A DNA stretch of 64,000 nucleotides, from the IMG/VR virus record IMGVR_UViG_3300021295_000003, positions 40,718 to 104,717 of that record. The stretch is one strand, 5' to 3'. The notes beneath the pieces were generated by a model. The model saw only the letters and a list, made by a program, of their open reading frames with translations. It did no database searches and was not told the DNA's origin. The position numbers and the translations under genes are program-made. Each line of letters starts with the position of its first letter. Position 1 is the stretch's first letter. Source of the DNA: a virus. Lineage: Duplodnaviria > Caudoviricetes. Shown here in pieces: positions 1-64,000 of this stretch.

Positions 1-3000
1 TGTTTGATTAACACGTAAGGGTGTCCTCTATACATTGTATAAACAGTTGTATCTGCTACAATCTCTATTTTATCATCAGAAAATGCTCCAATACTGAAAT
101 CAGTATGAATACCTTGTAATTCTGCAACATTAATATAACTGTTAGATTGCACATCATATTTAGACAAGTACAATTCACCATTTAAACGATTAAAACCAAG
201 TCTAACCAATCCATTATCTAAATAGAAAGTAGAATAACTATTATCAAGACTAAATAATGAACTTCCAACTTGATTTTCAATATCTACGCCACAGAAATAC
301 ATATAGAACGGTTCTTGTATATATGTGAAGTTATTACTGCCATCATCTTTGAAATAATAGATAGTTCCTTCATTACATTGACGTGTAAATAAAACCTTTT
401 TATCAGGAATAGGGAATGATGAGATGTACATTCCTGCATAATCGTTCGCATAATCACTTGTAATCATTGACTCTGCCACTTCAAAGTTAAAGAAGTGTAA
501 AACGTCAGCAGTATCTCCATCGGTGTTTAAGTTTTGGAATTGTAAGTCATAATAATAGTTTTTAGGAAGTAATTCTGTACTGAAAGTTATGGATTTACCG
601 TTATAACCCTCATCAGTAACTGTTAAGTTGTTTTTGTTGATATAGAAACGTACTGATGACCCATACACGTAATCGTTGAATGCGAAGATTTCCCCATCAT
701 CAGTATCATCGTCATCATCAACATATAAATCTTCTTCGTCTTCTTGTACAACCTCATATTTACCAGTTTCTTCATTAAAGACTGTTTTTAACTGTAAACT
801 TTCAACATCAACAGATAATAACAGTTCTTTATCAATAACTTCTTCCCAAGACCCATCTTCCAACAAGCGACTTGCTTTAACCATACAAGTGAAATACTCT
901 GTATCAGTATCAAACTCATAATTGTAATATTGATATTTAAATAATGGAGTTCCCTTATCATCGGTGATGTAGATTATTCTTTCGATATTATTTTCTTTAT
1001 TTTCTTCAATCTTTGAACTGTTCCAAGTTAAATGAATATCTGCTTGTTCAGGTAAAGTTTCATTAGATTTAATACGGATATGTTGCTTATTATCCATTGT
1101 GATAATTGTACGAAGGTTCTCATCGATTTCTTCCGGTTCTTCGTCCTCTTCAACATCAGCGTATTTGTCATAAATGTAAACTCCATCGGTATCTACATCA
1201 AAATAACCGCTACTGGTGACTGGTTCTCCGTCTTCGTCAAGATAAGTGTATGTGGCAAATTCTTCTCCACTTTCAAGAACGTTAATAGTCATTTGAGGCA
1301 TTTCCGCAGGAGTAGAGTCTTTTGATTTCTCAATACTAAATCTTGTATTGATATTATGAGTCAAGTAACTGACCTCTAATTCCCCATCATAGTATAAAGG
1401 ATTAGTTTTACTTACTCCTTTAACTCCATAAAGTTCAACCCAACCCCTATGGTTCAATACGTCCCCTTCAAACGCTTTCGGAACAAGATTAACAGGCACA
1501 GGCTTATCCACTTTGGTTAAACCTTGCAAAGTAGTCCAATCACGTGGAGGCAGTTTGATTTGAAGACTAATGTCCTCATCAATTTCACCTTTTTTACCCA
1601 TATAGGTTTTGTTTTTATAACTTTCACGTAATAAATCGTTACTGTAATCAGATTTAGGTTCATAATGACTTGTATGTACTGGAACACACCCAATATAAGC
1701 AACTTCGTCCCATTTATGAGCTTTAAGAGTACAATCCCCTTCAATCATCACACTATCATACGGATTAACCGCAATAGGCAAAATATGCCCCAAAGCGTCC
1801 ACTTCAACCAATACACGATGGTCGAACCAAATAATAGGGTCAATCTGAAAAGCAATCTCGGTATTTTCACTATCCAAAGCAGTATAAGGGTCAGTATACC
1901 TATGTGTAACACTTCCATCTTGCCTTGTAACAATCAAAGTGTTATCACCATCAATTAAAGGAATAAAACAACCTCTCCATTTGATAACTGCATTATCAAT
2001 ATGCTCACCGCCATCATTAATTAAATCAAAAGTAACACTATTATTAGTATAATCCACAATACTAATACCTTCGGCAGCACTTGAAGGGTCAAGCTCCCAA
2101 TTAACTAACACATTAGTATTATCAGTTGATAAATCCAAACCATACTGCTCAATAACCGCAGAAGACACTTTTGAGTAATCTACACGGTCTTGACCGTCCA
2201 CATCAACATAATAAGTAACAGTATTTGCAGAAGTTGAAGTACGTATACTGAAATACCAACAAGACTCCTTATTCGCTTGTATTGTACCGTGTTGAATAGT
2301 AATGTCCTCTGATGGACGAGGGTCAATATAATAAGGATAATCCGCATTACCAAGCTTTGAATGTAACGTTTTCAAACCAAACGCAGACAAACGCAAACAC
2401 AAACGATTAGTTGTAGACGCTAAACCTGCACCACTACAAACCCAAGAATACTCACCATTACCAAGATTAGTCATTGGTTTAGTATTCGATACCAACGTAG
2501 TATCAGGAGGCAAACTAATCTTAACAGTCTGATTACCCCCATTCGCTTTCGTAGTATTCCTTAAAGTAACATCAACACAAACAGTATCATTAACACTACA
2601 AGAATGAGGATTATCCTTACTTGTAGCCCTACCATAAGTTAAAACATAATTAGGAATTTCATAATCAACAATAACATAAGCGTGTTTCAAATAAACATTC
2701 GCAGAGTTATCAGTCATAGAGTCAATGTCTTGAAACTTCAAATCAATACCAAACGCAGGTTTATGTAACTGCCCTGTTGGATACGCCATTTTATTCCATT
2801 CTTCTCCACTAATGGTATAAGCAATATCCTGATTTGAAGTTGTTAATTTTGTTGATGGATATACACGGTAAGTATTATTATACCAACCGGTTTTACCATC
2901 TTTGGAATGTTGAGTAACCTTACCTTTACCATTATAAATCATAAAAGAACCGACAGGAGCTTTCACCTTCAATCCTTTCTCACAAGACAAACCTACGTAA

Positions 3001-3299
3001 ATTGTAACTTTATTAATATACGCATTTTTGGGAATGTCTTCTGTGCTGATCCGAAAATCTGCTATTGCAATAGTTTGAGGATTTACCATATAGGAAGTTC
3101 CTGCTTTTGCATTTTTAAAAGCCGAAGAGTCGCTTCCTTTTGAGGTGTATTTTATTTTCCGTGTATATTTTCCAGTTGCAACAGTTTCTGTATTCCCATT
3201 TGCGTTTTGGATATTAATCCATTTGTTGTAGGGGGTTGTTACGTTTGGGTTCGGTTGTTCGTTTGTGGTTTTAGAGTATATTTTTTTAGTTTTAGTCAT
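1..3299 (-). CDS. Large tail/tail-tip or receptor-binding protein (3' end runs off the window)
   Basis: ATG at 3299 (MTKTKKIYSKTTNEQPNP...) after a GGAGG RBS; frame appears open to the window edge (not in the ORF track because there is no stop); downstream of the tape measure; beta-rich. Confidence 0.6.
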   Translation of the reverse strand, partial: MTKTKKIYSKTTNEQPNPNVTTPYNKWINIQNANGNTETVATGKYTRKIKYTSKGSDSSAFKNAKAGTSYMVNPQTIAIADFRISTEDIPKNAYINKVTIYVGLSCEKGLKVKAPVGSFMIYNGKGKVTQHSKDGKTGWYNNTYRVYPSTKLTTSNQDIAYTISGEEWNKMAYPTGQLHKPAFGIDLKFQDIDSMTDNSANVYLKHAYVIVDYEIPNYVLTYGRATSKDNPHSCSVNDTVCVDVTLRNTTKANGGNQTVKISLPPDTTLVSNTKPMTNLGNGEYSWVCSGAGLASTTNRLCLRLSAFGLKTLHSKLGNADYPYYIDPRPSEDITIQHGTIQANKESCWYFSIRTSTSANTVTYYVDVDGQDRVDYSKVSSAVIEQYGLDLSTDNTNVLVNWELDPSSAAEGISIVDYTNNSVTFDLINDGGEHIDNAVIKWRGCFIPLIDGDNTLIVTRQDGSVTHRYTDPYTALDSENTEIAFQIDPIIWFDHRVLVEVDALGHILPIAVNPYDSVMIEGDCTLKAHKWDEVAYIGCVPVHTSHYEPKSDYSNDLLRESYKNKTYMGKKGEIDEDISLQIKLPPRDWTTLQGLTKVDKPVPVNLVPKAFEGDVLNHRGWVELYGVKGVSKTNPLYYDGELEVSYLTHNINTRFSIEKSKDSTPAEMPQMTINVLESGEEFATYTYLDEDGEPVTSSGYFDVDTDGVYIYDKYADVEEDEEPEEIDENLRTIITMDNKQHIRIKSNETLPEQADIHLTWNSSKIEENKENNIERIIYITDDKGTPLFKYQYYNYEFDTDTEYFTCMVKASRLLEDGSWEEVIDKELLLSVDVESLQLKTVFNEETGKYEVVQEDEEDLYVDDDDDTDDGEIFAFNDYVYGSSVRFYINKNNLTVTDEGYNGKSITFSTELLPKNYYYDLQFQNLNTDGDTADVLHFFNFEVAESMITSDYANDYAGMYISSFPIPDKKVLFTRQCNEGTIYYFKDDGSNNFTYIQEPFYMYFCGVDIENQVGSSLFSLDNSYSTFYLDNGLVRLGFNRLNGELYLSKYDVQSNSYINVAELQGIHTDFSIGAFSDDKIEIVADTTVYTMYRGHPYVLIK

Positions 3300-3320
3300 T
3301 ATACTCTTACCTCCATTTGT

Positions 3321-3800
3321 TTAAATTTGTCCTTCGTACGCTTGACTGTAAATAGACCATATCATACCATCAATAGGCATAATAACCTCCTTTTGGATAG
3401 TCATAGGAGCATTGTTAATAGAATACGCTAAAACAGTTCCACTCGCATTACCAGTCGCTACAATCAAAAACGCTCCTTTAAGTAAGTGAGTTTCATCGTT
3501 CAAGTCATAACTAATACTATTACTTGCAATACTAATAGTACGATTAGCATTAACAGATTTCTGCCATAACAAAGCACATAAACCATCTTCACTATCAGTA
3601 TTAATTAAAGTAACCTCATCATTCAAACAACCATTCTCATCAAGACATTCCTCGATATTGGCTGGACAAGCTTCTACAAGTACAACACGGAAATTCTTTG
3701 TAGTTCCATCGAACATTGATGTTTTCAAGTCATCAGTATCGATTAAAGTTTCCATAAAATCGTCTATCTTCGTAAAACTAAACAAAATACTATCTGCCAT
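3321..3800 (-). CDS. Putative minor tail protein
   Basis: 159 aa, GGTGAT RBS, directly after the tape measure. Confidence 0.5.
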   Translation of the reverse strand: MADSILFSFTKIDDFMETLIDTDDLKTSMFDGTTKNFRVVLVEACPANIEECLDENGCLNDEVTLINTDSEDGLCALLWQKSVNANRTISIASNSISYDLNDETHLLKGAFLIVATGNASGTVLAYSINNAPMTIQKEVIMPIDGMIWSIYSQAYEGQI

Positions 3801-3834
3801 ATTTAATCACCATAAAAAAAAGATAAAAAGGGGA

Positions 3835-6800
3835 TTAATTACCAGTAGCTGGATTAATACCCAAAATATCAAGAATTTGTTTTCCACTTCTTTCGTCAAT
3901 CCTTTTATTATTCACTTCAACATCGTTTCCGTGAACATTAATTTCAATATTAGTATTGTAAGTATCTCCACCGTTTGTAGGTACATCGCCTTTTGTTGCG
4001 TATCTACGAGGCATACTACCTGCGTTATAACCTTTAACAGCACTACTTGTGAAACTACCTCTGTTCTGTATAGCAGTAGGGTCAATAATACCAAGACCCG
4101 GAATATTAGCCCATACGTGACCTATACCGTTCCAAGTACCGTGTCCACGTGAACCTTCAAATCCAAATGCTCTTGCAATTGCAAGGACAATATTAGTACC
4201 GTCCCAACAATTAAATGCTCCCGCTCTCAAAGCAGCAACAGGGTCATCACCGAAATTACTATCAAAGTATTTATCATAATCAGTAGCACGAATAACATCG
4301 AAAATATACTGTTTCGCAACATCAGCTCTACCTTTAACAGGGAAATTACTATTTTCAAACTTACCTACATTTAGGAAATCGTCAAGGTGATATGCTCCGA
4401 AATGAGTATTCCAACCTTTAAACTTCTTACTAATCTTATTAGTCCAGTTAAAGTTCCAACCACCTGCATAGCAAGGTTTACCTGTTTCCATCATACATTT
4501 TAAGTATTCTAACATACTATTATCAGAAGGTTGTCCGCTACTACGTCTTCCTTTGAAGAGTGATTGACTTCTACTGATTGTACCTCCTGCGTAATGCCCA
4601 TTCGCACGTCCACCTGTAAACCTGCGTCTAATAGACCCAGTATGCCCTCCTTGACTACCAATCAACTGGTCTGGGTGTTTAATCTTATTCCAAAACTCTC
4701 CAAGATTAGATTTCAATTTATTAATCTTCTGACCTGTTTGAGTCTTGATATGGTCGGCACTTGCAATTAATGCGTCTTGCATTCCTCTCCAAGATGTTTT
4801 AATGTTTCCAATATTACCAATTGTGGCTGCTTTCATATTTGACAAGCTTGAACGTGTTTTCGCTACAATGTTGGTGAAACTTGATTGTATACCTGTCTTC
4901 ATAGCATTAAAGTTTGTAACAACTTGTGATTTCATACCAGTTACAGTAGGTAGAATAGTAGAAATTGACTGTTTGAATTGGTCGAGGTTAGGAAGTTGAA
5001 TATTGCCTAAACCAAATGTAGGGTTGAAGTTAGTAGTTAATGATTGAGCTAACTGTGAAGCCATTTGAGGTAAGTTCAAACCCCCTGTGTTAGTCAAAGC
5101 TTGACCGATGTAACCCATCTCATCAGATACCGCCCTTGCCATTTTACCTGGACTGTGCTGATCCAATCCATTGTTATCTTTGAAACCATTAGACAAGGAA
5201 GTACCCAAAGCAGCCCCTCTGTCATAGAAATCTTGTTTACGCTCATCAAGATATTGTAAAGCATATCCTACTTCGGTTTCAACGGTGCTTTTGATTTTAG
5301 CATTGTCCTTAAAACCATTGGATAATTTTTCTCCGAGTCCTTTTCCTTTACTACTCATTGTGTCAGATAACCCTGTAAGAGCAGAAGAAACGTCGCTATT
5401 TAAGGAGGTTAATCCTTCTTTGACTCCACTTACGATAGCAGTACCCATATTCTTTGCAGTTGCCTTAACAGTAGGGATTGCTCCTGTCAGGGTAGTTTTG
5501 GTATTATTGATTTGGGTTTGCAATGCAGACACAACATTACTTGCATTAGTCACTCCACTTGTATCCCCACTTCCAGTAGCAGTTAAACCATTAATTTTAG
5601 TATTGAAGTTCATTATGTCTTTAACAGACATATATAACTCATCTAATCCGCTTTTAAGACCACTTGCTTGTGGGTTTCCATCTCCAATTAAGTAACCAAC
5701 TGCTGCTCCAAGAATACCCCCACTTGCCATATTTCCTTGCCAAGAAGCGTCCACAGCACTTCCCATAGCATTTTTAACAGCGTCAATAGCGGTTTGAATA
5801 GCACTAATACCATTAGCACTATTTTGAAGGGCAGCGACTTTATCAGGATTAATCGGTTCAACAGTAATGTTTTCATTGAAGTTTTTAACAAACTCGTTTA
5901 ACTGGTCTATTGGTTGTTTTAATTGTTCAAAGTAGTTAGTTACACCATTAGTGTCTGCTGTGGCTGCTCCACTTACTGCGTCTTGGTATTTTTCGTTTGG
6001 TGAACGAGTATCTGTTTCAAAGTTTGGTAAATCTTTTAAGGCTTCTTTTACAGTTACTAATGCAGTTTTAACACTATCTATACCAGTAGCAGACTCTGAC
6101 AAAGTAGTAACTTTCGCAGAGTCAATTTGGGTAATTTCTAATTTATTAAAATCAGTTATGAAAGTTTCTAATTGAGAGAAGAAACCTCCTTCACCAGTTA
6201 ATTGAGTTAAATCCGCACCAATCTTAACTCCAATTAAATTAGCAACAGCAGTAGCAAGACTATCCCAAGCAATCAAAGCAAAAGCACTCATAGCTTGTTC
6301 AACATAACCTAACGCTTCGGCAGTTAATTTAATAGCCTCTGCACCTTGTTGAACATTACTTAAATCAGTAAACTTATCCCCCAATGCTCCTATTTGTTGC
6401 AATGGATATTCAAGACTCCAAATAGTTTCGGCAACCCATAACATACCGATAGGAATGCCTAATGTAATTGCAGTTCCCATAATCGCTCCAAGAATTGGAT
6501 TAGCAAATGCAATCGCAACAGTAGCAATCGCCAAAGCCAAAGCAGGGATAAATGGTGCAAGATACATTAAAGAGTCAGACACAATCTTCATAGCTTGTGT
6601 TCCTTTTTGCACTTGTGCTTGAATACCACTATACTGGTCGCCTAATGCTCCAATCGCCCAAATACTTGGAATAATCATTACAATAGTTTCTGCTACAAGC
6701 AACATACCTGCTACAATACCAATCGCTGCTTTAAGAGTTCCTGTAACAATTTGAGTATAAGATGGAGCATATTTATCCATAATCAAAGATAACCCTACAA

Positions 6801-9800
6801 CAGCAGGGAGTAACACCGCTAAAACAGGGGAAATCATTTTCAAACCTTCAATTCCTGCTTGGATTTCAGGTTCTTGTGCTTTAAATTGTTTACCAACTTC
6901 GGCTAACCCCCACATAGGTGCTTTAAGCAATATAATCGCTTCTGTGATTAAAAGCATACCTGCTACAATACCTATGGCGGCTCTTGCATAATTTTGAGCG
7001 TCAGATTTCAAAGTTTCTTTAAATGGTGTTTTTGCTTTGGTTTTATCCACATCACCATTTATCCCACCAGTAGAAGTTGATGTACTGCCTCCTGTTTTTT
7101 CAATAGCGTCTTCGGCATTGTCTTTAACATCTTTCCAACCTTTTGCAACATCTTTAAGTTTACCACCAACTTTCTTCAAGACCTCAAAGACAGAGTCAGA
7201 ACCTGAAACCCATTTACCAATCTTTAAACCAATAAGTCCCAAACCAGTTCCTAATGCACCAATTGCAAAGACCCATCGACCGCTTTCAGTACCAAAGAAG
7301 TTCAATAACGCTTCTCCAATGCCTACAAGAGCGTCTTTAATTGCATAAGCAGTAGGTTTTAAATCGTCCCAAGTCTTTTGAACAGCTTTCCAAAAGTTAA
7401 GGAATGCGTCATTATTCCAAATGTCAATCCAAAGTAATTTAAGGTTATCAATAGCAAAGTAAGCCCCTGCCATTAAATCTCCTTGATAGAACTGTTTTAA
7501 ATGCTCTCCGGCTTCCTCTGCAACAGTAGAATACTCCATTATGTACTTATCCATATCCTTTTGAGTACGATTAGTTTCATTCATATGCTCCAAGTTTTCG
7601 CTAATATGTTTACTTGAAGCTTCTAACCAATCGTACTGTTTGTTATATGAATTAGTAATCTCATATTGGGCTTGATTGATTTTATCAACCCAAAATGCTT
7701 GTTTTTCAGTCGCTTCGGTTTCAGAGTGTCCTGCTGCCATTAAATTTTGTTTACGGAAACTTGATTGAGCCAACTTAATGGATTTTTCCCTTTCATCATT
7801 TTGGGCTTTATAACTTTTCGCTAACTTATTCGCAGTTTCTAATTCTTTTACATTACCATCTACAATGGCTTTGTTAGCTTTTGCTTGTGCATATTTATTT
7901 TTATCTTCTTTTGAAGTAGCATTAGCATACTTATCCATTATTTTCTGATAACTTGCAGACTCTTCTTTTGCCTCTTTGAGTTTGTCTGATCCGGTTTCAA
8001 CAATTTCGTTGAACGCTTCAACTCGTTTTTTGACAAGGTCTGCTTGAACTGCCATTGAAGATAACCAAGCAACTATACCAATAGCCATTACTCCACGGAT
8101 TGCCAAACCAAGCACTTTCCAAGAAGTAGCAGTTTTAAGAATGGCTTTTCCTCTACTTAATTCAGCAGCTTCACTTAATTTAATATTATTTGTTAGATAT
8201 GCTAATCTTTGAGAGCGAGTTAATTCTAATTTACTTAACTTTCCAGTTAATTTACCATTTTTATCCCGTTCCAAGAAAGATATACGCTCAATATCAATAC
8301 CCTCTTTTAATAAAGCTTTATTATGTAACAATGCTTTTCCATATCCTTTTTCGGCAAGAACTGTTTGATTAACTCCTAATAATCTTCCCATTATGGATTT
8401 AGTCCAACGGGTGTTTGCTACTTCACTTGCTTTTGTTCCGCTGATAACTGCGGCTAATGCTCTACGGAAACCATACTGTGCTACTTCGGCTTTATTCAAG
8501 TTCAAAGCAGCAGTAGCAATTGATTTGCTCCAACCGATAGTTGCAATATCTGCAAGACCCATTCCTTTGGTTACCATTGGTAAAGCGGTGAGTATTCCTC
8601 CGAATAATGCTCCTCCTCCACCAATCCAAAGGAAACTTCTCCAAAATGAATTTAAACTATTAAATGAAGTAGAAACACTATCAATTGCTCCAATAATCAT
8701 ATTAAATGCTTCTACAATCATTGGAGAGGCAGAGTCAAGTAAATCAGCACCAGTTTCCTCAAACCTTGATTGAGTAATAGTCAATACATCATTTAAGGAA
8801 GTTGCTTTTTTAGCAAAAACGTCCCAATGCCTATCAAGGGCTGCTTTTTTCAATGCTTTGAGTAAACCATCGATGTTGGTTTTATCTTCGTCCCAACCAT
8901 ATGCGACTAATTCTTCTTTACCTACACCAGTTTCTCTGGATAATCTTTGGAACTCTCCTTGAAGAATATCTTTAACTGCAAGTGCTGCTTCTTCTGATTT
9001 ACGCCCTGCACGGACATATTCAGATTGTATCATAGTAACAATCGGTAGAGCATCTTTCATCTGTTTAGCAGTTAAATCAAATTCCAAACCAATGCTTGAT
9101 ACAGTTTCTCCTATACTGTACTTATTAACTTTTTTATAGGTTTTTGTGAGTTTATCAAGTTCCTTACGGAAATACTTTATTCCCCCTTCTCCAACCTTAT
9201 CATTTTGTTTTAGTTGAGCTTCCATTTCGTTTTTAGCAGTTACGGTGGTTTTTATGCCTTCTGCAATTTGAGAAGCGAACCCCCAAAGAGCCATACCCCC
9301 CATTGCTGTGAAAATCATTTTAAGAGATAATAATGCCCCCCTAATTTGATAAAGAGTATTGGAAAGTATTCTACCACTATGGGCAGTTTGAGTCACGCCA
9401 TTGTTGAAAGAAGTTAAACCTCTTCCAGTATTACGTGCATTAACTCCTGTTTTAGTTAATTCACTATTTCCAAGAGATAATTCTCTAATTGCTTGTTGAG
9501 AAGAACTTCCAAGTAATTTTAACTTATTTGCTAATTTAGTAAGTTCACTTTCATAAGTTTGAGCTGTGATTTCGCCTTTTTTAAATGCAGTTTCCAATAC
9601 ATTTAATTTATCACGGTAAATTGTTGTTTGTTGGCTTAATTTAGCAAGAGCAGATTTATTCTTACTACTTATACTTGAAAAATGACTCAACTCCCTACTA
9701 ATACGGGATAATTTACCTGCAAGTTCATTAGACATACCCATAGAGTCCATAGAAGACATTACCATATGTGCTTTATTAGAAAAAGCATTCATCTCCGCCC

Positions 9801-12570
9801 CAGTCTTTTTCAAAGCTTCGGCTAATGCTACCATTTGCTCTTTAAACTTTTCAGTTGAAGCATTATTTAATTTCTCTAATGCCTCTTGAACTTTTGTTAT
9901 TTGGGAAAGATAATTACTGTATCCTCCAACGGTTTGTCTTCCTTGGTATTCGGTGGCTGATCCTCTTGTTCCAACACCACTATTTAATTTCCACATTGCA
10001 GACGCTAAATGAGTAGTACGTTGATAGAATATACTTTCACGGTCTATTCCTTCAAGTAATTTAAAGTTAAATGTATTTAAAACTTGTGTAGTTCTAACCA
10101 TTGAGTCTGTTAGTTTATTATATCCTTGTGTTACATAATTAAGGCGTTCTTGTGTTTTTTGGAATGTATTATTAATTTTAGTCCAGTTTTCGTTGATTTC
10201 AGCAGTTCTTGTCATTCTACTAATAATCTCATTAGTTTCTGACTCAAAACGATTAAATTCAGTATTAACCTCTTTAATGGTATTAGAAATCCCTCTTAAC
10301 GCCCATACAAACTCTTGGGTAGCAGAAACACTTCTTCCAGTATCAGAGAATTTAGCAATTGCTTTATCAATCTCGGAAGCGGTTCTTTTAACAGTAATCT
10401 CTGCCTCCGCCCATACTTTTAAATAATTCTGAATATTCTGTGTTTTAATTTGTTTATTAGCAATTTCTTCTATAACATTGCCCCATTGCCTATAAAAATT
10501 TATAACTTCTGCATTTGGCATTCCAAATGGGTTAAGAGCGTCCGCTGCTTTTGTACCTTTAATGTTACGTTTAACCATCATAGCGTCAAGGACATACCCT
10601 TCGGCTCGTTGGGCTTCTCGTATTGCTTTTAACTGTTTTCCAGTTTCTGTGAAGTGTCTTCCTTGTGTACCTTTGTTTAACTCGTTATTTAACTTTTTAG
10701 CTTCGGTTGTGGCTTTTTTTTCTTCGTTAGTTAATTCTTCCAAAGGTTCAACAAGTTTAGGAATATTATTTTTATCTCCTATGTTTTCCACTTCTTTATC
10801 AAGTTTAGCGGTTTCTTTTACGGCTTTTTCTTCTTCTTCGGTTAATTCAATAATAGGCTCAACAAGACGAGGGATATTATTCTTATCTCCAAGTTCAGAA
10901 ACTTCCTTGTCTAATTTAGCTGCTGCTTTACCTGCTTTTTCTTCTTCATTAGATAATTGTTTTATGGAGTTTACTCTTTGTTGGATTTCTTTGAAGTTAC
11001 TTACACGGTCACTTAAAGTTCCACGATTATTAACTCCTACATTACTCATTCGGAGTTTTTTAAGTTGATTAGATAATTTAGCAGTTTCCTTTTCTGCATT
11101 CTTTTCAGAGGAGGTTAATTCTTTTACTTCTTGTGATACGGTTTTAACTTCATTACCTTTCCCCACTTTTTTAACTTCATTATTGAGTTTTGTAGCTTCT
11201 ACGGTTGCTTTACTTTCTTCTTTGGAAACCTCTTGAAAACTCTTCTTAACTTCTTCAACAGACTTTAAAGCAGATTTATCAATATATCCGAAATTTCGTC
11301 CAGCAATTTTAACAAATTTTTCAGGGTCACGTGAAGGGTACAATGAAGCCCCCATTCTCATAAGTGCATCTGACCATAACTTATCAAATTCTCCTCTACT
11401 TTTAACTAATGGTTTAAATTGACTTTTTAATTGTTCATAAACCGGTTTTAATTCTACTGACCTTCCACTCATTGGAGCAATTGTTTTATACAACTCTTTT
11501 GTGAAACTTTTGTTTAAATCTGTTCCCACCTTACGATATTGAGCAGAAGTTTTCTTTGCTTGGGCTTCGGTTTTTTTCAAAGACTCATTCAGTTTTTCAG
11601 TAGACTTAACCTCTGCGTCCAAACCTTTATCTTTACCCACTTTTGACAATTCACTATTTAACTTTGAAACTTCCCCTGCGGCTTTACGTGGAACAATCTC
11701 CATCTGCTCCAATTCTTTCAAAGTATTATGTAAATCCCATTTTTCAATTCTTTGGAAATTTGCGGCTCCCCCATTGAAATCTAATGCACTTTTACGTGAC
11801 CCGAACATTTTCTCCAATTTTTCAAGGTTATGAATGTTCTTTTTAAGCTCCTTGTCTATATCTCCCGGCATTACCAACTTTCTGAGAGGACTTTCATCAA
11901 GAATAGGTATCTGTTTACCCCACGCTTTTAACCCCTCTCCTATTTCATCTGTTAATCCATAGCTTAACCTTTTTATATCCCTATATAGAGTCCTATCAAT
12001 CCCTTCAAGAGCGGTTTGGTATTTTTTAGGTAATTGGTCGAAATTATCCCATAATTCTTCGTAGGAATATTTGGTTTTTCCGCTTAAATCTAATTTTTGT
12101 GTTTTTTTCTTTGAGGCAGCGAGTTTTTCGTTGGCTTTGGTTTCTTGGTTGATTATTTTTATATTGTCTTGTACTGCTTTGGTTTCTGTTTTTATTGCGT
12201 CTGCATTGGATTTATGAGATTTAACAGTATTATCTACACTTTTTTTAACATTATCAAGGGTAGTTTGGCTTTTCTTTAATTCATTATTAGCGTTTTTAAT
12301 TTCTTTTGTTAAAGATTTGTTTTCATCACGGAGATTATTTAATTGTTTCTTATAATCTTTACACTTGGTTTCTAAATCTTCTATTTTAGTAGTGGACTGT
12401 TTTAACTGTTCTTGAACTTCTTTTAACTGTTTATTAACGTCCATTAATCCATTATTCTGTAACTGTGCTTTCAAAGAGTCCACTTTACTCTGCAATTGTT
12501 TAACCTTATTATCAAAGTCCGAAGTGTCTAACTCAATCTTTGCACTTACGCTTCCAGCTGTATATGGCAA
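3835..12570 (-). CDS. Tape measure protein with C-terminal transglutaminase-like (pseudomurein endoisopeptidase-like) domain
   Basis: 2911 aa; N-terminal GSVSAKIELDTSDF, long coiled coils, hydrophobic segments, HSPG motif; C-terminal NCWD...GHVWA...DPT Cys-His-Asp triad. Confidence 0.9.
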   Translation of the reverse strand: MPYTAGSVSAKIELDTSDFDNKVKQLQSKVDSLKAQLQNNGLMDVNKQLKEVQEQLKQSTTKIEDLETKCKDYKKQLNNLRDENKSLTKEIKNANNELKKSQTTLDNVKKSVDNTVKSHKSNADAIKTETKAVQDNIKIINQETKANEKLAASKKKTQKLDLSGKTKYSYEELWDNFDQLPKKYQTALEGIDRTLYRDIKRLSYGLTDEIGEGLKAWGKQIPILDESPLRKLVMPGDIDKELKKNIHNLEKLEKMFGSRKSALDFNGGAANFQRIEKWDLHNTLKELEQMEIVPRKAAGEVSKLNSELSKVGKDKGLDAEVKSTEKLNESLKKTEAQAKKTSAQYRKVGTDLNKSFTKELYKTIAPMSGRSVELKPVYEQLKSQFKPLVKSRGEFDKLWSDALMRMGASLYPSRDPEKFVKIAGRNFGYIDKSALKSVEEVKKSFQEVSKEESKATVEATKLNNEVKKVGKGNEVKTVSQEVKELTSSEKNAEKETAKLSNQLKKLRMSNVGVNNRGTLSDRVSNFKEIQQRVNSIKQLSNEEEKAGKAAAKLDKEVSELGDKNNIPRLVEPIIELTEEEEKAVKETAKLDKEVENIGDKNNIPKLVEPLEELTNEEKKATTEAKKLNNELNKGTQGRHFTETGKQLKAIREAQRAEGYVLDAMMVKRNIKGTKAADALNPFGMPNAEVINFYRQWGNVIEEIANKQIKTQNIQNYLKVWAEAEITVKRTASEIDKAIAKFSDTGRSVSATQEFVWALRGISNTIKEVNTEFNRFESETNEIISRMTRTAEINENWTKINNTFQKTQERLNYVTQGYNKLTDSMVRTTQVLNTFNFKLLEGIDRESIFYQRTTHLASAMWKLNSGVGTRGSATEYQGRQTVGGYSNYLSQITKVQEALEKLNNASTEKFKEQMVALAEALKKTGAEMNAFSNKAHMVMSSMDSMGMSNELAGKLSRISRELSHFSSISSKNKSALAKLSQQTTIYRDKLNVLETAFKKGEITAQTYESELTKLANKLKLLGSSSQQAIRELSLGNSELTKTGVNARNTGRGLTSFNNGVTQTAHSGRILSNTLYQIRGALLSLKMIFTAMGGMALWGFASQIAEGIKTTVTAKNEMEAQLKQNDKVGEGGIKYFRKELDKLTKTYKKVNKYSIGETVSSIGLEFDLTAKQMKDALPIVTMIQSEYVRAGRKSEEAALAVKDILQGEFQRLSRETGVGKEELVAYGWDEDKTNIDGLLKALKKAALDRHWDVFAKKATSLNDVLTITQSRFEETGADLLDSASPMIVEAFNMIIGAIDSVSTSFNSLNSFWRSFLWIGGGGALFGGILTALPMVTKGMGLADIATIGWSKSIATAALNLNKAEVAQYGFRRALAAVISGTKASEVANTRWTKSIMGRLLGVNQTVLAEKGYGKALLHNKALLKEGIDIERISFLERDKNGKLTGKLSKLELTRSQRLAYLTNNIKLSEAAELSRGKAILKTATSWKVLGLAIRGVMAIGIVAWLSSMAVQADLVKKRVEAFNEIVETGSDKLKEAKEESASYQKIMDKYANATSKEDKNKYAQAKANKAIVDGNVKELETANKLAKSYKAQNDEREKSIKLAQSSFRKQNLMAAGHSETEATEKQAFWVDKINQAQYEITNSYNKQYDWLEASSKHISENLEHMNETNRTQKDMDKYIMEYSTVAEEAGEHLKQFYQGDLMAGAYFAIDNLKLLWIDIWNNDAFLNFWKAVQKTWDDLKPTAYAIKDALVGIGEALLNFFGTESGRWVFAIGALGTGLGLIGLKIGKWVSGSDSVFEVLKKVGGKLKDVAKGWKDVKDNAEDAIEKTGGSTSTSTGGINGDVDKTKAKTPFKETLKSDAQNYARAAIGIVAGMLLITEAIILLKAPMWGLAEVGKQFKAQEPEIQAGIEGLKMISPVLAVLLPAVVGLSLIMDKYAPSYTQIVTGTLKAAIGIVAGMLLVAETIVMIIPSIWAIGALGDQYSGIQAQVQKGTQAMKIVSDSLMYLAPFIPALALAIATVAIAFANPILGAIMGTAITLGIPIGMLWVAETIWSLEYPLQQIGALGDKFTDLSNVQQGAEAIKLTAEALGYVEQAMSAFALIAWDSLATAVANLIGVKIGADLTQLTGEGGFFSQLETFITDFNKLEITQIDSAKVTTLSESATGIDSVKTALVTVKEALKDLPNFETDTRSPNEKYQDAVSGAATADTNGVTNYFEQLKQPIDQLNEFVKNFNENITVEPINPDKVAALQNSANGISAIQTAIDAVKNAMGSAVDASWQGNMASGGILGAAVGYLIGDGNPQASGLKSGLDELYMSVKDIMNFNTKINGLTATGSGDTSGVTNASNVVSALQTQINNTKTTLTGAIPTVKATAKNMGTAIVSGVKEGLTSLNSDVSSALTGLSDTMSSKGKGLGEKLSNGFKDNAKIKSTVETEVGYALQYLDERKQDFYDRGAALGTSLSNGFKDNNGLDQHSPGKMARAVSDEMGYIGQALTNTGGLNLPQMASQLAQSLTTNFNPTFGLGNIQLPNLDQFKQSISTILPTVTGMKSQVVTNFNAMKTGIQSSFTNIVAKTRSSLSNMKAATIGNIGNIKTSWRGMQDALIASADHIKTQTGQKINKLKSNLGEFWNKIKHPDQLIGSQGGHTGSIRRRFTGGRANGHYAGGTISRSQSLFKGRRSSGQPSDNSMLEYLKCMMETGKPCYAGGWNFNWTNKISKKFKGWNTHFGAYHLDDFLNVGKFENSNFPVKGRADVAKQYIFDVIRATDYDKYFDSNFGDDPVAALRAGAFNCWDGTNIVLAIARAFGFEGSRGHGTWNGIGHVWANIPGLGIIDPTAIQNRGSFTSSAVKGYNAGSMPRRYATKGDVPTNGGDTYNTNIEINVHGNDVEVNNKRIDERSGKQILDILGINPATGN

Positions 12571-12574
12571 TTTT

Positions 12575-12841
12575 ATAATCCCCCGTTTAATTTAATTAGT
12601 TAAAATCCTGATCCGTAGGTAAGCGGTAGGATTTTCACCTACCTGTCCGAATAAAAAAAATTAGTAGTTCAATTTCACCTACCTACGGCGAAAGGTGAAA
12701 ATATGAACATAAGTATAGGTACTGCCTCCAAAATGGTTTATTGGAGGAAGTCCTAAAATATCGTATCTTAACCATTAGAGGCAGATACCTAAATAAAGTA
12801 AAAGAGGATTTGCACCTCTTCAAAGAATACTATTTTTACTT
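12575..12841 (-). ncRNA. Putative structured RNA/leader upstream of tape measure gene
   Basis: Several long stems and two T-loop-like hairpins (AGAGG-TGCAAAT-CCTCT; GGTAGG-TGAAAAT-CCTACC); CCGTAGGT/ACCTACGG complement. Confidence 0.5.
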
Positions 12842-13369
12842 TTAAATGAGTTTTGGAGGTATATCCCCTCCTCCACGTTTTATAATACTTTCCAAGTATT
12901 TTGTGGAATGGTCTAATAATTCTCGTCCAGACATATATACTCCACGTTCAATAGCATATTTATGCCTTGCTCCACTTGGAGTAGCCCATTTATCTACCCC
13001 TGTTTCTTGATAGAACGCATAATCTCTTTCGATTATTCCCATTTCTTTATCCCCAAATTCAAACCATACTTTGGAGTCCGGACTATGAGGTAATCGCATA
13101 CCAGTATAAATGGCTTCTAATGTTGTTATTTCCCCATTAGAGAGTATTTGCCAATATTCTTCTTCTTGCCCACTTATATACAAGTTTGGGTTAAATTCAG
13201 TAGACATTCTTGGAGCAATATACCCATCTTCCTCTCCTTCGTGTCCTACCATTAATCGAGCCATTTTCTTTATCTCTTTTTCAGTAGTTTGGTGGAGAGT
13301 ATTATAGATGTAGTCAAAGTATTCACTTATGGTGTCTTCTTTGATTGTTATTTTAGCATTAGTCTTCAT
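12842..13369 (-). CDS. Putative tail completion protein (HK97 gp10-like)
   Basis: 175 aa; DYAFYQETG motif; position in the tail module. Confidence 0.5.
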   Translation of the reverse strand: MKTNAKITIKEDTISEYFDYIYNTLHQTTEKEIKKMARLMVGHEGEEDGYIAPRMSTEFNPNLYISGQEEEYWQILSNGEITTLEAIYTGMRLPHSPDSKVWFEFGDKEMGIIERDYAFYQETGVDKWATPSGARHKYAIERGVYMSGRELLDHSTKYLESIIKRGGGDIPPKLI

Positions 13370-13685
13370 TGAACATTTCCTCGTATAAGTCTTCGACTTC
13401 TGGGTTGTTTTGGCTTTCTGGTTTGTCTTTGTTTAATTCTCGGTTTTCCTCATCGATTACATCTAATTCCATACAGTATAATTTAGATGTAGTCCAAGTG
13501 TCAGCTTTCCAAAAATCATCAAGACTCCAACCTAACCCTTTTATTCTATGTGCTAATAAAAAATACATCTCCAATAAACCCTGTTCAATAGCCCAAGCCA
13601 TTGAGGTGTTCATTGGAGTTAATCGTATTTCTTCATCGTTATTTTCTGTTTTAGAGTTGTTTTTGTCTTTCACGAAAACTGGCAA
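13359..13685 (-). CDS. Tail assembly chaperone C-terminal extension (GT-like), probably reached by +1 frameshift
   Basis: Overlaps the 3' end of the 192-aa ORF in the +1 frame; GWSLDDFW motif typical of GT chaperones; no good own RBS. Confidence 0.65.
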   Translation of the reverse strand: MPVFVKDKNNSKTENNDEEIRLTPMNTSMAWAIEQGLLEMYFLLAHRIKGLGWSLDDFWKADTWTTSKLYCMELDVIDEENRELNKDKPESQNNPEVEDLYEEMFNED

Positions 13686-14229
13686 TGTCTTCCCTTATTT
13701 CGTTTTGGATTTTAGACTCTCTTTCACCGACCATACACATCTCGTAGTATTTGCTGATATTGGCAGCGATACGGTTGTCGATTGCGTCGGCTTTTTCGAG
13801 GAACTCTTTTGCGGTTATTCCATCGAGAATGGCTTCCATTTTACGTGCCATTATATCGTTTAATTCAGAGTCTAATTTGCTTGTTAAGTCTTCGTTTTCT
13901 TTGTTGAATTGTTTAACTTTATCTAAATGTTTTTCTTGTTTTTCCAAGAGTTTATCAAGTTCATCTTGCAATTTGAGGATTGTGTCGATGTCTTCTTCAT
14001 CACCTTTATCTTCAAGTAATCTTATTCTTCTTTCTTTACTTTCGATTTGGCGGTCGATTTTTTCTCCTTCACGGTTAATGAGTTCAGACTCATCGGTTAA
14101 AGGTTCGATTTCTTTGATTTTTGCTTCCATTTCTTCGTCGAATGATTTTAAGACTTCATTCGGACATCTTTTGAAGTAATATTCGCCACCACAAATTGCT
14201 ATACTTGTTTGAGTAAATTCTCTTGCCAT
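13651..14229 (-). CDS. Tail assembly chaperone (G-like)
   Basis: 192 aa between major tail protein and tape measure; GGAGG RBS. Confidence 0.7.
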   Translation of the reverse strand: MAREFTQTSIAICGGEYYFKRCPNEVLKSFDEEMEAKIKEIEPLTDESELINREGEKIDRQIESKERRIRLLEDKGDEEDIDTILKLQDELDKLLEKQEKHLDKVKQFNKENEDLTSKLDSELNDIMARKMEAILDGITAKEFLEKADAIDNRIAANISKYYEMCMVGERESKIQNEIREDIASFRERQKQL

Positions 14230-14254
14230 AATTAACTTCCTCCTATGTGTTATG

Positions 14255-14326
14255 TGGGAACAGACGGATTTGAACCGTCATCAATGGGTTTGGAGTCCAT
14301 TATGATAGCCATTACACTATGCTCCC
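14255..14326 (-). tRNA. trnW: tRNA-Trp(CCA), intron-less
   Basis: GGGAGCA/TGTTCCC acceptor stem, anticodon loop CTCCAAA, T-arm GACGG-TTCAAAT-CCGTC, discriminator A; no encoded CCA. Confidence 0.9.
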
Positions 14327-14328
14327 CT

Positions 14329-14368
14329 AAAAAATAAAAAAAATAAACTTCTCCATTTATGGAGAAGC
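14329..14368 (-). terminator. Hairpin plus T-tract after major tail gene
   Basis: CTTCTCCAT/ATGGAGAAG inverted repeat followed by a T-run on the - strand. Confidence 0.5.
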
Positions 14369-14372
14369 TGGT

Positions 14373-15602
14373 TTATTCACCTGTAATTTGGGCTTCACTT
14401 GCTTTTAAAGCGTCTAATGTAGTTCCTTCGTTGTCAATGTGTAAATCTTCAAGGAAGGTAGTCATATCTACGGATAAGTAGGATTGTTCAGGTTTTTCCA
14501 AGATTTTAAACTCCATAGTTAAATCTTTGGCTTCGTCACCTGATTTTGGGGACTCTACATTAGTTAATTCACAAACAGGACATTTGATTAAACATTCAAA
14601 TGGAATACCAGTATCAATAGTGTAGGTAGTAACTTCTTGACCGTCTACTGTGGTGGTATTGGTTTCGATGATTTTTTCTCCTTCCGCAATGGTGTTGGAA
14701 TTAGACCATCTTGGTATAGAACCTCCGTATGCTCTAAACCATACTTGTTTGTGGGTAATTTCTTCGCTAACTACGTGTCCGTACTTATTGAACGCTTCGT
14801 ACTCAGGTTCAAAGAGTTTAGTTCCATCTACCCAAGGCATAGTAATACTACCTTCGGCTTCTCTTGCTCCCATAATCTTTGTGTTTTTACCAAATTCGTC
14901 AGCGTGACAAGATTGTGACTCTGCGTTATGGTTAATAGTAATAGAAGCTTCGGTGAAACAGTCAATAGGCACTTGTAACATTTCTTCTGCACTTGCTCCA
15001 ACAGCTCCAACGTACACTTGGGTGTGTACTGCTTTTGCAAAGTAACTATTGGTTGGGAAACTCCTTGTAGGGTTTAATAAGTTGAAGTTGTTATAATCTG
15101 AAACGAAAGTTGGGTTAATTGTAGGTGCTTCGTCTGCACTAAAATTAATTTCTAATTCGTTTAAGAGTGCGTGGTTGAATACTCTTGCGTCGGTTTGGGT
15201 TTTAGCGAAACCATTGTAGATGGTTGCTAATGGTAATTCTTTATCGACGTCCGGTGGCATTTCAAAGTGGAAATCGTAGACATCAGTACCGGTAGCGTGA
15301 GCTTGTTTGGTATAAGTACCTAATAAGAGGTAGAAGTAGTCTTCTAATCCTTCACCGTATCTGAATTTGTCTTCCCAAGATGGGCTTGACTCTGCGGTGG
15401 TACGGTATGAACCCATATCTAAATTAGATACACCGGTGTGTCCTTCGTCTGTTTCGGTTTCAATTTCGTTTCCGTCTTCAAATCCAGTTTGTCTGATAGA
15501 AACGAGGTCTTTTGCATATTTGGTGGAGTCTTTTGCTAACTCTTCACTCAAAATTCCCATTTTAGTATAATGGAAACTTGCATTTGGTGCTATATCAGCC
15601 AT
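14373..15602 (-). CDS. Major tail (tube) protein, siphovirus type
   Basis: 409 aa acidic beta-rich protein after the tail terminator; no sheath gene in this module. Confidence 0.7.
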   Translation of the reverse strand: MADIAPNASFHYTKMGILSEELAKDSTKYAKDLVSIRQTGFEDGNEIETETDEGHTGVSNLDMGSYRTTAESSPSWEDKFRYGEGLEDYFYLLLGTYTKQAHATGTDVYDFHFEMPPDVDKELPLATIYNGFAKTQTDARVFNHALLNELEINFSADEAPTINPTFVSDYNNFNLLNPTRSFPTNSYFAKAVHTQVYVGAVGASAEEMLQVPIDCFTEASITINHNAESQSCHADEFGKNTKIMGAREAEGSITMPWVDGTKLFEPEYEAFNKYGHVVSEEITHKQVWFRAYGGSIPRWSNSNTIAEGEKIIETNTTTVDGQEVTTYTIDTGIPFECLIKCPVCELTNVESPKSGDEAKDLTMEFKILEKPEQSYLSVDMTTFLEDLHIDNEGTTLDALKASEAQITGE

Positions 15603-15836
15603 CTATTTTTCCTCCTTTTTGTCTTTTTTTTCCTTTTTAGGTTTAATTACTTTTTTAGGTTCATTATAAACCTCGTAATTTCCATTAATTTTAATACGAT
15701 TGATTAAATACTCGTTGGAGTCAGGTACATCAATTATCATTCCATTGAATAATTGTTGCTGTGGTTTCATTACTTTATTTAATACAAGGTCTATGTCTTT
15801 GTACCCATTTCCTCCAATCCATTTAAATTTAGCCAT
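15603..15836 (-). CDS. Small hypothetical virion protein
   Basis: 77 aa, tightly coupled to neighbours. Confidence 0.5.
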   Translation of the reverse strand: MAKFKWIGGNGYKDIDLVLNKVMKPQQQLFNGMIIDVPDSNEYLINRIKINGNYEVYNEPKKVIKPKKEKKDKKEEK

Positions 15837-15837
15837 T

Positions 15838-16284
15838 TTAATACCTCAATAAATAACTTAAAACAATCATAGATGAGTATAAAGTCTTACTTCCTTTATA
15901 GGACTCTGCGTCCTCACGGTTATTCCTCATTGCACGTATTTCAGATGTTTGTAAGAATGTTAAGTCAAGATTTGATGTTAATAATAAATTATCAATTATT
16001 TCTTTCATTGACTCTGCATACTTGGTTAATCGTAGAGTTATACTACGTGGGTGGTTTGTATTATGTATAATGATTATATCGAGTTGCCTTTCATAAACAC
16101 AACCAGTAGCGTCCAATTGATAAGGTTTCCCTTGCAATACTATTTCGGTTGTAGTCATATTATCAGGGATCAGCTCAATCATATCCCATCTGACAGGAAC
16201 TTTATTAAAATCTGTGTCATCAGTTATGGCTTTCCCTAATTGTTCTAATACTACTGCATACCTTGACATATTCTCGGTATCCAT
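15838..16284 (-). CDS. Putative tail terminator protein
   Basis: 148 aa; size and position. Confidence 0.5.
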   Translation of the reverse strand: MDTENMSRYAVVLEQLGKAITDDTDFNKVPVRWDMIELIPDNMTTTEIVLQGKPYQLDATGCVYERQLDIIIIHNTNHPRSITLRLTKYAESMKEIIDNLLLTSNLDLTFLQTSEIRAMRNNREDAESYKGSKTLYSSMIVLSYLLRY

Positions 16285-16287
16285 AGT

Positions 16288-17094
16288 TTACCACTTCCTG
16301 CGTCCTACTCTGAATAATTGCATTTGAATGTATTCTTCGTTTCGATTATTCTCGATGTTGGATAGGTAATTGGCAATTGCGGAGTCTACTTTTCCGAATA
16401 ATCTGTCTGCATAGTTGTTAGACTCTGATTTAGGTTCTTTCATTGGTTTGGCTTCGTATTCCCAACGTGTTAGCCAAGCGAATGCTCCTGCTGCCATATA
16501 AACGTATCTTTGAAGAGTTTTCGGTATTTCTATTGTACCTGTTTTCTCTTTTTTCATATCGTTAAGTCCACGAAATACGTAGTCTTCTCCGCTGTAACAG
16601 GCTTTTTCTATATCGGTTAAGGTATAGGTGTAGTCTAAACTTTTTATTATGAGGTTGAGTATTTCTACACCTGTTACATCTGTTCCGAAATCGATTTTTA
16701 TACTTTCGAGTCCTGTGAGTTCACGGGTGAGGTCTACTGCGGTATTGTTTCGGTCTATCTCAAATAAAAGAATGTCTTCTTTATCTGATGATATTTCGGT
16801 GTTCTTTGGTTTTACTGATAGGACACTTGCATTTCCGTTAAGTAGTGGACTAAAACTTAAAGTAATATTAGATACATCTACCTCAACTTGGTGACAATTG
16901 ATAAAAACTTGCACATAATCAGTACCCTCAAACTCCGCATAGATTAATGGCAAGACAATACTATCTCCTTCAACAAAAGTTTCTTCTGTAAAGCAGACTG
17001 GTTCTTGTCTATCTACACGTGCTTTTGGTAAATATTCCAAGACTTTATAATAATCTTTCATTGTGAATTTAGAGGTCTTATCCTCTGTTATCAT
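16288..17094 (-). CDS. Putative head-tail adaptor with extra N-terminal domain
   Basis: 268 aa; helical C-terminal half; follows the capsid genes. Confidence 0.5.
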   Translation of the reverse strand: MITEDKTSKFTMKDYYKVLEYLPKARVDRQEPVCFTEETFVEGDSIVLPLIYAEFEGTDYVQVFINCHQVEVDVSNITLSFSPLLNGNASVLSVKPKNTEISSDKEDILLFEIDRNNTAVDLTRELTGLESIKIDFGTDVTGVEILNLIIKSLDYTYTLTDIEKACYSGEDYVFRGLNDMKKEKTGTIEIPKTLQRYVYMAAGAFAWLTRWEYEAKPMKEPKSESNNYADRLFGKVDSAIANYLSNIENNRNEEYIQMQLFRVGRRKW

Positions 17095-17122
17095 AGGTTA
17101 AAAACCTCCATTTATAATTTTT

Positions 17123-17584
17123 TTAGTCTAATGTTATATCGAAATGATTATTAGTTTTACTAACTTCAATAGGAGTCCAACGTGAAGAAAGTTCTACATC
17201 ACCAGTTGGGTTCCCAGTAGCCATTACTCTATAACTGCCTGTTGGAATGTCCCTTATTGTGCAACCTCCTTGACTACCAGTAGTTCCAGTTCCTATTGTA
17301 GTAGGCGTTTCCTCATCTGTACCTATGGTTACAGTAGCATTATTAACAGGGTTTCCATTAGCAGTTACTGTAAAACTAACCTCTATTGAGCCAGTAGTAG
17401 GTTCAGATGTGCTACTTTGAGAGTCAGTAGAGGAAGAGTCATTAGACTCTCCTCCACTACCATTAGCATTCTCTAATGCCTCTAATCTATCCTCAAAATC
17501 CTGTAAAAGAGAGAATAACCTAACCTTTTGGATTTTACCCCTTTTCAACAATTTAACTTTGATACCTTGAAACATCAGTATCAA
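17123..17584 (-). CDS. Ig-like (carboxypeptidase-regulatory-like) decoration protein
   Basis: Ser-rich linker then TVTANGNPVNNATVTIG...TTGSQGGCTI...G.Y fold; directly after the MCP. Confidence 0.6.
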   Translation of the reverse strand: MILMFQGIKVKLLKRGKIQKVRLFSLLQDFEDRLEALENANGSGGESNDSSSTDSQSSTSEPTTGSIEVSFTVTANGNPVNNATVTIGTDEETPTTIGTGTTGSQGGCTIRDIPTGSYRVMATGNPTGDVELSSRWTPIEVSKTNNHFDITLD

Positions 17585-17591
17585 CTCCTAT

Positions 17592-18485
17592 TTAGATACC
17601 TTCTTGGAAGACTACTGCTTTTGGTTCAAGAACTGCAAATCCATATTCAACATACATTTGGATTTTAACACTACGAGGGATTTCATCTAATTTATCAACA
17701 CGATTAATGTGGATAAAAGTACCGAAATCATCGTGTAAAAGGTTATCAGTTGGATATACATTGTAATACCATTTAGCAGGTTTAAGGTTCATATCAATAC
17801 CAAGTAAACCGCTTTCTAATTCGCCAATACCTTTAAGGGTTGCACCACGTACGTTAGCAGGGTTGAAACCATCATCATTCACAACTTCGTAGTAATCTTC
17901 TGCTCCCCAATAGGAAGCTTTGGAAGTGAACATATCAGTTAATTTGTAATCGTAACCTTCCTGATTTTCAAAAGCACGTATTAAGTGTTTCACGTCATCA
18001 TCAATGTACTCATTACCTTCGGTAGCCCAAGAACCTCCACCAAGAGTAATGGTTGGAGCTTCTGCTGCTTGGGTGAGTACAACATAAGCGTGTCTGTTAA
18101 GGGTTCTTGCCATAGCATAACCCATCATATCAGTAGTTAATTGGATTTTATCAGCGTTAATTGGGTCACGGAGTGCTTCTTCGGTGAACTCTGCTTCAAA
18201 ACCAATTCTACGCATTTTACCGATGTTACGGCTAATTCCAGTAATTTTAACTTGTGGAAGTTGTGCTGCTTCCATAATTTCAACTGGTTCGTGTAAAATA
18301 CCGTTTACGATTTGTTGTTCTGCGTTAGACTCGTTTCTTGCGAATGCAAAACTATCTCTACCTTCATTGTTCTTTTTCTCGAACATTCCAAGCATATTTA
18401 AAGTTGGGTTCATCTTTTCAAAGGTAGTGAGTTCGATATTTTCTGGTTGTAATATCTCATCAATTTCTTGTACGATAAGTGACAT
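17592..18485 (-). CDS. Major capsid protein (module A)
   Basis: 297 aa; HK97-like C-terminus (YGFAVLEPKAVV); canonical position. Confidence 0.8.
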   Translation of the reverse strand: MSLIVQEIDEILQPENIELTTFEKMNPTLNMLGMFEKKNNEGRDSFAFARNESNAEQQIVNGILHEPVEIMEAAQLPQVKITGISRNIGKMRRIGFEAEFTEEALRDPINADKIQLTTDMMGYAMARTLNRHAYVVLTQAAEAPTITLGGGSWATEGNEYIDDDVKHLIRAFENQEGYDYKLTDMFTSKASYWGAEDYYEVVNDDGFNPANVRGATLKGIGELESGLLGIDMNLKPAKWYYNVYPTDNLLHDDFGTFIHINRVDKLDEIPRSVKIQMYVEYGFAVLEPKAVVFQEGI

Positions 18486-18499
18486 AAAAATAATCCTCC

Positions 18500-19051
18500 T
18501 TATTTAATTGCTAATGCAGGAACGAAACCTGCTTTTAAAGCTTCTACACTTGCAAGGGAAATCCAATTAGTTTCACTATTAGATGTTTCAAATTCCTCAT
18601 TTGCTGTGGAGTCTAAAAAGTCCCCTGCGGTAATTGCAGCATTTGCGGATTTGATTTTTAGTTCGTCTACTGTTGCTCCGAAAAATTCGACAGTTGCTCC
18701 TCTTGGGATAAATTCTCCCCATTCTTTGCTTTCTCTTGGTAAAATGTTTTGTTCATCTTCTGTCCAACCCATACCATCTCTTAATTGTGGGTTGTTGATG
18801 ATTTTACCAATGGCTTGACTTGCTTTTGGAGCTGGTTTTACAATAATATCTCTTGCAGTTGAGTCTTGGTGTAAAATAACGTACTGTCCAATGTGCATAG
18901 GTGCAGCAAAAGTCCAATCAGGGTTTGGTCTACCAAATTCATCAAATCCTGTGTTCTTAAAAGTCATATCCCCTTCATACAGTCTTACTGCTAATCTTGG
19001 TCTATGATTTCCGTAATCCCTTGCAGGGATACCTGCGTCAATAACTCCCAT
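18500..19051 (-). CDS. Putative capsid decoration/cement protein
   Basis: 183 aa between scaffold and MCP. Confidence 0.5.
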   Translation of the reverse strand: MGVIDAGIPARDYGNHRPRLAVRLYEGDMTFKNTGFDEFGRPNPDWTFAAPMHIGQYVILHQDSTARDIIVKPAPKASQAIGKIINNPQLRDGMGWTEDEQNILPRESKEWGEFIPRGATVEFFGATVDELKIKSANAAITAGDFLDSTANEEFETSNSETNWISLASVEALKAGFVPALAIK

Positions 19052-19052
19052 T

Positions 19053-19964
19053 CTATTCTCCTCCTTGTTTTATAAAAGATGGTTCTTTACCATCGTGGGT
19101 TTTTTTGTAAAATTCTAATGCTTTTTCAGCTTTTGACGGTTCGTTACCCTCGTTTCCTTCACCTACACCTTCGGCGTTTTGTGAGCCGATACCTTGTGCT
19201 TTTTTAGTGATTTCACGGTGGTTTGCAAGACTTTCAAGTTGTTCCATTGAAGCGTCTTTCCACGCTTTTTTGGCTTCTTCGTCTTCGCCAAATGCCTTGT
19301 TAAGCAATTCTGTTTTCTTGGCTTCTTCTATTTTAGAATAAGCCTCTGCTCTTGGTTTTAAACCATCTATTTGAGCTTGATAATCTTCGTTTGAAGATTT
19401 TAAAGTAGTAATTTCTTGTTCTAATTCAGTAATCCTATTGTTTAAATCATCGACTTCGCCTAATTTTTTCTTATTAGCTTCAATAATCGCTTCTTTTTGT
19501 GCGACTTGTTTGTTTAAGTCTTTGATTTGTCCATTTAAGGTATTAATTAGTTCTTCGTTCATTTTACTTCCTCCTTCGACACTATTACATAAAATATGGC
19601 TTCTTGGTTTATCAGTCAAAATTACTTTTAATAATTCCCCATCAATAGCTTCGTAATAATCGCCTTTATCAATAAAATTAACAGAGAACTCTGGACTGAA
19701 CCCTAAACCATCTAATTTCTCGTTAGTAGTTACTTCGGCTACTAATTCATTGTTATTAAAACCATAATTGTTAGTATAACCTATCACATCAATTTTATTG
19801 TCCCCGTGTGAAGCTTCTAATGTTGAGCCACCAGTCTTTGAGGCAATCTCCTTTAAGAAACCATCAGTATAATTAACAGGTTTAACATCAAGTCCCTGTT
19901 TAATATACCATTCCTTATCATAAGTGATAGTACCAGTTTTAAATATAGTAAATTTATCAGTCAA
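19053..19964 (-). CDS. Prohead protease-like domain fused to coiled-coil scaffold
   Basis: 303 aa; protease-like N-terminus (GFSPEF...LTDKP), coiled-coil C-terminus with a possible internal start (GGAGG before MNEE). Confidence 0.6.
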   Translation of the reverse strand: MTDKFTIFKTGTITYDKEWYIKQGLDVKPVNYTDGFLKEIASKTGGSTLEASHGDNKIDVIGYTNNYGFNNNELVAEVTTNEKLDGLGFSPEFSVNFIDKGDYYEAIDGELLKVILTDKPRSHILCNSVEGGSKMNEELINTLNGQIKDLNKQVAQKEAIIEANKKKLGEVDDLNNRITELEQEITTLKSSNEDYQAQIDGLKPRAEAYSKIEEAKKTELLNKAFGEDEEAKKAWKDASMEQLESLANHREITKKAQGIGSQNAEGVGEGNEGNEPSKAEKALEFYKKTHDGKEPSFIKQGGE

Positions 19965-19970
19965 TATACA

Positions 19971-20744
19971 TCACCAACCCCTTAATTCCATATACTCATC
20001 AGAATAAACATCAGGCAACACCGGAACAAGAACACACATACCATTCGGGTGGTCTACTGGCCACCAAGACAATGGCATTGCTCCCATCGCTTCCAATTCA
20101 TAACACCACGCACAAGTATTAATTCCACTCACACGCCAATAGAACAACGCTTCCTGCCCATAAATAAAAGTCTGATATTCACGTACAATCCTATTCCTTG
20201 CATACTGGGCATTATAATCAATATGATTAACCAAACGCCTCATAGCTCTACGGAAATTACTATGCAAACTAAACATACCAGTTGTAATAGCAACGTCCTT
20301 GTAAAAAGTTGCTTTATTCTTCAAATCAGTATATAATGTATCAGTAACTGTATCAACAGCAGAGTCAATAATAGACTCCAAATCAACATCAGTAGAAACA
20401 GTTCCAGTTGGAATAGTGTATTCTACATCGAAATCAGCTTGAACATCAGCAATATAAGTCGCAAACAATGACATTAACAAATCTTTCATATCTGTATTGA
20501 AATCAGCGAGTTCCTCCTCAAAGGTTTCAGACAAGATATAAAATTCAGAGTCATACTTATGCAACAAATAAAACTCTTGAAGAAGACTTAAAGCAATTGC
20601 AATGAGTTTTTTAATTTTCTCATCACGTTCCTTCTCTTCTTCTTCCTCAAATTCTTCATCAGAGATTTCATTATCTAATAAACCAAAAAACTCCTCATAA
20701 TTTGGGGCTTCACGAACTGACTTCGGCAAGTCTACCAGCTCCAT
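19971..20744 (-). CDS. Minor head protein (MuF/gp7-like)
   Basis: C-terminal TCAWC...HPNGMC motif; follows portal. Confidence 0.75.
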   Translation of the reverse strand: MELVDLPKSVREAPNYEEFFGLLDNEISDEEFEEEEEKERDEKIKKLIAIALSLLQEFYLLHKYDSEFYILSETFEEELADFNTDMKDLLMSLFATYIADVQADFDVEYTIPTGTVSTDVDLESIIDSAVDTVTDTLYTDLKNKATFYKDVAITTGMFSLHSNFRRAMRRLVNHIDYNAQYARNRIVREYQTFIYGQEALFYWRVSGINTCAWCYELEAMGAMPLSWWPVDHPNGMCVLVPVLPDVYSDEYMELRGW

Positions 20745-22005
20745 TGTTGATATTATTATAATTCATACCATCGGTTGGTTTTGAAGTTGAAATATTACCA
20801 TTCTCATTGGTTATTGTATCGTCACCGTTTCCTGATCCTTCTTCGTTTTCAAGATATGTTCCCTCATTGATTTCAGGGTTGAAATTAATCCAAACTTTTC
20901 CAGTCATACCTTTTAATTCAAGCATTGTTTGGAATAGTTTTTCCATATAACGTGATAACTTCTCTTGAATATATTCTTGGACTAATACTCTTCCGCTTTT
21001 GTCAGAGTCTAATTGTACTACCGCAGTAGAACGATTAGAGCTACTTGAAGAGTAAATCGCTTCCGGTGTGAATAATCCAACGAAAATACAATGTTCTAAA
21101 TAATTTAAGTAATCTTGAACGTCAGGTAAGTTTGTATCTCCAATGAGTTGCGGTTCAATACCGAACGGTAAAGCAGTAACACCTAAATTATGATAATCTG
21201 ATAACGCTTCGACCATTGCGTCCACTTCGTCATCTTCTATATTAACTTCCTTACGGTCTTTGTTACCTATTTGTAAAAATAAAGTGTTTGCTTGTTTAAA
21301 AACAATTTGGGGCATCATCTTTGTGAGCATTAAGTGCATATAAGCAAAATCCAAGACATTAGCCACTATTCCTTGTGGTTTATCGTGTCTACGGAAAAAT
21401 GCGGACACCATTAAATCATCAGGTTCAAAATCAAACTCCATTTGCTCATTATTCTTCACAATTTCGTTGAAACGTTTTCTAAACCAACCTTTGTTAGTAT
21501 TTTGGTTTACTTCAACGATTTGTTTGTAACCTATGATTTCTGCTCCGGTTTCATCATCGTAGATTTCTTTTATACGATAATTTTCCCCATCAAACGCTAA
21601 TTCACGTAGAGTAACTTCGTTTTTATCTATAACTATCTCACGGAAGTCCACTCCATCAACACAATTATTCCATACAAGATTGTGCATTAAGGTTGAATAA
21701 TCTAATCTTTCGTCTTCTTTGATGATGAAATCAATCGCTTCTTGATTATCGCCCTCAATAACCCAACCGCTAATAGATTTAATTACTAAATCTTCTAAAA
21801 TACCATTAACAATTGGGGATTTCTCTGCACATAATCGTAAATTCTTTATTGATGGAATAACAAGGTCTGGGAGTTTCTCTCCCCAATTAACACTTTCTTG
21901 ATTTATATTCCCTCTTACATCATCAAAGCCAACATCTGTAATATCAGATTTTTCGCTATTGAATAATCTTGAACCGACTTTGATAATTGGGTCAAATATT
22001 CCCAT
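20710..22005 (-). CDS. Portal protein (module A)
   Basis: 431 aa immediately after the terminase large subunit. Confidence 0.8.
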   Translation of the reverse strand: MGIFDPIIKVGSRLFNSEKSDITDVGFDDVRGNINQESVNWGEKLPDLVIPSIKNLRLCAEKSPIVNGILEDLVIKSISGWVIEGDNQEAIDFIIKEDERLDYSTLMHNLVWNNCVDGVDFREIVIDKNEVTLRELAFDGENYRIKEIYDDETGAEIIGYKQIVEVNQNTNKGWFRKRFNEIVKNNEQMEFDFEPDDLMVSAFFRRHDKPQGIVANVLDFAYMHLMLTKMMPQIVFKQANTLFLQIGNKDRKEVNIEDDEVDAMVEALSDYHNLGVTALPFGIEPQLIGDTNLPDVQDYLNYLEHCIFVGLFTPEAIYSSSSSNRSTAVVQLDSDKSGRVLVQEYIQEKLSRYMEKLFQTMLELKGMTGKVWINFNPEINEGTYLENEEGSGNGDDTITNENGNISTSKPTDGMNYNNINNGAGRLAEVSS

Positions 22006-22006
22006 C

Positions 22007-23326
22007 TTAATACACTCTCACTTTTCTGTAAAAATCTTTTCCCATAGGACGATTTGGTGATAAACTTCCCCTTACACCATACACTCCATAAGCCAATGCG
22101 TCCATAGCGTGGTCATTAACCTTTACTGGCTCATCAAGAGTCACTCCTTCACGGTTTTTACGATATTTATAACCTTTAATCTCACGTATTGTATTAACGC
22201 AACGTGGGTGAATATGAATACGAGTCTGCTTTGTAGTAGTGATTTTCGCCTTAACGTCCTTAATTCCTTTCTCCATTGGAAAACCATTCTGTACAAACTC
22301 TTCAATACGGTCAGGTTCGGCAGCGTCACCGTAACCTGTGTTTAAATGCTCCGGCAGTAATTTATGCTTGAATAACATATCTTTACACTCTTGAATTAAT
22401 TCACGGTTTAATAATTTCGCTTTATAAACCTCATCAAGCACATACACTTCATTATCATACCAAGCAAGTAATAAAAAACAACTTGGATTGTTAAAACCGA
22501 AGTCTGCTCCGAAACTGTAAAAATCAAAATTATCACGGACAACAACTGTATCATAGTTCGGATAAATCACATCTGTTAATTTACCCCATTGTCCGGCACT
22601 ATAACGAAGCCATAGCTCGTAATCTTCGTTTTTCAAGTTATCATAATAATCACGCTGAAATTTCGGTAATTTCAAATTCTCACTATAATGGAAATGTGCT
22701 GATTTCCTCCTTTTCTGAATATTAGCCAAAATTTCCTCATAACTTGGATAAGGTTTGCCCTCTGCGATGGCTTCTTGTTTTTTAGTTTCAAATTCAGTAG
22801 TAGCGTCCGCAAATTCGTGATAACGTTTATAAATCCAATGCTCCTCACTTTCAGGTTGAACTACAAGTAACATTTGCGAATATCCTCCTTCACGTTTACT
22901 TGCCTCGCCCCTACCAAGACGTAACATTAGTTCAATATAAAACTCGGGACTATTAAGTTCCTCCGCTTGTTCAATGTATATCATATCTGCGTTGATTGAA
23001 CGCACCTTCGAGAGCTCGTCTAACGCACCAAAATACAATTTACTATTGTTACTAAACGTAATAACTCCCTCTGACTTGTTTTCCTCATAAGGAATACCCA
23101 AATCATACAAAATATTACGAATTTCCTTCCAAGAAGTACGCTTCAAAGACGGTAAAGTCTTACGATAAATATAAATTGAAGCGTCAGGATACTTTAACGC
23201 ATAAAAAATGACTTTATAACAAGCAAAGATAGTCTTACCTGATCCCGCACTACCCTCTATGAGTAATTCACGTGTACGGTCATTAATCCATCTCTGTTGA
23301 GTTGGAGTCATCTCTACTGCTACCAT
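22007..23326 (-). CDS. terL: Terminase large subunit (PBSX-like, module A)
   Basis: Walker A GSAGSGKT, Walker B YIEQ, nuclease GADFGFNNP and DHAMDALAY. Confidence 0.95.
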   Translation of the reverse strand: MVAVEMTPTQQRWINDRTRELLIEGSAGSGKTIFACYKVIFYALKYPDASIYIYRKTLPSLKRTSWKEIRNILYDLGIPYEENKSEGVITFSNNSKLYFGALDELSKVRSINADMIYIEQAEELNSPEFYIELMLRLGRGEASKREGGYSQMLLVVQPESEEHWIYKRYHEFADATTEFETKKQEAIAEGKPYPSYEEILANIQKRRKSAHFHYSENLKLPKFQRDYYDNLKNEDYELWLRYSAGQWGKLTDVIYPNYDTVVVRDNFDFYSFGADFGFNNPSCFLLLAWYDNEVYVLDEVYKAKLLNRELIQECKDMLFKHKLLPEHLNTGYGDAAEPDRIEEFVQNGFPMEKGIKDVKAKITTTKQTRIHIHPRCVNTIREIKGYKYRKNREGVTLDEPVKVNDHAMDALAYGVYGVRGSLSPNRPMGKDFYRKVRVY

Positions 23327-23816
23327 CGTTTACCTCATAATCAACTTCTATCGCTTCTTCTTCGTTGTTATCTGCGTCCACCCCAGTCATATTCACAATG
23401 TTGATTTCAATTGCTTTATCATCTTTGGCGTCTAATTCCAATGTATTTTTACGTTTATTAGCCGCACCGAAACGATTATCCTCTAAATACATAAGAATAC
23501 GTGTATCTCCTTCGTCTACTTTCTTCCACATTGCTTTTAATAATCGTTTATGCAATTGAATATCAGCTCTTGCAAGTTCATCGATAAACATTATCAAATT
23601 TGTACCGGTGTAACCGTCTTCAACATCTTCTCTGTAAAAACGTAACCAATCTTTAAATGTATGTTTAGACCCTCCGGCTGCAACAAATGCCTCTGACGCA
23701 GTTAAACCACAATTAATCCCATCTTTAACTTTTTTTAAAAGGATTTCTCTATCTAATTTATCTGCAAGTAATCGTGGTTCGTGTGGTGGTCTGTAATCCG
23801 CAGGTAATTTTGCCAT
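23283..23816 (-). CDS. terS: Terminase small subunit (module A)
   Basis: 177 aa HTH-like protein overlapping the terL start. Confidence 0.7.
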   Translation of the reverse strand: MAKLPADYRPPHEPRLLADKLDREILLKKVKDGINCGLTASEAFVAAGGSKHTFKDWLRFYREDVEDGYTGTNLIMFIDELARADIQLHKRLLKAMWKKVDEGDTRILMYLEDNRFGAANKRKNTLELDAKDDKAIEINIVNMTGVDADNNEEEAIEVDYEVNDGSSRDDSNSTEMD

Positions 23817-23863
23817 ATTCCTTCACTTCCTCCAATTTTGATACACAAAAGAAATTAGCTGAA

Positions 23864-24262
23864 TTACAATATATGTGAATTGAACAATATTGATAAGACA
23901 ATAGTTAAAACAGTTAATCCTAATCCAAAAATGGTTAATATCCTATTAATACGGATACGTGACTCTTTTTTGTCCTCTTCTATCTTTTCTTCAAATGCTT
24001 GTTGTTTTGTTTCAATTGATTGTAATCTTAATTCTAATTCGCTATCGTCTGATTTAGACTCAATTTTTAATTCATTGAAGCCTTCAAGCACTTTATCGAA
24101 TTTGTCATTCAATTTATCCATCTTACTGTTTAATTCATCTATTCTTCTTTCCTTAAAATCGCTATGAGCTTCTAATCTTTCTATTTTCCTTGATTGAGCT
24201 TGTATTTGTTCTTCGTGTAAACATTCTAACGAAGTATTATGATTAGCAGTCATCATCATCAC
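23864..24262 (-). CDS. Coiled-coil protein with C-terminal TM helix (lysis cassette?)
   Basis: Homologous to 50511-50879 (QSRKI..LEA..DFK..RIDEL...LELRL..IET). Confidence 0.6.
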   Translation of the reverse strand: MMMMTANHNTSLECLHEEQIQAQSRKIERLEAHSDFKERRIDELNSKMDKLNDKFDKVLEGFNELKIESKSDDSELELRLQSIETKQQAFEEKIEEDKKESRIRINRILTIFGLGLTVLTIVLSILFNSHIL

Positions 24263-24518
24263 CAGTCACGTATTCATCGTTCAAAACACCATCATCGGTA
24301 ACTGGTTCTGCTTTTTTATTTCCTAAAAATTTAAATGTATTCGGATTGTAACTACTCCATACTGCCAATATTATCCCTACTAATGCAACAAAGAATGTTG
24401 TAAAGGTTGCTTCATCAATGTTAATACCATACTTAACGAGTAATGGGGAAATTAACACATAAATCCATACTGCAATAGTTGAGATGTTTCCTTGTGTAAA
24501 ATCCAATATAATCACCAT
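24243..24518 (-). CDS. Holin-like two-TM membrane protein
   Basis: Two hydrophobic helices; acidic tail LNDEYVTGDDD shared with 50279-50533. Confidence 0.6.
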   Translation of the reverse strand: MVIILDFTQGNISTIAVWIYVLISPLLVKYGINIDEATFTTFFVALVGIILAVWSSYNPNTFKFLGNKKAEPVTDDGVLNDEYVTGDDDDC

Positions 24519-24527
24519 AAATGTTTT

Positions 24528-24692
24528 TTATTTTGTTGTCATTTCGTTTGCTATCGCTACCAATTCCCTGTATGTGAATAGCCATTGATTATTACGCATT
24601 AAGACTACTCCTGTTTCTTCGATAAACACTTCATCGTGGTGTGTGTCTTTAATTAAGCGTATTCGTCCAAATAAATAACCATAACCTTTCAT
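24528..24692 (-). CDS. Small hypothetical protein (MKGYGYLF...)
   Basis: The last 54 codons of the 163-aa track ORF look protein-like; the upstream part is low-complexity. Confidence 0.4.
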   Translation of the reverse strand: MKGYGYLFGRIRLIKDTHHDEVFIEETGVVLMRNNQWLFTYRELVAIANEMTTK

Positions 24693-25050
24693 AATGTAAA
24701 CGTAGAGAGAAGAGGAGCGTATTATGGGTAAAAATGATAGTAAAAAAACCATTAATACGTCCCTCTTATGGAAATGACATAATTTGAGTTGTTTATTTTG
24801 GAGGTTTATTGTCCTCTCTATTCGTATTATTCTTAATAATGGCATTTTTTGGTTTTCTGAAAAAATTTGGGGATTGTATATAGAAAACGTAATAATATAC
24901 TCGGGAAAAGTAATACTAACCTTGAAAAATAAGCCAAAAAATAACTCCAACATAACCACTCCAAAACCACAGCACACAAACCACAACCCCCAAACACACC
25001 AACCAAGAAAAAAAACCAATCAAATCAACAAAACAAGCCCAGCACATCGT

Positions 25051-25272
25051 AGACACATTAGACACATTTTGACACATTTTACAAATGTGTCTTCACGGAG
25101 CAAGGAGAACACGTAAAAACAGTAAAAGAAACCATAAAAACAGTTTTCATATGAAGACACATTTCCGTGTTACATACACCCCCCTTTTTTTCAAAAAGTA
25201 GGAAAAATATAATGTGTCTTTGTGACCTTGTGACCTAATACAATGAAATGTGTCTATGTGACTATGTGTCTA
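25051..25272. repeat. Cluster of GACACAT/ATGTGTC repeats in both orientations
   Basis: agacacattagacacattttgacacattttacaaatgtgtc; gaagacacattt; aatgtgtcttgtgaccttgtgacc; atgtgtctatgtgactatgtgtc. Confidence 0.75.
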
Positions 25273-25893
25273 ACTAATAATATACTATATAAAATAATAA
25301 TATACTAATATATAAGAAAATAAATATATATAATACTCTAAAAGAAAAAATAAATAATATCCATTCTCCAACACTCAAATAAACCCTCACTCCAAAAACC
25401 ACCAAACACAACAAGACACAATAAAAAAATATAACAACGTTATAAAAAGAAAAAAAGGATACAAACATATGACAATCTGTAAAAAGCCGCTTTCCCTGGT
25501 CCCGTGATGTATTAAAAATTTTAAAAAAATAAAATATTCATTGAAAAAAGCGTATTTTTAAGCTTTTTTTTATTCAAATATTAGAAAACTTATTAAAAAA
25601 CGTGACTTTATAGAATAGAAAACAATAAAAAAACTAAAAATTAAACGTTAAAAAAAAATAAAAAAAAGATTGAAAACATAACAATAAAAAAATAATACGT
25701 TAAAAAATCAGTAATAAAGATATTAAAAAAATAAGATATGTTGCGGGCCTTGGTGGTGCCCGTAACATATGAGTATATTATTAATAGGTTTTAAGGCGTT
25801 TGCTTTTTTTTATTGTAGTATTTTGTATATTATTTTTAGTATTGTTCTTAATATACTATATAAGATTAGGAATAATATAATATATATGAAGGT

Positions 25894-26559
25894 TTAGACC
25901 TCCCGTATATATTGTTTTGTTTTGCATTCATAGTATATTTTCTTGGTGGTTTTGCCGTTGCGCCCGTAATATGGTTTTATTGTCTTTTTAAAGTAATGGT
26001 TTACGGTTTTAATATAATAGTTATATAGATATTTAAAAGTTGTTTTCCTTGTTATGACGGTTTTATGGTTCCCGTTTTTGTATTGGGTTTTTTCTGTTTT
26101 ATAGTGTTTTGAATACTCTGTTATTAATTGGTTTTCTTTATACGCGTTGGTGCTAATTCCGTTTATTTTGTTTTTTATGGTTTGACTGTCTGTAAACTCT
26201 TCTAAAATATCTAATAATAGTATTGATAGTTCGTTTTTATTGTTGGTGTCACGGATTAGTATAAAAGTTTCTGGTTTTACGTTTGGAATTACTATAAAAT
26301 TATTATAATTTGCTAAACGGTTAAACCTTGGTTTATGTTTGGTTGCGGTGGTGGTGCTATATACGGCGGCGGTTTCTATATAAAAACGGTTTCCGTCAAT
26401 ATCTATAAAAGCCCCGATAATAGTATTGTAACTATAAGCTAAATTTAAATTTGTATTTATGTCTAATAATGCCGCGCTTGTATAATCTACGCGGTACTCG
26501 TTGTTAAATCCGTCTTTAATTAGATTTAAACTAATATAAGGTGTTTCTTTAATTAACAT
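25894..26559 (-). CDS. Hypothetical early protein
   Basis: 221 aa preceded by AGGACGTGTTAAAAAATG. Confidence 0.65.
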   Translation of the reverse strand: MLIKETPYISLNLIKDGFNNEYRVDYTSAALLDINTNLNLAYSYNTIIGAFIDIDGNRFYIETAAVYSTTTATKHKPRFNRLANYNNFIVIPNVKPETFILIRDTNNKNELSILLLDILEEFTDSQTIKNKINGISTNAYKENQLITEYSKHYKTEKTQYKNGNHKTVITRKTTFKYLYNYYIKTVNHYFKKTIKPYYGRNGKTTKKIYYECKTKQYIREV

Positions 26560-26760
26560 TTTTTAACACGTCCTTTAATTGTTTTTTTTAAATATAGTGT
26601 TTTTTTACGTGGTTTTATCTTATCCACGTTATAAAAAAGCTTTATAAACTTAAAATATACAATAAAATAAGATTAAAAATATTTATTGCATAAATAAAAT
26701 AATTGGAGGTTAAAATTAATTTTAACCTTTTAAAGCTGTAATAAATTTTAAACACGTCCT

Positions 26761-26991
26761 TTAAAATTCTATTTGCTCGAACTCTATGTTTAATTTTAAA
26801 TTAAAATCTAATAATAAACGTTTAATTTCATTAAAATAGTATTTTTTATCTTTTTTATTTTCAAATAACTTATAAAAATTAATACAATCATTCAAACGTA
26901 TTTTACTAACATATGAACAACTGTTTAAATCATTTATAAGTATATTGTTACTTACTCCTTCGATAAGTTTTATAAAATCTTTGTTTTTCAT
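26761..26991 (-). CDS. Hypothetical early protein
   Basis: Same AGGACGTGTTAAAAATG leader; ATG at 26991. Confidence 0.55.
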   Translation of the reverse strand: MKNKDFIKLIEGVSNNILINDLNSCSYVSKIRLNDCINFYKLFENKKDKKYYFNEIKRLLLDFNLKLNIEFEQIEF

Positions 26992-27166
26992 TTTTAACAC
27001 GTCCTTAAAAAATAAAATTTTTATTGCTATAAAAACGCTTTCATTATTAACGGCGGTTTTATGCCGTTAAACGCCTTTACTTTAACGTAACCTTGACGGT
27101 TACACGCGTTTAAAATTTTACCTTTAAACGCGGTGTCTAACTATTGATAATAATAGTTATGTTACT

Positions 27167-27190
27167 GTACTATATAAATGTTTTGGTATA
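27167..27190 (-). promoter_or_regulatory. Archaeal BRE-TATA promoter
   Basis: TATACCAAAACATTTATATAG on the - strand. Confidence 0.6.
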
Positions 27191-27723
27191 ATGTAATATT
27201 TATTTTACACTTAAAATTAAAAATAGTTTATCTGGTCCCGTTAAACGTGCGGCACGTGTTAAACGTCCCGTTAATTGAATAAATCAATATTTTTAAAGTT
27301 AGTTTATTTTATTGTTAAAAATTGTTAGGCGTTTACGTGCCGTTTAAATTAACATAACGTTTAATTAAATCAATACTTTAAACATTAACTATTAAAATAA
27401 ATAATCATATCTTTAATAATTCTAACTAATAACAATAAAAACAATAAAGTTAAACTATTAAATATAGATTAACTAATAAAAAAAGATTACTTTTTAAAAA
27501 TTTTAACGGCGGACCCGTCAATATAAATGTTTAAAGGCGGGATCCGTTACGGCGTTATAAAATTTAAAATTTTAAAAGATCAGTACGGGACAATATAAAA
27601 TTTTATTTTTTTAAAAGATCAGCTTTCCAGGTAGTTTATCAGCGGCAGCAGCGTCTGTTTCGGGTCCTGGTCCTGATAGGTTAATCTTTTCACGTGAGTG
27701 AGTTGGTGAGAGTGTTTTTTTAC

Positions 27724-28090
27724 TTTAAGTTATGGTAGATAACTCGGCGGAAAAATTTTTTTTCTTTAAGTTTATGGTAGATAACTGGGGCGTTTTTGTT
27801 TTAAGTTATGGTAGATAGATTTTGGAAAATTCGGCTTTAAGTCTTGGTAGATAGATTTCAAAAGTTTTTCTTTTAAGTTATGGTAGATAACTTTGAGGGT
27901 TTTTGTTTTTTTTTTAAGTTTTGGTAGATGGAGTGTGCTTGGATTTTTGTTTTAAGTATTGGTAGATGGTTTTTTAAGTTTTCGTAGATGGATTTGGCGT
28001 GTTTTTAAATTTATGGTAGATGGATTTTTGATTTTGGTTTAAGTGTTGGTAGATAGGTATGGAATGCTTTTTTTAAGTTTATGGTAGATG
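27724..28090. repeat. Array of 11 copies of TTTAAGTTATGGTAGAT (degenerate), about 22-41 bp period
   Basis: Copies near 27724, 27765, 27800, 27836, 27872, 27913, 27951, 27973, 28004, 28038, 28072 with variable T-rich linkers. Confidence 0.9.
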
Positions 28091-28420
28091 ATTTTTTAGT
28101 ATTTTTTAGGGTTTTTCAAGTGTTTCAGCTGCTTTTCAAGTGTTTTTTCAGCAGATAAAATTAAAAAATAGTAATTTTCAATGATTTTAAGATAATTTGT
28201 TAAAAAAAAGAGTAGTTTTCTGTTTGGACGTGTCAAGGAGAGAGAAATGTTTGTGCAAAGACGTGTAAAATTGCACAATATTCCTCTCTCCTCTTATGTG
28301 TTTTCTTTTAAGTGTTTTTCCTTTTAAAATAGTTAGACTTTTTTTAAAAAAAACAATTTAAAAGACGTGTAGAACTATCCTTATGGACAGTTCAGTTAAA
28401 TTATTTGTACTTGAATGTAT

Positions 28421-28699
28421 TTAAAACTTTCGAGGAGTCACATCAATAAAGTTTTTGATTAATTCCTCCAATTGTTTAAATTCAACTTTGCTACCGAAGA
28501 TTAAGAGGTGAGAATGGTATACAAATCCTTTCCTACTGTATCTGCAATGAGCAGTACGATTATTCACTTCTCCTCCTTCGTATTTGTTCCATTTACCATA
28601 ATCAACGTCCTTTTTGATAATGGACGCTAACTGTTTAACGGTAACAGTTTTGCCTTTTGTTGTACTGTAACTATCGTTAGTTCCGTAAATATATCTCAT
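28421..28699 (-). CDS. Hypothetical protein
   Basis: 92 aa with GGAGG RBS. Confidence 0.6.
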   Translation of the reverse strand: MRYIYGTNDSYSTTKGKTVTVKQLASIIKKDVDYGKWNKYEGGEVNNRTAHCRYSRKGFVYHSHLLIFGSKVEFKQLEELIKNFIDVTPRKF

Positions 28700-28703
28700 A
28701 ATA

Positions 28704-28943
28704 TTAGTCCTCCTCTGTTAATAAGTCAATGTAATTTTCTTTAAGGTATTCTTGTACATCAGGAAACCTGCTGATTAGTTCGTCAAGGATTTGACAAGCA
28801 GTTTCAGCTTCTAAATCCCTTAATTTGTCTACAATATTGAATGCAATTAAGGGGGTTGGTTTTTCTACTGGTCTGAAACAGTTATACTGTTTGTTTGTTG
28901 GGGTTTTGATTAAATCCATCAGATTAATCCTCCTTTGGTTCAT
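28704..28943 (-). CDS. Hypothetical protein
   Basis: 79 aa; start may be the internal MDL after GGAGG. Confidence 0.55.
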   Translation of the reverse strand: MNQRRINLMDLIKTPTNKQYNCFRPVEKPTPLIAFNIVDKLRDLEAETACQILDELISRFPDVQEYLKENYIDLLTEED

Positions 28944-29372
28944 TTCTACGATTTTTTTAAGCTTCGTTCATTTCTACGTTGAAATCGTGGTTCATTTCTA
29001 CGGTTCATTTCTACACGATTTGTTTGTTCATTTCCAGCGTTCATTTCTGGTTCATTTTTGGCGTTCATTTCCAGTTCATTTCCACAAACCGTTTCATTTT
29101 TAAAAGAGAGTTCATTTCTGAACCCTATGTTCATTTCCACCCTTCTTGTTCATTTCCACAGAGTTCAGAGAAAAGAACGTATAGTTCATTTCCATTCACC
29201 TTTGCAGAGTCGATTTCATTTCCATCAATGACTTCATTTCTATGTTGAATTAAAACATAGAGAACAGTCATAAAGTATAGTTCATTTCCAATTGTGTCTT
29301 GAAGAGCAGTATAATACTGCTCGTCATTTGTAATCCATAACCAAGTTTCATTTGTGTCCCAATTCATTTCTA
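28938..29372. repeat. About 20 co-oriented GTTCATTTC (GAAATGAAC) motifs
   Basis: Counted by eye; all on one strand and in different reading frames. Confidence 0.85.
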
Positions 29373-29376
29373 CCAT
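29131..29376 (-). CDS. Hypothetical protein (NxETW..NDE-type) overlaid with repeats
   Basis: 81 aa, GGAGG RBS. Confidence 0.55.
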   Translation of the reverse strand: MVEMNWDTNETWLWITNDEQYYTALQDTIGNELYFMTVLYVLIQHRNEVIDGNEIDSAKVNGNELYVLFSELCGNEQEGWK

Positions 29377-30107
29377 TCTATAAATCCTCCTTTGATAATA
29401 TCATCACATTCTTTGCAGCGAACATTACCGTCATCATCTACATAAGTCCGTTTGTAAATCTCATCTTTGCCAATGTAATCTCCTGTGGAGTCGGTGGCGT
29501 CATCTGATCCGTAGATTGTGTAATCATTTAATCCACATTCACATTGACAGAAACGGTCAGATTGTCCAAGCAAGAAGTATTCAATGTCTTTCAATTTGAA
29601 TAGTTGAGGGTAGGTGTAGCCGCTGCGAACGTCACACCCATTATGTACTTCAAGGAGTACATAATCGTCCCCATTGTAACTGAAACAAATGTATAATAAT
29701 GTTTGTGACAGATATTCCTCATAGTTGTAAGTATTGGTATACTCTAATCGAATAGCCCAACTTTCTTCTATCCAATCAGTTGATTTTAACCAGTCTGAAA
29801 CCTCGTAAATCTCATAGGGTTCAAATCCATTGTCTTTAAACTCTTTGAAGAGAGCTTTTTCAAGTTCAATGGTTTCCTCATCTTTTTCAAGATTATATTT
29901 GAGAAAATCAAATACAGGGATAGTAATTTCCAAGGTTCTCTCTTCGCATTTTTCGTCAGTCCATTCATCTACTGGGTTTAATCCTTTAAGATAACCTTCG
30001 GTTTGGTTTCTTTCGTAGATATAACCGTATACTCCTCCGCTATCACATAAGTGATGTGCGATAGGTTCTTTCAATAATTTGTCAATAATAGTTTCAATTT
30101 CGCTCAT
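29370..30107 (-). CDS. Hypothetical acidic protein with Cys pairs
   Basis: 245 aa; DSGG and HNGCDVRSGY motifs. Confidence 0.65.
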   Translation of the reverse strand: MSEIETIIDKLLKEPIAHHLCDSGGVYGYIYERNQTEGYLKGLNPVDEWTDEKCEERTLEITIPVFDFLKYNLEKDEETIELEKALFKEFKDNGFEPYEIYEVSDWLKSTDWIEESWAIRLEYTNTYNYEEYLSQTLLYICFSYNGDDYVLLEVHNGCDVRSGYTYPQLFKLKDIEYFLLGQSDRFCQCECGLNDYTIYGSDDATDSTGDYIGKDEIYKRTYVDDDGNVRCKECDDIIKGGFIEW

Positions 30108-30364
30108 TTTATCACCGTAATATATACTCCTGATACGTAAAATTCTTCGTTTGGTATTGCAGTTCTTACAACTTGTTTGAGTCTTGCAGGGCTAATTTCT
30201 TTGAATAAATAATCTAATTCGTCTTCGCAGCCCAAAGGGATAAGTTCGTACTTATCTAATCGTAATCGAATAGTACGTTCAGTATCCCAAGGACGGTCTA
30301 ATACTACTTCAAATTCAATCAAGTTAATCACTCCTTTACACCTACCCAATTGATTTCTTCCCAT
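30104..30364 (-). CDS. Hypothetical protein
   Basis: 86 aa within the operon. Confidence 0.5.
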   Translation of the reverse strand: MGRNQLGRCKGVINLIEFEVVLDRPWDTERTIRLRLDKYELIPLGCEDELDYLFKEISPARLKQVVRTAIPNEEFYVSGVYITVIK

Positions 30365-31263
30365 TTAGAAGAATTAGGGATAGTTTTTTTACTATCTAAT
30401 AATTCTGACAACTTTAAATCTTCAATGATTTTAGTAGCAGTCTTTAAAACATTGCTACCTTTCCCTTTCAGTAATTTAGTCCTTTTTTCATCAGAATACT
30501 TGCGAGTCCACCCTCTAATATAAGCAGGAGCTTCGTCATCTTTAATACCAAGATAACAACTAACAAGGTAAGAAACCGCTTCCGCTTCAAGTTCCTTGGT
30601 CGCAGAAGTTAATTCGTGACGATTTTCGTCAAAATGTAATAAGTAATGAGCTAATTCGTGGAAATAAACACAAATCTGCTTTGGAGTAGAAATATGTTTG
30701 CTGATCCATATTTCGTTTCCATCGGTGTATCCACGTGTAATCTCTTTGTTTGAGAGATTTACTTTTACATTGTTTCTTGAAGTGATTTCGTCAAGTTTGT
30801 AGTCGATAGCAGCGTTTGTGAAATCAACTTCAAAAGGGTCACCTTCGGTTTGGCTTAAATCGAAGACTGGAACGGATTTGAACCTTAACACAGTCTTCTT
30901 CACTTCTTCGCCGTCTTCGTTCTCTTCGGTTATAGTTACAGTATAAGGGGCGAGGATACGTAATGCTTTTTCGCCTTTTTTAACGTTTCGGCGAATTTTA
31001 GTTCCGTCTTCAAGTTCGATTTTGCCCCATTTGCTGTAAGGGGCGAGGAGTTCAGCGGTTTCCCCTGTCCTTTGGTATAATTGCCAACTTGCAAGGTAAA
31101 TATTCCTTAATGAATATTGATGGAAACCTTGCCTGGAAGCGAGTTGGATTTTAATAATGTTTTCTAAATCTTCTGGTTTGGTTAATATTGTATCAACCAA
31201 TTCTTTTTGGATTTTACGGAGTTCTGCTCCGTTTGTAGAGTATTCTAAACCTTTTTTTACCAT
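30328..31263 (-). CDS. ArdC-like antirestriction protein (ssDNA-binding N-domain plus zincin metallopeptidase)
   Basis: YSxRN..L..WQ, W....R.VKKGEKA..I..P, PVFDLSQTEG, HELAH and ELEAE..SY motifs. Confidence 0.8.
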   Translation of the reverse strand: MVKKGLEYSTNGAELRKIQKELVDTILTKPEDLENIIKIQLASRQGFHQYSLRNIYLASWQLYQRTGETAELLAPYSKWGKIELEDGTKIRRNVKKGEKALRILAPYTVTITEENEDGEEVKKTVLRFKSVPVFDLSQTEGDPFEVDFTNAAIDYKLDEITSRNNVKVNLSNKEITRGYTDGNEIWISKHISTPKQICVYFHELAHYLLHFDENRHELTSATKELEAEAVSYLVSCYLGIKDDEAPAYIRGWTRKYSDEKRTKLLKGKGSNVLKTATKIIEDLKLSELLDSKKTIPNSSKWEEINWVGVKE

Positions 31264-31589
31264 TGTAATCTCTCCATTTCAACTTTGTAACATTTGAAAT
31301 TATGTATCTCTGGAATGCTTGGGCATTCAGATAAAAGTTCAACAAATTCTTCATCTGCTTTGAAGCATTGTTTTAGAAAGTCATAAGCTTCTGCTTCGGC
31401 AGATTGTGCGGGATAAGGATTTTTTGGAATAGTTAGTTGTCTTTCTTTTGTGTTTGGGTTGATATATTGGATTTGTTCAGAGCTTTCAAAGAAATCAAAA
31501 TCCAATATTCCCCTGATCTGTACATTTGGTAAAAACAAATGTTGCACGTAGAATACAACTAACTGATTTCCATTCATACCAAATTCCAT
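31257..31589 (-). CDS. Hypothetical protein
   Basis: 110 aa in the leftward operon. Confidence 0.55.
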   Translation of the reverse strand: MEFGMNGNQLVVFYVQHLFLPNVQIRGILDFDFFESSEQIQYINPNTKERQLTIPKNPYPAQSAEAEAYDFLKQCFKADEEFVELLSECPSIPEIHNFKCYKVEMERLQW

Positions 31590-31598
31590 TGTGAAGAC

Positions 31599-31940
31599 CT
31601 ACTCGATATATCCGGCAAAGTAGACTCCGTGTTGGAAATCTTTGGCAAAGCAAACAAACCATTGATGAATGATTTTAGGTAAAAAATCATATGTAGGTTC
31701 GTAAATGCCTAAATATTCGTCCCAAGAATAACGTTTGCCGTTGTCTTCGTTGATAAATTCAGTACGAATTTCAATTCTCCTTTTTGAAGAGTTTAAGGTT
31801 ATGTAAGTACAATCAACTTCGTGGTAACCTTTTAATTCTTCAATTTCACCTATTTGATAGTAGATTTCTTGTGCTATTGCTTTTGCATTGTAATAAGCAC
31901 TATCCAAATCTTGTCTATCTTTGAATATTGTTAATGTCAT
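31599..31940 (-). CDS. Hypothetical protein, first gene of the leftward operon
   Basis: ATG (MTLTIFK) after GAGGTG RBS. Confidence 0.6.
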   Translation of the reverse strand: MTLTIFKDRQDLDSAYYNAKAIAQEIYYQIGEIEELKGYHEVDCTYITLNSSKRRIEIRTEFINEDNGKRYSWDEYLGIYEPTYDFLPKIIHQWFVCFAKDFQHGVYFAGYIE

Positions 31941-32032
31941 TTTATTTTTCACCTCTCGGAATATAATTGGCACAAGTGTTGAATTTTTGTGGTGATTTTC
32001 AACTACTTGTTGTATAAAAGTTAGATTTTTAT

Positions 32033-32056
32033 AGTATATAAAGGTTTTGGCAGTAA
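32033..32056 (-). promoter_or_regulatory. Archaeal BRE-TATA promoter
   Basis: ACTGCCAAAACCTTTATATACT on the - strand. Confidence 0.65.
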
Positions 32057-32351
32057 TGGGTATCCACCAAATTAACTAAAATATAATAAAAAACATAACC
32101 TACTAACAGAGAGTATAAACATTCAAAGAGGGAACATTAAGTTCTTTAAGAAAGTCATAAACATAGTAGATAGCACATTTTAATTTTTCATAACTTTTTA
32201 GACCTCGGAAAACGAATTTTTTTAATCTCTAAAAACGCAACCTACGTCCTCCAAGAATGTTATACTCTTTTATTTACTTAAATGAATAATCTACTACTTT
32301 TTACAAATATAATAATATCACCACAAAAATTTTCGAGAGGTATAATAACAT

Positions 32352-32552
32352 ATGTTAGATTTATTTAAAATTGCCGGATTAACTGGAATAGTGGTAATAA
32401 TACTTTTTATAATTTTATTGCCATTAATAGCAACTATAATCGTCGGAATTGCATTTGCAAACATTTTAGGGTTCACAGGTATTACTTGGTGGGCTTTCCT
32501 AATAGTATTCTACTTAATTGTAAGCGGAATAATAAGTTTGTTAAGCAGATAA
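32352..32552 (+). CDS. Small two-TM membrane protein
   Basis: 66 aa, almost entirely hydrophobic. Confidence 0.65.
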   Translation: MLDLFKIAGLTGIVVIILFIILLPLIATIIVGIAFANILGFTGITWWAFLIVFYLIVSGIISLLSR

Positions 32553-32570
32553 ATCGGATTAGGGCAATTT

Positions 32571-33326
32571 ATGAAAAAAATTTTACTTATTATTATATTA
32601 TTGTTTATGCTGCCGATTGTGGCAGCTGGAAATAATACGGCTCCTGTTGATAATCCGACTATGTTGATTGAGGATTGTGATACGGTTGTTGCTCTTGAAG
32701 ATGGTGACTCTAATATCTCTTTTACTGATGGTTACAAGGGATATTGTGCTGAATGGGGTAAGCATTCAGCAGAGAAAGGTGATGAGTTCTACGTGCATAA
32801 TGGAGTAGATAATAACATCAAAGTGTATTTTGTTTATTATTATAATGAAACTACCAAGGACAAAATTGCTACACAGCATATGATTTGGAAGTTCACGGAT
32901 AATAAAGAGTTTAGTCGCTTTAACAAGACATTATATCATCAGATAATAGATACAAGCAAGGAAATTCATTTAAATGATAATGGACGGATTAAATATAATT
33001 CTACACATTATTTAGTATATGATTTCAAGTTATTCAAATCAAAGTTCGTCGAATATCAAGACTACATTGGCATTAAAATCTACTTTGAGAAAATCTTGTC
33101 CGTGAATAATACCATAATAATTAACGATACATTTGATAAAAACACTACTTCAAACTTAACTTATGAGAATAATCTAACAATTATCCAAGTAAATCAAACT
33201 TATTCTCAAAAGCAAGATAAACACTACAACTCATCTACATTAAACAGCCACAAAACAGGGAAAAACATTATATTTTTAATTTTAACATTACTCTGTTTAA
33301 TAATCAATAGGAGAAAACAATTATGA
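32571..33326 (+). CDS. Surface-anchored thioester-domain (TED/TQXA-like) protein
   Basis: Signal peptide; GYC motif, TQHMIW motif, YQDYI; C-terminal KTG plus TM plus RRK anchor. Confidence 0.65.
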   Translation: MKKILLIIILLFMLPIVAAGNNTAPVDNPTMLIEDCDTVVALEDGDSNISFTDGYKGYCAEWGKHSAEKGDEFYVHNGVDNNIKVYFVYYYNETTKDKIATQHMIWKFTDNKEFSRFNKTLYHQIIDTSKEIHLNDNGRIKYNSTHYLVYDFKLFKSKFVEYQDYIGIKIYFEKILSVNNTIIINDTFDKNTTSNLTYENNLTIIQVNQTYSQKQDKHYNSSTLNSHKTGKNIIFLILTLLCLIINRRKQL

Positions 33327-33847
33327 CAGACTCTAATACCAAAACAATCAGATATTTAAGCTTGTTTAGTGGAATTGGAGGATTTGAATTAGGATTACAA
33401 AATTCAAAGCACAATTTTGAGTGTGTAGGATTTTCGGAGATAGATAAATACGCGGTGAGCATATATGAAAGAAACTTTCCAAACCACATTAACCTCGGTG
33501 ACGCAACAAAAATCAAAACAGAAGAATTACCCGACTTTGACCTCTTGGTTGGCGGATTCCCGTGTCAAGCATTTTCTATCGCAGGAAAGAGAAGAGGGTT
33601 TGATGACACAAGAGGAACTCTCTTTTTTGAGATTGCACGGGTTCTCAAAGACAAAAGACCCAGATATTTTCTTCTCGAAAATGTACGGGGCTTATTATCT
33701 CACAACAAAGGCGAAACTTTCCAGACAATACTTGAAGTTCTCTCCGACCTACGGTATGATGTTCAATGGGAGGTACTTAATAGTAAAGACTTCGGCGTCC
33801 CGCAGCGAAGAGAAAGGGTGTTTATTAAAGGATATTCTCGAAGATGA
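33323..33847 (+). CDS. dcm: DNA (cytosine-5)-methyltransferase catalytic fragment (motifs I-VIII)
   Basis: LFSGIGG, GGFPCQAFS, LENV, PQRRERVF. Confidence 0.95.
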   Translation: MTDSNTKTIRYLSLFSGIGGFELGLQNSKHNFECVGFSEIDKYAVSIYERNFPNHINLGDATKIKTEELPDFDLLVGGFPCQAFSIAGKRRGFDDTRGTLFFEIARVLKDKRPRYFLLENVRGLLSHNKGETFQTILEVLSDLRYDVQWEVLNSKDFGVPQRRERVFIKGYSRR

Positions 33848-33911
33848 GGTTGATGAGAAATATTATCTCTCACAAGAGATGATGGAGAAAATTTTGGTTG
33901 ATAGAAAATGA
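33465..33911 (+). CDS. Alternative-frame methyltransferase partner polypeptide (M.EcoHK31I beta-like)
   Basis: 148 aa nested in the +1 frame; ends LKDILEDEVDEKYYLS. Confidence 0.6.
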   Translation: MKETFQTTLTSVTQQKSKQKNYPTLTSWLADSRVKHFLSQEREEGLMTQEELSFLRLHGFSKTKDPDIFFSKMYGAYYLTTKAKLSRQYLKFSPTYGMMFNGRYLIVKTSASRSEEKGCLLKDILEDEVDEKYYLSQEMMEKILVDRK

Positions 33912-34782
33912 GGAAAGTAAAATGCTTAAATCCCTCTAAACATCAAGCACAGAAAGTGTATAGTGTTGATGGACTTGCGTGTACGCTCTCCGCTAATGGG
34001 GGGGGGGTCAAGGTGGAAAAACTGGATTGTATTTGGTGGAGAATATGGATAAAAAGATTATAGAGAAGAATTTTGCGGAAATAGACAAAGGGAAATATGT
34101 AACTACTGATAAAGAAAAAGAAAACTGTTACGCCGTGACAACCGCTCAAAGAAGCCGTCCAGTATACAGAAAACAAGATAATTATGTTCTTGAAGAAACA
34201 CGGAAAGTAAAATGTCTTGGGACATATAATACTCATCAAAGTGGGAATATTTATAATCCTGAGGGTATAAGCCCGTCATTGTGTGCTACGGATTATAAAG
34301 CACCTGTTAAGATAATCGAAAAAAAAGTCGAAGAAGTTATTGGTAGCACACAGAAACACGCTGCAAGAACTGATGGAACAGAAACCCCTACATTAACCGC
34401 TTCAATGGGACAAGGAGGAGGACACGTTCCAATGCTTAAAATACGTGAAACTACTAAAAAAGGATACAAAGAAGCAAAGCCAGGTGATGGAGTATTAGTA
34501 GAACGAGCAAGTAGAAAAATAGCAAAAGGTATGGTTCAAAAGGACTCTACTGGAACTATTCGTGCTAAAAGTAACTGGGGAGCAGTAACTGGGGATTATC
34601 GTATCCGCAGACTTACTCCACGTGAATGCGAACGTCTTCAAGGATTTCCTGATGACTGGACCAAATACGGCAAAGATGGAGAATTGATAAGCGACACCCA
34701 AAGGTATAAATGCTGCGGAAATGCAGTTACTACAACAGTAATAACTGCAATAGTGGATAAAATGTTTGATGATGTAGAATGA
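33908..34782 (+). CDS. Methyltransferase multi-TRD plus motif IX/X polypeptide, frame broken at a G10 tract
   Basis: ATG at 33908 MRKVKC...TLSANGG, G10 at 33998-34007, then QGGKTGLYLV in the frame of ORF 34027; RRLTPRECERLQGFPD and YKCCGNAVT. Confidence 0.8.
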
Positions 34783-34955
34783 AACGTGAAGTGCGTGTAT
34801 GGGGGGGCATAGGTGAAAAGAAATCAAATAAAAATACTCAATGGTATTTCCAAGACCGTATCTATGATATTAATGGAATTTCTCCCTCACTTACAAGTTG
34901 GAAATCAGATTATATGATTGCAATAAAAAAGAGGAGCTCAAAAGATGAAGATTAA
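34779..34955 (+). CDS. Stand-alone TRD-like peptide (58 aa)
   Basis: MKREVRVWGGIGEKK...QDRIYDINGISPSLTS; ATGA-coupled to the upstream stop. Confidence 0.6.
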   Translation: MKREVRVWGGIGEKKSNKNTQWYFQDRIYDINGISPSLTSWKSDYMIAIKKRSSKDED

Positions 34956-35133
34956 CCATTTAATAAGTATATTAAAAACATATAATCAAGAAGCGAACAT
35001 TACATTAACAACAAGTGAGGATATTACCGTGTCTTATATCTGTGAAGACCCTAAAACAAAGAGAGAATTAACTCCACAGACAACCAGGCAAGTATTCATA
35101 GAACCAAAAGATTATGAGGGAGAATATGACTAA
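34945..35133 (+). CDS. Hypothetical protein
   Basis: 62 aa, GAGGAG RBS. Confidence 0.5.
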   Translation: MKINHLISILKTYNQEANITLTTSEDITVSYICEDPKTKRELTPQTTRQVFIEPKDYEGEYD

Positions 35134-35278
35134 AAAAATAGTTGATTTGAAGATAAATATAGACGGGCTGATCCTTGCTAATGAAAGTGTTGAAGATTTT
35201 ATTCAGCGTATCGGATCAGGTGTTGATAGTAATTATGATATTCAGTATGAAGTGTTATATGAAGAAGTGATAGACTGA
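35126..35278 (+). CDS. Small acidic hypothetical protein (50 aa)
   Basis: MTKKIVDLKINIDG...; RBS GAGGGAG. Confidence 0.45.
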   Translation: MTKKIVDLKINIDGLILANESVEDFIQRIGSGVDSNYDIQYEVLYEEVID

Positions 35279-35329
35279 TTGATATTATTTACTCAAAATA
35301 ATAATATTATATTAATTATAAAGTATTAT

Positions 35330-35710
35330 ATGGTGAAATTTAATAATTTTACCTTTGGTAGGAAAATGGTGTGAAGGGTAAATCTTCTTCTGTTGTTTTA
35401 TTATCAATATAAACTCCATAATTTATCGAAAACAAGATTTATCCTTCTCTTTTGAAACTTCTGTATTCATTAAAAAAACCTATTTAACTGGATACTTGGG
35501 GGAGATGAATTATAATAGTAATTCCTACGTTTAATGGCGTTTCATAAGCTCTGTTTCATTATATCACTTATCCTTTCCCCCAGTATTCGCTTTTGCTTAT
35601 CACCTTTGATAAGACTTGATATATCCTTTGAGTGTGGAGAAAAATGCAGTTATTCATTTATTATCTCCAAATATGTCGCTTCCTTTGATGGTGGGAAGCG
35701 ACTTTTTTTT
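35330..35710 (+). ncRNA. Putative multi-hairpin small RNA
   Basis: Stems GAAGGGTAAATCTT/AAGATTTATCCTTC and GATACTTGGGGGA/TCCCCCAGTATT; ends in a GC hairpin plus T-run. Confidence 0.45.
35675..35710 (+). terminator. Intrinsic terminator
   Basis: GTCGCTTCC-TTTGATGGTG-GGAAGCGAC then T8. Confidence 0.7.
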
Positions 35711-35721
35711 ATAACTTATTT

Positions 35722-35740
35722 TGAAAACCTTTATATATTA
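35722..35740 (+). promoter_or_regulatory. BRE-TATA promoter for a leaderless transcript
   Basis: GAAAACCTTTATATA about 25 nt before ATG 35761. Confidence 0.65.
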
Positions 35741-35760
35741 TAATATTCATATTATTATTT

Positions 35761-35898
35761 ATGTCAGAACAAAAGACATTACAAATACGAAAGAATACTT
35801 ATGAGCGATTACAGCTACATAAGAACAAATTCGATACGTATAACATAGTGCTTACCCGTTTATTAGATAAATGGGAGGCGTTCTACAATGTCTTCTAA
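35761..35898 (+). CDS. Small ribbon-helix-helix-type DNA-binding protein (45 aa)
   Basis: KTLQIRKNTYERL...TYNIVLTRLLD pattern. Confidence 0.6.
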   Translation: MSEQKTLQIRKNTYERLQLHKNKFDTYNIVLTRLLDKWEAFYNVF

Positions 35899-36295
35899 TC
35901 CTTATATGGGAGTTCCGATTTCAGAGGAAACTCATCAACGTTTAACCAAATTAAAAGGTGAAAATGACACTTTTGATGATGTTGTGAATAAACTCCTGGA
36001 ATTGGAAGAAACATATAATATGCCGGAGGAAACAATGGAATACGAGTATATCTTGCCGAATGGTAAGACAAAAGTGTTCCGTGTGGTCTTTGGTGATAAA
36101 ACCAAGATTGAGTATTACAATCGGAGGAAATATGACTTTGAAAAGGATATTCGTGCTTGGTTTACTGGGGAGAGGATTTCTGACTCTGAAATAAACTCTT
36201 TCATTAGGTTTATTGTTAAGGACAGTAATTTGATGTTGTTATATGATATGGACGAAGAACTGGTCTTGAATGATATTCATATTAGAAGGGTTTAG
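35888..36295 (+). CDS. Regulator with N-terminal RHH-like domain
   Basis: VPISEETHQRLTKLKGENDTFDDVVNKLL. Confidence 0.6.
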   Translation: MSSNPYMGVPISEETHQRLTKLKGENDTFDDVVNKLLELEETYNMPEETMEYEYILPNGKTKVFRVVFGDKTKIEYYNRRKYDFEKDIRAWFTGERISDSEINSFIRFIVKDSNLMLLYDMDEELVLNDIHIRRV

Positions 36296-36535
36296 GTAAC
36301 TATTATATAGATAGTGGTTACATATGATTATACTGTGAGATTAACAGAATAGTTTTGGAAAAGGTTTGATTTTTACTCTTTTTTCAAGGTAGTAAAATGT
36401 TCTTAAAAAAACTACCTTTATAAATATGAAAGAGTAGATTTCTACTAATTTTTCAAGATTATTACTGCCCAAATGCTCTCTTGGAAATAATCAAACAATA
36501 CTCAAAAAGGATATAATTAAATTGGAGGTAAAAAA

Positions 36536-37729
36536 ATGACTGCAATAGAAACATTTTGTACAGAAAAAAATCTGTCAAAAAGCACCACTTCTCTCTATGA
36601 GTCTTGTGTTAAATCATACGAGGCAGTAAATCAGTTAAGTCTTGATGATTTACTCAAAGAAGCCGATAGAGAAGAAGAAGAAGCGATTAGATGGAAAAAT
36701 CGTTCATTAAGGACAAGGTTAATTAATTTCCGTAAATGGTTATTTGACAACAAAAGTCAAGGAACAGCAAACAGATACTTGGGTTGCATTAAAACAATCT
36801 ATCGCCACTTTGAGATTGAATTACAAGACCTTCCGTCTTTTAATTCAAAGCAAGTGGATAAAACTCACGAAAAAAGCTTTGAAGATATACCTACAAAGCA
36901 GGAATTAATCGACGCTTACTACGAAGCGAATAATGTATGTAAATGTATTATTTTATTTGCCAGTAGTAGTGGGATTTCCAAAGTGGACTTCTTAAACCTT
37001 TCTGTTGCAGATTTCATAAATGCTTGTTCTGATTTTGTTACAACTGATACTTTATTGGAGCAGTTGTATGAATTAAAGCAAGTAGACAATCTAATTCCTT
37101 GTTTTGAAGGGTGCAGACAGAAAACAGGTACAAGATACACTACATTCTGCTCCCCAGAGGCAGCAGAACATATCCTCCAATACTTAATCGGACGTGACGC
37201 TGAAATCAAAGAAACCTTTGAAAAAGCAGATGATGAAGAACAGGAAGACCTTCCTGAATGTTTGTCAGAGTCTGATCCGTTGTTTGATATTTCAAGTAGT
37301 CACTTATGGTATGTGTTTAGACGTATTAATAATAAATTACAATTGGGCAAAGTTGGTAAGTTTACACGTTTCCGCTGCCATCAGTTACGTGCTTTTCAAG
37401 CTTCTACTTTGGTGAATTTGGAGGAAAATTCTTTCACTATTGATGAGGTGGACGCTTTACAAGGTAGGAAGAAAGATAAAACTCATAGAGCATATTTCAC
37501 AGAGTCCAAGCAGAAACTCTTTAAGAAGTATTGTGAGAACGTGGACGCTTTACAGCTCTTCAAGACTACTCATAGTGTTACTAATGAAGAGTATGCACGT
37601 ATCAAAGAAGAAAACAGATTTTATAAGAACGAAGTTGTTAAAAATGAGAACAAATTGGAGGAGCAACAAAGGACTATTAATCAAATTCTTGCTAATCAGC
37701 GTGAGTTGGAAGCGTTATTAGGATTATAA
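36536..37729 (+). CDS. int: Tyrosine recombinase/integrase
   Basis: SAM-like N-domain, SSGISK box I, HQLR, LQGR and AY catalytic region. Confidence 0.85.
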   Translation: MTAIETFCTEKNLSKSTTSLYESCVKSYEAVNQLSLDDLLKEADREEEEAIRWKNRSLRTRLINFRKWLFDNKSQGTANRYLGCIKTIYRHFEIELQDLPSFNSKQVDKTHEKSFEDIPTKQELIDAYYEANNVCKCIILFASSSGISKVDFLNLSVADFINACSDFVTTDTLLEQLYELKQVDNLIPCFEGCRQKTGTRYTTFCSPEAAEHILQYLIGRDAEIKETFEKADDEEQEDLPECLSESDPLFDISSSHLWYVFRRINNKLQLGKVGKFTRFRCHQLRAFQASTLVNLEENSFTIDEVDALQGRKKDKTHRAYFTESKQKLFKKYCENVDALQLFKTTHSVTNEEYARIKEENRFYKNEVVKNENKLEEQQRTINQILANQRELEALLGL

Positions 37730-37993
37730 ATTGTGGGGTTGTGAGTTAATCACCACAAAAACTCACCAAACCCTGCAATTAGTTTTTTTTCTTCCGAGAA
37801 GTTGAAAAAAATAACAATTCTTGTAAAAATAGTTAATTCTAATTGCATTTTCTATTTTTATTCATTGTTGTATTTAAGTGTAAAGTATTGATTTTTAGTA
37901 ATTTTTCGTAGGTGCAAGGTAAAAAAAATCACCACATAAAATTTTACCTGTAACCTATTCTTCCGAGAAAAGAACTAACAGAGGTAAAAAAAA

Positions 37994-38122
37994 ATGAAGA
38001 AAATAACATATCAAGGCGAAGACGGAGTCTTCTATTCACAAGAAGAGTTCCAGTCTTTACAATCAAAGATTTTGGAACAAAATCAGCTCATTCAAGACCT
38101 CCTGAAAAAGGTGGTAGAATGA
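37994..38122 (+). CDS. Small hypothetical protein (42 aa)
   Basis: GAGGT RBS; ATGA-coupled to the next gene. Confidence 0.45.
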   Translation: MKKITYQGEDGVFYSQEEFQSLQSKILEQNQLIQDLLKKVVE

Positions 38123-38373
38123 ACGAATTTAAGCAGCAGATAGTGAATGTTCAAGCTTCAACCGTATTGGTTAAATCAAGCAAAGGCACTATTTATCCTG
38201 TTGTGGTATCTGACAGAGTCAGATTAAGTGGTAAAACTATTAACAAGGGAGATACTGGTGTTATTCATCGTACTAATGGTAGGTATTACTTATATGATGT
38301 AATACCTAAACAAGATGAAACCGACAGTTATCTATCCGATGTACCGTTAGGAGATTTGGGCTATGACTACTAA
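38119..38373 (+). CDS. Hypothetical protein
   Basis: 84 aa. Confidence 0.55.
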   Translation: MNEFKQQIVNVQASTVLVKSSKGTIYPVVVSDRVRLSGKTINKGDTGVIHRTNGRYYLYDVIPKQDETDSYLSDVPLGDLGYDY

Positions 38374-38524
38374 AAAACCGAAATCTTTGTATCCAGCAAC
38401 CGAAACAGAGCAGATTAATGTAAACTTTGCGTTAATTGTTTTAATGAGCGTTTTATTTGGATTTGTATTAGCATTAATTGGGTTTGCAACTATGCACTAC
38501 CCATCTATTCAGGGGGTGATTTAA
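38363..38524 (+). CDS. Small single-TM protein (53 aa)
   Basis: MTTKKPK...FALIVLMSVLFGFVLALIGF; coupled to neighbours. Confidence 0.45.
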   Translation: MTTKKPKSLYPATETEQINVNFALIVLMSVLFGFVLALIGFATMHYPSIQGVI

Positions 38525-39282
38525 TGAATTTAGTATACAGGAGAATAACCGAAGAAGTCTACGAAGACGAGAACCTTGTGGAAATTAAATCTAACGATGA
38601 CGAAATTAAAACTCTTCATCGTAGGATTGATTTATTACAAGCGGAAATTAATGAAATGAAATCTTTGTTAGTACAACCTGCAAAGACAACCGTTTCCACC
38701 GTTTCCACAACCCCAGTTAAAACAAGAACTGTTGCTGCTTGTAATCAGAAACCGTTTAAAAGGTTTGTTTACTCTAATTATGAGTTCCAATCAACCGCTC
38801 GATATTCAGGGAAAGTCTTATTTGATATTTCTGATGTTGTGAGATTATCTAAACTTATTGATAATGTAGAGAAGTTTCCGACAATGAAATTGTTAAAGGA
38901 GAATGTTGCTCCATTTATGGGTAATAATACTTTTACTAAACTTGTTTATAATTATCAGGAAGGATTTTTCAAGGATTATCTTTCAGAATATTATAAGAAT
39001 GTTAAATTCACTATCTGCAATAATCACATTTGTATTGATGGAATGGATACCAAATTGCGTCCTGATGAGGTTTGGTACATTGTTAATTTAGTGATTAATT
39101 CCAATAATCATTATGAATGTGTTGATAATCTTGTTAAACAGTATTCAAAGACTAAACCTTTGTTTATCAAGATTATAACTGATTTTGCAAGTGATGGGAG
39201 ATTGAGCAGACTGCTCCACCCTCCACTAAAACAGGTTAAAATTGAGAATAATCCTGAAAAAAGGAGAGAAATGGGCTTATGA
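38524..39282 (+). CDS. Hypothetical protein with N-terminal coiled coil
   Basis: 252 aa, GGTGAT RBS. Confidence 0.65.
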   Translation: MNLVYRRITEEVYEDENLVEIKSNDDEIKTLHRRIDLLQAEINEMKSLLVQPAKTTVSTVSTTPVKTRTVAACNQKPFKRFVYSNYEFQSTARYSGKVLFDISDVVRLSKLIDNVEKFPTMKLLKENVAPFMGNNTFTKLVYNYQEGFFKDYLSEYYKNVKFTICNNHICIDGMDTKLRPDEVWYIVNLVINSNNHYECVDNLVKQYSKTKPLFIKIITDFASDGRLSRLLHPPLKQVKIENNPEKRREMGL

Positions 39283-39406
39283 ATGATTTAGAAGCAAGAA
39301 AATTGGGTGCAATCTTGGAGGAGATTGCAACTCAATTAAAAATACAAAATGAGTTGTTAAGACAGATGAATGATAATTTAATTGATATTAAAGGAGGTAT
39401 GCCTTA

Positions 39407-39670
39407 ATGGGTATAGAAGAAGCGTTATTAAACGAAATGAGAGCAGAAGCGAATAAAGTAATGATTGAACGTATCAAAGATGGTAGAATTACACTTGACA
39501 ATGATGTTATTCCCCCGTTCCTATCAGCAAACTTGGTATCAAATCCTCAAATGATTGATATACTTGAAGCAATGGCTGATTTGATTATGGAGGAAACAAT
39601 GGAAAAAGAATACGTTGTCTTTTTCTTAAACAAAGTCAGAGAACTTGCAAACAAAGAAAGGAGTTTCTAA
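39407..39670 (+). CDS. Hypothetical protein
   Basis: 87 aa, GGAGGT RBS. Confidence 0.55.
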   Translation: MGIEEALLNEMRAEANKVMIERIKDGRITLDNDVIPPFLSANLVSNPQMIDILEAMADLIMEETMEKEYVVFFLNKVRELANKERSF

Positions 39671-39672
39671 AT

Positions 39673-40374
39673 ATGGCAAGAAGACCTAAAAAAGAAGAAA
39701 CTGCACCGATTGTCATTCACGATGAACAAGGGGGTATAATGGCTGAATATCCATCTGATTTGGTGGATACAATCAAAGCGACCGTAGCAAAAGGAGCTAC
39801 CGATGAGGAACTTTATATGTTCCTCTCTATCGCTAATCAGTACGATTTAAACCCATTTATGAAGGAGATATGGTTCACAAAAATGCAAGGAGAAGTCGCT
39901 ATAATGACTTCCCGTGACGGTTATAAGAAATTAGCCGAAAAAGAACCGAATTTCCGTAAATGTCAATCAATGGCAGTTTATGAGAACGATGAGTTTGAAA
40001 TGGAGTTAGTAATGGGTGAAGTGATGAATATTACTCACAAATTCAAGCAGAACGATAGAGGAAATATTATCGGTGCATATGCAGTCTTAAAGACCACAGA
40101 CCACGATAATTATGTGTCCTACGTTGATTTCAAAGAATATGACAAAAGAAATAACATTTGGAAACGTTATCCGTCCGCAATGATACGTAAAGTTGCAGAG
40201 AATGATGTTTACAAACGCTTTGCGAAAGTTAATGGGGTTTCAGATTTCGAGTCTATGCCTAACGGGTTCAGAAATGAACTTGCAGAGGAAGAGATGGATT
40301 TTAGTGAAGAATTTGAACCGATAGACATTCAACAAGTAATAGATGATACAATCGAAGAAAGTAAGGAGGAATAA
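39673..40374 (+). CDS. bet: RecT/Bet-family single-strand annealing protein
   Basis: ATDEEL..F......LNPF.KEIW, SRDGY, W...P.AMIRKVAE. Confidence 0.85.
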   Translation: MARRPKKEETAPIVIHDEQGGIMAEYPSDLVDTIKATVAKGATDEELYMFLSIANQYDLNPFMKEIWFTKMQGEVAIMTSRDGYKKLAEKEPNFRKCQSMAVYENDEFEMELVMGEVMNITHKFKQNDRGNIIGAYAVLKTTDHDNYVSYVDFKEYDKRNNIWKRYPSAMIRKVAENDVYKRFAKVNGVSDFESMPNGFRNELAEEEMDFSEEFEPIDIQQVIDDTIEESKEE

Positions 40375-40376
40375 TT

Positions 40377-40964
40377 ATGGCAGTAGACCCAAAATATGTA
40401 GAAGAAGTTAAAAACGAAGAAGAAAAAACCGATTTCACTTCCACTTTGGAAATGTTTGGAATTGAAGCGTCCAACGAGTCCGTCGGCAACGGAATAGACA
40501 TTACTGGTTATATGGAAACCAAACTCCGTGATATGTATGATGGTGACGAATGTACTGGAAAACCCGTCTTATCTGACATTTATACTGTTGAGTTTAAGGA
40601 CAAAAATACTGGGGAAACCATTGTAAACAATAAATTAGATTTATTACTCTTTGATGACAGTTATGAGGACGAAAAAGAAGTTTACACTTTCCCAATCAAC
40701 TTAAACAGCGACAACATTGACTTTGAAAAACACATTGTCAAAAATGTAAACTCTGCAAGTGGATTGTATGCTCTCGCAATGGGATTTATGGACTTGGAAA
40801 CTCCGGGTATCAGTAAAGCGTTCAATAAACTTGATGTTGTACCATATGTACAGTTAAAAAAGATTATTGAAAGTTATAAAACCGTGATGGTACAAGTTGT
40901 TGAAAAACAATTCAACAATAATTATTACAATAGTTTTAGAGTTGTAGAAGGTAAAAAAGAGTAG
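40377..40964 (+). CDS. Acidic hypothetical protein (possible ssDNA-binding)
   Basis: 195 aa between recombinase and helicase. Confidence 0.5.
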   Translation: MAVDPKYVEEVKNEEEKTDFTSTLEMFGIEASNESVGNGIDITGYMETKLRDMYDGDECTGKPVLSDIYTVEFKDKNTGETIVNNKLDLLLFDDSYEDEKEVYTFPINLNSDNIDFEKHIVKNVNSASGLYALAMGFMDLETPGISKAFNKLDVVPYVQLKKIIESYKTVMVQVVEKQFNNNYYNSFRVVEGKKE

Positions 40965-40973
40965 GAATGAGAA

Positions 40974-42977
40974 ATGAACTGGGAAGAGCAAGGTAAAAAA
41001 CTGGTGGACGTTTTAACACCGGTTTATAAACCGCAGAGCGAAAGAAAACTCTTTAAAAGTATCATAAGTGCTTTATATCATAATACTTTTGAGATTGATG
41101 ACGCTGAAAAGATGATAATGAGCATTTATGATAATCTTCCCGACCATCGATTTGAACGTTCTGAAATCTTCAAACTATTAGATGATGTATTTATGGGAGA
41201 AGAAACTTCAAATGGAGGAATATCCTCCCTTGAAGACATCTTAACCATTGACTATGGTAATAAATCTGCACGTAAAGCTGTAAAAAAAATCAAAAAAATC
41301 ATAAGTCCTGCCGAGTCTATGGGAAACTTTGAAATCACCGATAATTCTTGGATCAGGATTGATTTTGTTAATAATGAAGTGGATTATGAGTCTGTGTCTT
41401 TGGTTAAGAATGAGCGTGTTGTTTCTTCTTCAAAGATTTTGTTATGTAGACCGTATAAGGTTGTAGTTCACGAAGACCCTTTGTATGATGGGCAACGTGA
41501 GTTTACGATTACTTGGGTTACTACAAACAATACATATTTCACTACACGTAAAACTACTATCTCTGCGATGGAGTCCCAGTTATATGATAGTGGATATGTA
41601 GTTAATCAGAAACATTTGAAGACTGCTATGGCAAGTGTTATTCAATTGTTTGTAGCGAATGGTGTAGCAGAAATCCAAAATGAAATACAAGCAAAAGGTT
41701 TCTATGTGAGTAAATCTAATCAGTTGGTTATGGTTGATTATGAGTTGAAACCAGTTGTTAAATCAGAAGTTGAGTCTGCTTTGGATTTGATTGAGGATTT
41801 GAGGCATTTTTTTATAGGTCACGAACCGAAACTTGCTACTACATTGAAGCACGGAATGATAGCTCCATTTGGTTTCGCAAAGAAACAGTTAGGTTTGCCA
41901 TTGGAGTTGTTAATTCCTTATTTGTATCATTATGGGAAAGCAGGGTCAGGTAAGACTACTATTGCCCGTATTGGTTTATGGTTTTACGATAAACCTCAAA
42001 TGGACTTTAATGACATTGGAGGAACTGAATTTGATACCGTTCCAAGAATTGGAGAACAGTTGCGTAAATCAACATTTGGTTTGTTGGTAAATGAACCTGA
42101 AACAAGTTTGTCAAAGAAATCCTGTGCAGCAACATTAAAAACATCAGTTGAAAGGACAAACGCAAGACAGCGTATAAGTGGAAATCGTATGGAGCATATC
42201 CTTGCTTTATCTACTGTTAGTTTCGCTTCAAATATTCCTTTACCAAATATTGAGGGTTTACCACGTCGGTTTGTTCAAATATTGTATAGTTACAATGAGA
42301 AGAAATCCGATGAGGAAAAGGAAGCGTTTATGAAACATTTTAAATTAAACTCTCCTGACGAATGTGAGTTCAACAAACTTCAATTCTTGGCGAATTTTGT
42401 TGTCAAACAGATAGATAATGAGATTGATTTGTTAAAACTTTCTTGGAAAGAGTTAGGAAATGAATTAATCAATCGAGCATATGACTATGTTGGGCGTGAA
42501 GTACCTATTTGGTTGCTCCAATATGTTGAGTCCGTGACAGAGGAAGACCTTGATGATGAGGAAATTGAGGACATCAGAATATTTTTCTTAAATGAAATCA
42601 ATAAACAATCTTCTCAAATCAAATTATACTCATCAGAGGACGGACGTAGTTTAAATCAAGATGTATTTTATACAGAAGAGGTTAAAACAAGTGAGGACTT
42701 TGAAGAGAGAGTTTGGAACGTTTTAAATGAGGGATTAATCCCATTTATGGTTACTCACGAAAATCGTGAGGGAATACGTGAAGTCTGTTTCCTAAATGGT
42801 TTGAAAAAAGCATTGAACGAAGCGAATATTGCGTGTTACTCTATCCCTTCTACTGCGGAACTGCTTGGTTGGGATACAGGATATACTAAAATCAATGGGA
42901 AGTCCAGTCGATGTATGAAAATTAATTTCAGACGATTTGTAAGGTTCTTGTATCCTTCTTTGGAGGGTCTTGAATGA
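40974..42977 (+). CDS. Replicative helicase-like P-loop ATPase
   Basis: 667 aa; Walker A GKAGSGKTT, LLVNE Walker B, RRF arginine finger. Confidence 0.75.
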   Translation: MNWEEQGKKLVDVLTPVYKPQSERKLFKSIISALYHNTFEIDDAEKMIMSIYDNLPDHRFERSEIFKLLDDVFMGEETSNGGISSLEDILTIDYGNKSARKAVKKIKKIISPAESMGNFEITDNSWIRIDFVNNEVDYESVSLVKNERVVSSSKILLCRPYKVVVHEDPLYDGQREFTITWVTTNNTYFTTRKTTISAMESQLYDSGYVVNQKHLKTAMASVIQLFVANGVAEIQNEIQAKGFYVSKSNQLVMVDYELKPVVKSEVESALDLIEDLRHFFIGHEPKLATTLKHGMIAPFGFAKKQLGLPLELLIPYLYHYGKAGSGKTTIARIGLWFYDKPQMDFNDIGGTEFDTVPRIGEQLRKSTFGLLVNEPETSLSKKSCAATLKTSVERTNARQRISGNRMEHILALSTVSFASNIPLPNIEGLPRRFVQILYSYNEKKSDEEKEAFMKHFKLNSPDECEFNKLQFLANFVVKQIDNEIDLLKLSWKELGNELINRAYDYVGREVPIWLLQYVESVTEEDLDDEEIEDIRIFFLNEINKQSSQIKLYSSEDGRSLNQDVFYTEEVKTSEDFEERVWNVLNEGLIPFMVTHENREGIREVCFLNGLKKALNEANIACYSIPSTAELLGWDTGYTKINGKSSRCMKINFRRFVRFLYPSLEGLE

Positions 42978-43318
42978 TTAATTGTGATTTTGAGCGATGT
43001 ACTGACAAGTGTACTTATTATGAGTCTTGTATACTACATCACCCATCACATTTTAATCAACTTCAAGTCGAAGAGGAATTAAAATGGAATGTCAATCGAT
43101 TAAATGAATTGACAAGAGGGATTAATCAATATAAACAATCGCTCTATGAATATGATAGGTTGCCTGATGAGGTGCAGAAATACTTGTCACGTGAAAAACT
43201 ACAAGACCTGATCCGTAAGAGTGAGCTTGAAAAACAGGAAGTTCAATCAACAATCAGGGAATTGCAAATTAAAGAGTTAAACATTAGAAAAATTTTACAG
43301 AGAAGAAAGGGGAATTAG
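42974..43318 (+). CDS. Hypothetical Cys-rich/coiled-coil protein
   Basis: 114 aa. Confidence 0.55.
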   Translation: MINCDFERCTDKCTYYESCILHHPSHFNQLQVEEELKWNVNRLNELTRGINQYKQSLYEYDRLPDEVQKYLSREKLQDLIRKSELEKQEVQSTIRELQIKELNIRKILQRRKGN

Positions 43319-43320
43319 TT

Positions 43321-43704
43321 ATGAATTTTGTTGTAATAGAGAATAAGGAGTCTAATGTGGATATGGGGTCTTTTGAGGACGAGTATTTACATTCTACTAT
43401 TATGAATGAGGAATTAAGGGTTAAGTATGGTTTATCTAAATTAGAGTTTCGTAATTTGACTCAAAAGATTAAAGAGCGTCTTGGTGTGAGTCGCAGACCG
43501 AATGTGGCTGCCAAGTATTATTATGTGCATTGTAATGCGTGGGTTATTCATAGGAAAATTAATGGGGAATTAGTTTACTATGGGCGTATTCCGTTTAGTA
43601 TGGGGGAGGAAACTTTAAATCAGGCATTACAGATTTGTGAAGCGAATAACTGGGAATGTGAAAAATGTAAGAAATTGATTAGGGAGTTGAAACAATGCAA
43701 TTAG
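43321..43704 (+). CDS. Putative DNA-binding protein (AP2-like C-domain)
   Basis: W.I.RKING..VYYG pattern. Confidence 0.5.
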   Translation: MNFVVIENKESNVDMGSFEDEYLHSTIMNEELRVKYGLSKLEFRNLTQKIKERLGVSRRPNVAAKYYYVHCNAWVIHRKINGELVYYGRIPFSMGEETLNQALQICEANNWECEKCKKLIRELKQCN

Positions 43705-43804
43705 AACCTACTCTTGAAAAAGGTTACATTATTGATTGTGATTATTTGATACGTGTGAGGGATTATCATCGTTTAACTCCGTTGATTATTGTTGAGGTGG
43801 ATTT

Positions 43805-44185
43805 GTGGGACGAGTTATAGATGTTGAAGAGTTTCGTAAGGATTTAAGGACTATGTCGCTTGAAGATACTCTTATCAAGCATAATGTGTCTTTGGAGGAA
43901 GCAATGGACTGTATGCCGAAGACGTATACAAAACCTAAACCTAAAAAGAAACGTTTAAAGAATGTGGATAGGTATATTCAAGAGCGTGATGGTCGCTTTT
44001 ATCTTCGGAAATGGATTAATGGTAAAACATTAATGTTCGGGACTTATAATAGTCTGAATGACGCTAAAAAAGTCAGGGAACATTGTGAAAAACACGGGTG
44101 GAAACAAAATTGTATTAAACAGTATTGTGAAGAGCTTGGGATTGAACTGATTTCAGTTCATAAAACAAAGGAGAGATACGAATGA
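43805..44185 (+). CDS. Putative DNA-binding protein (AP2-like C-domain)
   Basis: YIQ..GRFYLRK.ING...FGTYNSLNDA. Confidence 0.55.
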   Translation: MGRVIDVEEFRKDLRTMSLEDTLIKHNVSLEEAMDCMPKTYTKPKPKKKRLKNVDRYIQERDGRFYLRKWINGKTLMFGTYNSLNDAKKVREHCEKHGWKQNCIKQYCEELGIELISVHKTKERYE

Positions 44186-44517
44186 ACATTGTAGTTAATG
44201 GAGATGTGGTTATTTATGAAAACACTTCTTCTAAAAAGTCTGTTAAGGATATACGTGTTTCTTCTCAATTAAGTAAAGTTAAGCAGAAAGTAAAAAGCAG
44301 AGATGGTCTTTGTCAATGTTGCGGAGAGGACGCTAATGGGCATTTAGAAGTCCATCATATCCTCCCCGTTGCAAAATACAAAGATTTGGCTTGTGATATG
44401 AATAATATGATTAGTTTGTGTCAGAAATGCCACGCAAAGTATCACGATTTGTATCCGCAGGTGAATGCTGTTACTTTTAGCGATTATATGAAAAGATATG
44501 CGAATAGGAGGGGTTAA
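44182..44517 (+). CDS. HNH endonuclease
   Basis: CQCCG, EVHHI, N..SLCQKCH. Confidence 0.85.
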   Translation: MNIVVNGDVVIYENTSSKKSVKDIRVSSQLSKVKQKVKSRDGLCQCCGEDANGHLEVHHILPVAKYKDLACDMNNMISLCQKCHAKYHDLYPQVNAVTFSDYMKRYANRRG

Positions 44518-44690
44518 ATTATGCCAAATAGTGCAGAAATGGAATTAAGAGCATTACATAACACAATAGCTGAAATTAAAAGACAAATGCAAGACTGTGT
44601 GAATGTAAAACACTATGAAGAGTTACAAAAACAATTAAACGAATTTGAACAGATGAGAATTGACTTATTAAAAAAAATGGAAGTGGAATT

Positions 44691-45149
44691 ATGAGTTTTA
44701 TTATTGATAAAATTGATTTAGATAATAGATTAGTTGTTAGGGAGAAATCTACTGGTTGGTTTTTCCCTGTTGAGTCTAAAATCCAAGCAGAAGTCTTATG
44801 TGATAAATTTAACGAAATTGAAAACAAACCATTGGATTTACATAAAAATTTTGAGGAATGGGACAAATACATTGACAATGTTATTATCGGTGAAAAAAAC
44901 TTAATCAATCTCAAACAAGAATTTGAAGAACAATCACAAGAAATAATCGCAAATACTGACTTCAAAGAACTTTACGGAGCAAACAATCAGAAAGTAAGAG
45001 ATAATCATATTAAAAAAGAATTATCCGAACTTACTGAAACAATCAATGATACCAAACTCAAAGTAGAGTATGCAAAAATGAGAATAAGTTTCCTGAAACG
45101 CTTAATCGATATGAAAACAGAACTCATCAAATACGGAGAAGACAAATGA
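44691..45149 (+). CDS. Hypothetical coiled-coil protein
   Basis: 152 aa. Confidence 0.55.
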   Translation: MSFIIDKIDLDNRLVVREKSTGWFFPVESKIQAEVLCDKFNEIENKPLDLHKNFEEWDKYIDNVIIGEKNLINLKQEFEEQSQEIIANTDFKELYGANNQKVRDNHIKKELSELTETINDTKLKVEYAKMRISFLKRLIDMKTELIKYGEDK

Positions 45150-45297
45150 GTAGATACAATGTTAAAAAAATCTTGAAAAAAATCCGCTATGGGGTCGGTG
45201 ATTTCAAATATCAAATTGTCACTTCGGATCAGGTTGTCTGTGATGACATCAGCAATGAGGAGTTGGCAATTGAATTATGTAGGGAGATGAACCGTGT

Positions 45298-45564
45298 ATG
45301 TCAGACAAGATAAAAGTAGTGTGTCAATCTACTGCTGAACGTGAACAGGAAACACGTGAGTTGTTTGAAGCTTGTGTTCCTTATCTTGATAAGGGTATTG
45401 GTTTGGTTAATGCGATTATGATTGTTAAGGATATTCCTTATAGGCATTTTTATAATATGGCGTGGTATAAGGAGGTTAAAGCGTATGCGGAGAGTCAGGG
45501 GTATGAAACTCGTAAGATTGGGGGTCAGGGTGGTTTGAAGCCTTATGCGAGGGTTCATAAATGA
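45298..45564 (+). CDS. Hypothetical protein
   Basis: 88 aa. Confidence 0.5.
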   Translation: MSDKIKVVCQSTAEREQETRELFEACVPYLDKGIGLVNAIMIVKDIPYRHFYNMAWYKEVKAYAESQGYETRKIGGQGGLKPYARVHK

Positions 45565-45764
45565 AGCGTGACCGTGAGTATTGTAGTTGTGGGTATTCAT
45601 TTATCCCTTCTACATTTCAGCGTATCAGAATGTTATTGAATGATAATGAATTAACTGTTAGATGTCCGAGGTGTCAGGCAGAAATGACATTACAGTTATC
45701 AAACTTTGTTTATGTGAAAAAAAGGAAACAGACAAGGGATATGAGTATTTGGAGGAAAGGATAA
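45561..45764 (+). CDS. Zn-ribbon protein
   Basis: CSC...CPRC. Confidence 0.55.
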   Translation: MKRDREYCSCGYSFIPSTFQRIRMLLNDNELTVRCPRCQAEMTLQLSNFVYVKKRKQTRDMSIWRKG

Positions 45765-46035
45765 TGAGTGAAAAACAATGGCTAAATTTAGATAAAGTAT
45801 TAGATTGGATATTCCCTTTGTTCTTGATTGAGGTTTTTGTATTTGGGAATATTTGTTTAATTATATTCGTATTACAAGAGTTGGGAGTGATTTAATGACA
45901 GAGAATAATTTTGAATGTGGTAAATGTGGTTATTTTGATGGAATGTGTTGTCGGAAAACTGGTGAAGATAGATATGAAGATGAAATCGTAAATGATTGCA
46001 CATATTTTGATTTAAGTATTTACTATGGTGGTTAA

Positions 46036-46188
46036 ATGACTGAAAAACGAGAGTATAGTTTATGTATTGACTGTAAGCATCAAGATGGCACTTGGGTATC
46101 TGATAGAGAAGTAGATACTTGGTGTAATATAAAAAAAGGAATTGATTGTGATGAAGTATTTGAATGTGATATGTTTGAGGGGGTTTGA
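46036..46188 (+). CDS. Small Cys-rich protein (MTEKREYSLCIDC..., 50 aa)
   Basis: Translated by hand; abuts genes on both sides. Confidence 0.55.
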   Translation: MTEKREYSLCIDCKHQDGTWVSDREVDTWCNIKKGIDCDEVFECDMFEGV

Positions 46189-46479
46189 ATGACTGAAAAA
46201 CGATTTGTTGATGATGGATTTGAAGCGATTGATGAACAGAGTTTTACAGATACTGAAACCGATAAAACTTATTATGTTGATTACTTTGATGAAATTATTG
46301 ATTTATGTAATGAGTTAAACGATGAAAATCAAAGACTCAAAAAGGAACTGGAAGAATGCAAGAATAATAAATTATTCAGTCGCAGAGAACTTGAAAGAGA
46401 AAACAAGGAACTCAAATATCATTTAAACAGAACAGAAAAAGAATTAAAAGAATATAAAGAATTTATGAGTTTAGGGTGA
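46189..46479 (+). CDS. MTEKRF-family coiled-coil protein
   Basis: 96 aa; paralogous to 46895 and 47230. Confidence 0.6.
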   Translation: MTEKRFVDDGFEAIDEQSFTDTETDKTYYVDYFDEIIDLCNELNDENQRLKKELEECKNNKLFSRRELERENKELKYHLNRTEKELKEYKEFMSLG

Positions 46480-46485
46480 TTTTGA

Positions 46486-46665
46486 ATGACTGAATTTACT
46501 ATTGGTAATATTTGTAAAGAAGTGCAAAGAATAAGGTTTGATTTGGAAAATGAAGATGTTGCAAGTGCAATTAAAAGATGTGATAATCTTGATGAGTTAT
46601 TATGTGAAATTGAAGATGGAAAACATACATTAGTTATAGGAGATACTGTAATTACAATAAATTAA
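46486..46665 (+). CDS. Small hypothetical protein (MTEFTIG..., 59 aa)
   Basis: GGTGAT RBS; translated by hand. Confidence 0.55.
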   Translation: MTEFTIGNICKEVQRIRFDLENEDVASAIKRCDNLDELLCEIEDGKHTLVIGDTVITIN

Positions 46666-46679
46666 AATGGTGATGTGGA

Positions 46680-46898
46680 ATGACTGAAAATCAATTAACT
46701 TACTATAAAGGTCGGCATAAAAATCCACGATGGATACATTACAATAAAAAATCTAAAAAATATACTATTAATCGTGTTGTTCATAATTTCAGAACTTATT
46801 TCGGAAGTTATGATACATTAGAAGAAGCCGAACGAGTTGTTGAATTTTTGAACAAAAATAATTGGGATAAAAATAAATTAAAGGAGATTGAGAATTGA
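46680..46898 (+). CDS. AP2-like DNA-binding protein
   Basis: YFGSYDTLEEA motif. Confidence 0.6.
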   Translation: MTENQLTYYKGRHKNPRWIHYNKKSKKYTINRVVHNFRTYFGSYDTLEEAERVVEFLNKNNWDKNKLKEIEN

Positions 46899-47233
46899 CT
46901 GAAAAACGATTTATACTTGATGATGATGGAATAGTTACTGATATGCTTGATTTATCTATGTATATAGATAATGAAGATTGTTGTGAGAAGTTGAATGAGT
47001 TACACGAAGATGTGGAAAGACAAAGAGAATTTAAATTTAGTGCTATTAGACAAGCAAATCGTATAGATAAAGAAAATGAGCAGTTAAAAGAACGGAACAA
47101 TCGACAAGCCAAACAATTAGATAATATCTACCAGTTAATCGAACAGAGAGATTGGAGAGCATTATCTGACATATTAAATGACTTCAAAAAAGCAGAAGAA
47201 CAATTACAAAAAGAATGGAAGTGTTACGAATGA
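46895..47233 (+). CDS. MTEKRF-family coiled-coil protein
   Basis: 112 aa. Confidence 0.6.
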   Translation: MTEKRFILDDDGIVTDMLDLSMYIDNEDCCEKLNELHEDVERQREFKFSAIRQANRIDKENEQLKERNNRQAKQLDNIYQLIEQRDWRALSDILNDFKKAEEQLQKEWKCYE

Positions 47234-47550
47234 CTGAACGATTCATAATCGATGATGCTGGGACACTAATAGATATGCAGACAAGAGATACCTATGATTA
47301 TGTATCCGATGTATGTGGACTCTTGAATGTGTTACATTCACGAAATAAAAGACTTGAAGAGAAAATACAAAGAGAACGAACCTCATTTACAAAAACACAC
47401 GAAAGATGGAGTAAAGAAGCCGAAACGAAAATCAAAGAATTATCAGAAGAGAATGAGCATATCAAACAAACAATCAAAAACATGATGGAAACTGAAAGAA
47501 CAGAACTCGGACAATCAGTCCTCCGACAATTAGGGGAAGCGATACAATGA
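47230..47550 (+). CDS. MTERF-family coiled-coil protein
   Basis: ATG at 47230; FIIDDAG paralogous to FILDDDG. Confidence 0.6.
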   Translation: MTERFIIDDAGTLIDMQTRDTYDYVSDVCGLLNVLHSRNKRLEEKIQRERTSFTKTHERWSKEAETKIKELSEENEHIKQTIKNMMETERTELGQSVLRQLGEAIQ

Positions 47551-47708
47551 CTCAACTACAATTTGGACAACAATATTGCAATACTTGTAAACAATACAAT
47601 CCTCAAAGTATGAGAAACAACTGGGACGGTTGCAAATTACACGGTACCATTGTCTTACCATATAGTCACGCTTGCAGATATTATGAAAAAAAGGAGAAAG
47701 AACAATGA
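47547..47708 (+). CDS. Small Cys-rich protein (53 aa)
   Basis: CNTC...C...C; ATGA-coupled on both ends. Confidence 0.5.
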   Translation: MTQLQFGQQYCNTCKQYNPQSMRNNWDGCKLHGTIVLPYSHACRYYEKKEKEQ

Positions 47709-47968
47709 ACGAACCATACAGTATAAAAGGAACACTAGTAAAAGACCACATACACCACAAAAGCTACAACATGACCAGCAAAATCGACGCAGAAAACCTC
47801 TACAATACACTAACCACCTACCACAAAATACACATCCTAAACAAAAACATAGAAACACAATACGACAACATAACCAAACAAATAATCCAACTACAACTAT
47901 CAGTTAAGATATTGGAACATGAAATCAACACACTCCAGGAAGTGGTCACAAAATGCAAGTCACAATAG
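47705..47968 (+). CDS. Hypothetical protein
   Basis: 87 aa. Confidence 0.5.
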   Translation: MNEPYSIKGTLVKDHIHHKSYNMTSKIDAENLYNTLTTYHKIHILNKNIETQYDNITKQIIQLQLSVKILEHEINTLQEVVTKCKSQ

Positions 47969-48630
47969 ATTCAAGAGAACAAACCAGAATAGACTCCGCC
48001 AAGAAATGCTTCAAAGAACAAGGATTAGAAGTAACTGTTGAAGAACTGGAAATAGGAGACTACATCTTCACTGATGGCAAAAACGAAGTATGCTTTGAAT
48101 TCAAACTAACAAGCGACTTCATAGCATCAATACAAGACGGAAGAGTCTTCAACCAAAGCATCGAAATGGCTGAAAACTATGATTACGCATTCGTAATAAT
48201 CCATGGAGACCTACCAACAAGAAGCAAATGCATAGCAATGAGCAGAAACTATCATGAAGTGAATGTCTTCCAATACATCGGAGCAATAAGCAGCTTAAAC
48301 CGTTACGTCACAGTACTACAATGTTACAGTCCATTCATAAATGAAAGTTACTACACCATGATGACACAAGCCAAGAAGTGTTTATCCAATAAACCAATAG
48401 TAAAGAAATTCCCCAGGAAACACCGAAACCCAGCAATGAATTACTTATGCTACTGTGTATACGGTTTGAATTATAAAAGAGCTGCTGAGATAGTGGAAAA
48501 CCTAGACTTACATACCCTGGAAGACCTACTACTATTAGACTGTGAACAATTAACACGAGTTCCTGGCATCGGACTGAAACTAGCAGCTAAAATAATCAAG
48601 ACAATTGAAGATGACAGTTATGAGGATTAA
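47953..48630 (+). CDS. ERCC4/XPF-family nuclease with HhH domain
   Basis: IDSRE, GDY, EFK..SDF..SI.DGR...Q, VPGIG. Confidence 0.9.
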   Translation: MQVTIDSREQTRIDSAKKCFKEQGLEVTVEELEIGDYIFTDGKNEVCFEFKLTSDFIASIQDGRVFNQSIEMAENYDYAFVIIHGDLPTRSKCIAMSRNYHEVNVFQYIGAISSLNRYVTVLQCYSPFINESYYTMMTQAKKCLSNKPIVKKFPRKHRNPAMNYLCYCVYGLNYKRAAEIVENLDLHTLEDLLLLDCEQLTRVPGIGLKLAAKIIKTIEDDSYED

Positions 48631-48955
48631 ATCTATTCAAACCAAATATGGAACAATAACTGAAAAACATGGATGGTACTATGTCAGCAGTAACGAACAT
48701 GGACACAGAGTAATATTCGAAGATTACCATAAATGCACCTTACTTCCATGGGCAAACATCCATCACAGGAACTTCAACAAACATGACAACCGAATAGAAA
48801 ACCTCCAACTACTCAGTGCATCTGAGCATCAGAAAATCCACAAAGCAATCTACCGACCATCAGAACAACACAAACAAGCCATAAGCAACGGTTTAAAAGG
48901 CAGAAAACTGGATATAATCCATCGAATAAACTTAAGAAGGAGTAAAAAACGATGA
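48605..48955 (+). CDS. HNH homing-type endonuclease
   Basis: IHHRNFNKHDNRIENL...EH plus NUMOD-like tail. Confidence 0.75.
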   Translation: MKMTVMRIKSIQTKYGTITEKHGWYYVSSNEHGHRVIFEDYHKCTLLPWANIHHRNFNKHDNRIENLQLLSASEHQKIHKAIYRPSEQHKQAISNGLKGRKLDIIHRINLRRSKKR

Positions 48956-49443
48956 GTATTAACCAACTAATAAACAAATACTATAAACCTGATGGGAAAA
49001 ACAAAACAGGAACAATACGAGTAAACAAAGCAGAAAAACACACACCTGAATACAATAAAAAACTAAAAAGAGAACAATACCGTAGAAACAGACACTTAAT
49101 ACTGGACCAACTACTACTTGAAATTCCTTTTACATTAGAACCAAACCAGGTTACTCAAATAAGATACTGGATAGACAAATTCAATGATAATTTCAAAGAA
49201 TTTCACTACAACAGCAGCAACGAAACAATCATATTAGCATTTATCATGATACAGTGGAAACAGAAATACCCAAAATTATATGTAGCTAATATGCCAATCT
49301 GCAAAGAATACGAACTCACAACACCGAAATTCGAACTAATACAAAACAGATTAATATTCCAATTAATGAAAACTACTGAATTAACATATAACCAAAGCAA
49401 ATACGTTAATCATAACCTATTGGAGAAAAGCCACTATGACTAA
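48952..49443 (+). CDS. Hypothetical helical protein (possible TFB cyclin-fold regulator)
   Basis: 163 aa; S.ETIILA.I; adjacent to a TFIIB-like Zn ribbon. Confidence 0.4.
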   Translation: MSINQLINKYYKPDGKNKTGTIRVNKAEKHTPEYNKKLKREQYRRNRHLILDQLLLEIPFTLEPNQVTQIRYWIDKFNDNFKEFHYNSSNETIILAFIMIQWKQKYPKLYVANMPICKEYELTTPKFELIQNRLIFQLMKTTELTYNQSKYVNHNLLEKSHYD

Positions 49444-49669
49444 TAATATAATGAGGAAGAGTGAAATGGAGAAATGGAATAACCCACGTTTATTCTACTT
49501 AAACTCCATCACAAAACCCTTACCTACTACATGCCCTGAATGTCATGGAGACTTAACCACCAATGATGATCAGGATGAAACACTATGCAGTAGTTGTGGT
49601 TTAATAGTTTCAGCAAGTATTGAATATGTTGCTGGAATTCGTATAGATCTTCCTTACGGTAGACATTAA
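49436..49669 (+). CDS. TFIIB-type zinc-ribbon protein
   Basis: CPEC.G.L...D....ETLCSSCGLIV. Confidence 0.75.
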   Translation: MTNNIMRKSEMEKWNNPRLFYLNSITKPLPTTCPECHGDLTTNDDQDETLCSSCGLIVSASIEYVAGIRIDLPYGRH

Positions 49670-50106
49670 ATTGGAATGTTGTAGTATAGGCTGGTGCGTA
49701 CAAATATTTTTATATCATAATCAATCATAGGCAATCTTGTATTTCGGTTTTCTTCTGTGTTACGTATATTTTATCGTTTTTTCGTATCTCTTGGATTTAA
49801 TTTCGATTTAACCTTCCAAATAATATCGTATTTGAAACACTCTATTTCGTTTTTTATAAAACTACCATAAATAAAAGAGCATTTTAGCTAATTTCATTAA
49901 AAAATAATACTGGTAAACCTACAACTATTAATGTCTACTATTTTTCATTTATCATTTATATATGCAGGTTAAAAGATTCATAAACTGGAACTATGGACCA
50001 CTGTTCATGGTTTTTAAATATAACTAACTATCCTTCTACAAATGGTGTGAAAACAAAAAAAGAATGTGCAACTCATTCTACCTGCCATGACTCACACCAC
50101 AAAATA

Positions 50107-50241
50107 TGCCTTGTACAAGAGAATTGTACCAGGAAATAAAGTATTTGTAAATCTCTAATTTCAAGTAAAGATAATCATTTTATTATCTCTACAATTGTGA
50201 CTAATGGTGCAATAACTGGGGTGCAACTCCCCAGCAAGGCA
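50107..50241 (+). ncRNA. tRNA-like (tmRNA-TLD-like) RNA
   Basis: Acceptor GCCTTGT/GCAAGGC+A, T-arm TGGGG-TGCAACT-CCCCA, helix ATTGTACCA/TGGTGCAAT; no D-stem or anticodon arm. Confidence 0.6.
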
Positions 50242-50278
50242 ATTCTTTTATAAAACTAATTTTACGAGTTGATCAACA

Positions 50279-50533
50279 ATGAACCCTGACATAATAGGAA
50301 ACCTAACAACAATAATAAAAATAATAATCATGACTATTGCTCCAGCAATAGCAGTATACATTGGAACTGATGAACAAACCGTAGCAGCATTCTTAACTGC
50401 AATACTCACATTCGCATTGGCAATAATAGATGCACGTTACCCAAACAATTTCGGTGATAACAAACCAGTTGCAGCAGAATCAGAAATACTCAACGATGAG
50501 TACGTAACTGGTGATGAGGATGACAGCCAATGA
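50279..50533 (+). CDS. Holin-like two-TM membrane protein
   Basis: Homolog of 24243-24518. Confidence 0.6.
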   Translation: MNPDIIGNLTTIIKIIIMTIAPAIAVYIGTDEQTVAAFLTAILTFALAIIDARYPNNFGDNKPVAAESEILNDEYVTGDEDDSQ

Positions 50534-50879
50534 ATGCTACCGAGAAGACCAACTACAAGGTCAATCTAGGAAAATCACAGAACTAGAAGCACGTGCAGAT
50601 TTCAAAGACAAACGGATAGATGAACTATATCTTAAAATGGAAAAAATAGAGTTAAAGATGGATAAATTGAATGAAAACGTTAACGCATTACTATTACAAT
50701 CACAACAAGGTGACACTGACTTAGAACTACGATTAAAAGCAATAGAAACAGAACTAGCCTTGCAAAAACAAACCAACATAGACAATCACAACCGTGTAAG
50801 CAGCCTATTAGCAGTAGTAGGAGTTGGTTTAACACTAATTACAATACTAATAAATGTTTACTTCAATATGATACATTAA
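50511..50879 (+). CDS. Coiled-coil protein with C-terminal TM helix
   Basis: Homolog of 23864-24262. Confidence 0.6.
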   Translation: MMRMTANECYREDQLQGQSRKITELEARADFKDKRIDELYLKMEKIELKMDKLNENVNALLLQSQQGDTDLELRLKAIETELALQKQTNIDNHNRVSSLLAVVGVGLTLITILINVYFNMIH

Positions 50880-50905
50880 AAACAAAAAAACTAGAACTGG
50901 GAAGG

Positions 50906-51490
50906 ATGGTTTATATTATGCAAATAGAAACAGTTAAAATCACGGAGTTAATAAGCCCTGACTACAACCCAAGGCACATAACACCTGAAGCAATGGAAGG
51001 GTTAAAACAATCTCTAAAAGAATTCGGATATATAACTCCAATCATAGTAAACCGACATAATAACCACATCATAGGTGGAAATCAAAGATACGAAGCATTA
51101 AAACAACTAGGATACGAAACCGTTGATGTAATCTACACTACTATTACAGATATTAACCGTGAAAAAGCATTAAACATCCGACTAAATAACAACAGGGGAG
51201 ACTGGGATATAGGAAAACTAGACACTATATTCGAAGACCTGGAACTAACAGGATTCGACTTAACACTAACAGGATTTCAAACAGAAAACCTACAACCAAT
51301 CAAAACAGATAATGAAATTCCAAGTAATGAAACAATCACTGCTGACATAAATACTGGATTAAAAATTGAAAATAAAAAACCTGAAGTAGCAGCTGAAAAA
51401 CCTAAAACTACTCCAGGACCTACTGAAAATAATGCTGAAAACATAATGATCTGTCCACATTGTGGACATGAAATAAAATTAAAAAAATGA
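50906..51490 (+). CDS. ParB/Srx-like N-terminal domain protein with C-terminal Zn ribbon
   Basis: YNPR, L..S..EFG...PI.V, IIGGNQR, CPHCG. Confidence 0.8.
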   Translation: MVYIMQIETVKITELISPDYNPRHITPEAMEGLKQSLKEFGYITPIIVNRHNNHIIGGNQRYEALKQLGYETVDVIYTTITDINREKALNIRLNNNRGDWDIGKLDTIFEDLELTGFDLTLTGFQTENLQPIKTDNEIPSNETITADINTGLKIENKKPEVAAEKPKTTPGPTENNAENIMICPHCGHEIKLKK

Positions 51491-51506
51491 AATTTAATGA
51501 AAAAAT

Positions 51507-52145
51507 GTGAAAAAAAGACTGATTGATATGGAAGAATGCTACTGGGAGCAACCATTACTCGGTAAAAATGGAAGTACTGAAAATGGAACTCGAAAATATA
51601 GAGATGTGTATTTTAACCATAATGGACACATCACTTGTGAACAGATAGCTAAAATGTTTGATACAGATAAAAGAAACATTGAGAACCATAAATCAAATTA
51701 TAACTGGGATGGCGTATTAGCTGATAAAAAAGCATATCTTCAAAGGAAACGTGATGAGAAACGTGAAGAGAATTATCAGAAACATATTGATAAAGATTTC
51801 AAAAATGCTGATACAGTATTAACCATTAAATATGCTCAAATTCAAATGGCAGCTATCAAAGTTGGTCTTATGAAACCAAATGGTATGATTATACCTGAAG
51901 AGTTAACTTTCAAAGAAGCATGGAAAACCATAGACAATACTGATGTTAAAACATTACAAACTGTTATTATGCGTGACCTGGAAAAAGCTGGAAACATCAA
52001 TGATAAACAAGTACATAATGTACATGGTGAAATGGATTTAACTCAAACAATCAAAGATGCAGATAATACTGCAAGCATCGATGATTTATTTGAATTATAC
52101 AAAGAGGATGAGGAGGAATCCATGAATGGAAATGACACCAAATGA
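51507..52145 (+). CDS. terS: Terminase small subunit (module B)
   Basis: HTH region; directly upstream of terL. Confidence 0.65.
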   Translation: MKKRLIDMEECYWEQPLLGKNGSTENGTRKYRDVYFNHNGHITCEQIAKMFDTDKRNIENHKSNYNWDGVLADKKAYLQRKRDEKREENYQKHIDKDFKNADTVLTIKYAQIQMAAIKVGLMKPNGMIIPEELTFKEAWKTIDNTDVKTLQTVIMRDLEKAGNINDKQVHNVHGEMDLTQTIKDADNTASIDDLFELYKEDEEESMNGNDTK

Positions 52146-53493
52146 TTATAAAAAAGAACTCAACCTCAACTACCAATTCTATAAAACACTATTAGATAAA
52201 ACAATCTACCATAACCCTTACATTGAATTAGATCCATACCCATTACAAACATTTCCAATCATTGAAGCTAACAAACCAACAACAACCTATAATGATGAAT
52301 TAATAGGTGCTGGAGGATTCGGTGGAAAAACAATACTAGGTGCAATGTTAGCAGCACAATACCTAGAACATAGTAAATACCAATGCCTGGTAACAAGATT
52401 ACACTACCAGGAACTAACTGGACCAAATAGCATATGGAGTATACTAACTGAATGGTGCAATACTACATGTGAAATAAACAGTACGAAATTATACATCAAA
52501 TCTCCAGCAGGAGCATTAATTCAATTCAAAGCATTTGACCATGAAAAAAGAAAAGAAAAAGTCAAAAGTGAATCATACACCAGGATAGTAAATGATGAGG
52601 CTTCCGAATTAAAAGAATCAATACTAAGATTCCTATTCCGAAGTTTACGTAAAGAAAAAAACAATCCACTCCCATTAAGTTTCATAAACTTATCAAACCC
52701 TGGTGGAGACAGTACTGAATACTTAGCAGACACTTATGTTAATGGAGATAAACCATACTTCGCATTAGATTGGAGACACAACCCATACATAGACAAAGAA
52801 CAATATAAAGCAAGTCTTGAAAACCTGGATTATATCGACCAACAATACCAACTACACGGTAACTGGAATTACAAACCAAAAGTTGGTGACTTACTATCAC
52901 GTGCTGAAGGAGAGGCACAGCTAATAACTAACTTAACTACACCATTATACTATGAAATCATAGGCATTGACTTAGCTGGAAAAGGAAAAGACATGTTTGC
53001 TGTAGTTTGCTATGATTACTTAGCTAATGGATTGGAGTATATTAAAGATTTCAATCAAACTCAATCACATAACCCTGAATCATTACTATTAGATTTCATT
53101 GTTAAACATAATCCCAATCCCAACCTTCCAATGACTAGTGTAATAGTTATAGAACAAGAAGGTGGTGGAAGTCCTGAATATGCTAAAAAATACTTTAAGG
53201 ACATGATTAACGATTATGGTTACAACATACCTGTAATACTGAAAAAACCATCAGGAAGCAAATACCAAAGAGCAAGACCATTAATGCACAGCATAAAATA
53301 TGGGAATACTAAACTAAACCAGGAATCAGAATACATGGATGATTTCATAGATGAGGGCATACAATTATCACCTGATGGAAAAGGTAGAAGTCCAAACCTG
53401 GTAGATAGTGCAAGTTTAGCAAGGAATTATTTACATACTGATATTTTAGGAAATACTACAACAGTTACTGTTGGAGCAAGAATCGGAGGATAA
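52126..53493 (+). CDS. terL: Terminase large subunit (module B)
   Basis: GAGGFGGKT, VNDEA, SNPGG, GIDLA, EQEGG, NLVD. Confidence 0.9.
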   Translation: MEMTPNDYKKELNLNYQFYKTLLDKTIYHNPYIELDPYPLQTFPIIEANKPTTTYNDELIGAGGFGGKTILGAMLAAQYLEHSKYQCLVTRLHYQELTGPNSIWSILTEWCNTTCEINSTKLYIKSPAGALIQFKAFDHEKRKEKVKSESYTRIVNDEASELKESILRFLFRSLRKEKNNPLPLSFINLSNPGGDSTEYLADTYVNGDKPYFALDWRHNPYIDKEQYKASLENLDYIDQQYQLHGNWNYKPKVGDLLSRAEGEAQLITNLTTPLYYEIIGIDLAGKGKDMFAVVCYDYLANGLEYIKDFNQTQSHNPESLLLDFIVKHNPNPNLPMTSVIVIEQEGGGSPEYAKKYFKDMINDYGYNIPVILKKPSGSKYQRARPLMHSIKYGNTKLNQESEYMDDFIDEGIQLSPDGKGRSPNLVDSASLARNYLHTDILGNTTTVTVGARIGG

Positions 53494-53503
53494 AAAGATA
53501 TTT

Positions 53504-54916
53504 ATGATTATAACAGGAACACCAGTAGATAATCGTATTGCACGTGTAGAAAAAAGCATAGCAAACAATCTACAAAACAAAAACTTATTTCAAAGTGAAA
53601 ATAAGGACACTGCAAGTAATGTAATAGAATTAAAACCACCAATACCAATGAGTGATTGTTTATTCGTATTTGAAAACTCATCACATGTAGCAAAAAGTTG
53701 CAGGATATTAGCTGCAGACATCATTTATAATGAAATCACATTAACCTATGATACAATAGAGGAACCAACAGAGCATGAAATCAACAAGTTAAACAAAATC
53801 AATAATTACATCCATGACAATATAGATGAGTTCTATAACATGGCAGTAGATTGGTATTATGCAGGATGGTGTGCAATGGAATACACCTGGAATAATGTCA
53901 GTTTCAAACTAAAACAAATTCCAATCCATTCATGTAAAATCATCAAAGTTCCACTTCAAGGTTTCACAGTATACCTATTGAAACAACAAATCAATAGTAC
54001 CACTAAATACTTTAAAATCATGGGTGAAACTTATCCTGATGATCTACTTTATTATGGTGGTGAAAAATTAGGTTATGCCTCCTTGATGGGTGGTGACAAT
54101 ATCTACCAATTTTTCAGCTTACCAAAATGGATACAAGATTATAAGAAAATACTCACTGAAATTGCAATCAGTGCAAGTGATTATAAAACCGTATCCAATG
54201 GTAACATTAGTAGTGGTGTATTGAATATTAACCTGGAGCCTCAATTGAAACCACCATTACAATATGACCCTAATAATGGTGAAGTGATACCACAGGATAA
54301 CATCAAATCAAGAGAAGAAGTGATTAGTGAGGAATTACAATCTGCAAACGGTGGAACTGCAGTAATATTCACTGAATCCAACAGACCATTAAACATGGAT
54401 TACGTAAGCTTAGCAAATAACAATCACAGTTACTTATCTGACTTAAGCTACAAATGCCAACAAGCAGTATTAAACGATTACAACATACCATTAGTACGTT
54501 TAATGATTAACAGTGAAAAAGAATCCATGAATAGTAATAAAACACAGTCAATATGGGAAATATACACATTAAACTTACAAAACGAACAAAAACCATTCAA
54601 ACTATTCATAAGAGAATTAATCCAGGACCTATATGATATTGATGTTACTGTTGAAATCAGTACTCCAATATTCAGTGACAGGCGTGAAATTGAAGTAGGT
54701 TTAATCAGCCAAGCTTGGAATGATGGAGCATTAACCTTGAAACAGTTTGTCACAGGTTTAAGTGAATACTTAAAAGTGATTGACTTGAATGAATATGATT
54801 TCACAGTTAACCCTGAAATATGGGATTACAGGAAAATAGACAATCCTCAAAACATTAGTCCTGATGACCTCGCACTGATAGATGAAGTGGAGGCACAGTT
54901 AAATGAGATTAACTAA
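53504..54916 (+). CDS. Portal protein (module B)
   Basis: About 470 aa after terL; ATG 53504 follows a GGAGG RBS. Confidence 0.8.
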   Translation: MIITGTPVDNRIARVEKSIANNLQNKNLFQSENKDTASNVIELKPPIPMSDCLFVFENSSHVAKSCRILAADIIYNEITLTYDTIEEPTEHEINKLNKINNYIHDNIDEFYNMAVDWYYAGWCAMEYTWNNVSFKLKQIPIHSCKIIKVPLQGFTVYLLKQQINSTTKYFKIMGETYPDDLLYYGGEKLGYASLMGGDNIYQFFSLPKWIQDYKKILTEIAISASDYKTVSNGNISSGVLNINLEPQLKPPLQYDPNNGEVIPQDNIKSREEVISEELQSANGGTAVIFTESNRPLNMDYVSLANNNHSYLSDLSYKCQQAVLNDYNIPLVRLMINSEKESMNSNKTQSIWEIYTLNLQNEQKPFKLFIRELIQDLYDIDVTVEISTPIFSDRREIEVGLISQAWNDGALTLKQFVTGLSEYLKVIDLNEYDFTVNPEIWDYRKIDNPQNISPDDLALIDEVEAQLNEIN

Positions 54917-55805
54917 CAAGCATGACATTAAAAACTATCTCGGTAACCGTAGAATAGCTGTAATTCAAAAAGCACACTACACTACACATACATTAATCCA
55001 ATTCGTAAACAACCGTTTAATAGATAAAAAGATAATGGAATGGAATAATGAATACACTACTGACATAAGAGACCCTTTTAAACAAGAGAATATTGAATCA
55101 CAACTCTCAGGTTACAATGTCATGGCAACCAGCAAAGACTTACAAAGAATACTAAAACACAGTGCAATTCAACGTAATAGTTTCACTGAAAACGAAGCCA
55201 GGAAAGTAATACAATCAACTGCTGGAGACCTAACCCAAATAGAAGCCCAAAGAATAGTGAAAAACTTAGACTATGTTGGAAATGTCCTGACTAATGCAGA
55301 TGTGAATATTAAGAAATATGAAGCATTAATAGAGAAGCTGCCAAACAGGACCAGCCGTAGTGAAATATTGAATCGTTGTACTAATGCTGCTGAACATGAG
55401 CTTGTACCAACACAAAGGCAAAGATGGTTAGAACGAAACTTAGCACGTGGCGAATCATACAATAAGAAATACAGTTACAAAGAACTAAACCAATTGTCAC
55501 GTGACCTGGAGCGTTATAAGACACATCGTTTAGATTATGAAAAAAGCATTATTGAAAATAAACAAGCATTCCGTGAAGGATACGAAGCAGTGAATCAAAC
55601 CAAATCCTGGATATGGTCCACATTGGAAAAAACCAGGCATCAAGAAATGGATGGAGAAACAGTACCATTAACCAGTAAATTCGAAGTCACCAACGAACAA
55701 ACTGGAGACACTGATTACTTACTATTTCCTGGAGATGTCAGTAATGATCATAACAACTGCAGCAACATTTGTAACTGTGGTTGCACTTATGAAATCAATA
55801 ACTAA
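54903..55805 (+). CDS. Minor head protein (MuF-like)
   Basis: K.W......TRH..MDG...FPGD...NCGC. Confidence 0.75.
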   Translation: MRLTNKHDIKNYLGNRRIAVIQKAHYTTHTLIQFVNNRLIDKKIMEWNNEYTTDIRDPFKQENIESQLSGYNVMATSKDLQRILKHSAIQRNSFTENEARKVIQSTAGDLTQIEAQRIVKNLDYVGNVLTNADVNIKKYEALIEKLPNRTSRSEILNRCTNAAEHELVPTQRQRWLERNLARGESYNKKYSYKELNQLSRDLERYKTHRLDYEKSIIENKQAFREGYEAVNQTKSWIWSTLEKTRHQEMDGETVPLTSKFEVTNEQTGDTDYLLFPGDVSNDHNNCSNICNCGCTYEINN

Positions 55806-55837
55806 TTTTTATGTAAAATCAACCTTAAAAGGAGACA

Positions 55838-56839
55838 ATGGTGAGCGTGTTACTATGTAAACAAAAAGCATTATACGTTAAATGTTGTATTATAGCAAAT
55901 GGTGTAACTGATAGCCAAGGAGACACATTATATGCTGAAGACATTAAAAGAATCTTCACATCATTTAACAATCAAGATAATTTTGAAGTATACCACAATG
56001 AACTACCTATTAGTGAGGTTTCATTGCTTGAAAATTATATATCAAACGCTGATGAAACGATTGGTACAGCTGTAGTGCCTCGTGGAAGTTGGAATGCAGT
56101 AATAAGAGTTGACAATCCTGACATTAAAGAAAGATTGTTAACTGGTGAATTTAAAGGTGTTAGCCTTAACAATAGAATAGCTGAAAAATGCCGTGGAAAC
56201 CTAACAGGAAACGTGCGTTACCAGGATGTCGGTAATGCTGAATGTTTCATACCATTATTCATTAGTTTCGTAGAAGCTGGAGCTAATGGTTATGGATTAC
56301 ATGTTATGGATTATCCAGCATATGTAATGAAAAGCAAATCTATTGAATTAAATAATGGAGCAGATGACATGGATTTAAAAGAATTCTTAGATGGTCTCAA
56401 ATCCTTAATTAAACAAGCAGAAGACACACCTGAAGAAGAAGCTCCTGCTGTTGAAAAAGAGGATGAAGACCCACAACCTGAAGAAGAACCAGTTGTTGAA
56501 AAATCCGAAGAAGAAGAGGAAGCAGCAACTGAAGAAGAAGTAGTTGATGAAACCTCCACCGAAGAAGAACCTGAGGAAGAGGAAGCTACTGTTGAAAAAG
56601 CAGAAGATGATTTCGATGCAAGATTAACACGTATCGAAGAAATGTTAGCAAAAGCATTTGGTGAACAAACTGAAGAGGATGCTGAAACCCCTGACCCTGA
56701 AGTAGAAGAGGAAAATGAGGACACTCCAAAAATCACTAAATCAGAAAAAGTAGTGCTAACTACTCAAACTGCAAGTCAAACTAACTATTACGAAATGACT
56801 GGAAGAGATCCAATTACTGGTTGTAAACTTAGAAAATAA
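55838..56839 (+). CDS. XkdF-like prohead protease plus acidic scaffold
   Basis: DSQGD, H, GSW, GEFKGVS, ISFV..GAN; Glu-rich C-terminus. Confidence 0.8.
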   Translation: MVSVLLCKQKALYVKCCIIANGVTDSQGDTLYAEDIKRIFTSFNNQDNFEVYHNELPISEVSLLENYISNADETIGTAVVPRGSWNAVIRVDNPDIKERLLTGEFKGVSLNNRIAEKCRGNLTGNVRYQDVGNAECFIPLFISFVEAGANGYGLHVMDYPAYVMKSKSIELNNGADDMDLKEFLDGLKSLIKQAEDTPEEEAPAVEKEDEDPQPEEEPVVEKSEEEEEAATEEEVVDETSTEEEPEEEEATVEKAEDDFDARLTRIEEMLAKAFGEQTEEDAETPDPEVEEENEDTPKITKSEKVVLTTQTASQTNYYEMTGRDPITGCKLRK

Positions 56840-56889
56840 AACCTAAAATTTATTATAATTAAAACAAAAAAAGAGGAGAGTACATCTTT

Positions 56890-57927
56890 ATGATAACCCA
56901 AGCAGACATTAAAGCAAACAAACCTGTTATTGTAAAATGGGATAAACCATTAACAAGCAATGGTGTAGTAACTGATGGAGTATTAGCTGGACAAGCTCAA
57001 GAATTCATCACTAGAATCGAAGAAGAATCTGAATTATTAGGACAACTCCGTTACATTGAAATGGAAGGAGAAACCCAAGACATTCAAGCATTAAGAGTAA
57101 GAGCTGAATTACAAAACATGAATAAGATCACTGGAACTGTAGGCGCACAAGTAGCTGACATCACTACTTTAACTGAAACCACTCCAGGAATTCTTAAGAA
57201 TACTTTAGAAGCTCAACCTTTCACAGCTTACTGTAAAATTCCTAAAACTTTCTTAAAAACTAATATTGAAAAAGAAAACTTCATTGCTAAATATGAATCT
57301 TTATTAGTTCCTTCCTGTGCTTTCAGTGCAGAACAAATCGCTATATTTGGTAAGAAAACTTTAGCTGATGCAAAAGGTATTCATGCATTAAAAGGTATTC
57401 TTGCACAATTAGATGATGTTAAAACTGCATGGACTAGTGGTCACAGTACAGATCCTAAAATCCCAATGGGTGAATACACTGCTATTAACGCTGGTGTAGG
57501 TTACGAAATCTTACCACAAATCGATGCAATGTTAACTCAGTTCACTTACCAAAGAGGTAAAAGGAAAAACGCTAATATTTATGTTTCCTCCAAATTAGAA
57601 TCTGCTATGATTGCTGAAGCAAGTAAACGTGAAACCGAAGGTGGTGACAGATTATTCTTCAACGATAACGGTAACATGGTCTTCAGAGGCAGAGAAGTTA
57701 TTCAATTAGATGCATTAGACAACCCAGTAAACAGTTACGCTGATGTTGTAATCATTGCAAACCCTGACAGTATTGGTTACGGTCCAATCATGGAAGCTGA
57801 ATCCGAAGCTGAATACAAAATTGAATTAAAATCTTACTTAACCAGTGTTGATTGGATGTTCGATGTAGCTATCATCTTCCCTGAAGATGTTTTATACGCT
57901 GATGTTGATTATACTGCAAAGGAGTAA
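56890..57927 (+). CDS. Major capsid protein (module B)
   Basis: 345 aa; G.L...QA.EFI, NIE...F motifs; high-expression codon use. Confidence 0.85.
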   Translation: MITQADIKANKPVIVKWDKPLTSNGVVTDGVLAGQAQEFITRIEEESELLGQLRYIEMEGETQDIQALRVRAELQNMNKITGTVGAQVADITTLTETTPGILKNTLEAQPFTAYCKIPKTFLKTNIEKENFIAKYESLLVPSCAFSAEQIAIFGKKTLADAKGIHALKGILAQLDDVKTAWTSGHSTDPKIPMGEYTAINAGVGYEILPQIDAMLTQFTYQRGKRKNANIYVSSKLESAMIAEASKRETEGGDRLFFNDNGNMVFRGREVIQLDALDNPVNSYADVVIIANPDSIGYGPIMEAESEAEYKIELKSYLTSVDWMFDVAIIFPEDVLYADVDYTAKE

Positions 57928-58214
57928 GTTCATCTTCCGATAATGACAGTAACGAAGATGATACAACTGAAACTGTCAATATTTCAGTTACTGTAACTGA
58001 TGGTACTGACCCAGTGAAAGGAGCGATTGTTACTATTGGTGGTCAATCATGTGCTAATGGAACTGGTGATGCAGGAGGTTGTACTGTAAGTGGTGTTGCT
58101 ATTGGTGAAGGTGTTGAAGTCACTGTAACCTGTGAGGGTTATGTTGATTACACTGCTACTGAGGACATTACTGCAGAAACAACTACCATGTCAATTACAT
58201 TAACTGCCTCATGA
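57918..58214 (+). CDS. Ig-like capsid extension in the -1 frame
   Basis: Frame open from 57909; no RBS or ATG; Ser/Asp linker then a domain paralogous to 17123-17584. Confidence 0.65.
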   Translation, partial: KGVSSSSDNDSNEDDTTETVNISVTVTDGTDPVKGAIVTIGGQSCANGTGDAGGCTVSGVAIGEGVEVTVTCEGYVDYTATEDITAETTTMSITLTAS

Positions 58215-58217
58215 TGA

Positions 58218-58254
58218 TGGAGAATAATACTATTCTCCGTTATTTCTTTTTTTA
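58218..58254 (+). terminator. Hairpin plus T-tract
   Basis: GGAGAATA/TATTCTCC then T-run. Confidence 0.55.
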
Positions 58255-58300
58255 AATTAACACAACTTTTAATTATATAAGACTAGTAGGTGATTTATCC

Positions 58301-58789
58301 ATGACTAATGATGTTACATATAGCAGTACAATTGAAAATTGGATAATTTCAAACCTAGATGGATGGCGAATCGAAAACCAAACTGAAGAACCTGAAACTA
58401 CTACTGAAATTAACCCATACATGACAACTGCTGAAGCAAACGAAAAAGCCAATAAAGTAATCACCAGTAATGAATGCCAATTATTCTATGAAGAAACATT
58501 AGATATGGCATACATGCATACTAACAGATTAAACATTGATGACTTAACTGAAGTGGAATCAAGAGTATTCCTAAGAGCCGTGTGTAAATGGACAGCCAGT
58601 AACTTATGGAATAAATATAACATTCGTGTAAATAATGAGGACCTGGAAGACACTTACATACAATCCTACGGTGGATTACTCTATCATTCAGCAATAAAAA
58701 CCTTATCTCAATTCATTAATCAAAGAGTAAAAAGCATGACAAATCTCACTGGAGATACTGAAGACAATAATGATTTATGGATAGTGTAA
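58301..58789 (+). CDS. Putative head-tail adaptor
   Basis: 162 aa after the MCP. Confidence 0.55.
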   Translation: MTNDVTYSSTIENWIISNLDGWRIENQTEEPETTTEINPYMTTAEANEKANKVITSNECQLFYEETLDMAYMHTNRLNIDDLTEVESRVFLRAVCKWTASNLWNKYNIRVNNEDLEDTYIQSYGGLLYHSAIKTLSQFINQRVKSMTNLTGDTEDNNDLWIV

Positions 58790-58793
58790 AGTT

Positions 58794-59312
58794 ATGTCAG
58801 GATTCATACCAGACCTTACTACACGTGTAAGTGTTGAAATAGATACAACTGACATTAATGATGCTATCAGTAGAATCTCAGGTACAATACTTGAAGATGT
58901 ATTTACAGAGGAATTGGAAGATGCTAAGAATACATTGGAAAACTTGAAACAACCATTAACTCAGGCAGTGGCTGAAGGATTGCAATCAAACCAGGAAATG
59001 ATAATCTCATCCAAACATTCCATTAGTAATATGATGGCTAATAGTGTAGACCTCTCCAATGATGGAGATGACATCCTGGTTGGAAATACTGCTATGACTG
59101 TTGATGGATTTCCATATCCATTAGCTATTGAAACTGGAAGTAAGGACCATTGGGTTGCTCCAGTAACATTTGATGTTTTACACTGGACAGATGGTGGTAA
59201 GGATTACTACAGTAAAGGACATATGGTTAGTGGAATCACAGCAGATCCATTCGTAGAACCAAGTATTGAAAACACCATGTGGGATATTGATGAAATTTTT
59301 AGTGATTTATAA
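58794..59312 (+). CDS. HK97 gp10-like neck/tail protein
   Basis: YPLAIETG..H, G....PF motif. Confidence 0.65.
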   Translation: MSGFIPDLTTRVSVEIDTTDINDAISRISGTILEDVFTEELEDAKNTLENLKQPLTQAVAEGLQSNQEMIISSKHSISNMMANSVDLSNDGDDILVGNTAMTVDGFPYPLAIETGSKDHWVAPVTFDVLHWTDGGKDYYSKGHMVSGITADPFVEPSIENTMWDIDEIFSDL

Positions 59313-59330
59313 AATGGAGAGATAATTTTT

Positions 59331-59804
59331 ATGACTGATACTGATATGACTTCAGATATACTAATCTACAATGTATTGCATTCCTGTGAAGATGAATTCA
59401 TACAGAAATGTAACTTGAAATTCATAGACCAATCCGTTCCAGCACAGGAAGATGACACTATCTACATAGCAGTTATCGACTTGGAAACAAAACAGGAATT
59501 ATTCAATGATACAGAATACAGGGCATTAGTTAACATTTATGTGAAAACCAAAGATACTGATTACATTAGTGGTTCAAGGTTTCTTCGTACTGTTATCAAA
59601 CATATTAAAACTGTATTACGTAATGATGAGGAATGTAAAAGTAGAAAAATCGTATTCAGAAACACTACCTATGAATATGGTAGTAAATACACATTAAAAG
59701 GAATGCATTTAATAGTTCAATTACTGGAATACGAAAGCAAATCCTCAGATGTGGAATTTGAATGTGTTAATTTAAATGATGACTTTGATATTGAAATACA
59801 ATAA
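59331..59804 (+). CDS. Putative tail terminator
   Basis: 157 aa before the sheath. Confidence 0.5.
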   Translation: MTDTDMTSDILIYNVLHSCEDEFIQKCNLKFIDQSVPAQEDDTIYIAVIDLETKQELFNDTEYRALVNIYVKTKDTDYISGSRFLRTVIKHIKTVLRNDEECKSRKIVFRNTTYEYGSKYTLKGMHLIVQLLEYESKSSDVEFECVNLNDDFDIEIQ

Positions 59805-59819
59805 AAGGGGCATTAAATA

Positions 59820-60005
59820 ATGGCTAAGAAAAAAGAAAAAGAACCAACTTTCAACTGGAGAGATTCATTACATGAAATGGAAATCCCACAAATGCTAAAA
59901 GCTGGTATCAAATATTACATTGAAATCAATGACTTAACTCCAAAAAACAATAAGGACCTGGAGAAAATCATTGATGATTACAGTAAAATAAAACTAGGAG
60001 AATAA
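59820..60005 (+). CDS. Small hypothetical protein
   Basis: 61 aa. Confidence 0.5.
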   Translation: MAKKKEKEPTFNWRDSLHEMEIPQMLKAGIKYYIEINDLTPKNNKDLEKIIDDYSKIKLGE

Positions 60006-60010
60006 AACTT

Positions 60011-61054
60011 ATGACAGCTAATATTCCTAAAATACAAGTTTATAATAAGAAAAACCCTGTCAATGCTATTCCTGGAATGGCTGGTAAAATTGCAGTAATC
60101 GGTGCATTTGATAGTGAGGAAACCGAACCATTATTCATTAATGATTTGGATGCAGCTTATACTCAACTTGGAACAGATACTACATTCAACGGTGTAAAAG
60201 TATTAGACAAATTATTCTATGGTGCAAGTGGAATTATTGCAGTTAACATTACCACCAAAACTGGTAGTACTGTAGATAAATCCATTATTACTACAAAATT
60301 AACAACTGCATTAGCTAAAATTAAAAAAGAATCATTTGACATGTTATTCATTGCAGATACATTAACAGATGAATTCATGCCAATAATCACAGCATTCACT
60401 GATGACAGATACTTAAACAAACTACCTATCGGTTATGTTGGATGTGTAACAACCACCAGTGAAACATGTGCAGCTACAGCAGCATTACAATCAGATGCAT
60501 GTTACGGAATCATAACCCAGGCAGTAACTGTTAATGGAACTGCATATGATCTACTTGAAACTGCAGCATACTACTGTGGCGTGATTGCAAGTACAAACAT
60601 TGGTTCCAGCATGACTGCTAAACAAGTTCCTGGAGTAACTGCATTAACAACAAGTCACACTTTCGAAGATGGAGACCTTGGAAAAACATTGGTTGGACTT
60701 GGATACACTGTATTAAACTGTTATGACAGAGAAAACAGTATCTACGAAGTAGTTAACAGTGAACAATTCAACGGTTATGATTTATACATTAACCGTGTAC
60801 GTGACTATGTAATTCGTGAGTTAGCATTACACCAATTCCTAGGTGAAAGAAACCGTACTGCAACCTACAGTGAAATTCAACAAGAAGTGGACCGTGTGAA
60901 AGCTAAATGTGTTAAAACATTAGATTTACTCGCTGATATTGAATACAACATTGTTAGGAAAAATAGTAAATGCGTTGATATTAACATTACCAAATTATTG
61001 TTTGATGATATTATCATTGACATTGATGTTTATGTTACAATTGAGGTGCAATAA
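60011..61054 (+). CDS. Tail sheath protein (minimal)
   Basis: 347 aa; IAVIGAF N-terminus, AAY..G..A, L...G...L, RVRDY; followed by a small tube gene. Confidence 0.75.
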   Translation: MTANIPKIQVYNKKNPVNAIPGMAGKIAVIGAFDSEETEPLFINDLDAAYTQLGTDTTFNGVKVLDKLFYGASGIIAVNITTKTGSTVDKSIITTKLTTALAKIKKESFDMLFIADTLTDEFMPIITAFTDDRYLNKLPIGYVGCVTTTSETCAATAALQSDACYGIITQAVTVNGTAYDLLETAAYYCGVIASTNIGSSMTAKQVPGVTALTTSHTFEDGDLGKTLVGLGYTVLNCYDRENSIYEVVNSEQFNGYDLYINRVRDYVIRELALHQFLGERNRTATYSEIQQEVDRVKAKCVKTLDLLADIEYNIVRKNSKCVDINITKLLFDDIIIDIDVYVTIEVQ

Positions 61055-61056
61055 GT

Positions 61057-61461
61057 ATGGCAGATAAAGAAATTATCATTAACGGTAAAACCATGTTGCA
61101 TGGTAACGGTGTTAAAGATGGTGTTGAAACATCCACCAGCACTACTGTTTGTTTCGATGAAGTAGTGCCTCAAGGTTCACCAAACACCAGTTATACCTTG
61201 GAAATCGACAGGTTAGTTTATGAAACTAAAGAGGATTATGACTGGTTACGTGAGGAATTAGAAAAACTCAAATCAGTTCCAGGAATGATTACTACTCGTG
61301 AAATTATCAGATTCAAAGATTCAGAACCATTCGTAATTATTAAAAACTTTACTGACTGCATCCTTGATGGTAAAGATTACGAAATGAAACCTGAAGAACA
61401 ATCAGCACAATCATTGAAATTCATTTGTGGTGGTTGTGATGAAAGAACTGAGTATGTATAA
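61057..61461 (+). CDS. Tail tube protein
   Basis: 134 aa after the sheath. Confidence 0.7.
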   Translation: MADKEIIINGKTMLHGNGVKDGVETSTSTTVCFDEVVPQGSPNTSYTLEIDRLVYETKEDYDWLREELEKLKSVPGMITTREIIRFKDSEPFVIIKNFTDCILDGKDYEMKPEEQSAQSLKFICGGCDERTEYV

Positions 61462-61506
61462 TTTTTAAAAATATTTTTTCCCTCGTTTAATATATGTATT
61501 TTTTTT

Positions 61507-61550
61507 GAAGAAGACTTTAAAACTCAAATAAGGTCTTCTTCTTTTTTTTT
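61507..61550 (+). terminator. Hairpin plus T-tract
   Basis: GAAGAAGAC/GTCTTCTTC then T9. Confidence 0.6.
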
Positions 61551-61575
61551 AAAAAAATTATAAAGAAATAATGGA

Positions 61576-62007
61576 GTGAGATTACCAATGTCAAAAGTGG
61601 ATGATTTAAAAGCTGAAGAGTTAAACAGGCTTAATAATAATGATGATGAGATTTTCGATTTAGAAAGTTTAATTACTGATGGTGCAGATGCAAGATTTCC
61701 AATAATAGTGAAATTTCCGAAAGGTAACGAAACTGTAGAAGCAGCTGCTATGATAAGACCATTAACAAGTATTGAATTAAACAATCTCTCCAGGACATCA
61801 AGAGGTAGTAATGTATCTAATTTCGGTGTTGAATTATTGAAATTAGCATTATATACCAAAGATGGTAAGGAATTTCCAGTAGATCTATTAACTAAAATTC
61901 CAGCTGGAGTGGTTAATGAGTTATGTAATGAAATTTATAGGATAAGTGGAATCACTGTTGATAAAGCTGAAAATATGAAACTCGCAAAGCAAATGTTGGG
62001 GTTTTAG
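61576..62007 (+). CDS. Tail assembly chaperone (XkdN-like)
   Basis: IRPLT..E and G....L...I..ISG motifs. Confidence 0.75.
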   Translation: MRLPMSKVDDLKAEELNRLNNNDDEIFDLESLITDGADARFPIIVKFPKGNETVEAAAMIRPLTSIELNNLSRTSRGSNVSNFGVELLKLALYTKDGKEFPVDLLTKIPAGVVNELCNEIYRISGITVDKAENMKLAKQMLGF

Positions 62008-62177
62008 ATTTAGATGATGGTGATTTATCCTTTTTAACTTATGGTGTAATACATGGTTATCTCATTAACAATGGAGATATAAGTACAATGACACCTTTAC
62101 AACGAATGGCAATGGTTACAATCAATAAGATAATATTCAAATGGAAATCGAAAAACAAACCATTAGTAACAATATAA
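61998..62177 (+). CDS. Chaperone C-terminal extension in the -1 frame
   Basis: Open -1 frame after GGGGTTTTAG; ISTMTPLQR motif. Confidence 0.6.
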   Translation, partial: GVLDLDDGDLSFLTYGVIHGYLINNGDISTMTPLQRMAMVTINKIIFKWKSKNKPLVTI

Positions 62178-62196
62178 TGAGGGGAGGTTTAGAAGG

Positions 62197-64000
62197 TTGG
62201 CAGATAAAGAAATAAACATTAAAATTACAACCGAAACCGACACAGGACCTGTAGATGACTTGGCTAGTAGTGTTGAAGATTTACAATCTAACGCCGATGG
62301 TGCAAGTGAAAGTTTTGATGGTGCTGCTGAAAGTGCTGATGGACTTGGAGCTAGTACTGAAAGTGTTACTGGTGGTGGAATCGGAGATGCTGCTAGTGAA
62401 GCCGATGCCCTTGGTGAAAGTGCAAGTAATGCTGATGCTGAAGTTCAGAACCTGAACGTTGATTTAGGTATGATTGAAGCAGGAGCAATGATGGGAGTAG
62501 CTGACCAATTAGGACAGATTGGAGCAAATGCTGAAGGTATGGCACAGGAAATGAATGGTGCTGCAATCAGTGTAGGTCAATTATCTACTAATGTAGGAAT
62601 GGCAGAGCCTCAAATGGTTAGTTTGATTAACCATATCAGTAATGCTACATTTCCACAAAACGAAGCAATGGCATATGTTGGTGCTTTAAACCAAATGGGA
62701 GTGTCTGCAGATAAACTTGGAGACAGTGCTACCAACATGGACCGTATTAACGATGCTACTGGAATCGGATACACTAATGTAATGCAATTAACTCAAGGAT
62801 TGCAATCAGTAGGGGTATCAGCCGATAACTTACCATCAGCATTCAATGCAATTGCATATGCTCAGGCAAATGTTAATGGTGGAGCTGGAACATTAACTCA
62901 AGTACTGAAAAGACAAGCTTCTACCATTAATGAATATGGATTGAATACTGACCAACTTGTTTTAATCATGCAAAAACTCTCACAACAGGGAGTTCAAGGT
63001 ATGAAAATGGGTAGTGAGTTATCCAAAGTATTAAAAGAAAATAATGGTGACATTAGTGCTGTTGAACAATCACTTGGAATGCAAGCAGGCACATTAAGTA
63101 ATGCATCACAAGCAACAGGAGAATATGAAGGGCAATTGCAACAACTCGCTGATGAGGAAGCTGAACATAAAACTATTACAGACCAGTTAAACGCTGTATG
63201 GGAAGATGTAAGTCTCGCATTATCTCCAATACTCTCACCACTTGGAAGTTTCATGGGATTAATCGGACAAGCTGGAAGTTATGCAGTAGGAATCAATGGT
63301 CTAGTAACATTAGCACAATCCATGAATACCTTAAGAAATGCTGAAATCTTATCAACAATCGCAACAAAGGCAAGTGCTGCAGCTCAATGGTTACTTAACA
63401 TCGCAATGGATGCCAATCCAATCATGTTAGTAGTCCTGGCAATCATAGCATTAGTGGCAATTCTAGCTTACTTGTATTTCAACAATGAACAAGTACGGAA
63501 TGCAATCAATGCCTTAGGACAGACATTCGTATGGATTGGACAAGTCATATACACCAGTATAATGTCAGCAGTGAATACAGCAATAAGTTGGTTTAATACT
63601 CTACGAAATTATGTGGTTGGTTTCGCTAACAATTTCATAAACACTTTACGAAATGCAGCTGCAAATGCAGTTAATGGATTTGTATCTTATATTACACAGT
63701 TGCCTGGAAGACTCAAAGGCGAACTAGACAATATGTTACAAATGGCACAAAGTTTCATGATGGATATTGCTAACATGATGACAGGTGGTGCAGCTGGTAT
63801 GGTTGTCGGTTGGATCACTGGAAGTGGTGAGCATTCACCAGGTTACATGTATGATGCATTCCAAGGTGAATTGAAAGAAATGGAAAATATTGCTGAAGAC
63901 ACTAGTAGTAATTTGCCTAAAACTATTCGTGGAATTGGTAGTAATATTGTTGATGAGTTTGGAGAACCTACATTTAATTTAGGTTATGAGGATACTGCTA
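62197..64000 (+). CDS. Tape measure protein (module B), partial
   Basis: TTG start after GGGGAGG (MADKEINIKI...); AQWLLNIAMDANPI TM motif, EHSPG; runs off the window. Confidence 0.85.
   Translation, partial: MADKEINIKITTETDTGPVDDLASSVEDLQSNADGASESFDGAAESADGLGASTESVTGGGIGDAASEADALGESASNADAEVQNLNVDLGMIEAGAMMGVADQLGQIGANAEGMAQEMNGAAISVGQLSTNVGMAEPQMVSLINHISNATFPQNEAMAYVGALNQMGVSADKLGDSATNMDRINDATGIGYTNVMQLTQGLQSVGVSADNLPSAFNAIAYAQANVNGGAGTLTQVLKRQASTINEYGLNTDQLVLIMQKLSQQGVQGMKMGSELSKVLKENNGDISAVEQSLGMQAGTLSNASQATGEYEGQLQQLADEEAEHKTITDQLNAVWEDVSLALSPILSPLGSFMGLIGQAGSYAVGINGLVTLAQSMNTLRNAEILSTIATKASAAAQWLLNIAMDANPIMLVVLAIIALVAILAYLYFNNEQVRNAINALGQTFVWIGQVIYTSIMSAVNTAISWFNTLRNYVVGFANNFINTLRNAAANAVNGFVSYITQLPGRLKGELDNMLQMAQSFMMDIANMMTGGAAGMVVGWITGSGEHSPGYMYDAFQGELKEMENIAEDTSSNLPKTIRGIGSNIVDEFGEPTFNLGYEDTA

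Follow-up and report, generated by a model that had tools for sequence, protein, structure and literature searches.

The 104,717-nt circular viral record IMGVR_UViG_3300021295_000003 (104.7 kb) is very probably a figure-eight mis-join of two complete and separate Methanobrevibacter viruses, that is, an artefact of assembly rather than a novel type of virus. The window analyzed here is the last 64 kb of that record (contig positions 40718–104717). A direct repeat, R, of 739 nt with abrupt edges (99.3% identity by BLASTN) occurs at contig 25665–26403 (copy 1) and at window 46183–46921 (copy 2, + strand), where it contains three small genes (products of 96, 59 and 72 aa). Its exact core is 678 nt (window 46186–46863 in copy 2), an exact 17-nt direct repeat at window 46190 and 46896 bounds copy 2, and R is flanked by conserved gene-start sequences. 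The two copies split the circle into arc X, a sipho-type genome of 61.2 kb (contig 26404–86899 plus one repeat copy; window 1–46182), and arc Y, a myo-type genome of 43.3 kb (contig 87639–104566 and 1–25664 plus one repeat copy; window 46922–64000, + strand). The contig ends overlap by 151 nt within the tape-measure gene of Y, and no host gene was recognized on the contig. The k-mer switch reported in the original prediction coincides with copy 2, in line with the change of composition that we found in the window at 46–47 kb.

The observations that carry the mis-join are the repeat, the duplicated gene sets, a step in sequencing depth, a split in restriction-site avoidance and the existence of single-module relatives. 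Two temperate viruses would have been present in the same sample, X of ~61.2 kb with a long non-contractile tail and Y of ~43.3 kb with a contractile tail, each containing an identical 678-nt cassette of three small early genes. Being longer than short reads can bridge, the cassette would collapse into one graph node with two entries and two exits; the assembler would then pass first from Y through the repeat into X and a second time from X through the repeat into Y, and these two passes would give one circle containing both genomes. Both joins across the repeat would thus reflect the assembler's choice rather than any molecule in the sample. Metagenome assemblies are known to contain viral contigs that are chimeric or concatenated through repeats, and these are the cases that CheckV-like quality tools flag as over-long. 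The present record is similar to them in its long exact repeat of two co-occurring genomes traversed twice, its length equal to the sum of the genomes, its apparent circularity and its duplicate hallmark genes. In contrast to such chimeras of strains, X and Y differ in morphotype and their structural modules are unrelated, which is why the contig resembled a virus with two virion types.

The structural module of X lies on the − strand. At the left end of the window is the N-terminal part (1099 of 1483 aa; 3–3299) of a distal tail protein, an ORF that leaves the window and is 46% identical to a homologue that is itself downstream of the tape measure in the relative G001 (IMGVR_UViG_3300031993_000076). 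The tape-measure protein of 2911 aa (3835–12570) matched PHROG tape-measure families (2e-13) and is 46% identical to that of G001. A tRNA-Trp (CCA) was detected within the tail module by ARAGORN (14254–14326). The module also encodes the tail tube of the non-contractile tail (14373–15602; Pfam Phage_tube_2 4.6e-8, PHROG minor tail 6e-9). The major capsid protein (17592–18485) is a weak call based on Pfam Phage_capsid_4 (1.6e-5, below the curated cut-off), module position and a G001 homologue. Further along the module are a MuF-like head morphogenesis protein (19971–20744; PHROG head morphogenesis 1.4e-4), a portal (20710–22005), TerL (22007–23326; PHROG terminase large subunit 5e-42) and a candidate TerS (23283–23816; PHROG 1.8e-5). 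The portal gave no family match in PHROG and Pfam profile scans and is assigned by its position between TerL and the MuF-like gene; it is 52% identical to its counterpart in G001. Sheath and baseplate families had no match among the scanned X proteins, a set drawn from genes other than the distal tail genes outside the window. With a tail tube and a long tape measure, and without a sheath or Baseplate_J match, the virion of X is of the non-contractile, siphovirus type.

Beyond the structural genes, X carries on the + strand a tyrosine integrase (36536–37729; PHROG_1 integrase 8e-9), a RecT recombinase (39673–40374; Pfam RecT 2.7e-34) and a candidate primase-helicase of 667 aa (40974–42977). 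The last had no Pfam or PHROG match; its atlas neighbors carry DUF927, NrS1-1-pol-like and DUF5906 domains, which serves as a lead only. An AT-rich non-coding stretch (27000–28400; GC 0.25–0.30) contains tandem 36-nt repeats at 27792–27889 and 27950–27995 and no ORF of ≥60 aa across 27071–28095, and may be an origin or a regulatory region.

The structural module of Y lies on the + strand and is preceded by an ERCC4-HhH nuclease (47953–48630; Pfam ERCC4 4e-15, HHH_5 5e-8). A ParB-like protein (50906–51490; PHROG 1e-43) is followed by a candidate TerS (51507–52145; PHROG 8e-5), TerL (52126–53493; PHROG 1e-38), a portal (53471–54916), a MuF-like protein (54903–55805; PHROG portal/head morphogenesis 5e-6), a head maturation protease (55838–56839; Pfam Peptidase_S78_2 4e-14, PHROG 3e-10) and a candidate major capsid protein (56890–57927; PHROG virion structural protein 2e-18), the last named also by its place after the protease. 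As for X, the portal matched no family in the PHROG and Pfam profile scans and is named by position, with homologues in two relatives (G006 and G010). The contractile tail sheath (60011–61054) gave weak sequence matches (PHROG 8e-6, Pfam 1e-4). Its predicted fold (mean pLDDT 59, core 85–93), when searched with Foldseek against the PDB, retrieved contractile sheaths only (E 2e-10 to 1e-5, TM about 0.45–0.5), with those of phage 812, phiCD508, DSY3957, Lin1278, diffocin and pyocin R2 at the top. The gene immediately 3′ of the sheath (61057–61461), which had no family match in the PHROG and Pfam profile scans, is designated the tail tube by position, and the tape-measure gene (62197–64000; PHROG 3e-20) continues across the contig ends. 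Just beyond the window end is a Baseplate_J protein (1.8e-30), while a gp25-like sheath initiator reached E=0.0056 only. The modeled sheath fold together with Baseplate_J confirms the predicted contractile-tailed, myovirus-type virion of Y.

Two dissimilar virion sets, sipho on the − strand and myo on the + strand, are therefore present as originally predicted, each with its own TerS, TerL and tape measure. No BLASTP similarity at E≤1e-3 was found between X and Y for TerS, TerL, portal, MuF-like protein, protease, capsid, sheath or tube, and the sole matches between the tail modules were short pieces of distal tail/adhesin proteins and the lysins. Both modules had also been said to open with homologous holin-like and coiled-coil membrane proteins. 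The homology held: the pairs located 5′ of each TerS (X, 23864–24518, −, with proteins of 91 and 132 aa; Y, 50279–50879, +) are 45% and 41% identical, and each consists by hydropathy of a two-TM protein and a coiled-coil protein with a C-terminal TM segment. The holin label drew on a sub-threshold Pfam hint only. Similarly, the Ig-like domain noted after both capsid genes is well supported in X (Ig/prealbumin-like protein, 17123–17584, −; Pfam SpaA 1e-6, Big_1 1e-4) and weak in Y (58014–58211, +; PEGA E=0.003).

The impression of a single integrase, recombination and helicase block proved to be an effect of the window edge. A second, homologous integrase/primase-helicase/nuclease block is located at contig 14–25.6 kb, whose products include a 668-aa protein sharing 44% identity with the 667-aa candidate primase-helicase of X and an integrase of 362 aa sharing 39% with its X counterpart; the ERCC4-HhH nuclease paralogue of X (contig 29079–29795) is 39% identical to the Y nuclease. 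Each arc thus carries its own integrase, 667/668-aa replication protein, ERCC4-HhH nuclease, HNH, membrane-protein pair, TerS, TerL, virion genes and C39-like lysin. No replication, integration and lysis set common to both modules was found; there are two homologous sets, one per arc, with early genes 35–50% identical between X and Y.

Depth was assessed in run X1, the probable source run of the record and not an independent sample, as the mean per contig in this one run. The data were Logan contigs assembled at k=31, which are unable to cross 678 nt. Arc X was recovered as a single contig of 60,617 nt (contig 26316–86932) with a depth of 32.4, extending from the X-type repeat end around the arc to include the initial 30 nt of the repeat. 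Arc Y was represented by a 30,697-nt contig with a depth of 22.1, from window 46834 into the myo module, and by a 552-nt piece (depth 18.8) that ends with the opening 30 nt of the repeat core and that we read as the Y-side entry to the repeat. In this independent k=31 assembly, the 678-nt core found at both junctions formed a separate node with a depth of 52.1, about the sum of the arms (32.4 + 22.1 = 54.5), which shows that the identical segment truly exists in both genomes. The coverage step that the original prediction had named as evidence against one genome is located at 46.2–46.9 kb: one molecule is expected to have equal depth on either side of the repeat, yet the values were 32.4 and 22.1. 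At least one third of X copies are therefore not joined to Y, and the ratio of 1.5 allows up to about two thirds to be joined. One other metagenome contig spans just the repeat and the Y side.

The restriction-site signature is likewise not uniform along the record, and its domains of avoidance end at the repeat copies. CATG occurs once against 164 expected in X and 169 times against 219 in Y; CTAG occurs 0 times against 92 in X and 61 times against 95 in Y; and there are 27 CCGG sites in X versus 1 in Y. Before copy 1, the final CATG site is 67 nt away from the repeat; past copy 2, a new run of sites starts after 560 nt. From the sharp CATG/CTAG difference it follows that X and Y have no shared history as one replicon. 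The two arcs differ this sharply in site avoidance despite the genes that they have in common.

The exact segment is truly common to both viruses and X encodes RecT, so real recombination at the repeat is biologically possible. Homologous recombination at the 678-nt cassette, carried out for instance by X-encoded RecT or by the host's own machinery, may have fused the two circles into a real cointegrate of 104.6 kb, a reading that we consider unlikely. A single crossover of two circles yields exactly the arrangement of the contig, the node depth places the segment in both genomes, and the conserved gene-start sequences bounding the repeat could act as crossover points. Set against this are the share of X that is unjoined to Y according to the depths, the CATG/CTAG contrast and the presence of both modules in none of the records of 10 relatives. 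In addition, 104.6 kb would exceed the 52–64-kb genomes of the single-module relatives, an objection based on headful and unit-length packaging. It is equally doubtful that a cointegrate coexists with free X and perhaps free Y, and there is only a small chance that such a portion captures an intermediate of module exchange, caught in the act, between sipho- and myo-type archaeal viruses co-infecting one Methanobrevibacter cell.

The relatives argue for the mis-join and against a single functional replicon, viral or phage-plasmid-like, that would encode two virion types and make use of both. IMG/VR relatives that are complete with terminal repeats (63.7, 57.8 and 52.1 kb) have one module apiece, and the TerL of the other arc was matched in 0 of the 10 relatives' records, including six with ≥90% CheckV completeness. 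G001 (63,736 nt, CheckV 100%, with a terminal repeat) is collinear with arc X over the whole arc, from early genes through packaging, head, tail and tape measure to distal tail proteins, with a TerL identity of 73% and a size of 63.7 versus 61.2 kb; its protein identities are mostly 35–70%, and, unlike X, it avoids neither CATG nor CTAG. No copy of the 739-nt cassette was found in G001 at E≤1e-5. There, homologues of the genes that precede copy 2 directly adjoin those of the genes that follow copy 1, and arc X therefore forms a closed circle by itself. In a second sipho-type relative (G002; 57,783 nt, terminal repeat), the TerL search detected the sipho gene alone, without a match to its myo counterpart. 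G010 (IMGVR_UViG_3300031760_000104; 52,135 nt, terminal repeat, CheckV 100%) has a myo module homologous to that of Y (TerL 41%, sheath 50%, baseplate proteins 37–46% identity), with Y-type early genes, integrase and ERCC4 nuclease and no match to the sipho TerL. It is a more distant relative, 9 kb longer and differently ordered in the early region. Each loop of the figure eight is thus complete and of the expected size (X, 61.2 versus 63.7 and 57.8 kb; Y, 43.3 versus 43.7–52.1 kb), and each type occurs complete on its own, the other finding that had been named as telling against one genome. Both modules of the record look intact, and it is a single, apparently circular sequence without host genes. 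Because the integrase occurs twice, as do the replication, nuclease, lysis and packaging genes, depth steps at the repeat, the site-avoidance domains end there and each complete relative has a single module, it is highly improbable that the record represents a virus with two virion types; the proposal of a single such genome or a recent recombinant gives way to the alternative raised with it, a mis-join of two co-occurring viruses. Two proviruses in tandem in a host chromosome, excised or assembled together, are no less implausible: an integrase is present in both arcs and relatives occur as proviruses in Methanobrevibacter MAGs, but no host gene was recognized, the contig ends overlap inside the Y tape-measure gene, the junctions are an internal gene cassette and not attachment sites, and the integrases are only 39% identical.

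With the mis-join, the proposed virus of two virion types falls away; viral databases should list the record as two separate genomes, which matters for statistics of genome size, completeness and taxonomy. X and Y are apparently two complete, new Methanobrevibacter viruses with different tail types in animal faeces. The archaeal assignment in the original prediction was correct, as the hosts are Methanobrevibacter: copies of the X TerL with 84% and 71% identity are present in Methanobrevibacter MAGs, which carry the relatives as proviruses. In one such MAG, the X-type TerL (71%) is on a 121-kb contig and the sole Y-like TerL (30%) is on a different contig. The homologous early genes, the lysins with 71% identity and the identical 678-nt cassette suggest that the two viruses have a host in common and exchanged genes very recently.

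By TerL matches, MAG copies and nearest named records, X and Y can be placed among the head-tailed Caudoviricetes of Methanobacteriales. The TerL of X is 45% identical to that of Caudoviricetes sp. vir249 (BK063678), and the TerL of Y is 27–34% identical to those of Methanobrevibacter smithii tailed virus 1 (MSTV1) and the Methanobacterium viruses PhiF3, psiM2 and psiM100. Like X and Y, these viruses are head-tailed, infect methanogens with pseudomurein walls and are temperate with an integrase. The tail of MSTV1 is non-contractile (PMC11375127), unlike that of Y with its sheath and Baseplate_J, and no contractile-tailed Methanobrevibacter virus isolate was present among the nearest named records found. 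The lysins of X and Y have C39-like cysteine peptidase domains of the Peptidase_C39-like families (7e-12 and 1.5e-12), and neither matched the Pei-type (C71) Pfam model at E≤0.01 in profile scans. The lysin of one arc has a sub-threshold pseudomurein-binding repeat (E=0.0037), a weak hint that the lysins may be of the pseudomurein type.

The window covers bases 40718–104717 of a 104,717-nt virus record. The first 151 nt of this record recur, with one mismatch, as its last 151 nt, and the break lies within a tape-measure gene, so that the record closes into a circle of ~104,566 nt. The window makes up 61% of this circle, the part to which the original prediction was limited. A direct repeat of 739 nt, 99.3% identical between contig 25665–26403 (copy 1, in coordinates of the whole record) and window 46183–46921 (copy 2) and exact over a 678-nt core, cuts the circle into arc X (61.2 kb), comprising the sipho module and the early block of the window, and arc Y (43.3 kb), comprising the myo module and a second early block. 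X and Y each encode a single, full complement of virus functions. Two packaging, head and tail sets were found as anticipated, on the minus strand at window 1–~24.5 kb and on the plus strand at 50.3–64 kb. The accompanying claim of one replication core does not hold for the contig, because a second early block (contig 14–25.6 kb, outside the window), together with a further ERCC4-HhH nuclease, HNH endonuclease and lysin, is also present. This block encodes a 668-aa protein 44% identical to the product of window 40974–42977, a 362-aa tyrosine integrase (39% identical to that of window 36536–37729; PHROG_1 integrase, 8e-9), an N6/N4 methyltransferase and small genes matched by counterparts in the window; the second ERCC4-HhH nuclease and HNH genes are at contig 28–29.8 kb. 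Searches of Pfam and PHROGs with the 667-aa replication protein returned no match.

The record is very probably a mis-join of the genomes of two viruses. Two temperate Methanobrevibacter viruses in one sample would have had in common an exact 678-nt cassette, too long for short reads to bridge, and an assembler path through both loops would have been reported as a single circle. The stretch, or part of it, is contained in 24 public faecal or gut metagenome runs. Run X1 may be the source of this DNA, and its independent k=31 assembly forms exactly a figure-eight: a 60,617-nt contig at depth 32.4 (contig 26316–86932 of the record), which carries the X-type variants at the right end of the repeat and stops 30 nt into its left end; a 678-nt node at depth 52.1; a 30,697-nt contig at depth 22.1, which exits the repeat into the myo module and by its length would cross the contig ends to reach ~contig 13.7 kb; and a 552-nt piece at depth 18.8, the last 30 nt of which are the start of the repeat core and which was read as the Y-side entry to the repeat. 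The arcs are therefore ~1.5-fold apart in depth, with the repeat at about their sum. A coverage step at 45–48 kb had been named in the original prediction as an observation that would speak against one genome, and such a step is present in X1 between the arcs. A real cointegrate, arising from one crossover at the cassette and constituting part of the DNA in the sample, would have the same sequence as the contig, but it requires equal depth and would leave some common history in the arcs; neither was seen, and we consider this origin unlikely.

Other runs were also inspected at the junction. In run X10, a 922-nt contig containing the end of the X early block and the whole repeat ended at the repeat end, before the exit. 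Runs X13 and X16 gave near-identical long contigs on the myo side (46.4–57 kb), with low and patchy cover of the X side; this hint of Y without X was set aside, as an uncovered part counts as no evidence. Loose-end consensus strings from the runs matched nowhere in the contig and derive from other relatives in those samples. An exact 41-nt probe from the repeat hit no other IMG/VR contig, and a 1105-nt metagenome contig obtained with it contained the repeat and the Y side only, compatible with both a mis-join and a cointegrate. When the repeat DNA was compared with 103 Methanobrevibacter genomes, no spanning provirus was found, only short partial matches (best 82% over 146 nt).

Relatives of each TerL are present in IMG/VR. 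Arc X is collinear over its entire length with the relative G001 (63,736 nt, 127-nt terminal repeat, CheckV 100%), in which homologues of the genes that lie immediately upstream of copy 2 adjoin homologues of those immediately downstream of copy 1; judged by this gene order, arc X closes on itself in G001. G002 (57,783 nt) matched the sipho TerL and not the myo TerL, and G010 (52,135 nt) has the myo module and Y-type early genes. The TerL of the other arc was matched in none of ten relatives' records (0/10), and a functional genome with dual virions is extremely improbable. Arcs X and Y are two new, apparently complete methanogen virus genomes with different tail types, and the database record should be split at the repeat.

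Restriction-site avoidance also changes at the repeat, and that of X and Y is opposite. Arc X, counted over contig 26404–86899 (window 1–46182 and upstream, 60.5 kb), contains one CATG against 164 expected, no CTAG against 92 and 27 CCGG against 54.5; the corresponding values for arc Y are 169 against 219, 61 against 95 and 1 against 19.2. The last CATG lies 67 nt ahead of copy 1, and the next run of CATG sites begins 560 nt past copy 2. GATC, GGCC and GCGC are depleted in both arcs alike, and the GATC sites surviving in X are mostly within CTGATCC/GGATCAG. Use of site avoidance as a lineage marker was ruled out, as G001, G002 and G010 each have a pattern of their own; the split between X and Y thus sets apart two genomes by their history of selection and not by lineage. 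Different restriction systems may have acted on X and Y, or their self-methylation may differ.

Outside the repeat, identity between the two flanks falls immediately to random level. The repeat encodes three small genes, a cassette delimited on both sides by exact copies of the 17-nt direct repeat TGACTGAAAAACGATTT (window 46190–46206 and 46896–46912), with further copies at window 46037 and 46681 bearing 3 mismatches. These 17 nt correspond to the 5′ end (MTEKRF...) conserved throughout a small tandem early gene family, and their copies are possible crossover points for cassette exchange between viruses. A ~30-nt motif where the third cassette gene begins (window 46664–46694) occurs at 90–100% identity in many Methanobrevibacter genomes, in some several times per contig (for example, G011:C103 and G029:C52), and probably represents the conserved beginning of provirus members of this small-gene family.

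The minus-strand set comprises TerS, TerL (PHROG terminase large subunit, 5e-42), a portal candidate assigned by position, a MuF-like protein, a coiled-coil scaffold candidate, a weakly matched capsid, an Ig-like protein, a tail tube (Phage_tube_2, 4.6e-8) and a 2,911-aa tape measure (window 3835–12570). Tail length follows a rule of about 0.15 nm per tape-measure residue, and the predicted tail is therefore ~430 nm, very long among archaeal viruses. A tRNA-Trp (CCA; window 14254–14326, minus strand) is placed between the tube gene and the genes preceding the tape measure. The plus-strand set comprises a ParB-like protein, TerS, TerL (1e-38), a portal candidate, a MuF-like protein, an S78 protease, a capsid candidate, a sheath, a tube candidate and a tape measure, with Baseplate_J (1.8e-30) downstream, just past the window end. 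The arc Y sheath is a weak match at the sequence level; all PDB structures matched by its predicted fold, modelled with three homologues (mean pLDDT 59, core 85–93), are contractile sheath proteins (E 2e-10 to 1e-5). By sequence, neither the sheath nor the capsid candidates matched a PDB entry, and the portal candidates of both sets had no hit in Pfam or PHROGs. By BLASTP, neither packaging and head genes nor sheath and tube genes are similar between the two sets, and the only matches between the tail modules are the lysins and short distal tail or adhesin pieces. The small membrane-protein pairs ahead of each TerS, a two-TM protein and a coiled-coil protein with a C-terminal TM, proved homologous as proposed (45% and 41% identity).

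A C39-like lysin closes each tail module (L001:12211–13002, plus strand, and L002:10606–11280, minus strand, on pieces of the same record outside the window). The two are 71% identical, a sign that X and Y use the same kind of host, and are probably lysins for a pseudomurein wall; one of them has a weak pseudomurein-binding repeat. The identical cassette, these lysins and the homologous early genes suggest that X and Y have a host in common and exchanged genes very recently. The host is Methanobrevibacter. Two MAGs of this genus contain copies of the X TerL (84% and 71% identity); in one of them the copy lies on a 121-kb host contig, and the only Y-like TerL of that MAG is on a different contig. 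Among named viruses, the nearest by TerL are vir249 for X (45%) and, at 27–34%, MSTV1, PhiF3, psiM2 and psiM100 for Y; the tail of MSTV1 is non-contractile (PMC11375127). ERCC4-HhH (XPF/Hef-like) nucleases, a type typical of archaea and eukaryotes, adjoin an HNH endonuclease once per virus (window 47953–48630 and L002:9079–9792, both plus strand).

Within arc X, a C-5 cytosine DNA methyltransferase (window 33323–34782, plus strand) is divided between two ORFs, the first covering Pfam profile positions 2–162 and the second, of 251 aa, positions 252–323 at its C-terminal end. An IrrE/ImmA-like M78 peptidase (window 30328–31263, minus strand) and a VapB/DUF7557-like small protein (window 35888–36295, plus strand) flank the divergent early region of X and are candidate parts of a lysogeny switch. 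Window 27000–28400, AT-rich (GC 0.25–0.30) and nearly ORF-free, with 36-nt repeats at 27792–27889 and a related copy at 27950–27995, is a candidate origin or regulatory region of this arc.

Follow-up and report, generated by a model that had tools for sequence, protein, structure and literature searches.

Genome organization of the locus

The window analysed here, a stretch of 64,000 nucleotides, is part of a record of 104,717 bp whose ends overlap by 151 bp. The record consists of two tailed-virus genomes of Methanobrevibacter, elements A and B, fused at a common 0.7-kb repeat. Element A spans about 61 kb (60.5 kb in the counts below; ~61.2 kb by estimate), of which 1-46.2 kb lie in the window and 14.3 kb upstream of it, and element B spans about 43 kb. 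An exact direct repeat of 678 bp is present at both A/B junctions. The first-pass annotation of this DNA had described a distinct left genome ending near 45.3 kb; this boundary is real and corresponds to the 678(+30)-bp direct repeat that unites the two viruses. Genome positions 27097-88197 do not contain a single CATG. The host genus was assigned from relatives of the element A large terminase (TerL) in two Methanobrevibacter MAGs, and no prophage at ≥90% identity was found in 103 Methanobrevibacter genomes. A segment at 32010-32050 has matches of 37-40 nt in many host genomes; it is AT-rich and promoter-like, and a tRNA or att site was ruled out there. The features of the window are listed in Table 1.

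Table 1 CTGATCC sites, exceptional GATC sites, and other features of the window
Feature	Position	Strand	Basis or remark
Element A, window share	1..46185	.	siphovirus genome of Methanobrevibacter; zone purged of GATC/CTAG/CATG
CTGATCC site	3046..3052	+	exact count
CTGATCC site, tape-measure gene	5158..5164	+	exact count
CTGATCC site, tape-measure gene	7986..7992	+	exact count
CTGATCC site, tape-measure gene	9957..9963	+	exact count
CTGATCC site, sole intergenic one	12608..12614	+	exact count
CTGATCC site	16167..16173	-	exact count; plus strand reads GGATCAG
CTGATCC site, end of portal gene	20832..20838	+	count, comparison; also in 99%-identical contig L001
CTGATCC site, TerL Walker A motif	23239..23245	+	count, comparison; G-S-G written GGA TCA G
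AT-rich island, largely non-coding	25400..27700	.	where most copies of other purged GC-rich words remain
Exception GGGATCCG	27540..27547	.	GATC at 27541; variant copy of origin box GG(T/A)CCCGTTAA
Exceptions AAAAGATCAG, two copies	27577..27622	+	AGATCAG at 27577 and 27616; GATC at 27578 and 27617
Iterons (TTTAAGTTATGGTAGATA), 9-11 copies	27716..28110	+	repeat analysis
CTGATCC site	29504..29510	+	exact count
CTGATCC site, anti-restriction/M78 peptidase-like gene	30701..30707	+	count
Exception CTGATCT (= AGATCAG; CTGATCTG)	31513..31519	+	GATC at 31515
Split C5-cytosine methylase, sole DNA methylase of element A	33323..34955	+	profile matches
CTGATCC site, first of inverted pair 45 bp apart	35168..35174	+	count
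CTGATCC site, second of inverted pair	35213..35219	-	count
CTGATCC site, integrase-like gene	37272..37278	+	count
CTGATCC site, gene for 667-aa protein, function unassigned	41350..41356	-	count
CTGATCC site	43208..43214	+	count
CTGATCC site, final one ahead of A/B junction	45226..45232	-	count
A/B junction repeat	46186..46895	+	identical to genome 25668-26375 over 678(+30) bp

GATC is retained in one asymmetric context

Exact counting found 20 GATC in window positions 1-46.2 kb, where base composition predicts ~145, a scarcity stronger than that first noticed by eye left of ~45.3 kb. Sixteen of the 20 lie within CTGATCC or its complement GGATCAG. The first-pass annotation had placed 15 of about 18 GATC in this 7-mer; all 15 are real, and the site at 9957 had been overlooked. 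The cluster of exceptions it reported at 27540-27620 also holds (27541, 27578, and 27617), with a fourth exception missed at 31515, the only GATC in coding DNA that is not part of CTGATCC. Across the whole of element A (60.5 kb), 20 of 24 GATC are in CTGATCC/GGATCAG, and the other four comprise three CTGATCT/AGATCAG and one GGATCC in a repeated origin box. The rule CTGATCY (= RGATCAG) describes 23 of the 24. Right of the junction, element B is depleted as well (30 GATC compared with ~135-145 expected), yet the contexts there are random and none of the 30 is RGATCAG.

Codon-preserving shuffles of element A contained 118.6 +/- 8.3 GATC, compared with 24 observed, and 5.4 +/- 1.8 GGATCAG (maximum 12 in 300 shuffles), compared with 20 observed, a 3.7-fold enrichment. 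Exact counts thus show GATC depleted relative to the codon model, with no wealth of copies in other contexts, and CTGATCC enriched. Approximately 4.6% of shuffled GATC fall in GGATCAG/CTGATCC, giving a binomial P of ~1e-23 for 20 of 24. YGATCAG (~9 expected) is absent from element A, and so are GGATCAH (~12 expected), GGATCT, and GGATCG; with GGATCAG alone surviving, an exemption of GGATC as such is ruled out. The sites occur in every reading frame and in both orientations relative to the genes, and GGTTCAG, a permitted synonymous alternative to GGATCAG, occurs six times. The context restriction therefore acts at the DNA level, and coding constraint is ruled out. Codon choice follows the same rule: Gly-Ser-G tripeptides are written GGATCAG in 8 of 19 cases (1.6 expected), and GGATCA is used for none of the 47 Gly-Ser pairs followed by a base other than G. 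In the TerL Walker A motif, three relatives have GGT TCA, GGT TCG, or GGG TCT where element A has the site; at least this one site, 23239, is therefore a derived gain.

Two further explanations of the word itself were discarded. Repair of the very-short-patch type is ruled out because the T-variant GGATTAG occurs no less often than expected (11 compared with ~6); GAATCAG is absent from element A solely through the ban on GAWTC. An extended Shine-Dalgarno sequence (GGTGATCC) is ruled out because most sites are gene-internal and antisense.

A broad purge and the restriction enzymes of the host genus

Element A has been purged of at least 20 restriction-type words, GATC included. In the codon-shuffle comparison, CTAG (0 observed, 82 expected), CATG (1 and 94), GGCC (2 and 24), and GCGC (2 and 26) have nearly disappeared, and GAWTC, CTNAG, CASTG, GGATG, GTCTC, ACGAC, CTGAAG, GAATTC, and TTCGAA are near zero too. 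The set of purged words differs among relatives. CATG is purged solely in element A, contig L001, and contig L002, and the purges of CTNAG, CASTG, GGATG, CCGG, and GAWTC vary independently; such lineage-specific combinations are expected because restriction systems are patchy. Among 103 Methanobrevibacter species genomes, intact ORFs for DpnII-family nucleases are present in 10 and ORFs for Sau3AI-like nucleases (MutH-domain, 440-490 aa) in 17, so that approximately a quarter of the species carry a GATC nuclease of one type or the other. Dam-class methylases are present in 28 of the 103. The depth and breadth of the purge, together with matching nucleases in the host genus, make restriction avoidance in element A well supported, and with it the strong GATC-directed restriction that had been suspected from the letters.

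Purging of this kind has precedents. Staphylococcus phage K is free of GATC. Archaeal tailed viruses are already known to purge GATC or to methylate it themselves, and those of haloarchaea are without GATC except where they carry a Dam methylase gene (PMC8651126). Element A resembles known cases of avoidance in that short palindromic words are nearly gone relative to a codon null, the purged set varies by lineage, and corresponding nucleases occur in the host genus. It differs in the unusual breadth of the purge (~20 words, including 5-mers and 6-mers) and in keeping one purged word, over-represented, in one asymmetric 7-bp context.

Excess, spacing, and conservation of the sites

The number of sites expected if CTGATCC were simply immune was estimated by MCMC sampling in which synonymous codons were exchanged, 22 words were banned, and the CTGATCC context was exempt. 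This null yielded 9.1-9.6 +/- 2.1 sites and never more than 17 (420 samples), so the 20 observed represent a ~2-fold excess (z ~5) and cannot be a side-effect of the other banned words. Inheritance of the enrichment from the host is also ruled out, since CTGATCC occurs at 330 per Mb in element A and at ~55-60 per Mb in the 103 Methanobrevibacter genomes, a 5.8-fold difference. The 8th base is G in 11 of the 20 sites, compared with a fraction of 0.33 in the constrained null.

Thirteen sites are on the plus strand and seven on the minus strand, and their orientation does not clearly change at the origin; GGATCAG is on the coding strand in 14 of 20 (null 0.59). The first-pass suggestion that the sites recur every few kilobases is weak overall: their spacing (CV 0.65) departs from uniform placement (P = 0.03), but is ordinary among site sets drawn from the synonymous null. 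Under a second-order Markov model of element A, 13 other 7-mers are at least equally enriched.

Contig L001, 99% identical and from another sample, has the same purge, and both sites are present in it. The pattern is not shared by L002, L110, L111, or L003, and relatives at ~75% nucleotide identity lack it; in L002, the closest relative with the same purge profile, three of four GATC are in other contexts. In relatives, the GATC that remain show a 3.1-fold over-representation of GGATCA/TGATCC, compared with 1.9-fold in host DNA (host-genus GATC counts from 393 kb sampled from two MAGs). A pattern search of viral contigs around site 29504 returned no match in other strains, and the viral contigs contained no relatives of the 667-aa protein.

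GATC at the putative origin

The iterons probably represent the replication origin of element A. Three of the exceptional GATC (27541, 27578, and 27617) are spaced 37-39 bp apart and lie ~100-170 bp before them. Each of the two AAAAGATCAG copies forms the end of a 25-nt direct repeat, and these paired repeats are spaced 39 bp apart in AT-rich DNA directly before the iterons. Survivors of other purged words are concentrated in the adjacent AT-rich island, which holds 3 of 9 CCWGG, 5 of 6 GGWCC, 5 of 6 CGCG, 2 of 2 GCGC, and 1 of 2 GGCC, and many of these GC-rich survivors are inside repeated GGTCCCGTTAA-type boxes. The P1 plasmid/phage origin and pac site have GATC-containing heptamers or hexamers beside iterons, which act via their methylation state. 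Element A is similar in having GATC-bearing short repeats beside iterons in an AT-rich stretch. Unlike P1, it has an archaeal host and no Dam-type methylase (a scan of 74 ORFs of element A turned up no adenine methylase family), and its dispersed CTGATCC sites have no P1 counterpart.

The C5-cytosine methylase of element A

The methylase gene is split and frameshifted. Motifs I-VIII are encoded at 33323-33847 and specificity-domain-like modules with motifs IX-X at 34027-34782; a further module follows a G10 tract (33998-34007) out of frame, and a mini-ORF (34779-34955) encodes another. Both halves match PF00145 (N-terminal, E = 4e-72; C-terminal, E = 5e-16). More than one specificity-domain module is present between motifs VIII and IX, with repeats of the type KVKCL...Q..(V/I)Y...G(I/L)(S/A)P(S/T)L. 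Multispecific C5-methylases occur in the Bacillus phages SPR, phi3T, rho11, and H2, and split ones are of the M.AquI type. The element A enzyme shares with these its multiple modules between VIII and IX and its separate N- and C-terminal pieces; none of its modules resembles a host M.Sau3AI-like GATC methylase.

The M.Sau3AI-like enzyme used for this comparison adjoins a Sau3AI-like nuclease in the host; the variable region of the viral methylase has no similarity to it, which makes a GATC-type (Sau3AI-type) specificity domain unlikely, and did not align with solved C5-methylases. CCGG, GCSGC, and GACGC, which are tolerated by element A and purged from element B, are more plausible targets than CTGATCC. 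No methylase accounting for protection of CTGATCC was identified in element A, where the C5 enzyme is the only one present.

Why CTGATCC survives

Purging ~95 other GATC would pay little if 20 cuttable ones stayed, and those 20 must therefore be refractory. The CTGATCC setting is thus probably shielded from cutting, and we infer modification as the cause. The reading that we tentatively prefer is that restriction stripped element A of ~20 words and that the surviving CTGATCY cannot be cut, likely through an overlapping, sequence-specific modification of the GATC core. The ~2-fold excess over the neutral expectation suggests that the virus also gains something from the site, and the setting may serve as a signal. 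A protected context and a selected, spaced signal had initially been offered as alternatives. They are not mutually exclusive: protection is logically needed, and the count is about twice neutral.

Under the preferred reading, restriction pressure would remove ~20 short recognition words, including GATC, and the DpnII-like and Sau3AI-like nucleases scattered in the host genus would be unable to cut CTGATCY. Its GATC core would be modified by an overlapping sequence-specific enzyme supplied by the virus or by the producing host, an asymmetric 7-bp specificity of the kind typical of methylases that act on a single strand. Any mutation in a flank would re-expose a cuttable GATC, and the 7-mer would then be kept all-or-none. 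Overlapping methylation is a familiar block to cleavage, as with Dam at ClaI, XbaI, and BclI sites, and m5C at GATC stops Sau3AI; to our knowledge, however, no single methylation fully blocks both DpnII-type and Sau3AI-type enzymes. Protection by an overlapping methylase would yield an all-or-none flank rule and an asymmetric 6-7-bp specificity, as in element A. Asymmetric methylases overlapping GATC do exist, and Salmonella DNA is methylated at the motif GATCA*G (PMC9239280). The adenine methylated in that motif lies outside the GATC core, unlike the modification proposed here. Viruses facing overlapping-methylase systems are normally selected against the target, whereas element A is enriched for CTGATCC. 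Several findings count against modification. No methylase with the required specificity was found, and the gene for the one C5 enzyme of element A is split and frameshifted. A mark made by the host should leave RGATCAG in the co-assembled element B, yet it has none, and in L002 most GATC are in other contexts. The ~2-fold excess and the frequent use of GGATCAG for Gly-Ser-G are left unexplained. Element B and L002, which lack the pattern, may have different hosts.

It is possible, though we give it less credence, that in this virus lineage CTGATCC(G) has been positively selected as a cis-acting signal, at which occupancy or processing by a reader excludes nucleases while other GATC are lost to ordinary avoidance. 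Such a reader, encoded by the virus or by the host, might simply bind the site, nick it specifically, act as a priming factor, or regulate end processing in a Chi-like manner. Such a signal would fit the enrichment over codon shuffles, the immune-context null, and host density alike, the preference for GGATCAG in Gly-Ser-G, the TerL site gained relative to three relatives, and the graded preference for G at the 8th base. Two AGATCAG and one GGATCC also stand 37-39 bp apart beside the iterons, and the origin boxes with their repeats are the only places where other purged words persist, so avoidance can give way to function. Further, genes for an HNH endonuclease, a NUMOD3 protein, and an ERCC4-HhH nuclease are present in element A. 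Against a signal stand the missing conservation in relatives at ~75% identity, the lack of an orientation switch at the origin, a coding-strand bias that fits the null, spacing that is not robust to the synonymous null, and the other 7-mers of equal or greater enrichment. Moreover, naked injected DNA would be exposed to restriction until a protein binds, and no reader protein was identified.

In its broadest form, this would make CTGATCC(G) a selected genome mark of an archaeal virus, written on an otherwise forbidden tetranucleotide at ~20 places and in the GATCAG cluster at the origin, and hidden by its own reader or modifier; we give this the same limited credence. Such a mark might serve in site-specific nicking, priming, end-protection, or strand marking, and for archaeal viruses no such role has been described. 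Dispersed signals are familiar in phages as Chi-like sites and as the site-specific nicks of T5 and phiKMV-type phages, and we know of no Chi-type system in archaea. Like these signals, the element A word is asymmetric, 7-8 bp long, over-represented, and present ~20 times per genome at kilobase spacing. Unlike them, it follows no strand or orientation rule and is not conserved in relatives.

A simple blind spot, in which the GATC enzymes of this virus's hosts cut CTGATCY poorly or never and no modification or reader is required, is improbable. It would account for the all-or-none context rule, for the failure to find a matching methylase in the virus, and for the stronger over-representation of GGATCA/TGATCC among relatives' GATC than in host DNA. 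However, enumeration of symmetric 6-bp specificity sets in place of plain GATC (RGATCY, YGATCR, TGATCA, and combinations such as RGATCY + YGATCR) failed to reproduce the survivors, the 2-fold excess stays unexplained, and two unrelated nuclease families in the genus would need the same gap. We know of no absolute asymmetric 7-bp exclusion in homodimeric type II GATC enzymes.

That the pattern carries no biology and is simply a by-product of chance, of codon or dipeptide constraint, of the other banned words, or of sequencing or assembly errors at methylated motifs is very improbable and largely refuted: banning many words does funnel codons into permitted contexts (9 sites in the constrained null, 5.4 in free shuffles) and further 7-mers are strongly enriched, but the context exclusivity is extreme, synonymous alternatives are permitted and used, L001 repeats the purge and both sites in an independent sample, and comparable purges in relatives come from many separate assemblies. 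The same purge in independent contigs rules out a long-read basecalling artefact at methylated motifs.

Implications for viruses of methanogens

Restriction avoidance is textbook biology; for a purged word that is kept, and enriched, in one asymmetric 7-mer only, a literature search returned no earlier description. The genome of element A reads as a record of ~20 restriction specificities in Methanobrevibacter populations. The complementary purge sets of elements A and B, and the multi-module C5-methylase in A only, suggest how these two co-occurring viruses split the strategies of purging a word and methylating it. Virus-host conflict in gut and rumen methanogens is experimentally almost unexplored, and CTGATCC provides a testable prediction of either a new methylase specificity or a new cis-signal in the viruses of these archaea.

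Context rule for GATC in element A

The window spans the junction of elements A and B, two Methanobrevibacter tailed-virus genomes joined in one record at a shared repeat. In its first 46.2 kb, GATC occurs 20 times by exact count against about 145 expected from composition, and 16 of these copies lie within the 7-mer CTGATCC (GGATCAG on the other strand). This confirms the claim of the first-pass annotation, made by eye, that GATC is purged left of about 45.3 kb except inside CTGATCC; the 15 CTGATCC sites that it listed are joined by another at 9957, and one exception, at 31515, had also been overlooked. The whole of A contains 24 GATC, 20 of them within the 7-mer. Of the four exceptions, three read AGATCAG (at 27578 and 27617, and on the other strand at 31515), and the rule is sharpened to CTGATCY (RGATCAG), obeyed by 23 of 24 GATC with CTGATCC strongly preferred. 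The remaining exception, GGGATCCG at 27541, is a variant copy of a repeated origin box. In 300 shuffles of the synonymous codons of each gene, GATC averaged 118.6 ± 8.3 and GGATCAG 5.4 ± 1.8 (maximum 12), compared with 24 and 20 observed. YGATCAG (~9 expected) and GGATCAH (~12 expected) do not occur in A, and all other contexts are likewise empty. The 7-mer sites are spread over all three reading frames and lie in either orientation to the genes, with a single intergenic site, and permitted synonymous alternatives exist; the rule therefore acts on DNA rather than on protein.

An AT-rich island of 2.3 kb (window 25.4-27.7 kb), adjoining the 9-11 iterons, keeps most of the surviving GC-rich purged words of A, many of them within repeated GGTCCCGTTAA-type boxes, and therefore functional DNA elements can override the purge.

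Probable protection and possible signal at CTGATCY

Escape from restriction depends on how many cuttable sites remain, and 20 cuttable CTGATCC sites would leave hardly any selection to bring the other ~95 GATC down to four. Since the purge of the rest would otherwise be hardly selectable, we infer that GATC in the surviving CTGATCY context is almost certainly refractory to the nucleases met by the virus. Protection by an overlapping asymmetric modification is our preferred, if tentative, explanation. Asymmetric methylases with a target overlapping GATC exist, such as that for GATCA*G in Salmonella (PMC9239280); in the literature we found no paper naming the 7-mer as a motif and no Methanobrevibacter methylome featuring it.

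The abundance of the 7-mer was compared with a neutral immune-context model, in which within-gene synonymous codon swaps were made by MCMC and rejected if they created any of 22 banned words, or GATC outside CTGATCY. The equilibrium held 9.1-9.6 ± 2.1 GGATCAG (maximum 17 in 420 samples) against 20 observed, and ~7 AGATCAG against 3 observed. Where Gly-Ser precedes a G-initial codon, GGATCAG is used in 8 of 19 cases (1.6 expected), and where a non-G base follows, GGATCA is used in none of 47. The base after CTGATCC is G at 11 of 20 sites, compared with a fraction of 0.33 in the constrained null, and 7-mer density in A is 5.8 times that of 103 Methanobrevibacter genomes. The Walker A codons of TerL are GGA TCA GGT in A and in a 99%-identical contig from another sample, and GGT TCA, GGT TCG, and GGG TCT in three relatives; the GATC of A is thus a derived gain in an otherwise GATC-removing lineage.

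This gain and the two-fold excess over the neutral model keep in play the reading of the 7-mer as a true cis-signal of the virus, which we rate as less likely than modification. Its weak points are that 13 other 7-mers of this distorted genome reach an equal or higher enrichment over a Markov model, that orientation (13:7) follows no rule, and that the pattern is missing both from relatives at ~75% nucleotide identity and from B (0 of 30 GATC). In the earlier suggestion of a selected signal spaced every few kb, the spacing is a weak part: its evenness (CV 0.65, P = 0.03 against uniform placement) is ordinary against null site sets. Among the relatives' remaining GATC, GGATCA/TGATCC is only mildly favoured (3.1-fold vs 1.9-fold in host DNA). 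Other over-represented 7-mers of A under a second-order Markov model include GCCGAAG/CTTCGGC (16 vs 1.1), CAGAGTC/GACTCTG (21 vs 3.4), and GAAGCGA/TCGCTTC (20 vs 3.1); these words are either by-products of the purge or additional signals. A nuclease blind spot at CTGATCY is improbable and an artefact scarcely credible, both being less likely than modification or a cis-signal.

Record architecture and host

The virus record is 104,717 bp long, with the window covering its bases 40718-104717, its ends overlap by 151 bp (1 mismatch) within a tape-measure gene, and it holds two virion gene sets, both complete. A direct repeat sits at both A/B junctions and splits the circle in two; the record is either a true co-integrate or two circles or genomes fused by the assembler at the shared segment. 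TerL of A has relatives at 84% and 71% in two Methanobrevibacter MAGs and many more in rumen/gut viral contigs, and the host is therefore a Methanobrevibacter. A short AT-rich stretch between divergent gene blocks has 85-92% identity to at least 10 Methanobrevibacter genomes. There is no tRNA at three of the matching host locations, and the stretch resembles a promoter of host type, not an attachment site.

Features of the record and of elements A and B
Feature	Position	Content
Element A (~61.2 kb)	window 1-46185 + 14.3 kb upstream	siphovirus-type genes, integrase-like gene, RecT, iteron origin
Element B (~43.3 kb)	window 46896-64000 + genome 1-25667	sheath-type tail
Direct repeat	genome 25668-26375 (locus L190, genome-side copy, 4669-5376) and 86903-87612 (= window 46186-46895)	678 bp exact, +30 bp past one mismatch
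Small paralogous genes	window 45660-47000 and genome 25668-27300	several copies round both A/B junctions, each starting ATGACTGAAAAACGATTT
tRNA-Trp (CCA) gene	window 14254-14326, minus strand	between A tail genes
Origin-like region	window 25400-28110	9-11 iterons (TTTAAGTTATGGTAGATA); repeated GG(T/A)CCCGTTAA-type boxes; two 25-nt direct repeats, each with AAAAGATCAG at end; majority of surviving CGCG, GCGC, GGWCC, CCWGG copies
AT-rich stretch	window 32010-32050	37-40 nt
C5-methylase, first part	window 33323-33847	motifs I-VIII
C5-methylase, second part	window 34027-34782	several specificity-domain-like modules, motifs IX-X
HNH endonuclease of A	window 44182-44517	

Multi-word purge in A, B, and their relatives

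GATC is one of many words purged from A. CTAG (0), CATG (1), GGCC (2), GCGC (2), and CGCG (6) are rare, and degenerate 5-mers (GAWTC, CTNAG, CASTG), asymmetric 5-mers (GGATG, GTCTC, ACGAC), and 6-mers (CTGAAG, CTGCAG, GAATTC, TTCGAA, GGTACC) are at or near zero; CCWGG is down to 0.20 of expectation and GGWCC to 0.14. The purge set of B differs, taking in GGCC along with CCGG, GCSGC, GACGC, GGGAC, and GASTC, the words lacking in B in an A/B contrast whose A side is CTAG, CATG, GAWTC, CTNAG, CASTG, GGATG, GTCTC, GAATTC, and TTCGAA; CTAG and CATG are kept in B. The two sets are complementary, with GGCC, GCGC, and CGCG absent or purged in both.

Among 74 ORFs of A that were scanned, the only methylase is a C5-cytosine enzyme (window 33323-34955). 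Its coding sequence is broken into pieces, with the frame changing three times: a G10 tract (33998-34007) precedes one specificity-domain-like module, which is out of frame, and a 58-aa mini-ORF carries another. The enzyme may be multispecific and either phase-variable or in decay. Its variable region shows no likeness to the M.Sau3AI-like methylase that a host genome encodes next to a Sau3AI-like nuclease, nor to any solved C5-methylase. CCGG, GCSGC, and GACGC, tolerated in A and purged in B, would be more natural targets, and the multi-module enzyme may cover words purged only by B. No link to the 7-mer was found for the HNH endonuclease, NUMOD3 protein, or ERCC4-HhH nuclease also encoded by A.

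Site avoidance is on record for archaeal tailed viruses (PMC8651126), and we explain the purge by restriction avoidance with high confidence. GATC-directed restriction, as proposed in the first-pass annotation, is supported by the GATC deficit under codon shuffles and by the patchy occurrence of GATC nucleases in the host genus, a classic condition for site avoidance: among 103 Methanobrevibacter species genomes, DpnII-family enzymes are present in 10, Sau3AI-like nucleases in 17, and Dam-class methylases in 28. The purged words combine differently in each relative of A (loci L002-L016 and L110-L129); GGCC and GCGC are nearly always among them, and CTAG, CATG, CTNAG, CASTG, GGATG, CCGG, and GAWTC vary. 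Taken as a family, these viruses form a mosaic that records the restriction systems of their hosts.

Follow-up and report, generated by a model that had tools for sequence, protein, structure and literature searches.

A 13-base A/C-rich motif at the early units of a Methanobrevibacter virus, mostly in hairpin loops, is probably a regulatory signal

The virus record analyzed here is 104,717 bp long and represents a temperate virus of Methanobrevibacter, a gut and rumen methanogen. The window, that is, the whole 64,000-nucleotide stretch under analysis (positions 40,718 to 104,717 of the record), has just one divergence point (31941–32351), and a second early unit begins 3′ of the integrase gene. 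The leftward early unit encodes an ArdC/IrrE-like anti-restriction protein. It was found that the sequence (A/T)ATCACCACAWAA is present in four copies in the 104.7-kb record, all intergenic and in the same orientation as the downstream gene, while ATCACCACA has a single additional occurrence in the whole record, within a coding sequence. The four copies (C1 to C4, in slots A to D) and the neighboring features are as follows, in window coordinates.

31951–31961, minus strand: tail of C1, UUCCGAGA, fused to the Shine-Dalgarno (SD) sequence GAGGUGA; TTCCGAGA at 31961–31954, ATG at 31940
31972–32010, minus strand: slot A hairpin (C1), stem ACAAGU.GUUGAA / UUCAAC ACUUGU, 14-nt apical loop
31985–31997, minus strand: loop motif of C1, AATCACCACAAAA, exact match
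32035–32048, minus strand: leftward early promoter with a canonical BRE/TATA (AAAACC-TTTATATA)
32316–32338, plus strand: slot D (C4), stemless; TATCACCACAAAA at 32316–32328, TTTCGAGA at 32331–32338 (then GG), ATG at 32352
35761–35898, plus strand: small protein of 45 aa, ribbon-helix-helix (RHH)-like, matching DUF7557 weakly (E 0.001)
35888–36295, plus strand: protein with RHH and C-terminal domains, 135 aa; PF02697, 28.4 bits (cut-off 27.9)
36536–37729, plus strand: tyrosine integrase, the context gene used to fetch relatives
37732–37777, plus strand: hairpin of slot B (C2), 16 bp, interrupted by a CA bulge; loop motif at 37748–37760
37783–37799, plus strand: U8 (37783–37790) and tail CUUCCGAGAAG of C2; TTCCGAGA at 37792–37799
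37909–37957, plus strand: slot C hairpin (C3); loop motif at 37927–37939
37961–37968, plus strand: tail of C3, UUCCGAGA; TTCCGAGA at 37961–37968, then SD GAGGU, ATG at 37994

The first-pass annotation had reported three copies on unrelated stems and a stemless fourth. All of them were found where it had placed them, except that the slot C hairpin starts at 37909, one base away from the start it gave. It had also assigned all copies to the leaders of early operons. The elements do head the early units, but the slot B hairpin begins two bases past the integrase stop codon (37729), so that C2 marks the 3′ end of the integrase gene, precedes the next operon, and is not a simple leader. The slot C hairpin consists of outer (UAGGU/ACCUA) and inner (GGUAAAA/UUUUACC) stems separated by an internal loop (GCAA/UGUA). 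The tail TTCCGAGA follows the three hairpin-loop copies, and TTTCGAGA follows the stemless copy. The distance from the motif to the AUG is 24–47 nt, and both the SD and the AUG lie outside the motif.

Is the motif kept in other viruses? The composite pattern ATCACCACAWAA-N(3-45)-TYCGAGA had no match in 301 Methanobacteriaceae genomes. Its 28 matches in IMG/VR, about the number expected by chance (estimated by hand), included none with a hairpin or a matching context. In Rfam, a tRNA was the sole match in the whole window at gathering thresholds, and an E-value scan of 31800–38200 returned a single chance-level snoRNA match (E 0.94). I then compared the integrase loci. The integrase relatives in genomes were all found within Methanobrevibacter MAGs, bearing out the methanogen host proposed earlier. 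Possible absence from related genomes had been raised against the motif; the same loop was found in six related Methanobrevibacter viruses or proviruses whose integrases are only 52–60% identical, occupying the four corresponding positions while the stems differ. A covariance model, the check suggested in the first-pass annotation, was built from five post-integrase hairpins and retrieved the copies at all three other positions. Across 17 copies, the motif is always unpaired and in the sense orientation relative to the downstream gene, and 14 copies lie in apical loops. Since the relatives keep this 13-base A/C-rich sequence, it probably serves an archaeal virus as a regulatory signal not described before.

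The three window hairpins were compared with dinucleotide shuffles. The folding energies were −9.5 kcal/mol for slot A (z = −3.99), −19 kcal/mol for slot B (z = −3.61), and −12.4 kcal/mol for slot C (z = −3.83), with the motif unpaired within the apical loop in each case. The constrained folding energy of the 14 hairpin copies was about −14 kcal/mol on average, against a null mean of −5.6. In the orthologous slot A hairpins of four relatives (L049, L057, L058, and L135), the arms are unrelated while the pairing is kept. In the relatives, 95.9% of the stem cells are paired versus 58.9% after shuffling (0/500), and compensatory double changes were found at 6/7 stem pairs, with slid controls at 21–48%. 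These results show that the stem structure is under selection, and the earlier argument that a conserved loop on unrelated stems reflects a real function is borne out by this covariation. On the other hand, the hairpins would be about as stable on the antisense as on the sense strand and contain few G-U pairs, so that either strand may be the one that folds.

The scaffolds have a wider distribution than the loop. In every relative, a homologous hairpin comes after the integrase gene and keeps its 3′ arm (ACCAAACCC), and 10 viruses share the slot C scaffold GGU-GCA...GUA-ACC, with stems that covary. Sister lineages carry the same scaffolds with other A/C-rich loops. The wider virus family inherited the hairpin scaffolds and the UUCC..GAG tail near the SD from its ancestor, while the ATCACCACA loop is a feature of a sub-lineage. 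Thus, the loop appears as an exchangeable specificity element on a conserved RNA frame. In one relative, L055, a different 11-mer (UUUUUCCCAAA) is common to the apical loops of two scaffolds. The presence of the scaffolds with other loops, together with a predicted 5′ end only 0–5 nt from the stem, might suggest generic 5′ stabilizer or terminator hairpins whose loop is an inherited A-rich sequence with no specific partner. This seems very unlikely: 12–13 motif bases are retained over the 17 copies despite the complete turnover of the adjoining stems, and the stemless leader keeps the same sequence.

On the integrase tree, viruses sharing the loop type come out as polyphyletic. The ATCACCACA loop instead tracks the pair of RHH genes, as far as few independent lineages and loci of limited length can show. 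This pair, located just upstream of the integrase gene, is the only candidate for the reader of the motif, nominated by co-occurrence. The 135-aa RHH protein is present in the window virus and in L049, L056, L057, L058, and L135. L055, whose scaffolds carry the different 11-mer, encodes a 37%-identical homologue, and homologues of the 45-aa protein were seen in motif-bearing loci only. Counting against the RHH link, loop motifs are not shared among lineages whose small RHH proteins are similar. Moreover, RHH domains are binders of double-stranded DNA, which counts against an RHH protein reading RNA. The 135-aa protein is also acidic, and a fold search of its C-terminal domain gave no recognizable RNA-binding fold, both of which speak against its reading RNA.

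Is the signal then read as DNA? It could be an operator, a 13-bp duplex bound by the viral RHH repressor in an F55-like immunity module, with the repressor blocking RNA polymerase at every early promoter. The motif would then be found in apical loops only because densely structured leaders leave no other sequence free. In archaeal viruses, RHH repressors are documented to bind short tandem repeats at all early promoters, as F55 does (ATAGATAG; PMC5569661), and the CAC-CAC tandem in the present motif recalls the F55 site. As with the operators of RHH repressors in archaeal viruses and plasmids (SSV1 F55, SvtR, AvtR), a short sequence accompanies every early unit and a viral RHH protein co-occurs, here encoded on the same element (35888–36295, PF02697, 28.4 bits); its association with the motif does not depend on how the integrases are related. 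In the G001 provirus and L055, the RHH pair faces slot A from within the divergent promoter region, where a repressor gene would classically sit, and the paired sites, 180 and 330 bp apart, are compatible with DNA looping.

Several features argue against the DNA operator. A DNA site needs no apical loop, yet this placement was found in 14/17 copies and again in the L055 class. F55 sites are tandem and overlap the transcription start site and the BRE, whereas the copies described here are single, as is not typical of RHH operators, lie in hairpin loops past the predicted start, and are strictly co-oriented with transcription. The RHH protein is acidic (pI 4.6–5.8). In slot D, the motif end is 24–26 nt from the ATG in the window virus, L049, and L135, while the upstream sequence and the distance to TATA-like boxes vary; in L049, a tRNA-like 3′ end directly precedes the motif. 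The constant AUG distance in a variable upstream context fits a leader better than a promoter feature. In slot A, five orthologous sites retain both the TATATA box and its distance, exactly 21 nt, to a conserved ATTAnACA. The leftward start site would be at about 32013, at the hairpin base, so that the motif center is at about +22 and not over the BRE, TATA, or start site. Given the fixed BRE/TATA spacing, the transcript would contain the slot A hairpin from its very first bases onward. All start sites were predicted from consensus boxes, and a proximal TATA-like box (ATTATACA) could set the start inside the loop, which would suit the DNA operator. In total, I consider the DNA operator possible but doubtful.

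I tentatively favor an operator in the leader RNA that is offered unpaired to a regulator specific to the virus, with a confidence somewhat short of even. A protein-binding signal thus stays the best of the readings proposed in the first-pass annotation. Each early unit carries a scaffold handed down by descent, with a hairpin at its 5′ end or close to it (after the integrase gene, at the 3′ end) and a short UUCC..GAG tail adjoining the SD sequence. Within this sub-lineage, AAUCACCACAWAA is presented single-stranded on three of the scaffolds, in their apical loops, and in one leader that lacks structure, and a lineage-specific, virus-encoded factor may read it on RNA. All early units would be controlled jointly after transcription start. 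Since the motif adjoins the ribosome-binding region, translation or stability of the first cistrons would be the likeliest target, while at the integrase 3′ hairpin the target may be read-through of the U8 tract. The motif, its conservation, the covarying hairpins, and the joint occurrence of motif and RHH pair are observed; the start sites, the reading of RNA rather than DNA, the factor involved, and what it regulates are inferred.

The leader-RNA operator resembles the MS2 coat-protein operator and the T4 RegA sites in that a specific unpaired leader sequence lies close to the ribosome-binding site and is shared by several early messages, making coordinate control possible. In contrast to those systems, the motif is 24–47 nt 5′ of the AUG and excludes the SD and the AUG, and no RNA-binding protein was identified. 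For Sulfolobales viruses, Bhoobalan-Chitty et al. (2024, PMC11065993) also described closely similar regulatory sequences before early, partly anti-defence genes with unrelated coding parts; their consensus corresponds to a strong BRE/TATA promoter and includes a predicted wHTH Aca site. That consensus is a promoter, whereas the common part in the present virus is in the transcribed leader, within hairpin loops.

A nut-like signal had also been suggested, in which the loop recruits a viral factor to the archaeal RNA polymerase and downstream oligo-U terminators are read through. Like lambda nut (boxA and boxB, bound by N), the present elements are near the predicted start of both divergent early units, with another just before the U8 between the integrase gene and the next operon. 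They also combine a hairpin, which would offer its loop to a virus-specific factor, with a linear conserved tail, and the loop specificity varies among related viruses, co-varying here with a viral gene. However, lambda has a 5-nt GNRA-like pentaloop on a conserved short stem, and boxA is 5′ of boxB; here the A/C-rich loop is 12–17 nt long, the stems are not conserved, and the linear element comes after the hairpin, on its 3′ side. In slots A and D, this tail runs into the SD, pointing to translation. A U-tract follows slot B only, no terminators being recognized after the other three copies, and no arginine-rich N-like protein was found among the early genes scanned against Pfam and PHROG, small uncharacterised ORFs aside. 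The host is an archaeon, and NusB is not known in archaea. Processive antitermination thus seems quite unlikely, and the suggestion finds no support beyond the post-integrase site. A looser form, in which an N/nut-like logic operates in an archaeon, is unlikely but less so. The apical loops would be exchangeable address labels read by a co-evolving protein (the RHH and C-terminal-domain protein or a partner), giving RNA-level immunity-like classes, AUCACCACA in the present virus and UUUUUCCCAAA in L055.

The AUCACC of the loop was confirmed as the exact reverse complement of the SD GGUGAU, as noted in the first-pass annotation, which had proposed anti-SD action in cis or as a small RNA in trans. 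In agreement, C1 has a GGUGA 35 nt downstream. This is the case in only 1/7 motif-bearing leaders, though, while motif-less sister leaders do carry GGUGAU. The pairing would be 5 bp at most, a separate small-RNA unit is not evident, and the loop complement is not enriched in the host genomes. As the reverse complement of GGUGAU, AUCACC has the sequence of the Methanobrevibacter 16S rRNA 3′ tail (GGAUCACCUCCU) itself and not that of its complement. The anti-SD function is hardly credible. A rRNA-pairing enhancer was rejected for 16S rRNA, where the best Methanobrevibacter duplex (−8.5 kcal/mol) does not exceed the shuffled-loop mean (−9.0 kcal/mol).

Almost nothing is known about the timing of gene expression or lysogeny in methanogen viruses, including those of the dominant gut and rumen archaea, and only DNA-binding regulators have been described so far in archaeal virology. 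If the signal acts on RNA, a layer of post-initiation control would be added. If the RNA address-label reading is true, this would be the first described RNA-based early-gene control circuit of an archaeal virus, and an RHH reader would be an RNA-recognising member of a DNA-binding fold. The 13-nt signal at defined positions, the conserved covarying scaffolds, one candidate regulator pair, and a natural second specificity class for swaps provide testable handles. The signal also serves as a sequence tag for early, possibly anti-defence genes in related proviruses.

Two minor features were noted. The slot B tail CUUCCGAGAAG is able to form a mini-hairpin (CUUC-CGA-GAAG). A replication iteron or origin box was ruled out for ATCACCACA, whose copies are single and dispersed, not clustered at an origin; a separate repeat array with at least 11 copies of TTTAAGTnnTGGTAGAT lies at 27717–28109.

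It was found that the 13-nt loop motif AAUCACCACAWAA, as (A/T)ATCACCACAWAA, has four copies in the window (bases 40718-104717 of the 104,717-bp IMG/VR virus record), every one intergenic and in the sense of the following gene. One further occurrence of its 9-mer core in the whole record lies within coding sequence. Leftward genes start at 31940 and rightward genes at 32352, and 31941-32351 is the single divergence point of the window. The four copies are as follows.

Copies of the motif in the window
32010-31972, minus strand: slot A hairpin, heading the leftward unit (two uncharacterised small proteins, then an ArdC/IrrE-like anti-restriction protein)
32316-32328, plus strand: slot D, stemless, heading the rightward unit, with a ribbon-helix-helix (RHH) gene pair and the tyrosine integrase gene at the unit's end
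37732-37777, plus strand: slot B hairpin, beginning two bases past the integrase stop codon
37909-37957, plus strand: slot C hairpin, 180 bp beyond slot B, heading the RecT-containing unit

Three copies are unpaired in the apical loops of unrelated stems (folding z = -3.6 to -4.0), which bears out the first-pass annotation's description of a recurrent motif on unrelated stems. The motif is followed by TTCCGAGA at these hairpin copies and by TTTCGAGA at the fourth. A GTGA-N5-TCAC palindrome at slot B was considered as a dimer operator; it is missing from the other copies and is thus a by-product of the stem.

Is the motif kept in related genomes? Homologues of the integrase are numerous, the closest being 87%, 85%, and 73% identical; the loci compared here are those of relatives at 60% identity or less, the contigs of these three being left out. 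As a single query against IMG/VR the integrase gave no match, and an alignment of its homologues gave 95 loci. The integrase has five genomic relatives, each of them in a Methanobrevibacter MAG, and the best phage match of the region is a methyltransferase of Methanobacterium virus Drs3. The host markers PF12386 (pseudomurein endoisopeptidase) and PF09373 (PMBR) had no match and were uninformative, since the controls were silent too. Six further viruses or proviruses, with integrases 52-60% identical to that of the window, have the same loop at matching positions, so absence from relatives, which would have spoken against the element, was not observed.

Slots with the motif in related loci
L049: A, B, and D
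L057: A, B, and C
L058 (with L061): A and B
L056 and L059: B
G001, a Methanobrevibacter provirus: B, with ATCCCCACA; A and D at the opposite end

The gene order of this provirus, compared with that of the window, suggests a position for attP upstream of the integrase gene. The intergenic region was also considered as attP, but its 16-nt second match, 60 kb away on the contig of the provirus, is the slot D leader and no att repeat.

The inner stems of slot A orthologues (GUUGAA, AUGUAA, GUCAUA, UGUCAU, and AUGCAA) have wholly different arms, and pairing is kept in all of them. A covariance model, a check proposed in the first-pass annotation, was built on five slot B hairpins and retrieves the slot A, C, and D copies. 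In its alignment, which is fitted to the model and thereby favours structure, 95.9% of cells are paired as against 58.9% after shuffling (none of 500 shuffles reaches the value) and 21-48% in slid controls, with changes on both sides in six of seven pairs. Both kinds of control agree with this result, and so does an independent test of folding energy: the mean is about -14 kcal/mol for the 14 hairpin copies and -5.6 for the null. MAFFT with RNAalifold found no structure in the slot A orthologues because the unrelated arms are not in register; hence the covariance-model alignment was used instead. Neither energy asymmetry nor G-U pairs gave a consistent signal for the folded strand.

Comparison across the family indicates that the hairpin scaffolds predate the loop. 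In every relative, the integrase gene is followed at once by a hairpin with ACCAAACCC at the end of its 3′ arm, and then by a T-run and a short tail element, which is UUCUUCCCCAAGAA in most lineages, AUCCAAAAGAG in L057 and L058, and CUUCCGAGAAG in the window virus. In lineages without ATCACCACA, the slot A plan is alike: TATA, a hairpin with an A/C-rich loop, a UUCCCCAAAGA tail, GGUGAU, and AUG. Thus, of the element as first annotated, the tail is a family-wide, SD-proximal feature, and the ATCACCACA loop is specific to a sub-lineage, inserted on RNA frames that are themselves conserved. The slot C scaffold, GGU-GCA...GUA-ACC, is common to ten viruses.

Structured slot C leader, upstream of the RecT-containing unit
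Window: 37909-37957
L032: 9340-9436
L047: 8497-8540
L050: 1523-1615
L053: 1349-1428
L054: 3727-3819
L055: 8437-8512
L057: 5760-5826
L059: 1620-1710
L060: 2014-2099

Its outer stem (...GGU/ACC...) and inner stem covary around a 3x3 internal loop, GCA/GUA, that hardly varies, and the apical part is 12 to about 60 nt long. The leader seems to constitute an RNA family of its own, not described before, and its internal loop is possibly a motif for protein binding. Sister-lineage leaders without the motif (slot A of L051, L055, and L032; slot C of L053 and L055) keep GGUGAU as a canonical SD, and a CAAACCCAUU box recurs downstream of their hairpins. The SDs of motif-bearing leaders are mostly degenerate (GAGAGAU, GAGAGGC, and GAGAUGAU), which may reflect avoidance of pairing with the AUCACC loop. 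On the 3′ side of the slot B tail, A6-7-(C)A-ATG-T6-7 was seen at L042:9220-9250, L059:1490-1520, L047:8290-8330, and L055:8290-8320; it represents either a bidirectional terminator, with the A-run and U-run forming a hairpin, or a conserved micro-ORF of 8-12 codons starting MFF/MLF.

In archaeal promoters, the TATA box is usually centred near -26. Five slot A orthologues have a canonical TTTATATA, preceded by AAAACC in the window, exactly 21 nt ahead of a conserved ATTAnACA. With this geometry, the start site would fall on the ACA, 0-5 nt before the stem, and the hairpin would form the 5′ end of the message. At slot D, the distance from motif to AUG is 24-26 nt in three viruses while the upstream context varies, which ties the motif to the leader and not to the promoter. 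In L049 (1830-1876), a tRNA-like 3′ end (GGTTCAAATCC...CTCCA) abuts the stemless slot D motif.

Co-occurrence with the motif, across few independent lineages, is limited to two of the genes within about 8 kb: those for the 45-aa (35761-35898) and 135-aa (35888-36295) proteins just upstream of the integrase gene (36536-37729). The 135-aa protein has an N-terminal RHH domain (PF02697, just over the cut-off) and a C-terminal domain without a recognised fold, and is acidic (pI 4.6-5.8). In the search for the fold of this domain, the AF2 model had a pLDDT of 65.6, with no Foldseek match at E<=0.001 and a VIA-align Z of 4.5 at best, and neither the ESM Atlas nor a PDB profile search was informative. 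The integrase tree intersperses viruses with and without the motif and places the window with three motif-free ones (support 98/98); thus, common ancestry of the entire region does not by itself account for the coupling of motif and RHH pair. In the G001 provirus and L055, the RHH pair lies in the divergent region opposite slot A, where the window has about 300 bp without an ORF; the pair is transcribed divergently from slot A, which resembles the cI/cro layout. There (L055:3390-3937; G001 contig C103:81850-82457, also L138), the small RHH gene, followed by the gene for the RHH and C-terminal domains, starts about 23 nt past a TATA-like box and is therefore probably leaderless. In L055, whose homologue of the 135-aa protein is only 37% identical, the apical loops of slots B and C alike contain another 11-mer, UUUUUCCCAAA, apparently a second specificity class. 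Loop motifs are not common to viruses with similar small RHH proteins. A profile of the RHH protein had three matches in 314 Methanobacteriaceae genomes, the G001 provirus being the only informative one.

These sequence comparisons favour an RNA-level operator, because the motif is single-stranded (in loops or unstructured leader) and always in the sense orientation, its scaffolds are kept by covariation, and it adjoins the ribosome-binding region and varies in step with a viral gene. The strongest competing reading is a DNA operator for an RHH repressor, as in SSV1 F55 (PMC5569661), to which the known chemistry of the fold and the position of the RHH gene both point. However, the apical-loop placement is repeated in two specificity classes, the motif lies downstream of the inferred start site, and its distance to TATA boxes is variable. 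Pairing of the loop in cis as an anti-SD was tested and not supported. The loop hexamer is identical, not complementary, to the 16S tail, and no above-chance duplex with 16S was found. As for a host RNA partner, TTGTGGTGAT is no commoner than its control in four host genomes. Nut-like antitermination, proposed in the first-pass annotation, is conceivable only at slot B, the sole copy followed by a U8 tract.

The composite motif pattern had no match in 301 Methanobacteriaceae genomes. Its exact form had 28 matches in IMG/VR, roughly the hand-estimated chance number, all chance-like in lacking a hairpin, differing in GC content, or lying in coding sequence, and no Rfam family matches the element. 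The published parallels are conserved early-gene regulatory sequences in Sulfolobales viruses (PMC11065993) and DNA-binding RHH regulators; a limited search of the literature brought up no archaeal virus described as having a hairpin-loop signal in its leaders.

Other elements were seen in the window. At least 11 direct repeats of TTTAAGTnnTGGTAGAT(A/G), spaced 22-133 bp apart at 27717-28109 in a 1.4-kb non-coding low-GC stretch and also found in L032 and L049, are likely the iterons of a replication origin; a replication role of the motif is unlikely, given this separate array. Three copies of AAAG..T.GATTT(T/C)TA.T.(A/T)TTTTTC (36356-36390, 36430-36465, and 37883-37907) lie on both sides of the integrase gene; the element is kept upstream of slot C in relatives and could represent promoter boxes or integrase arm-type sites. 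A tRNA lies at 14255-14326 (minus strand), and a cluster of short repeats (GACACAT and GGTCACAA) at 25078-25273, read on the minus strand, occupies a non-coding gap adjoining the low-GC region.
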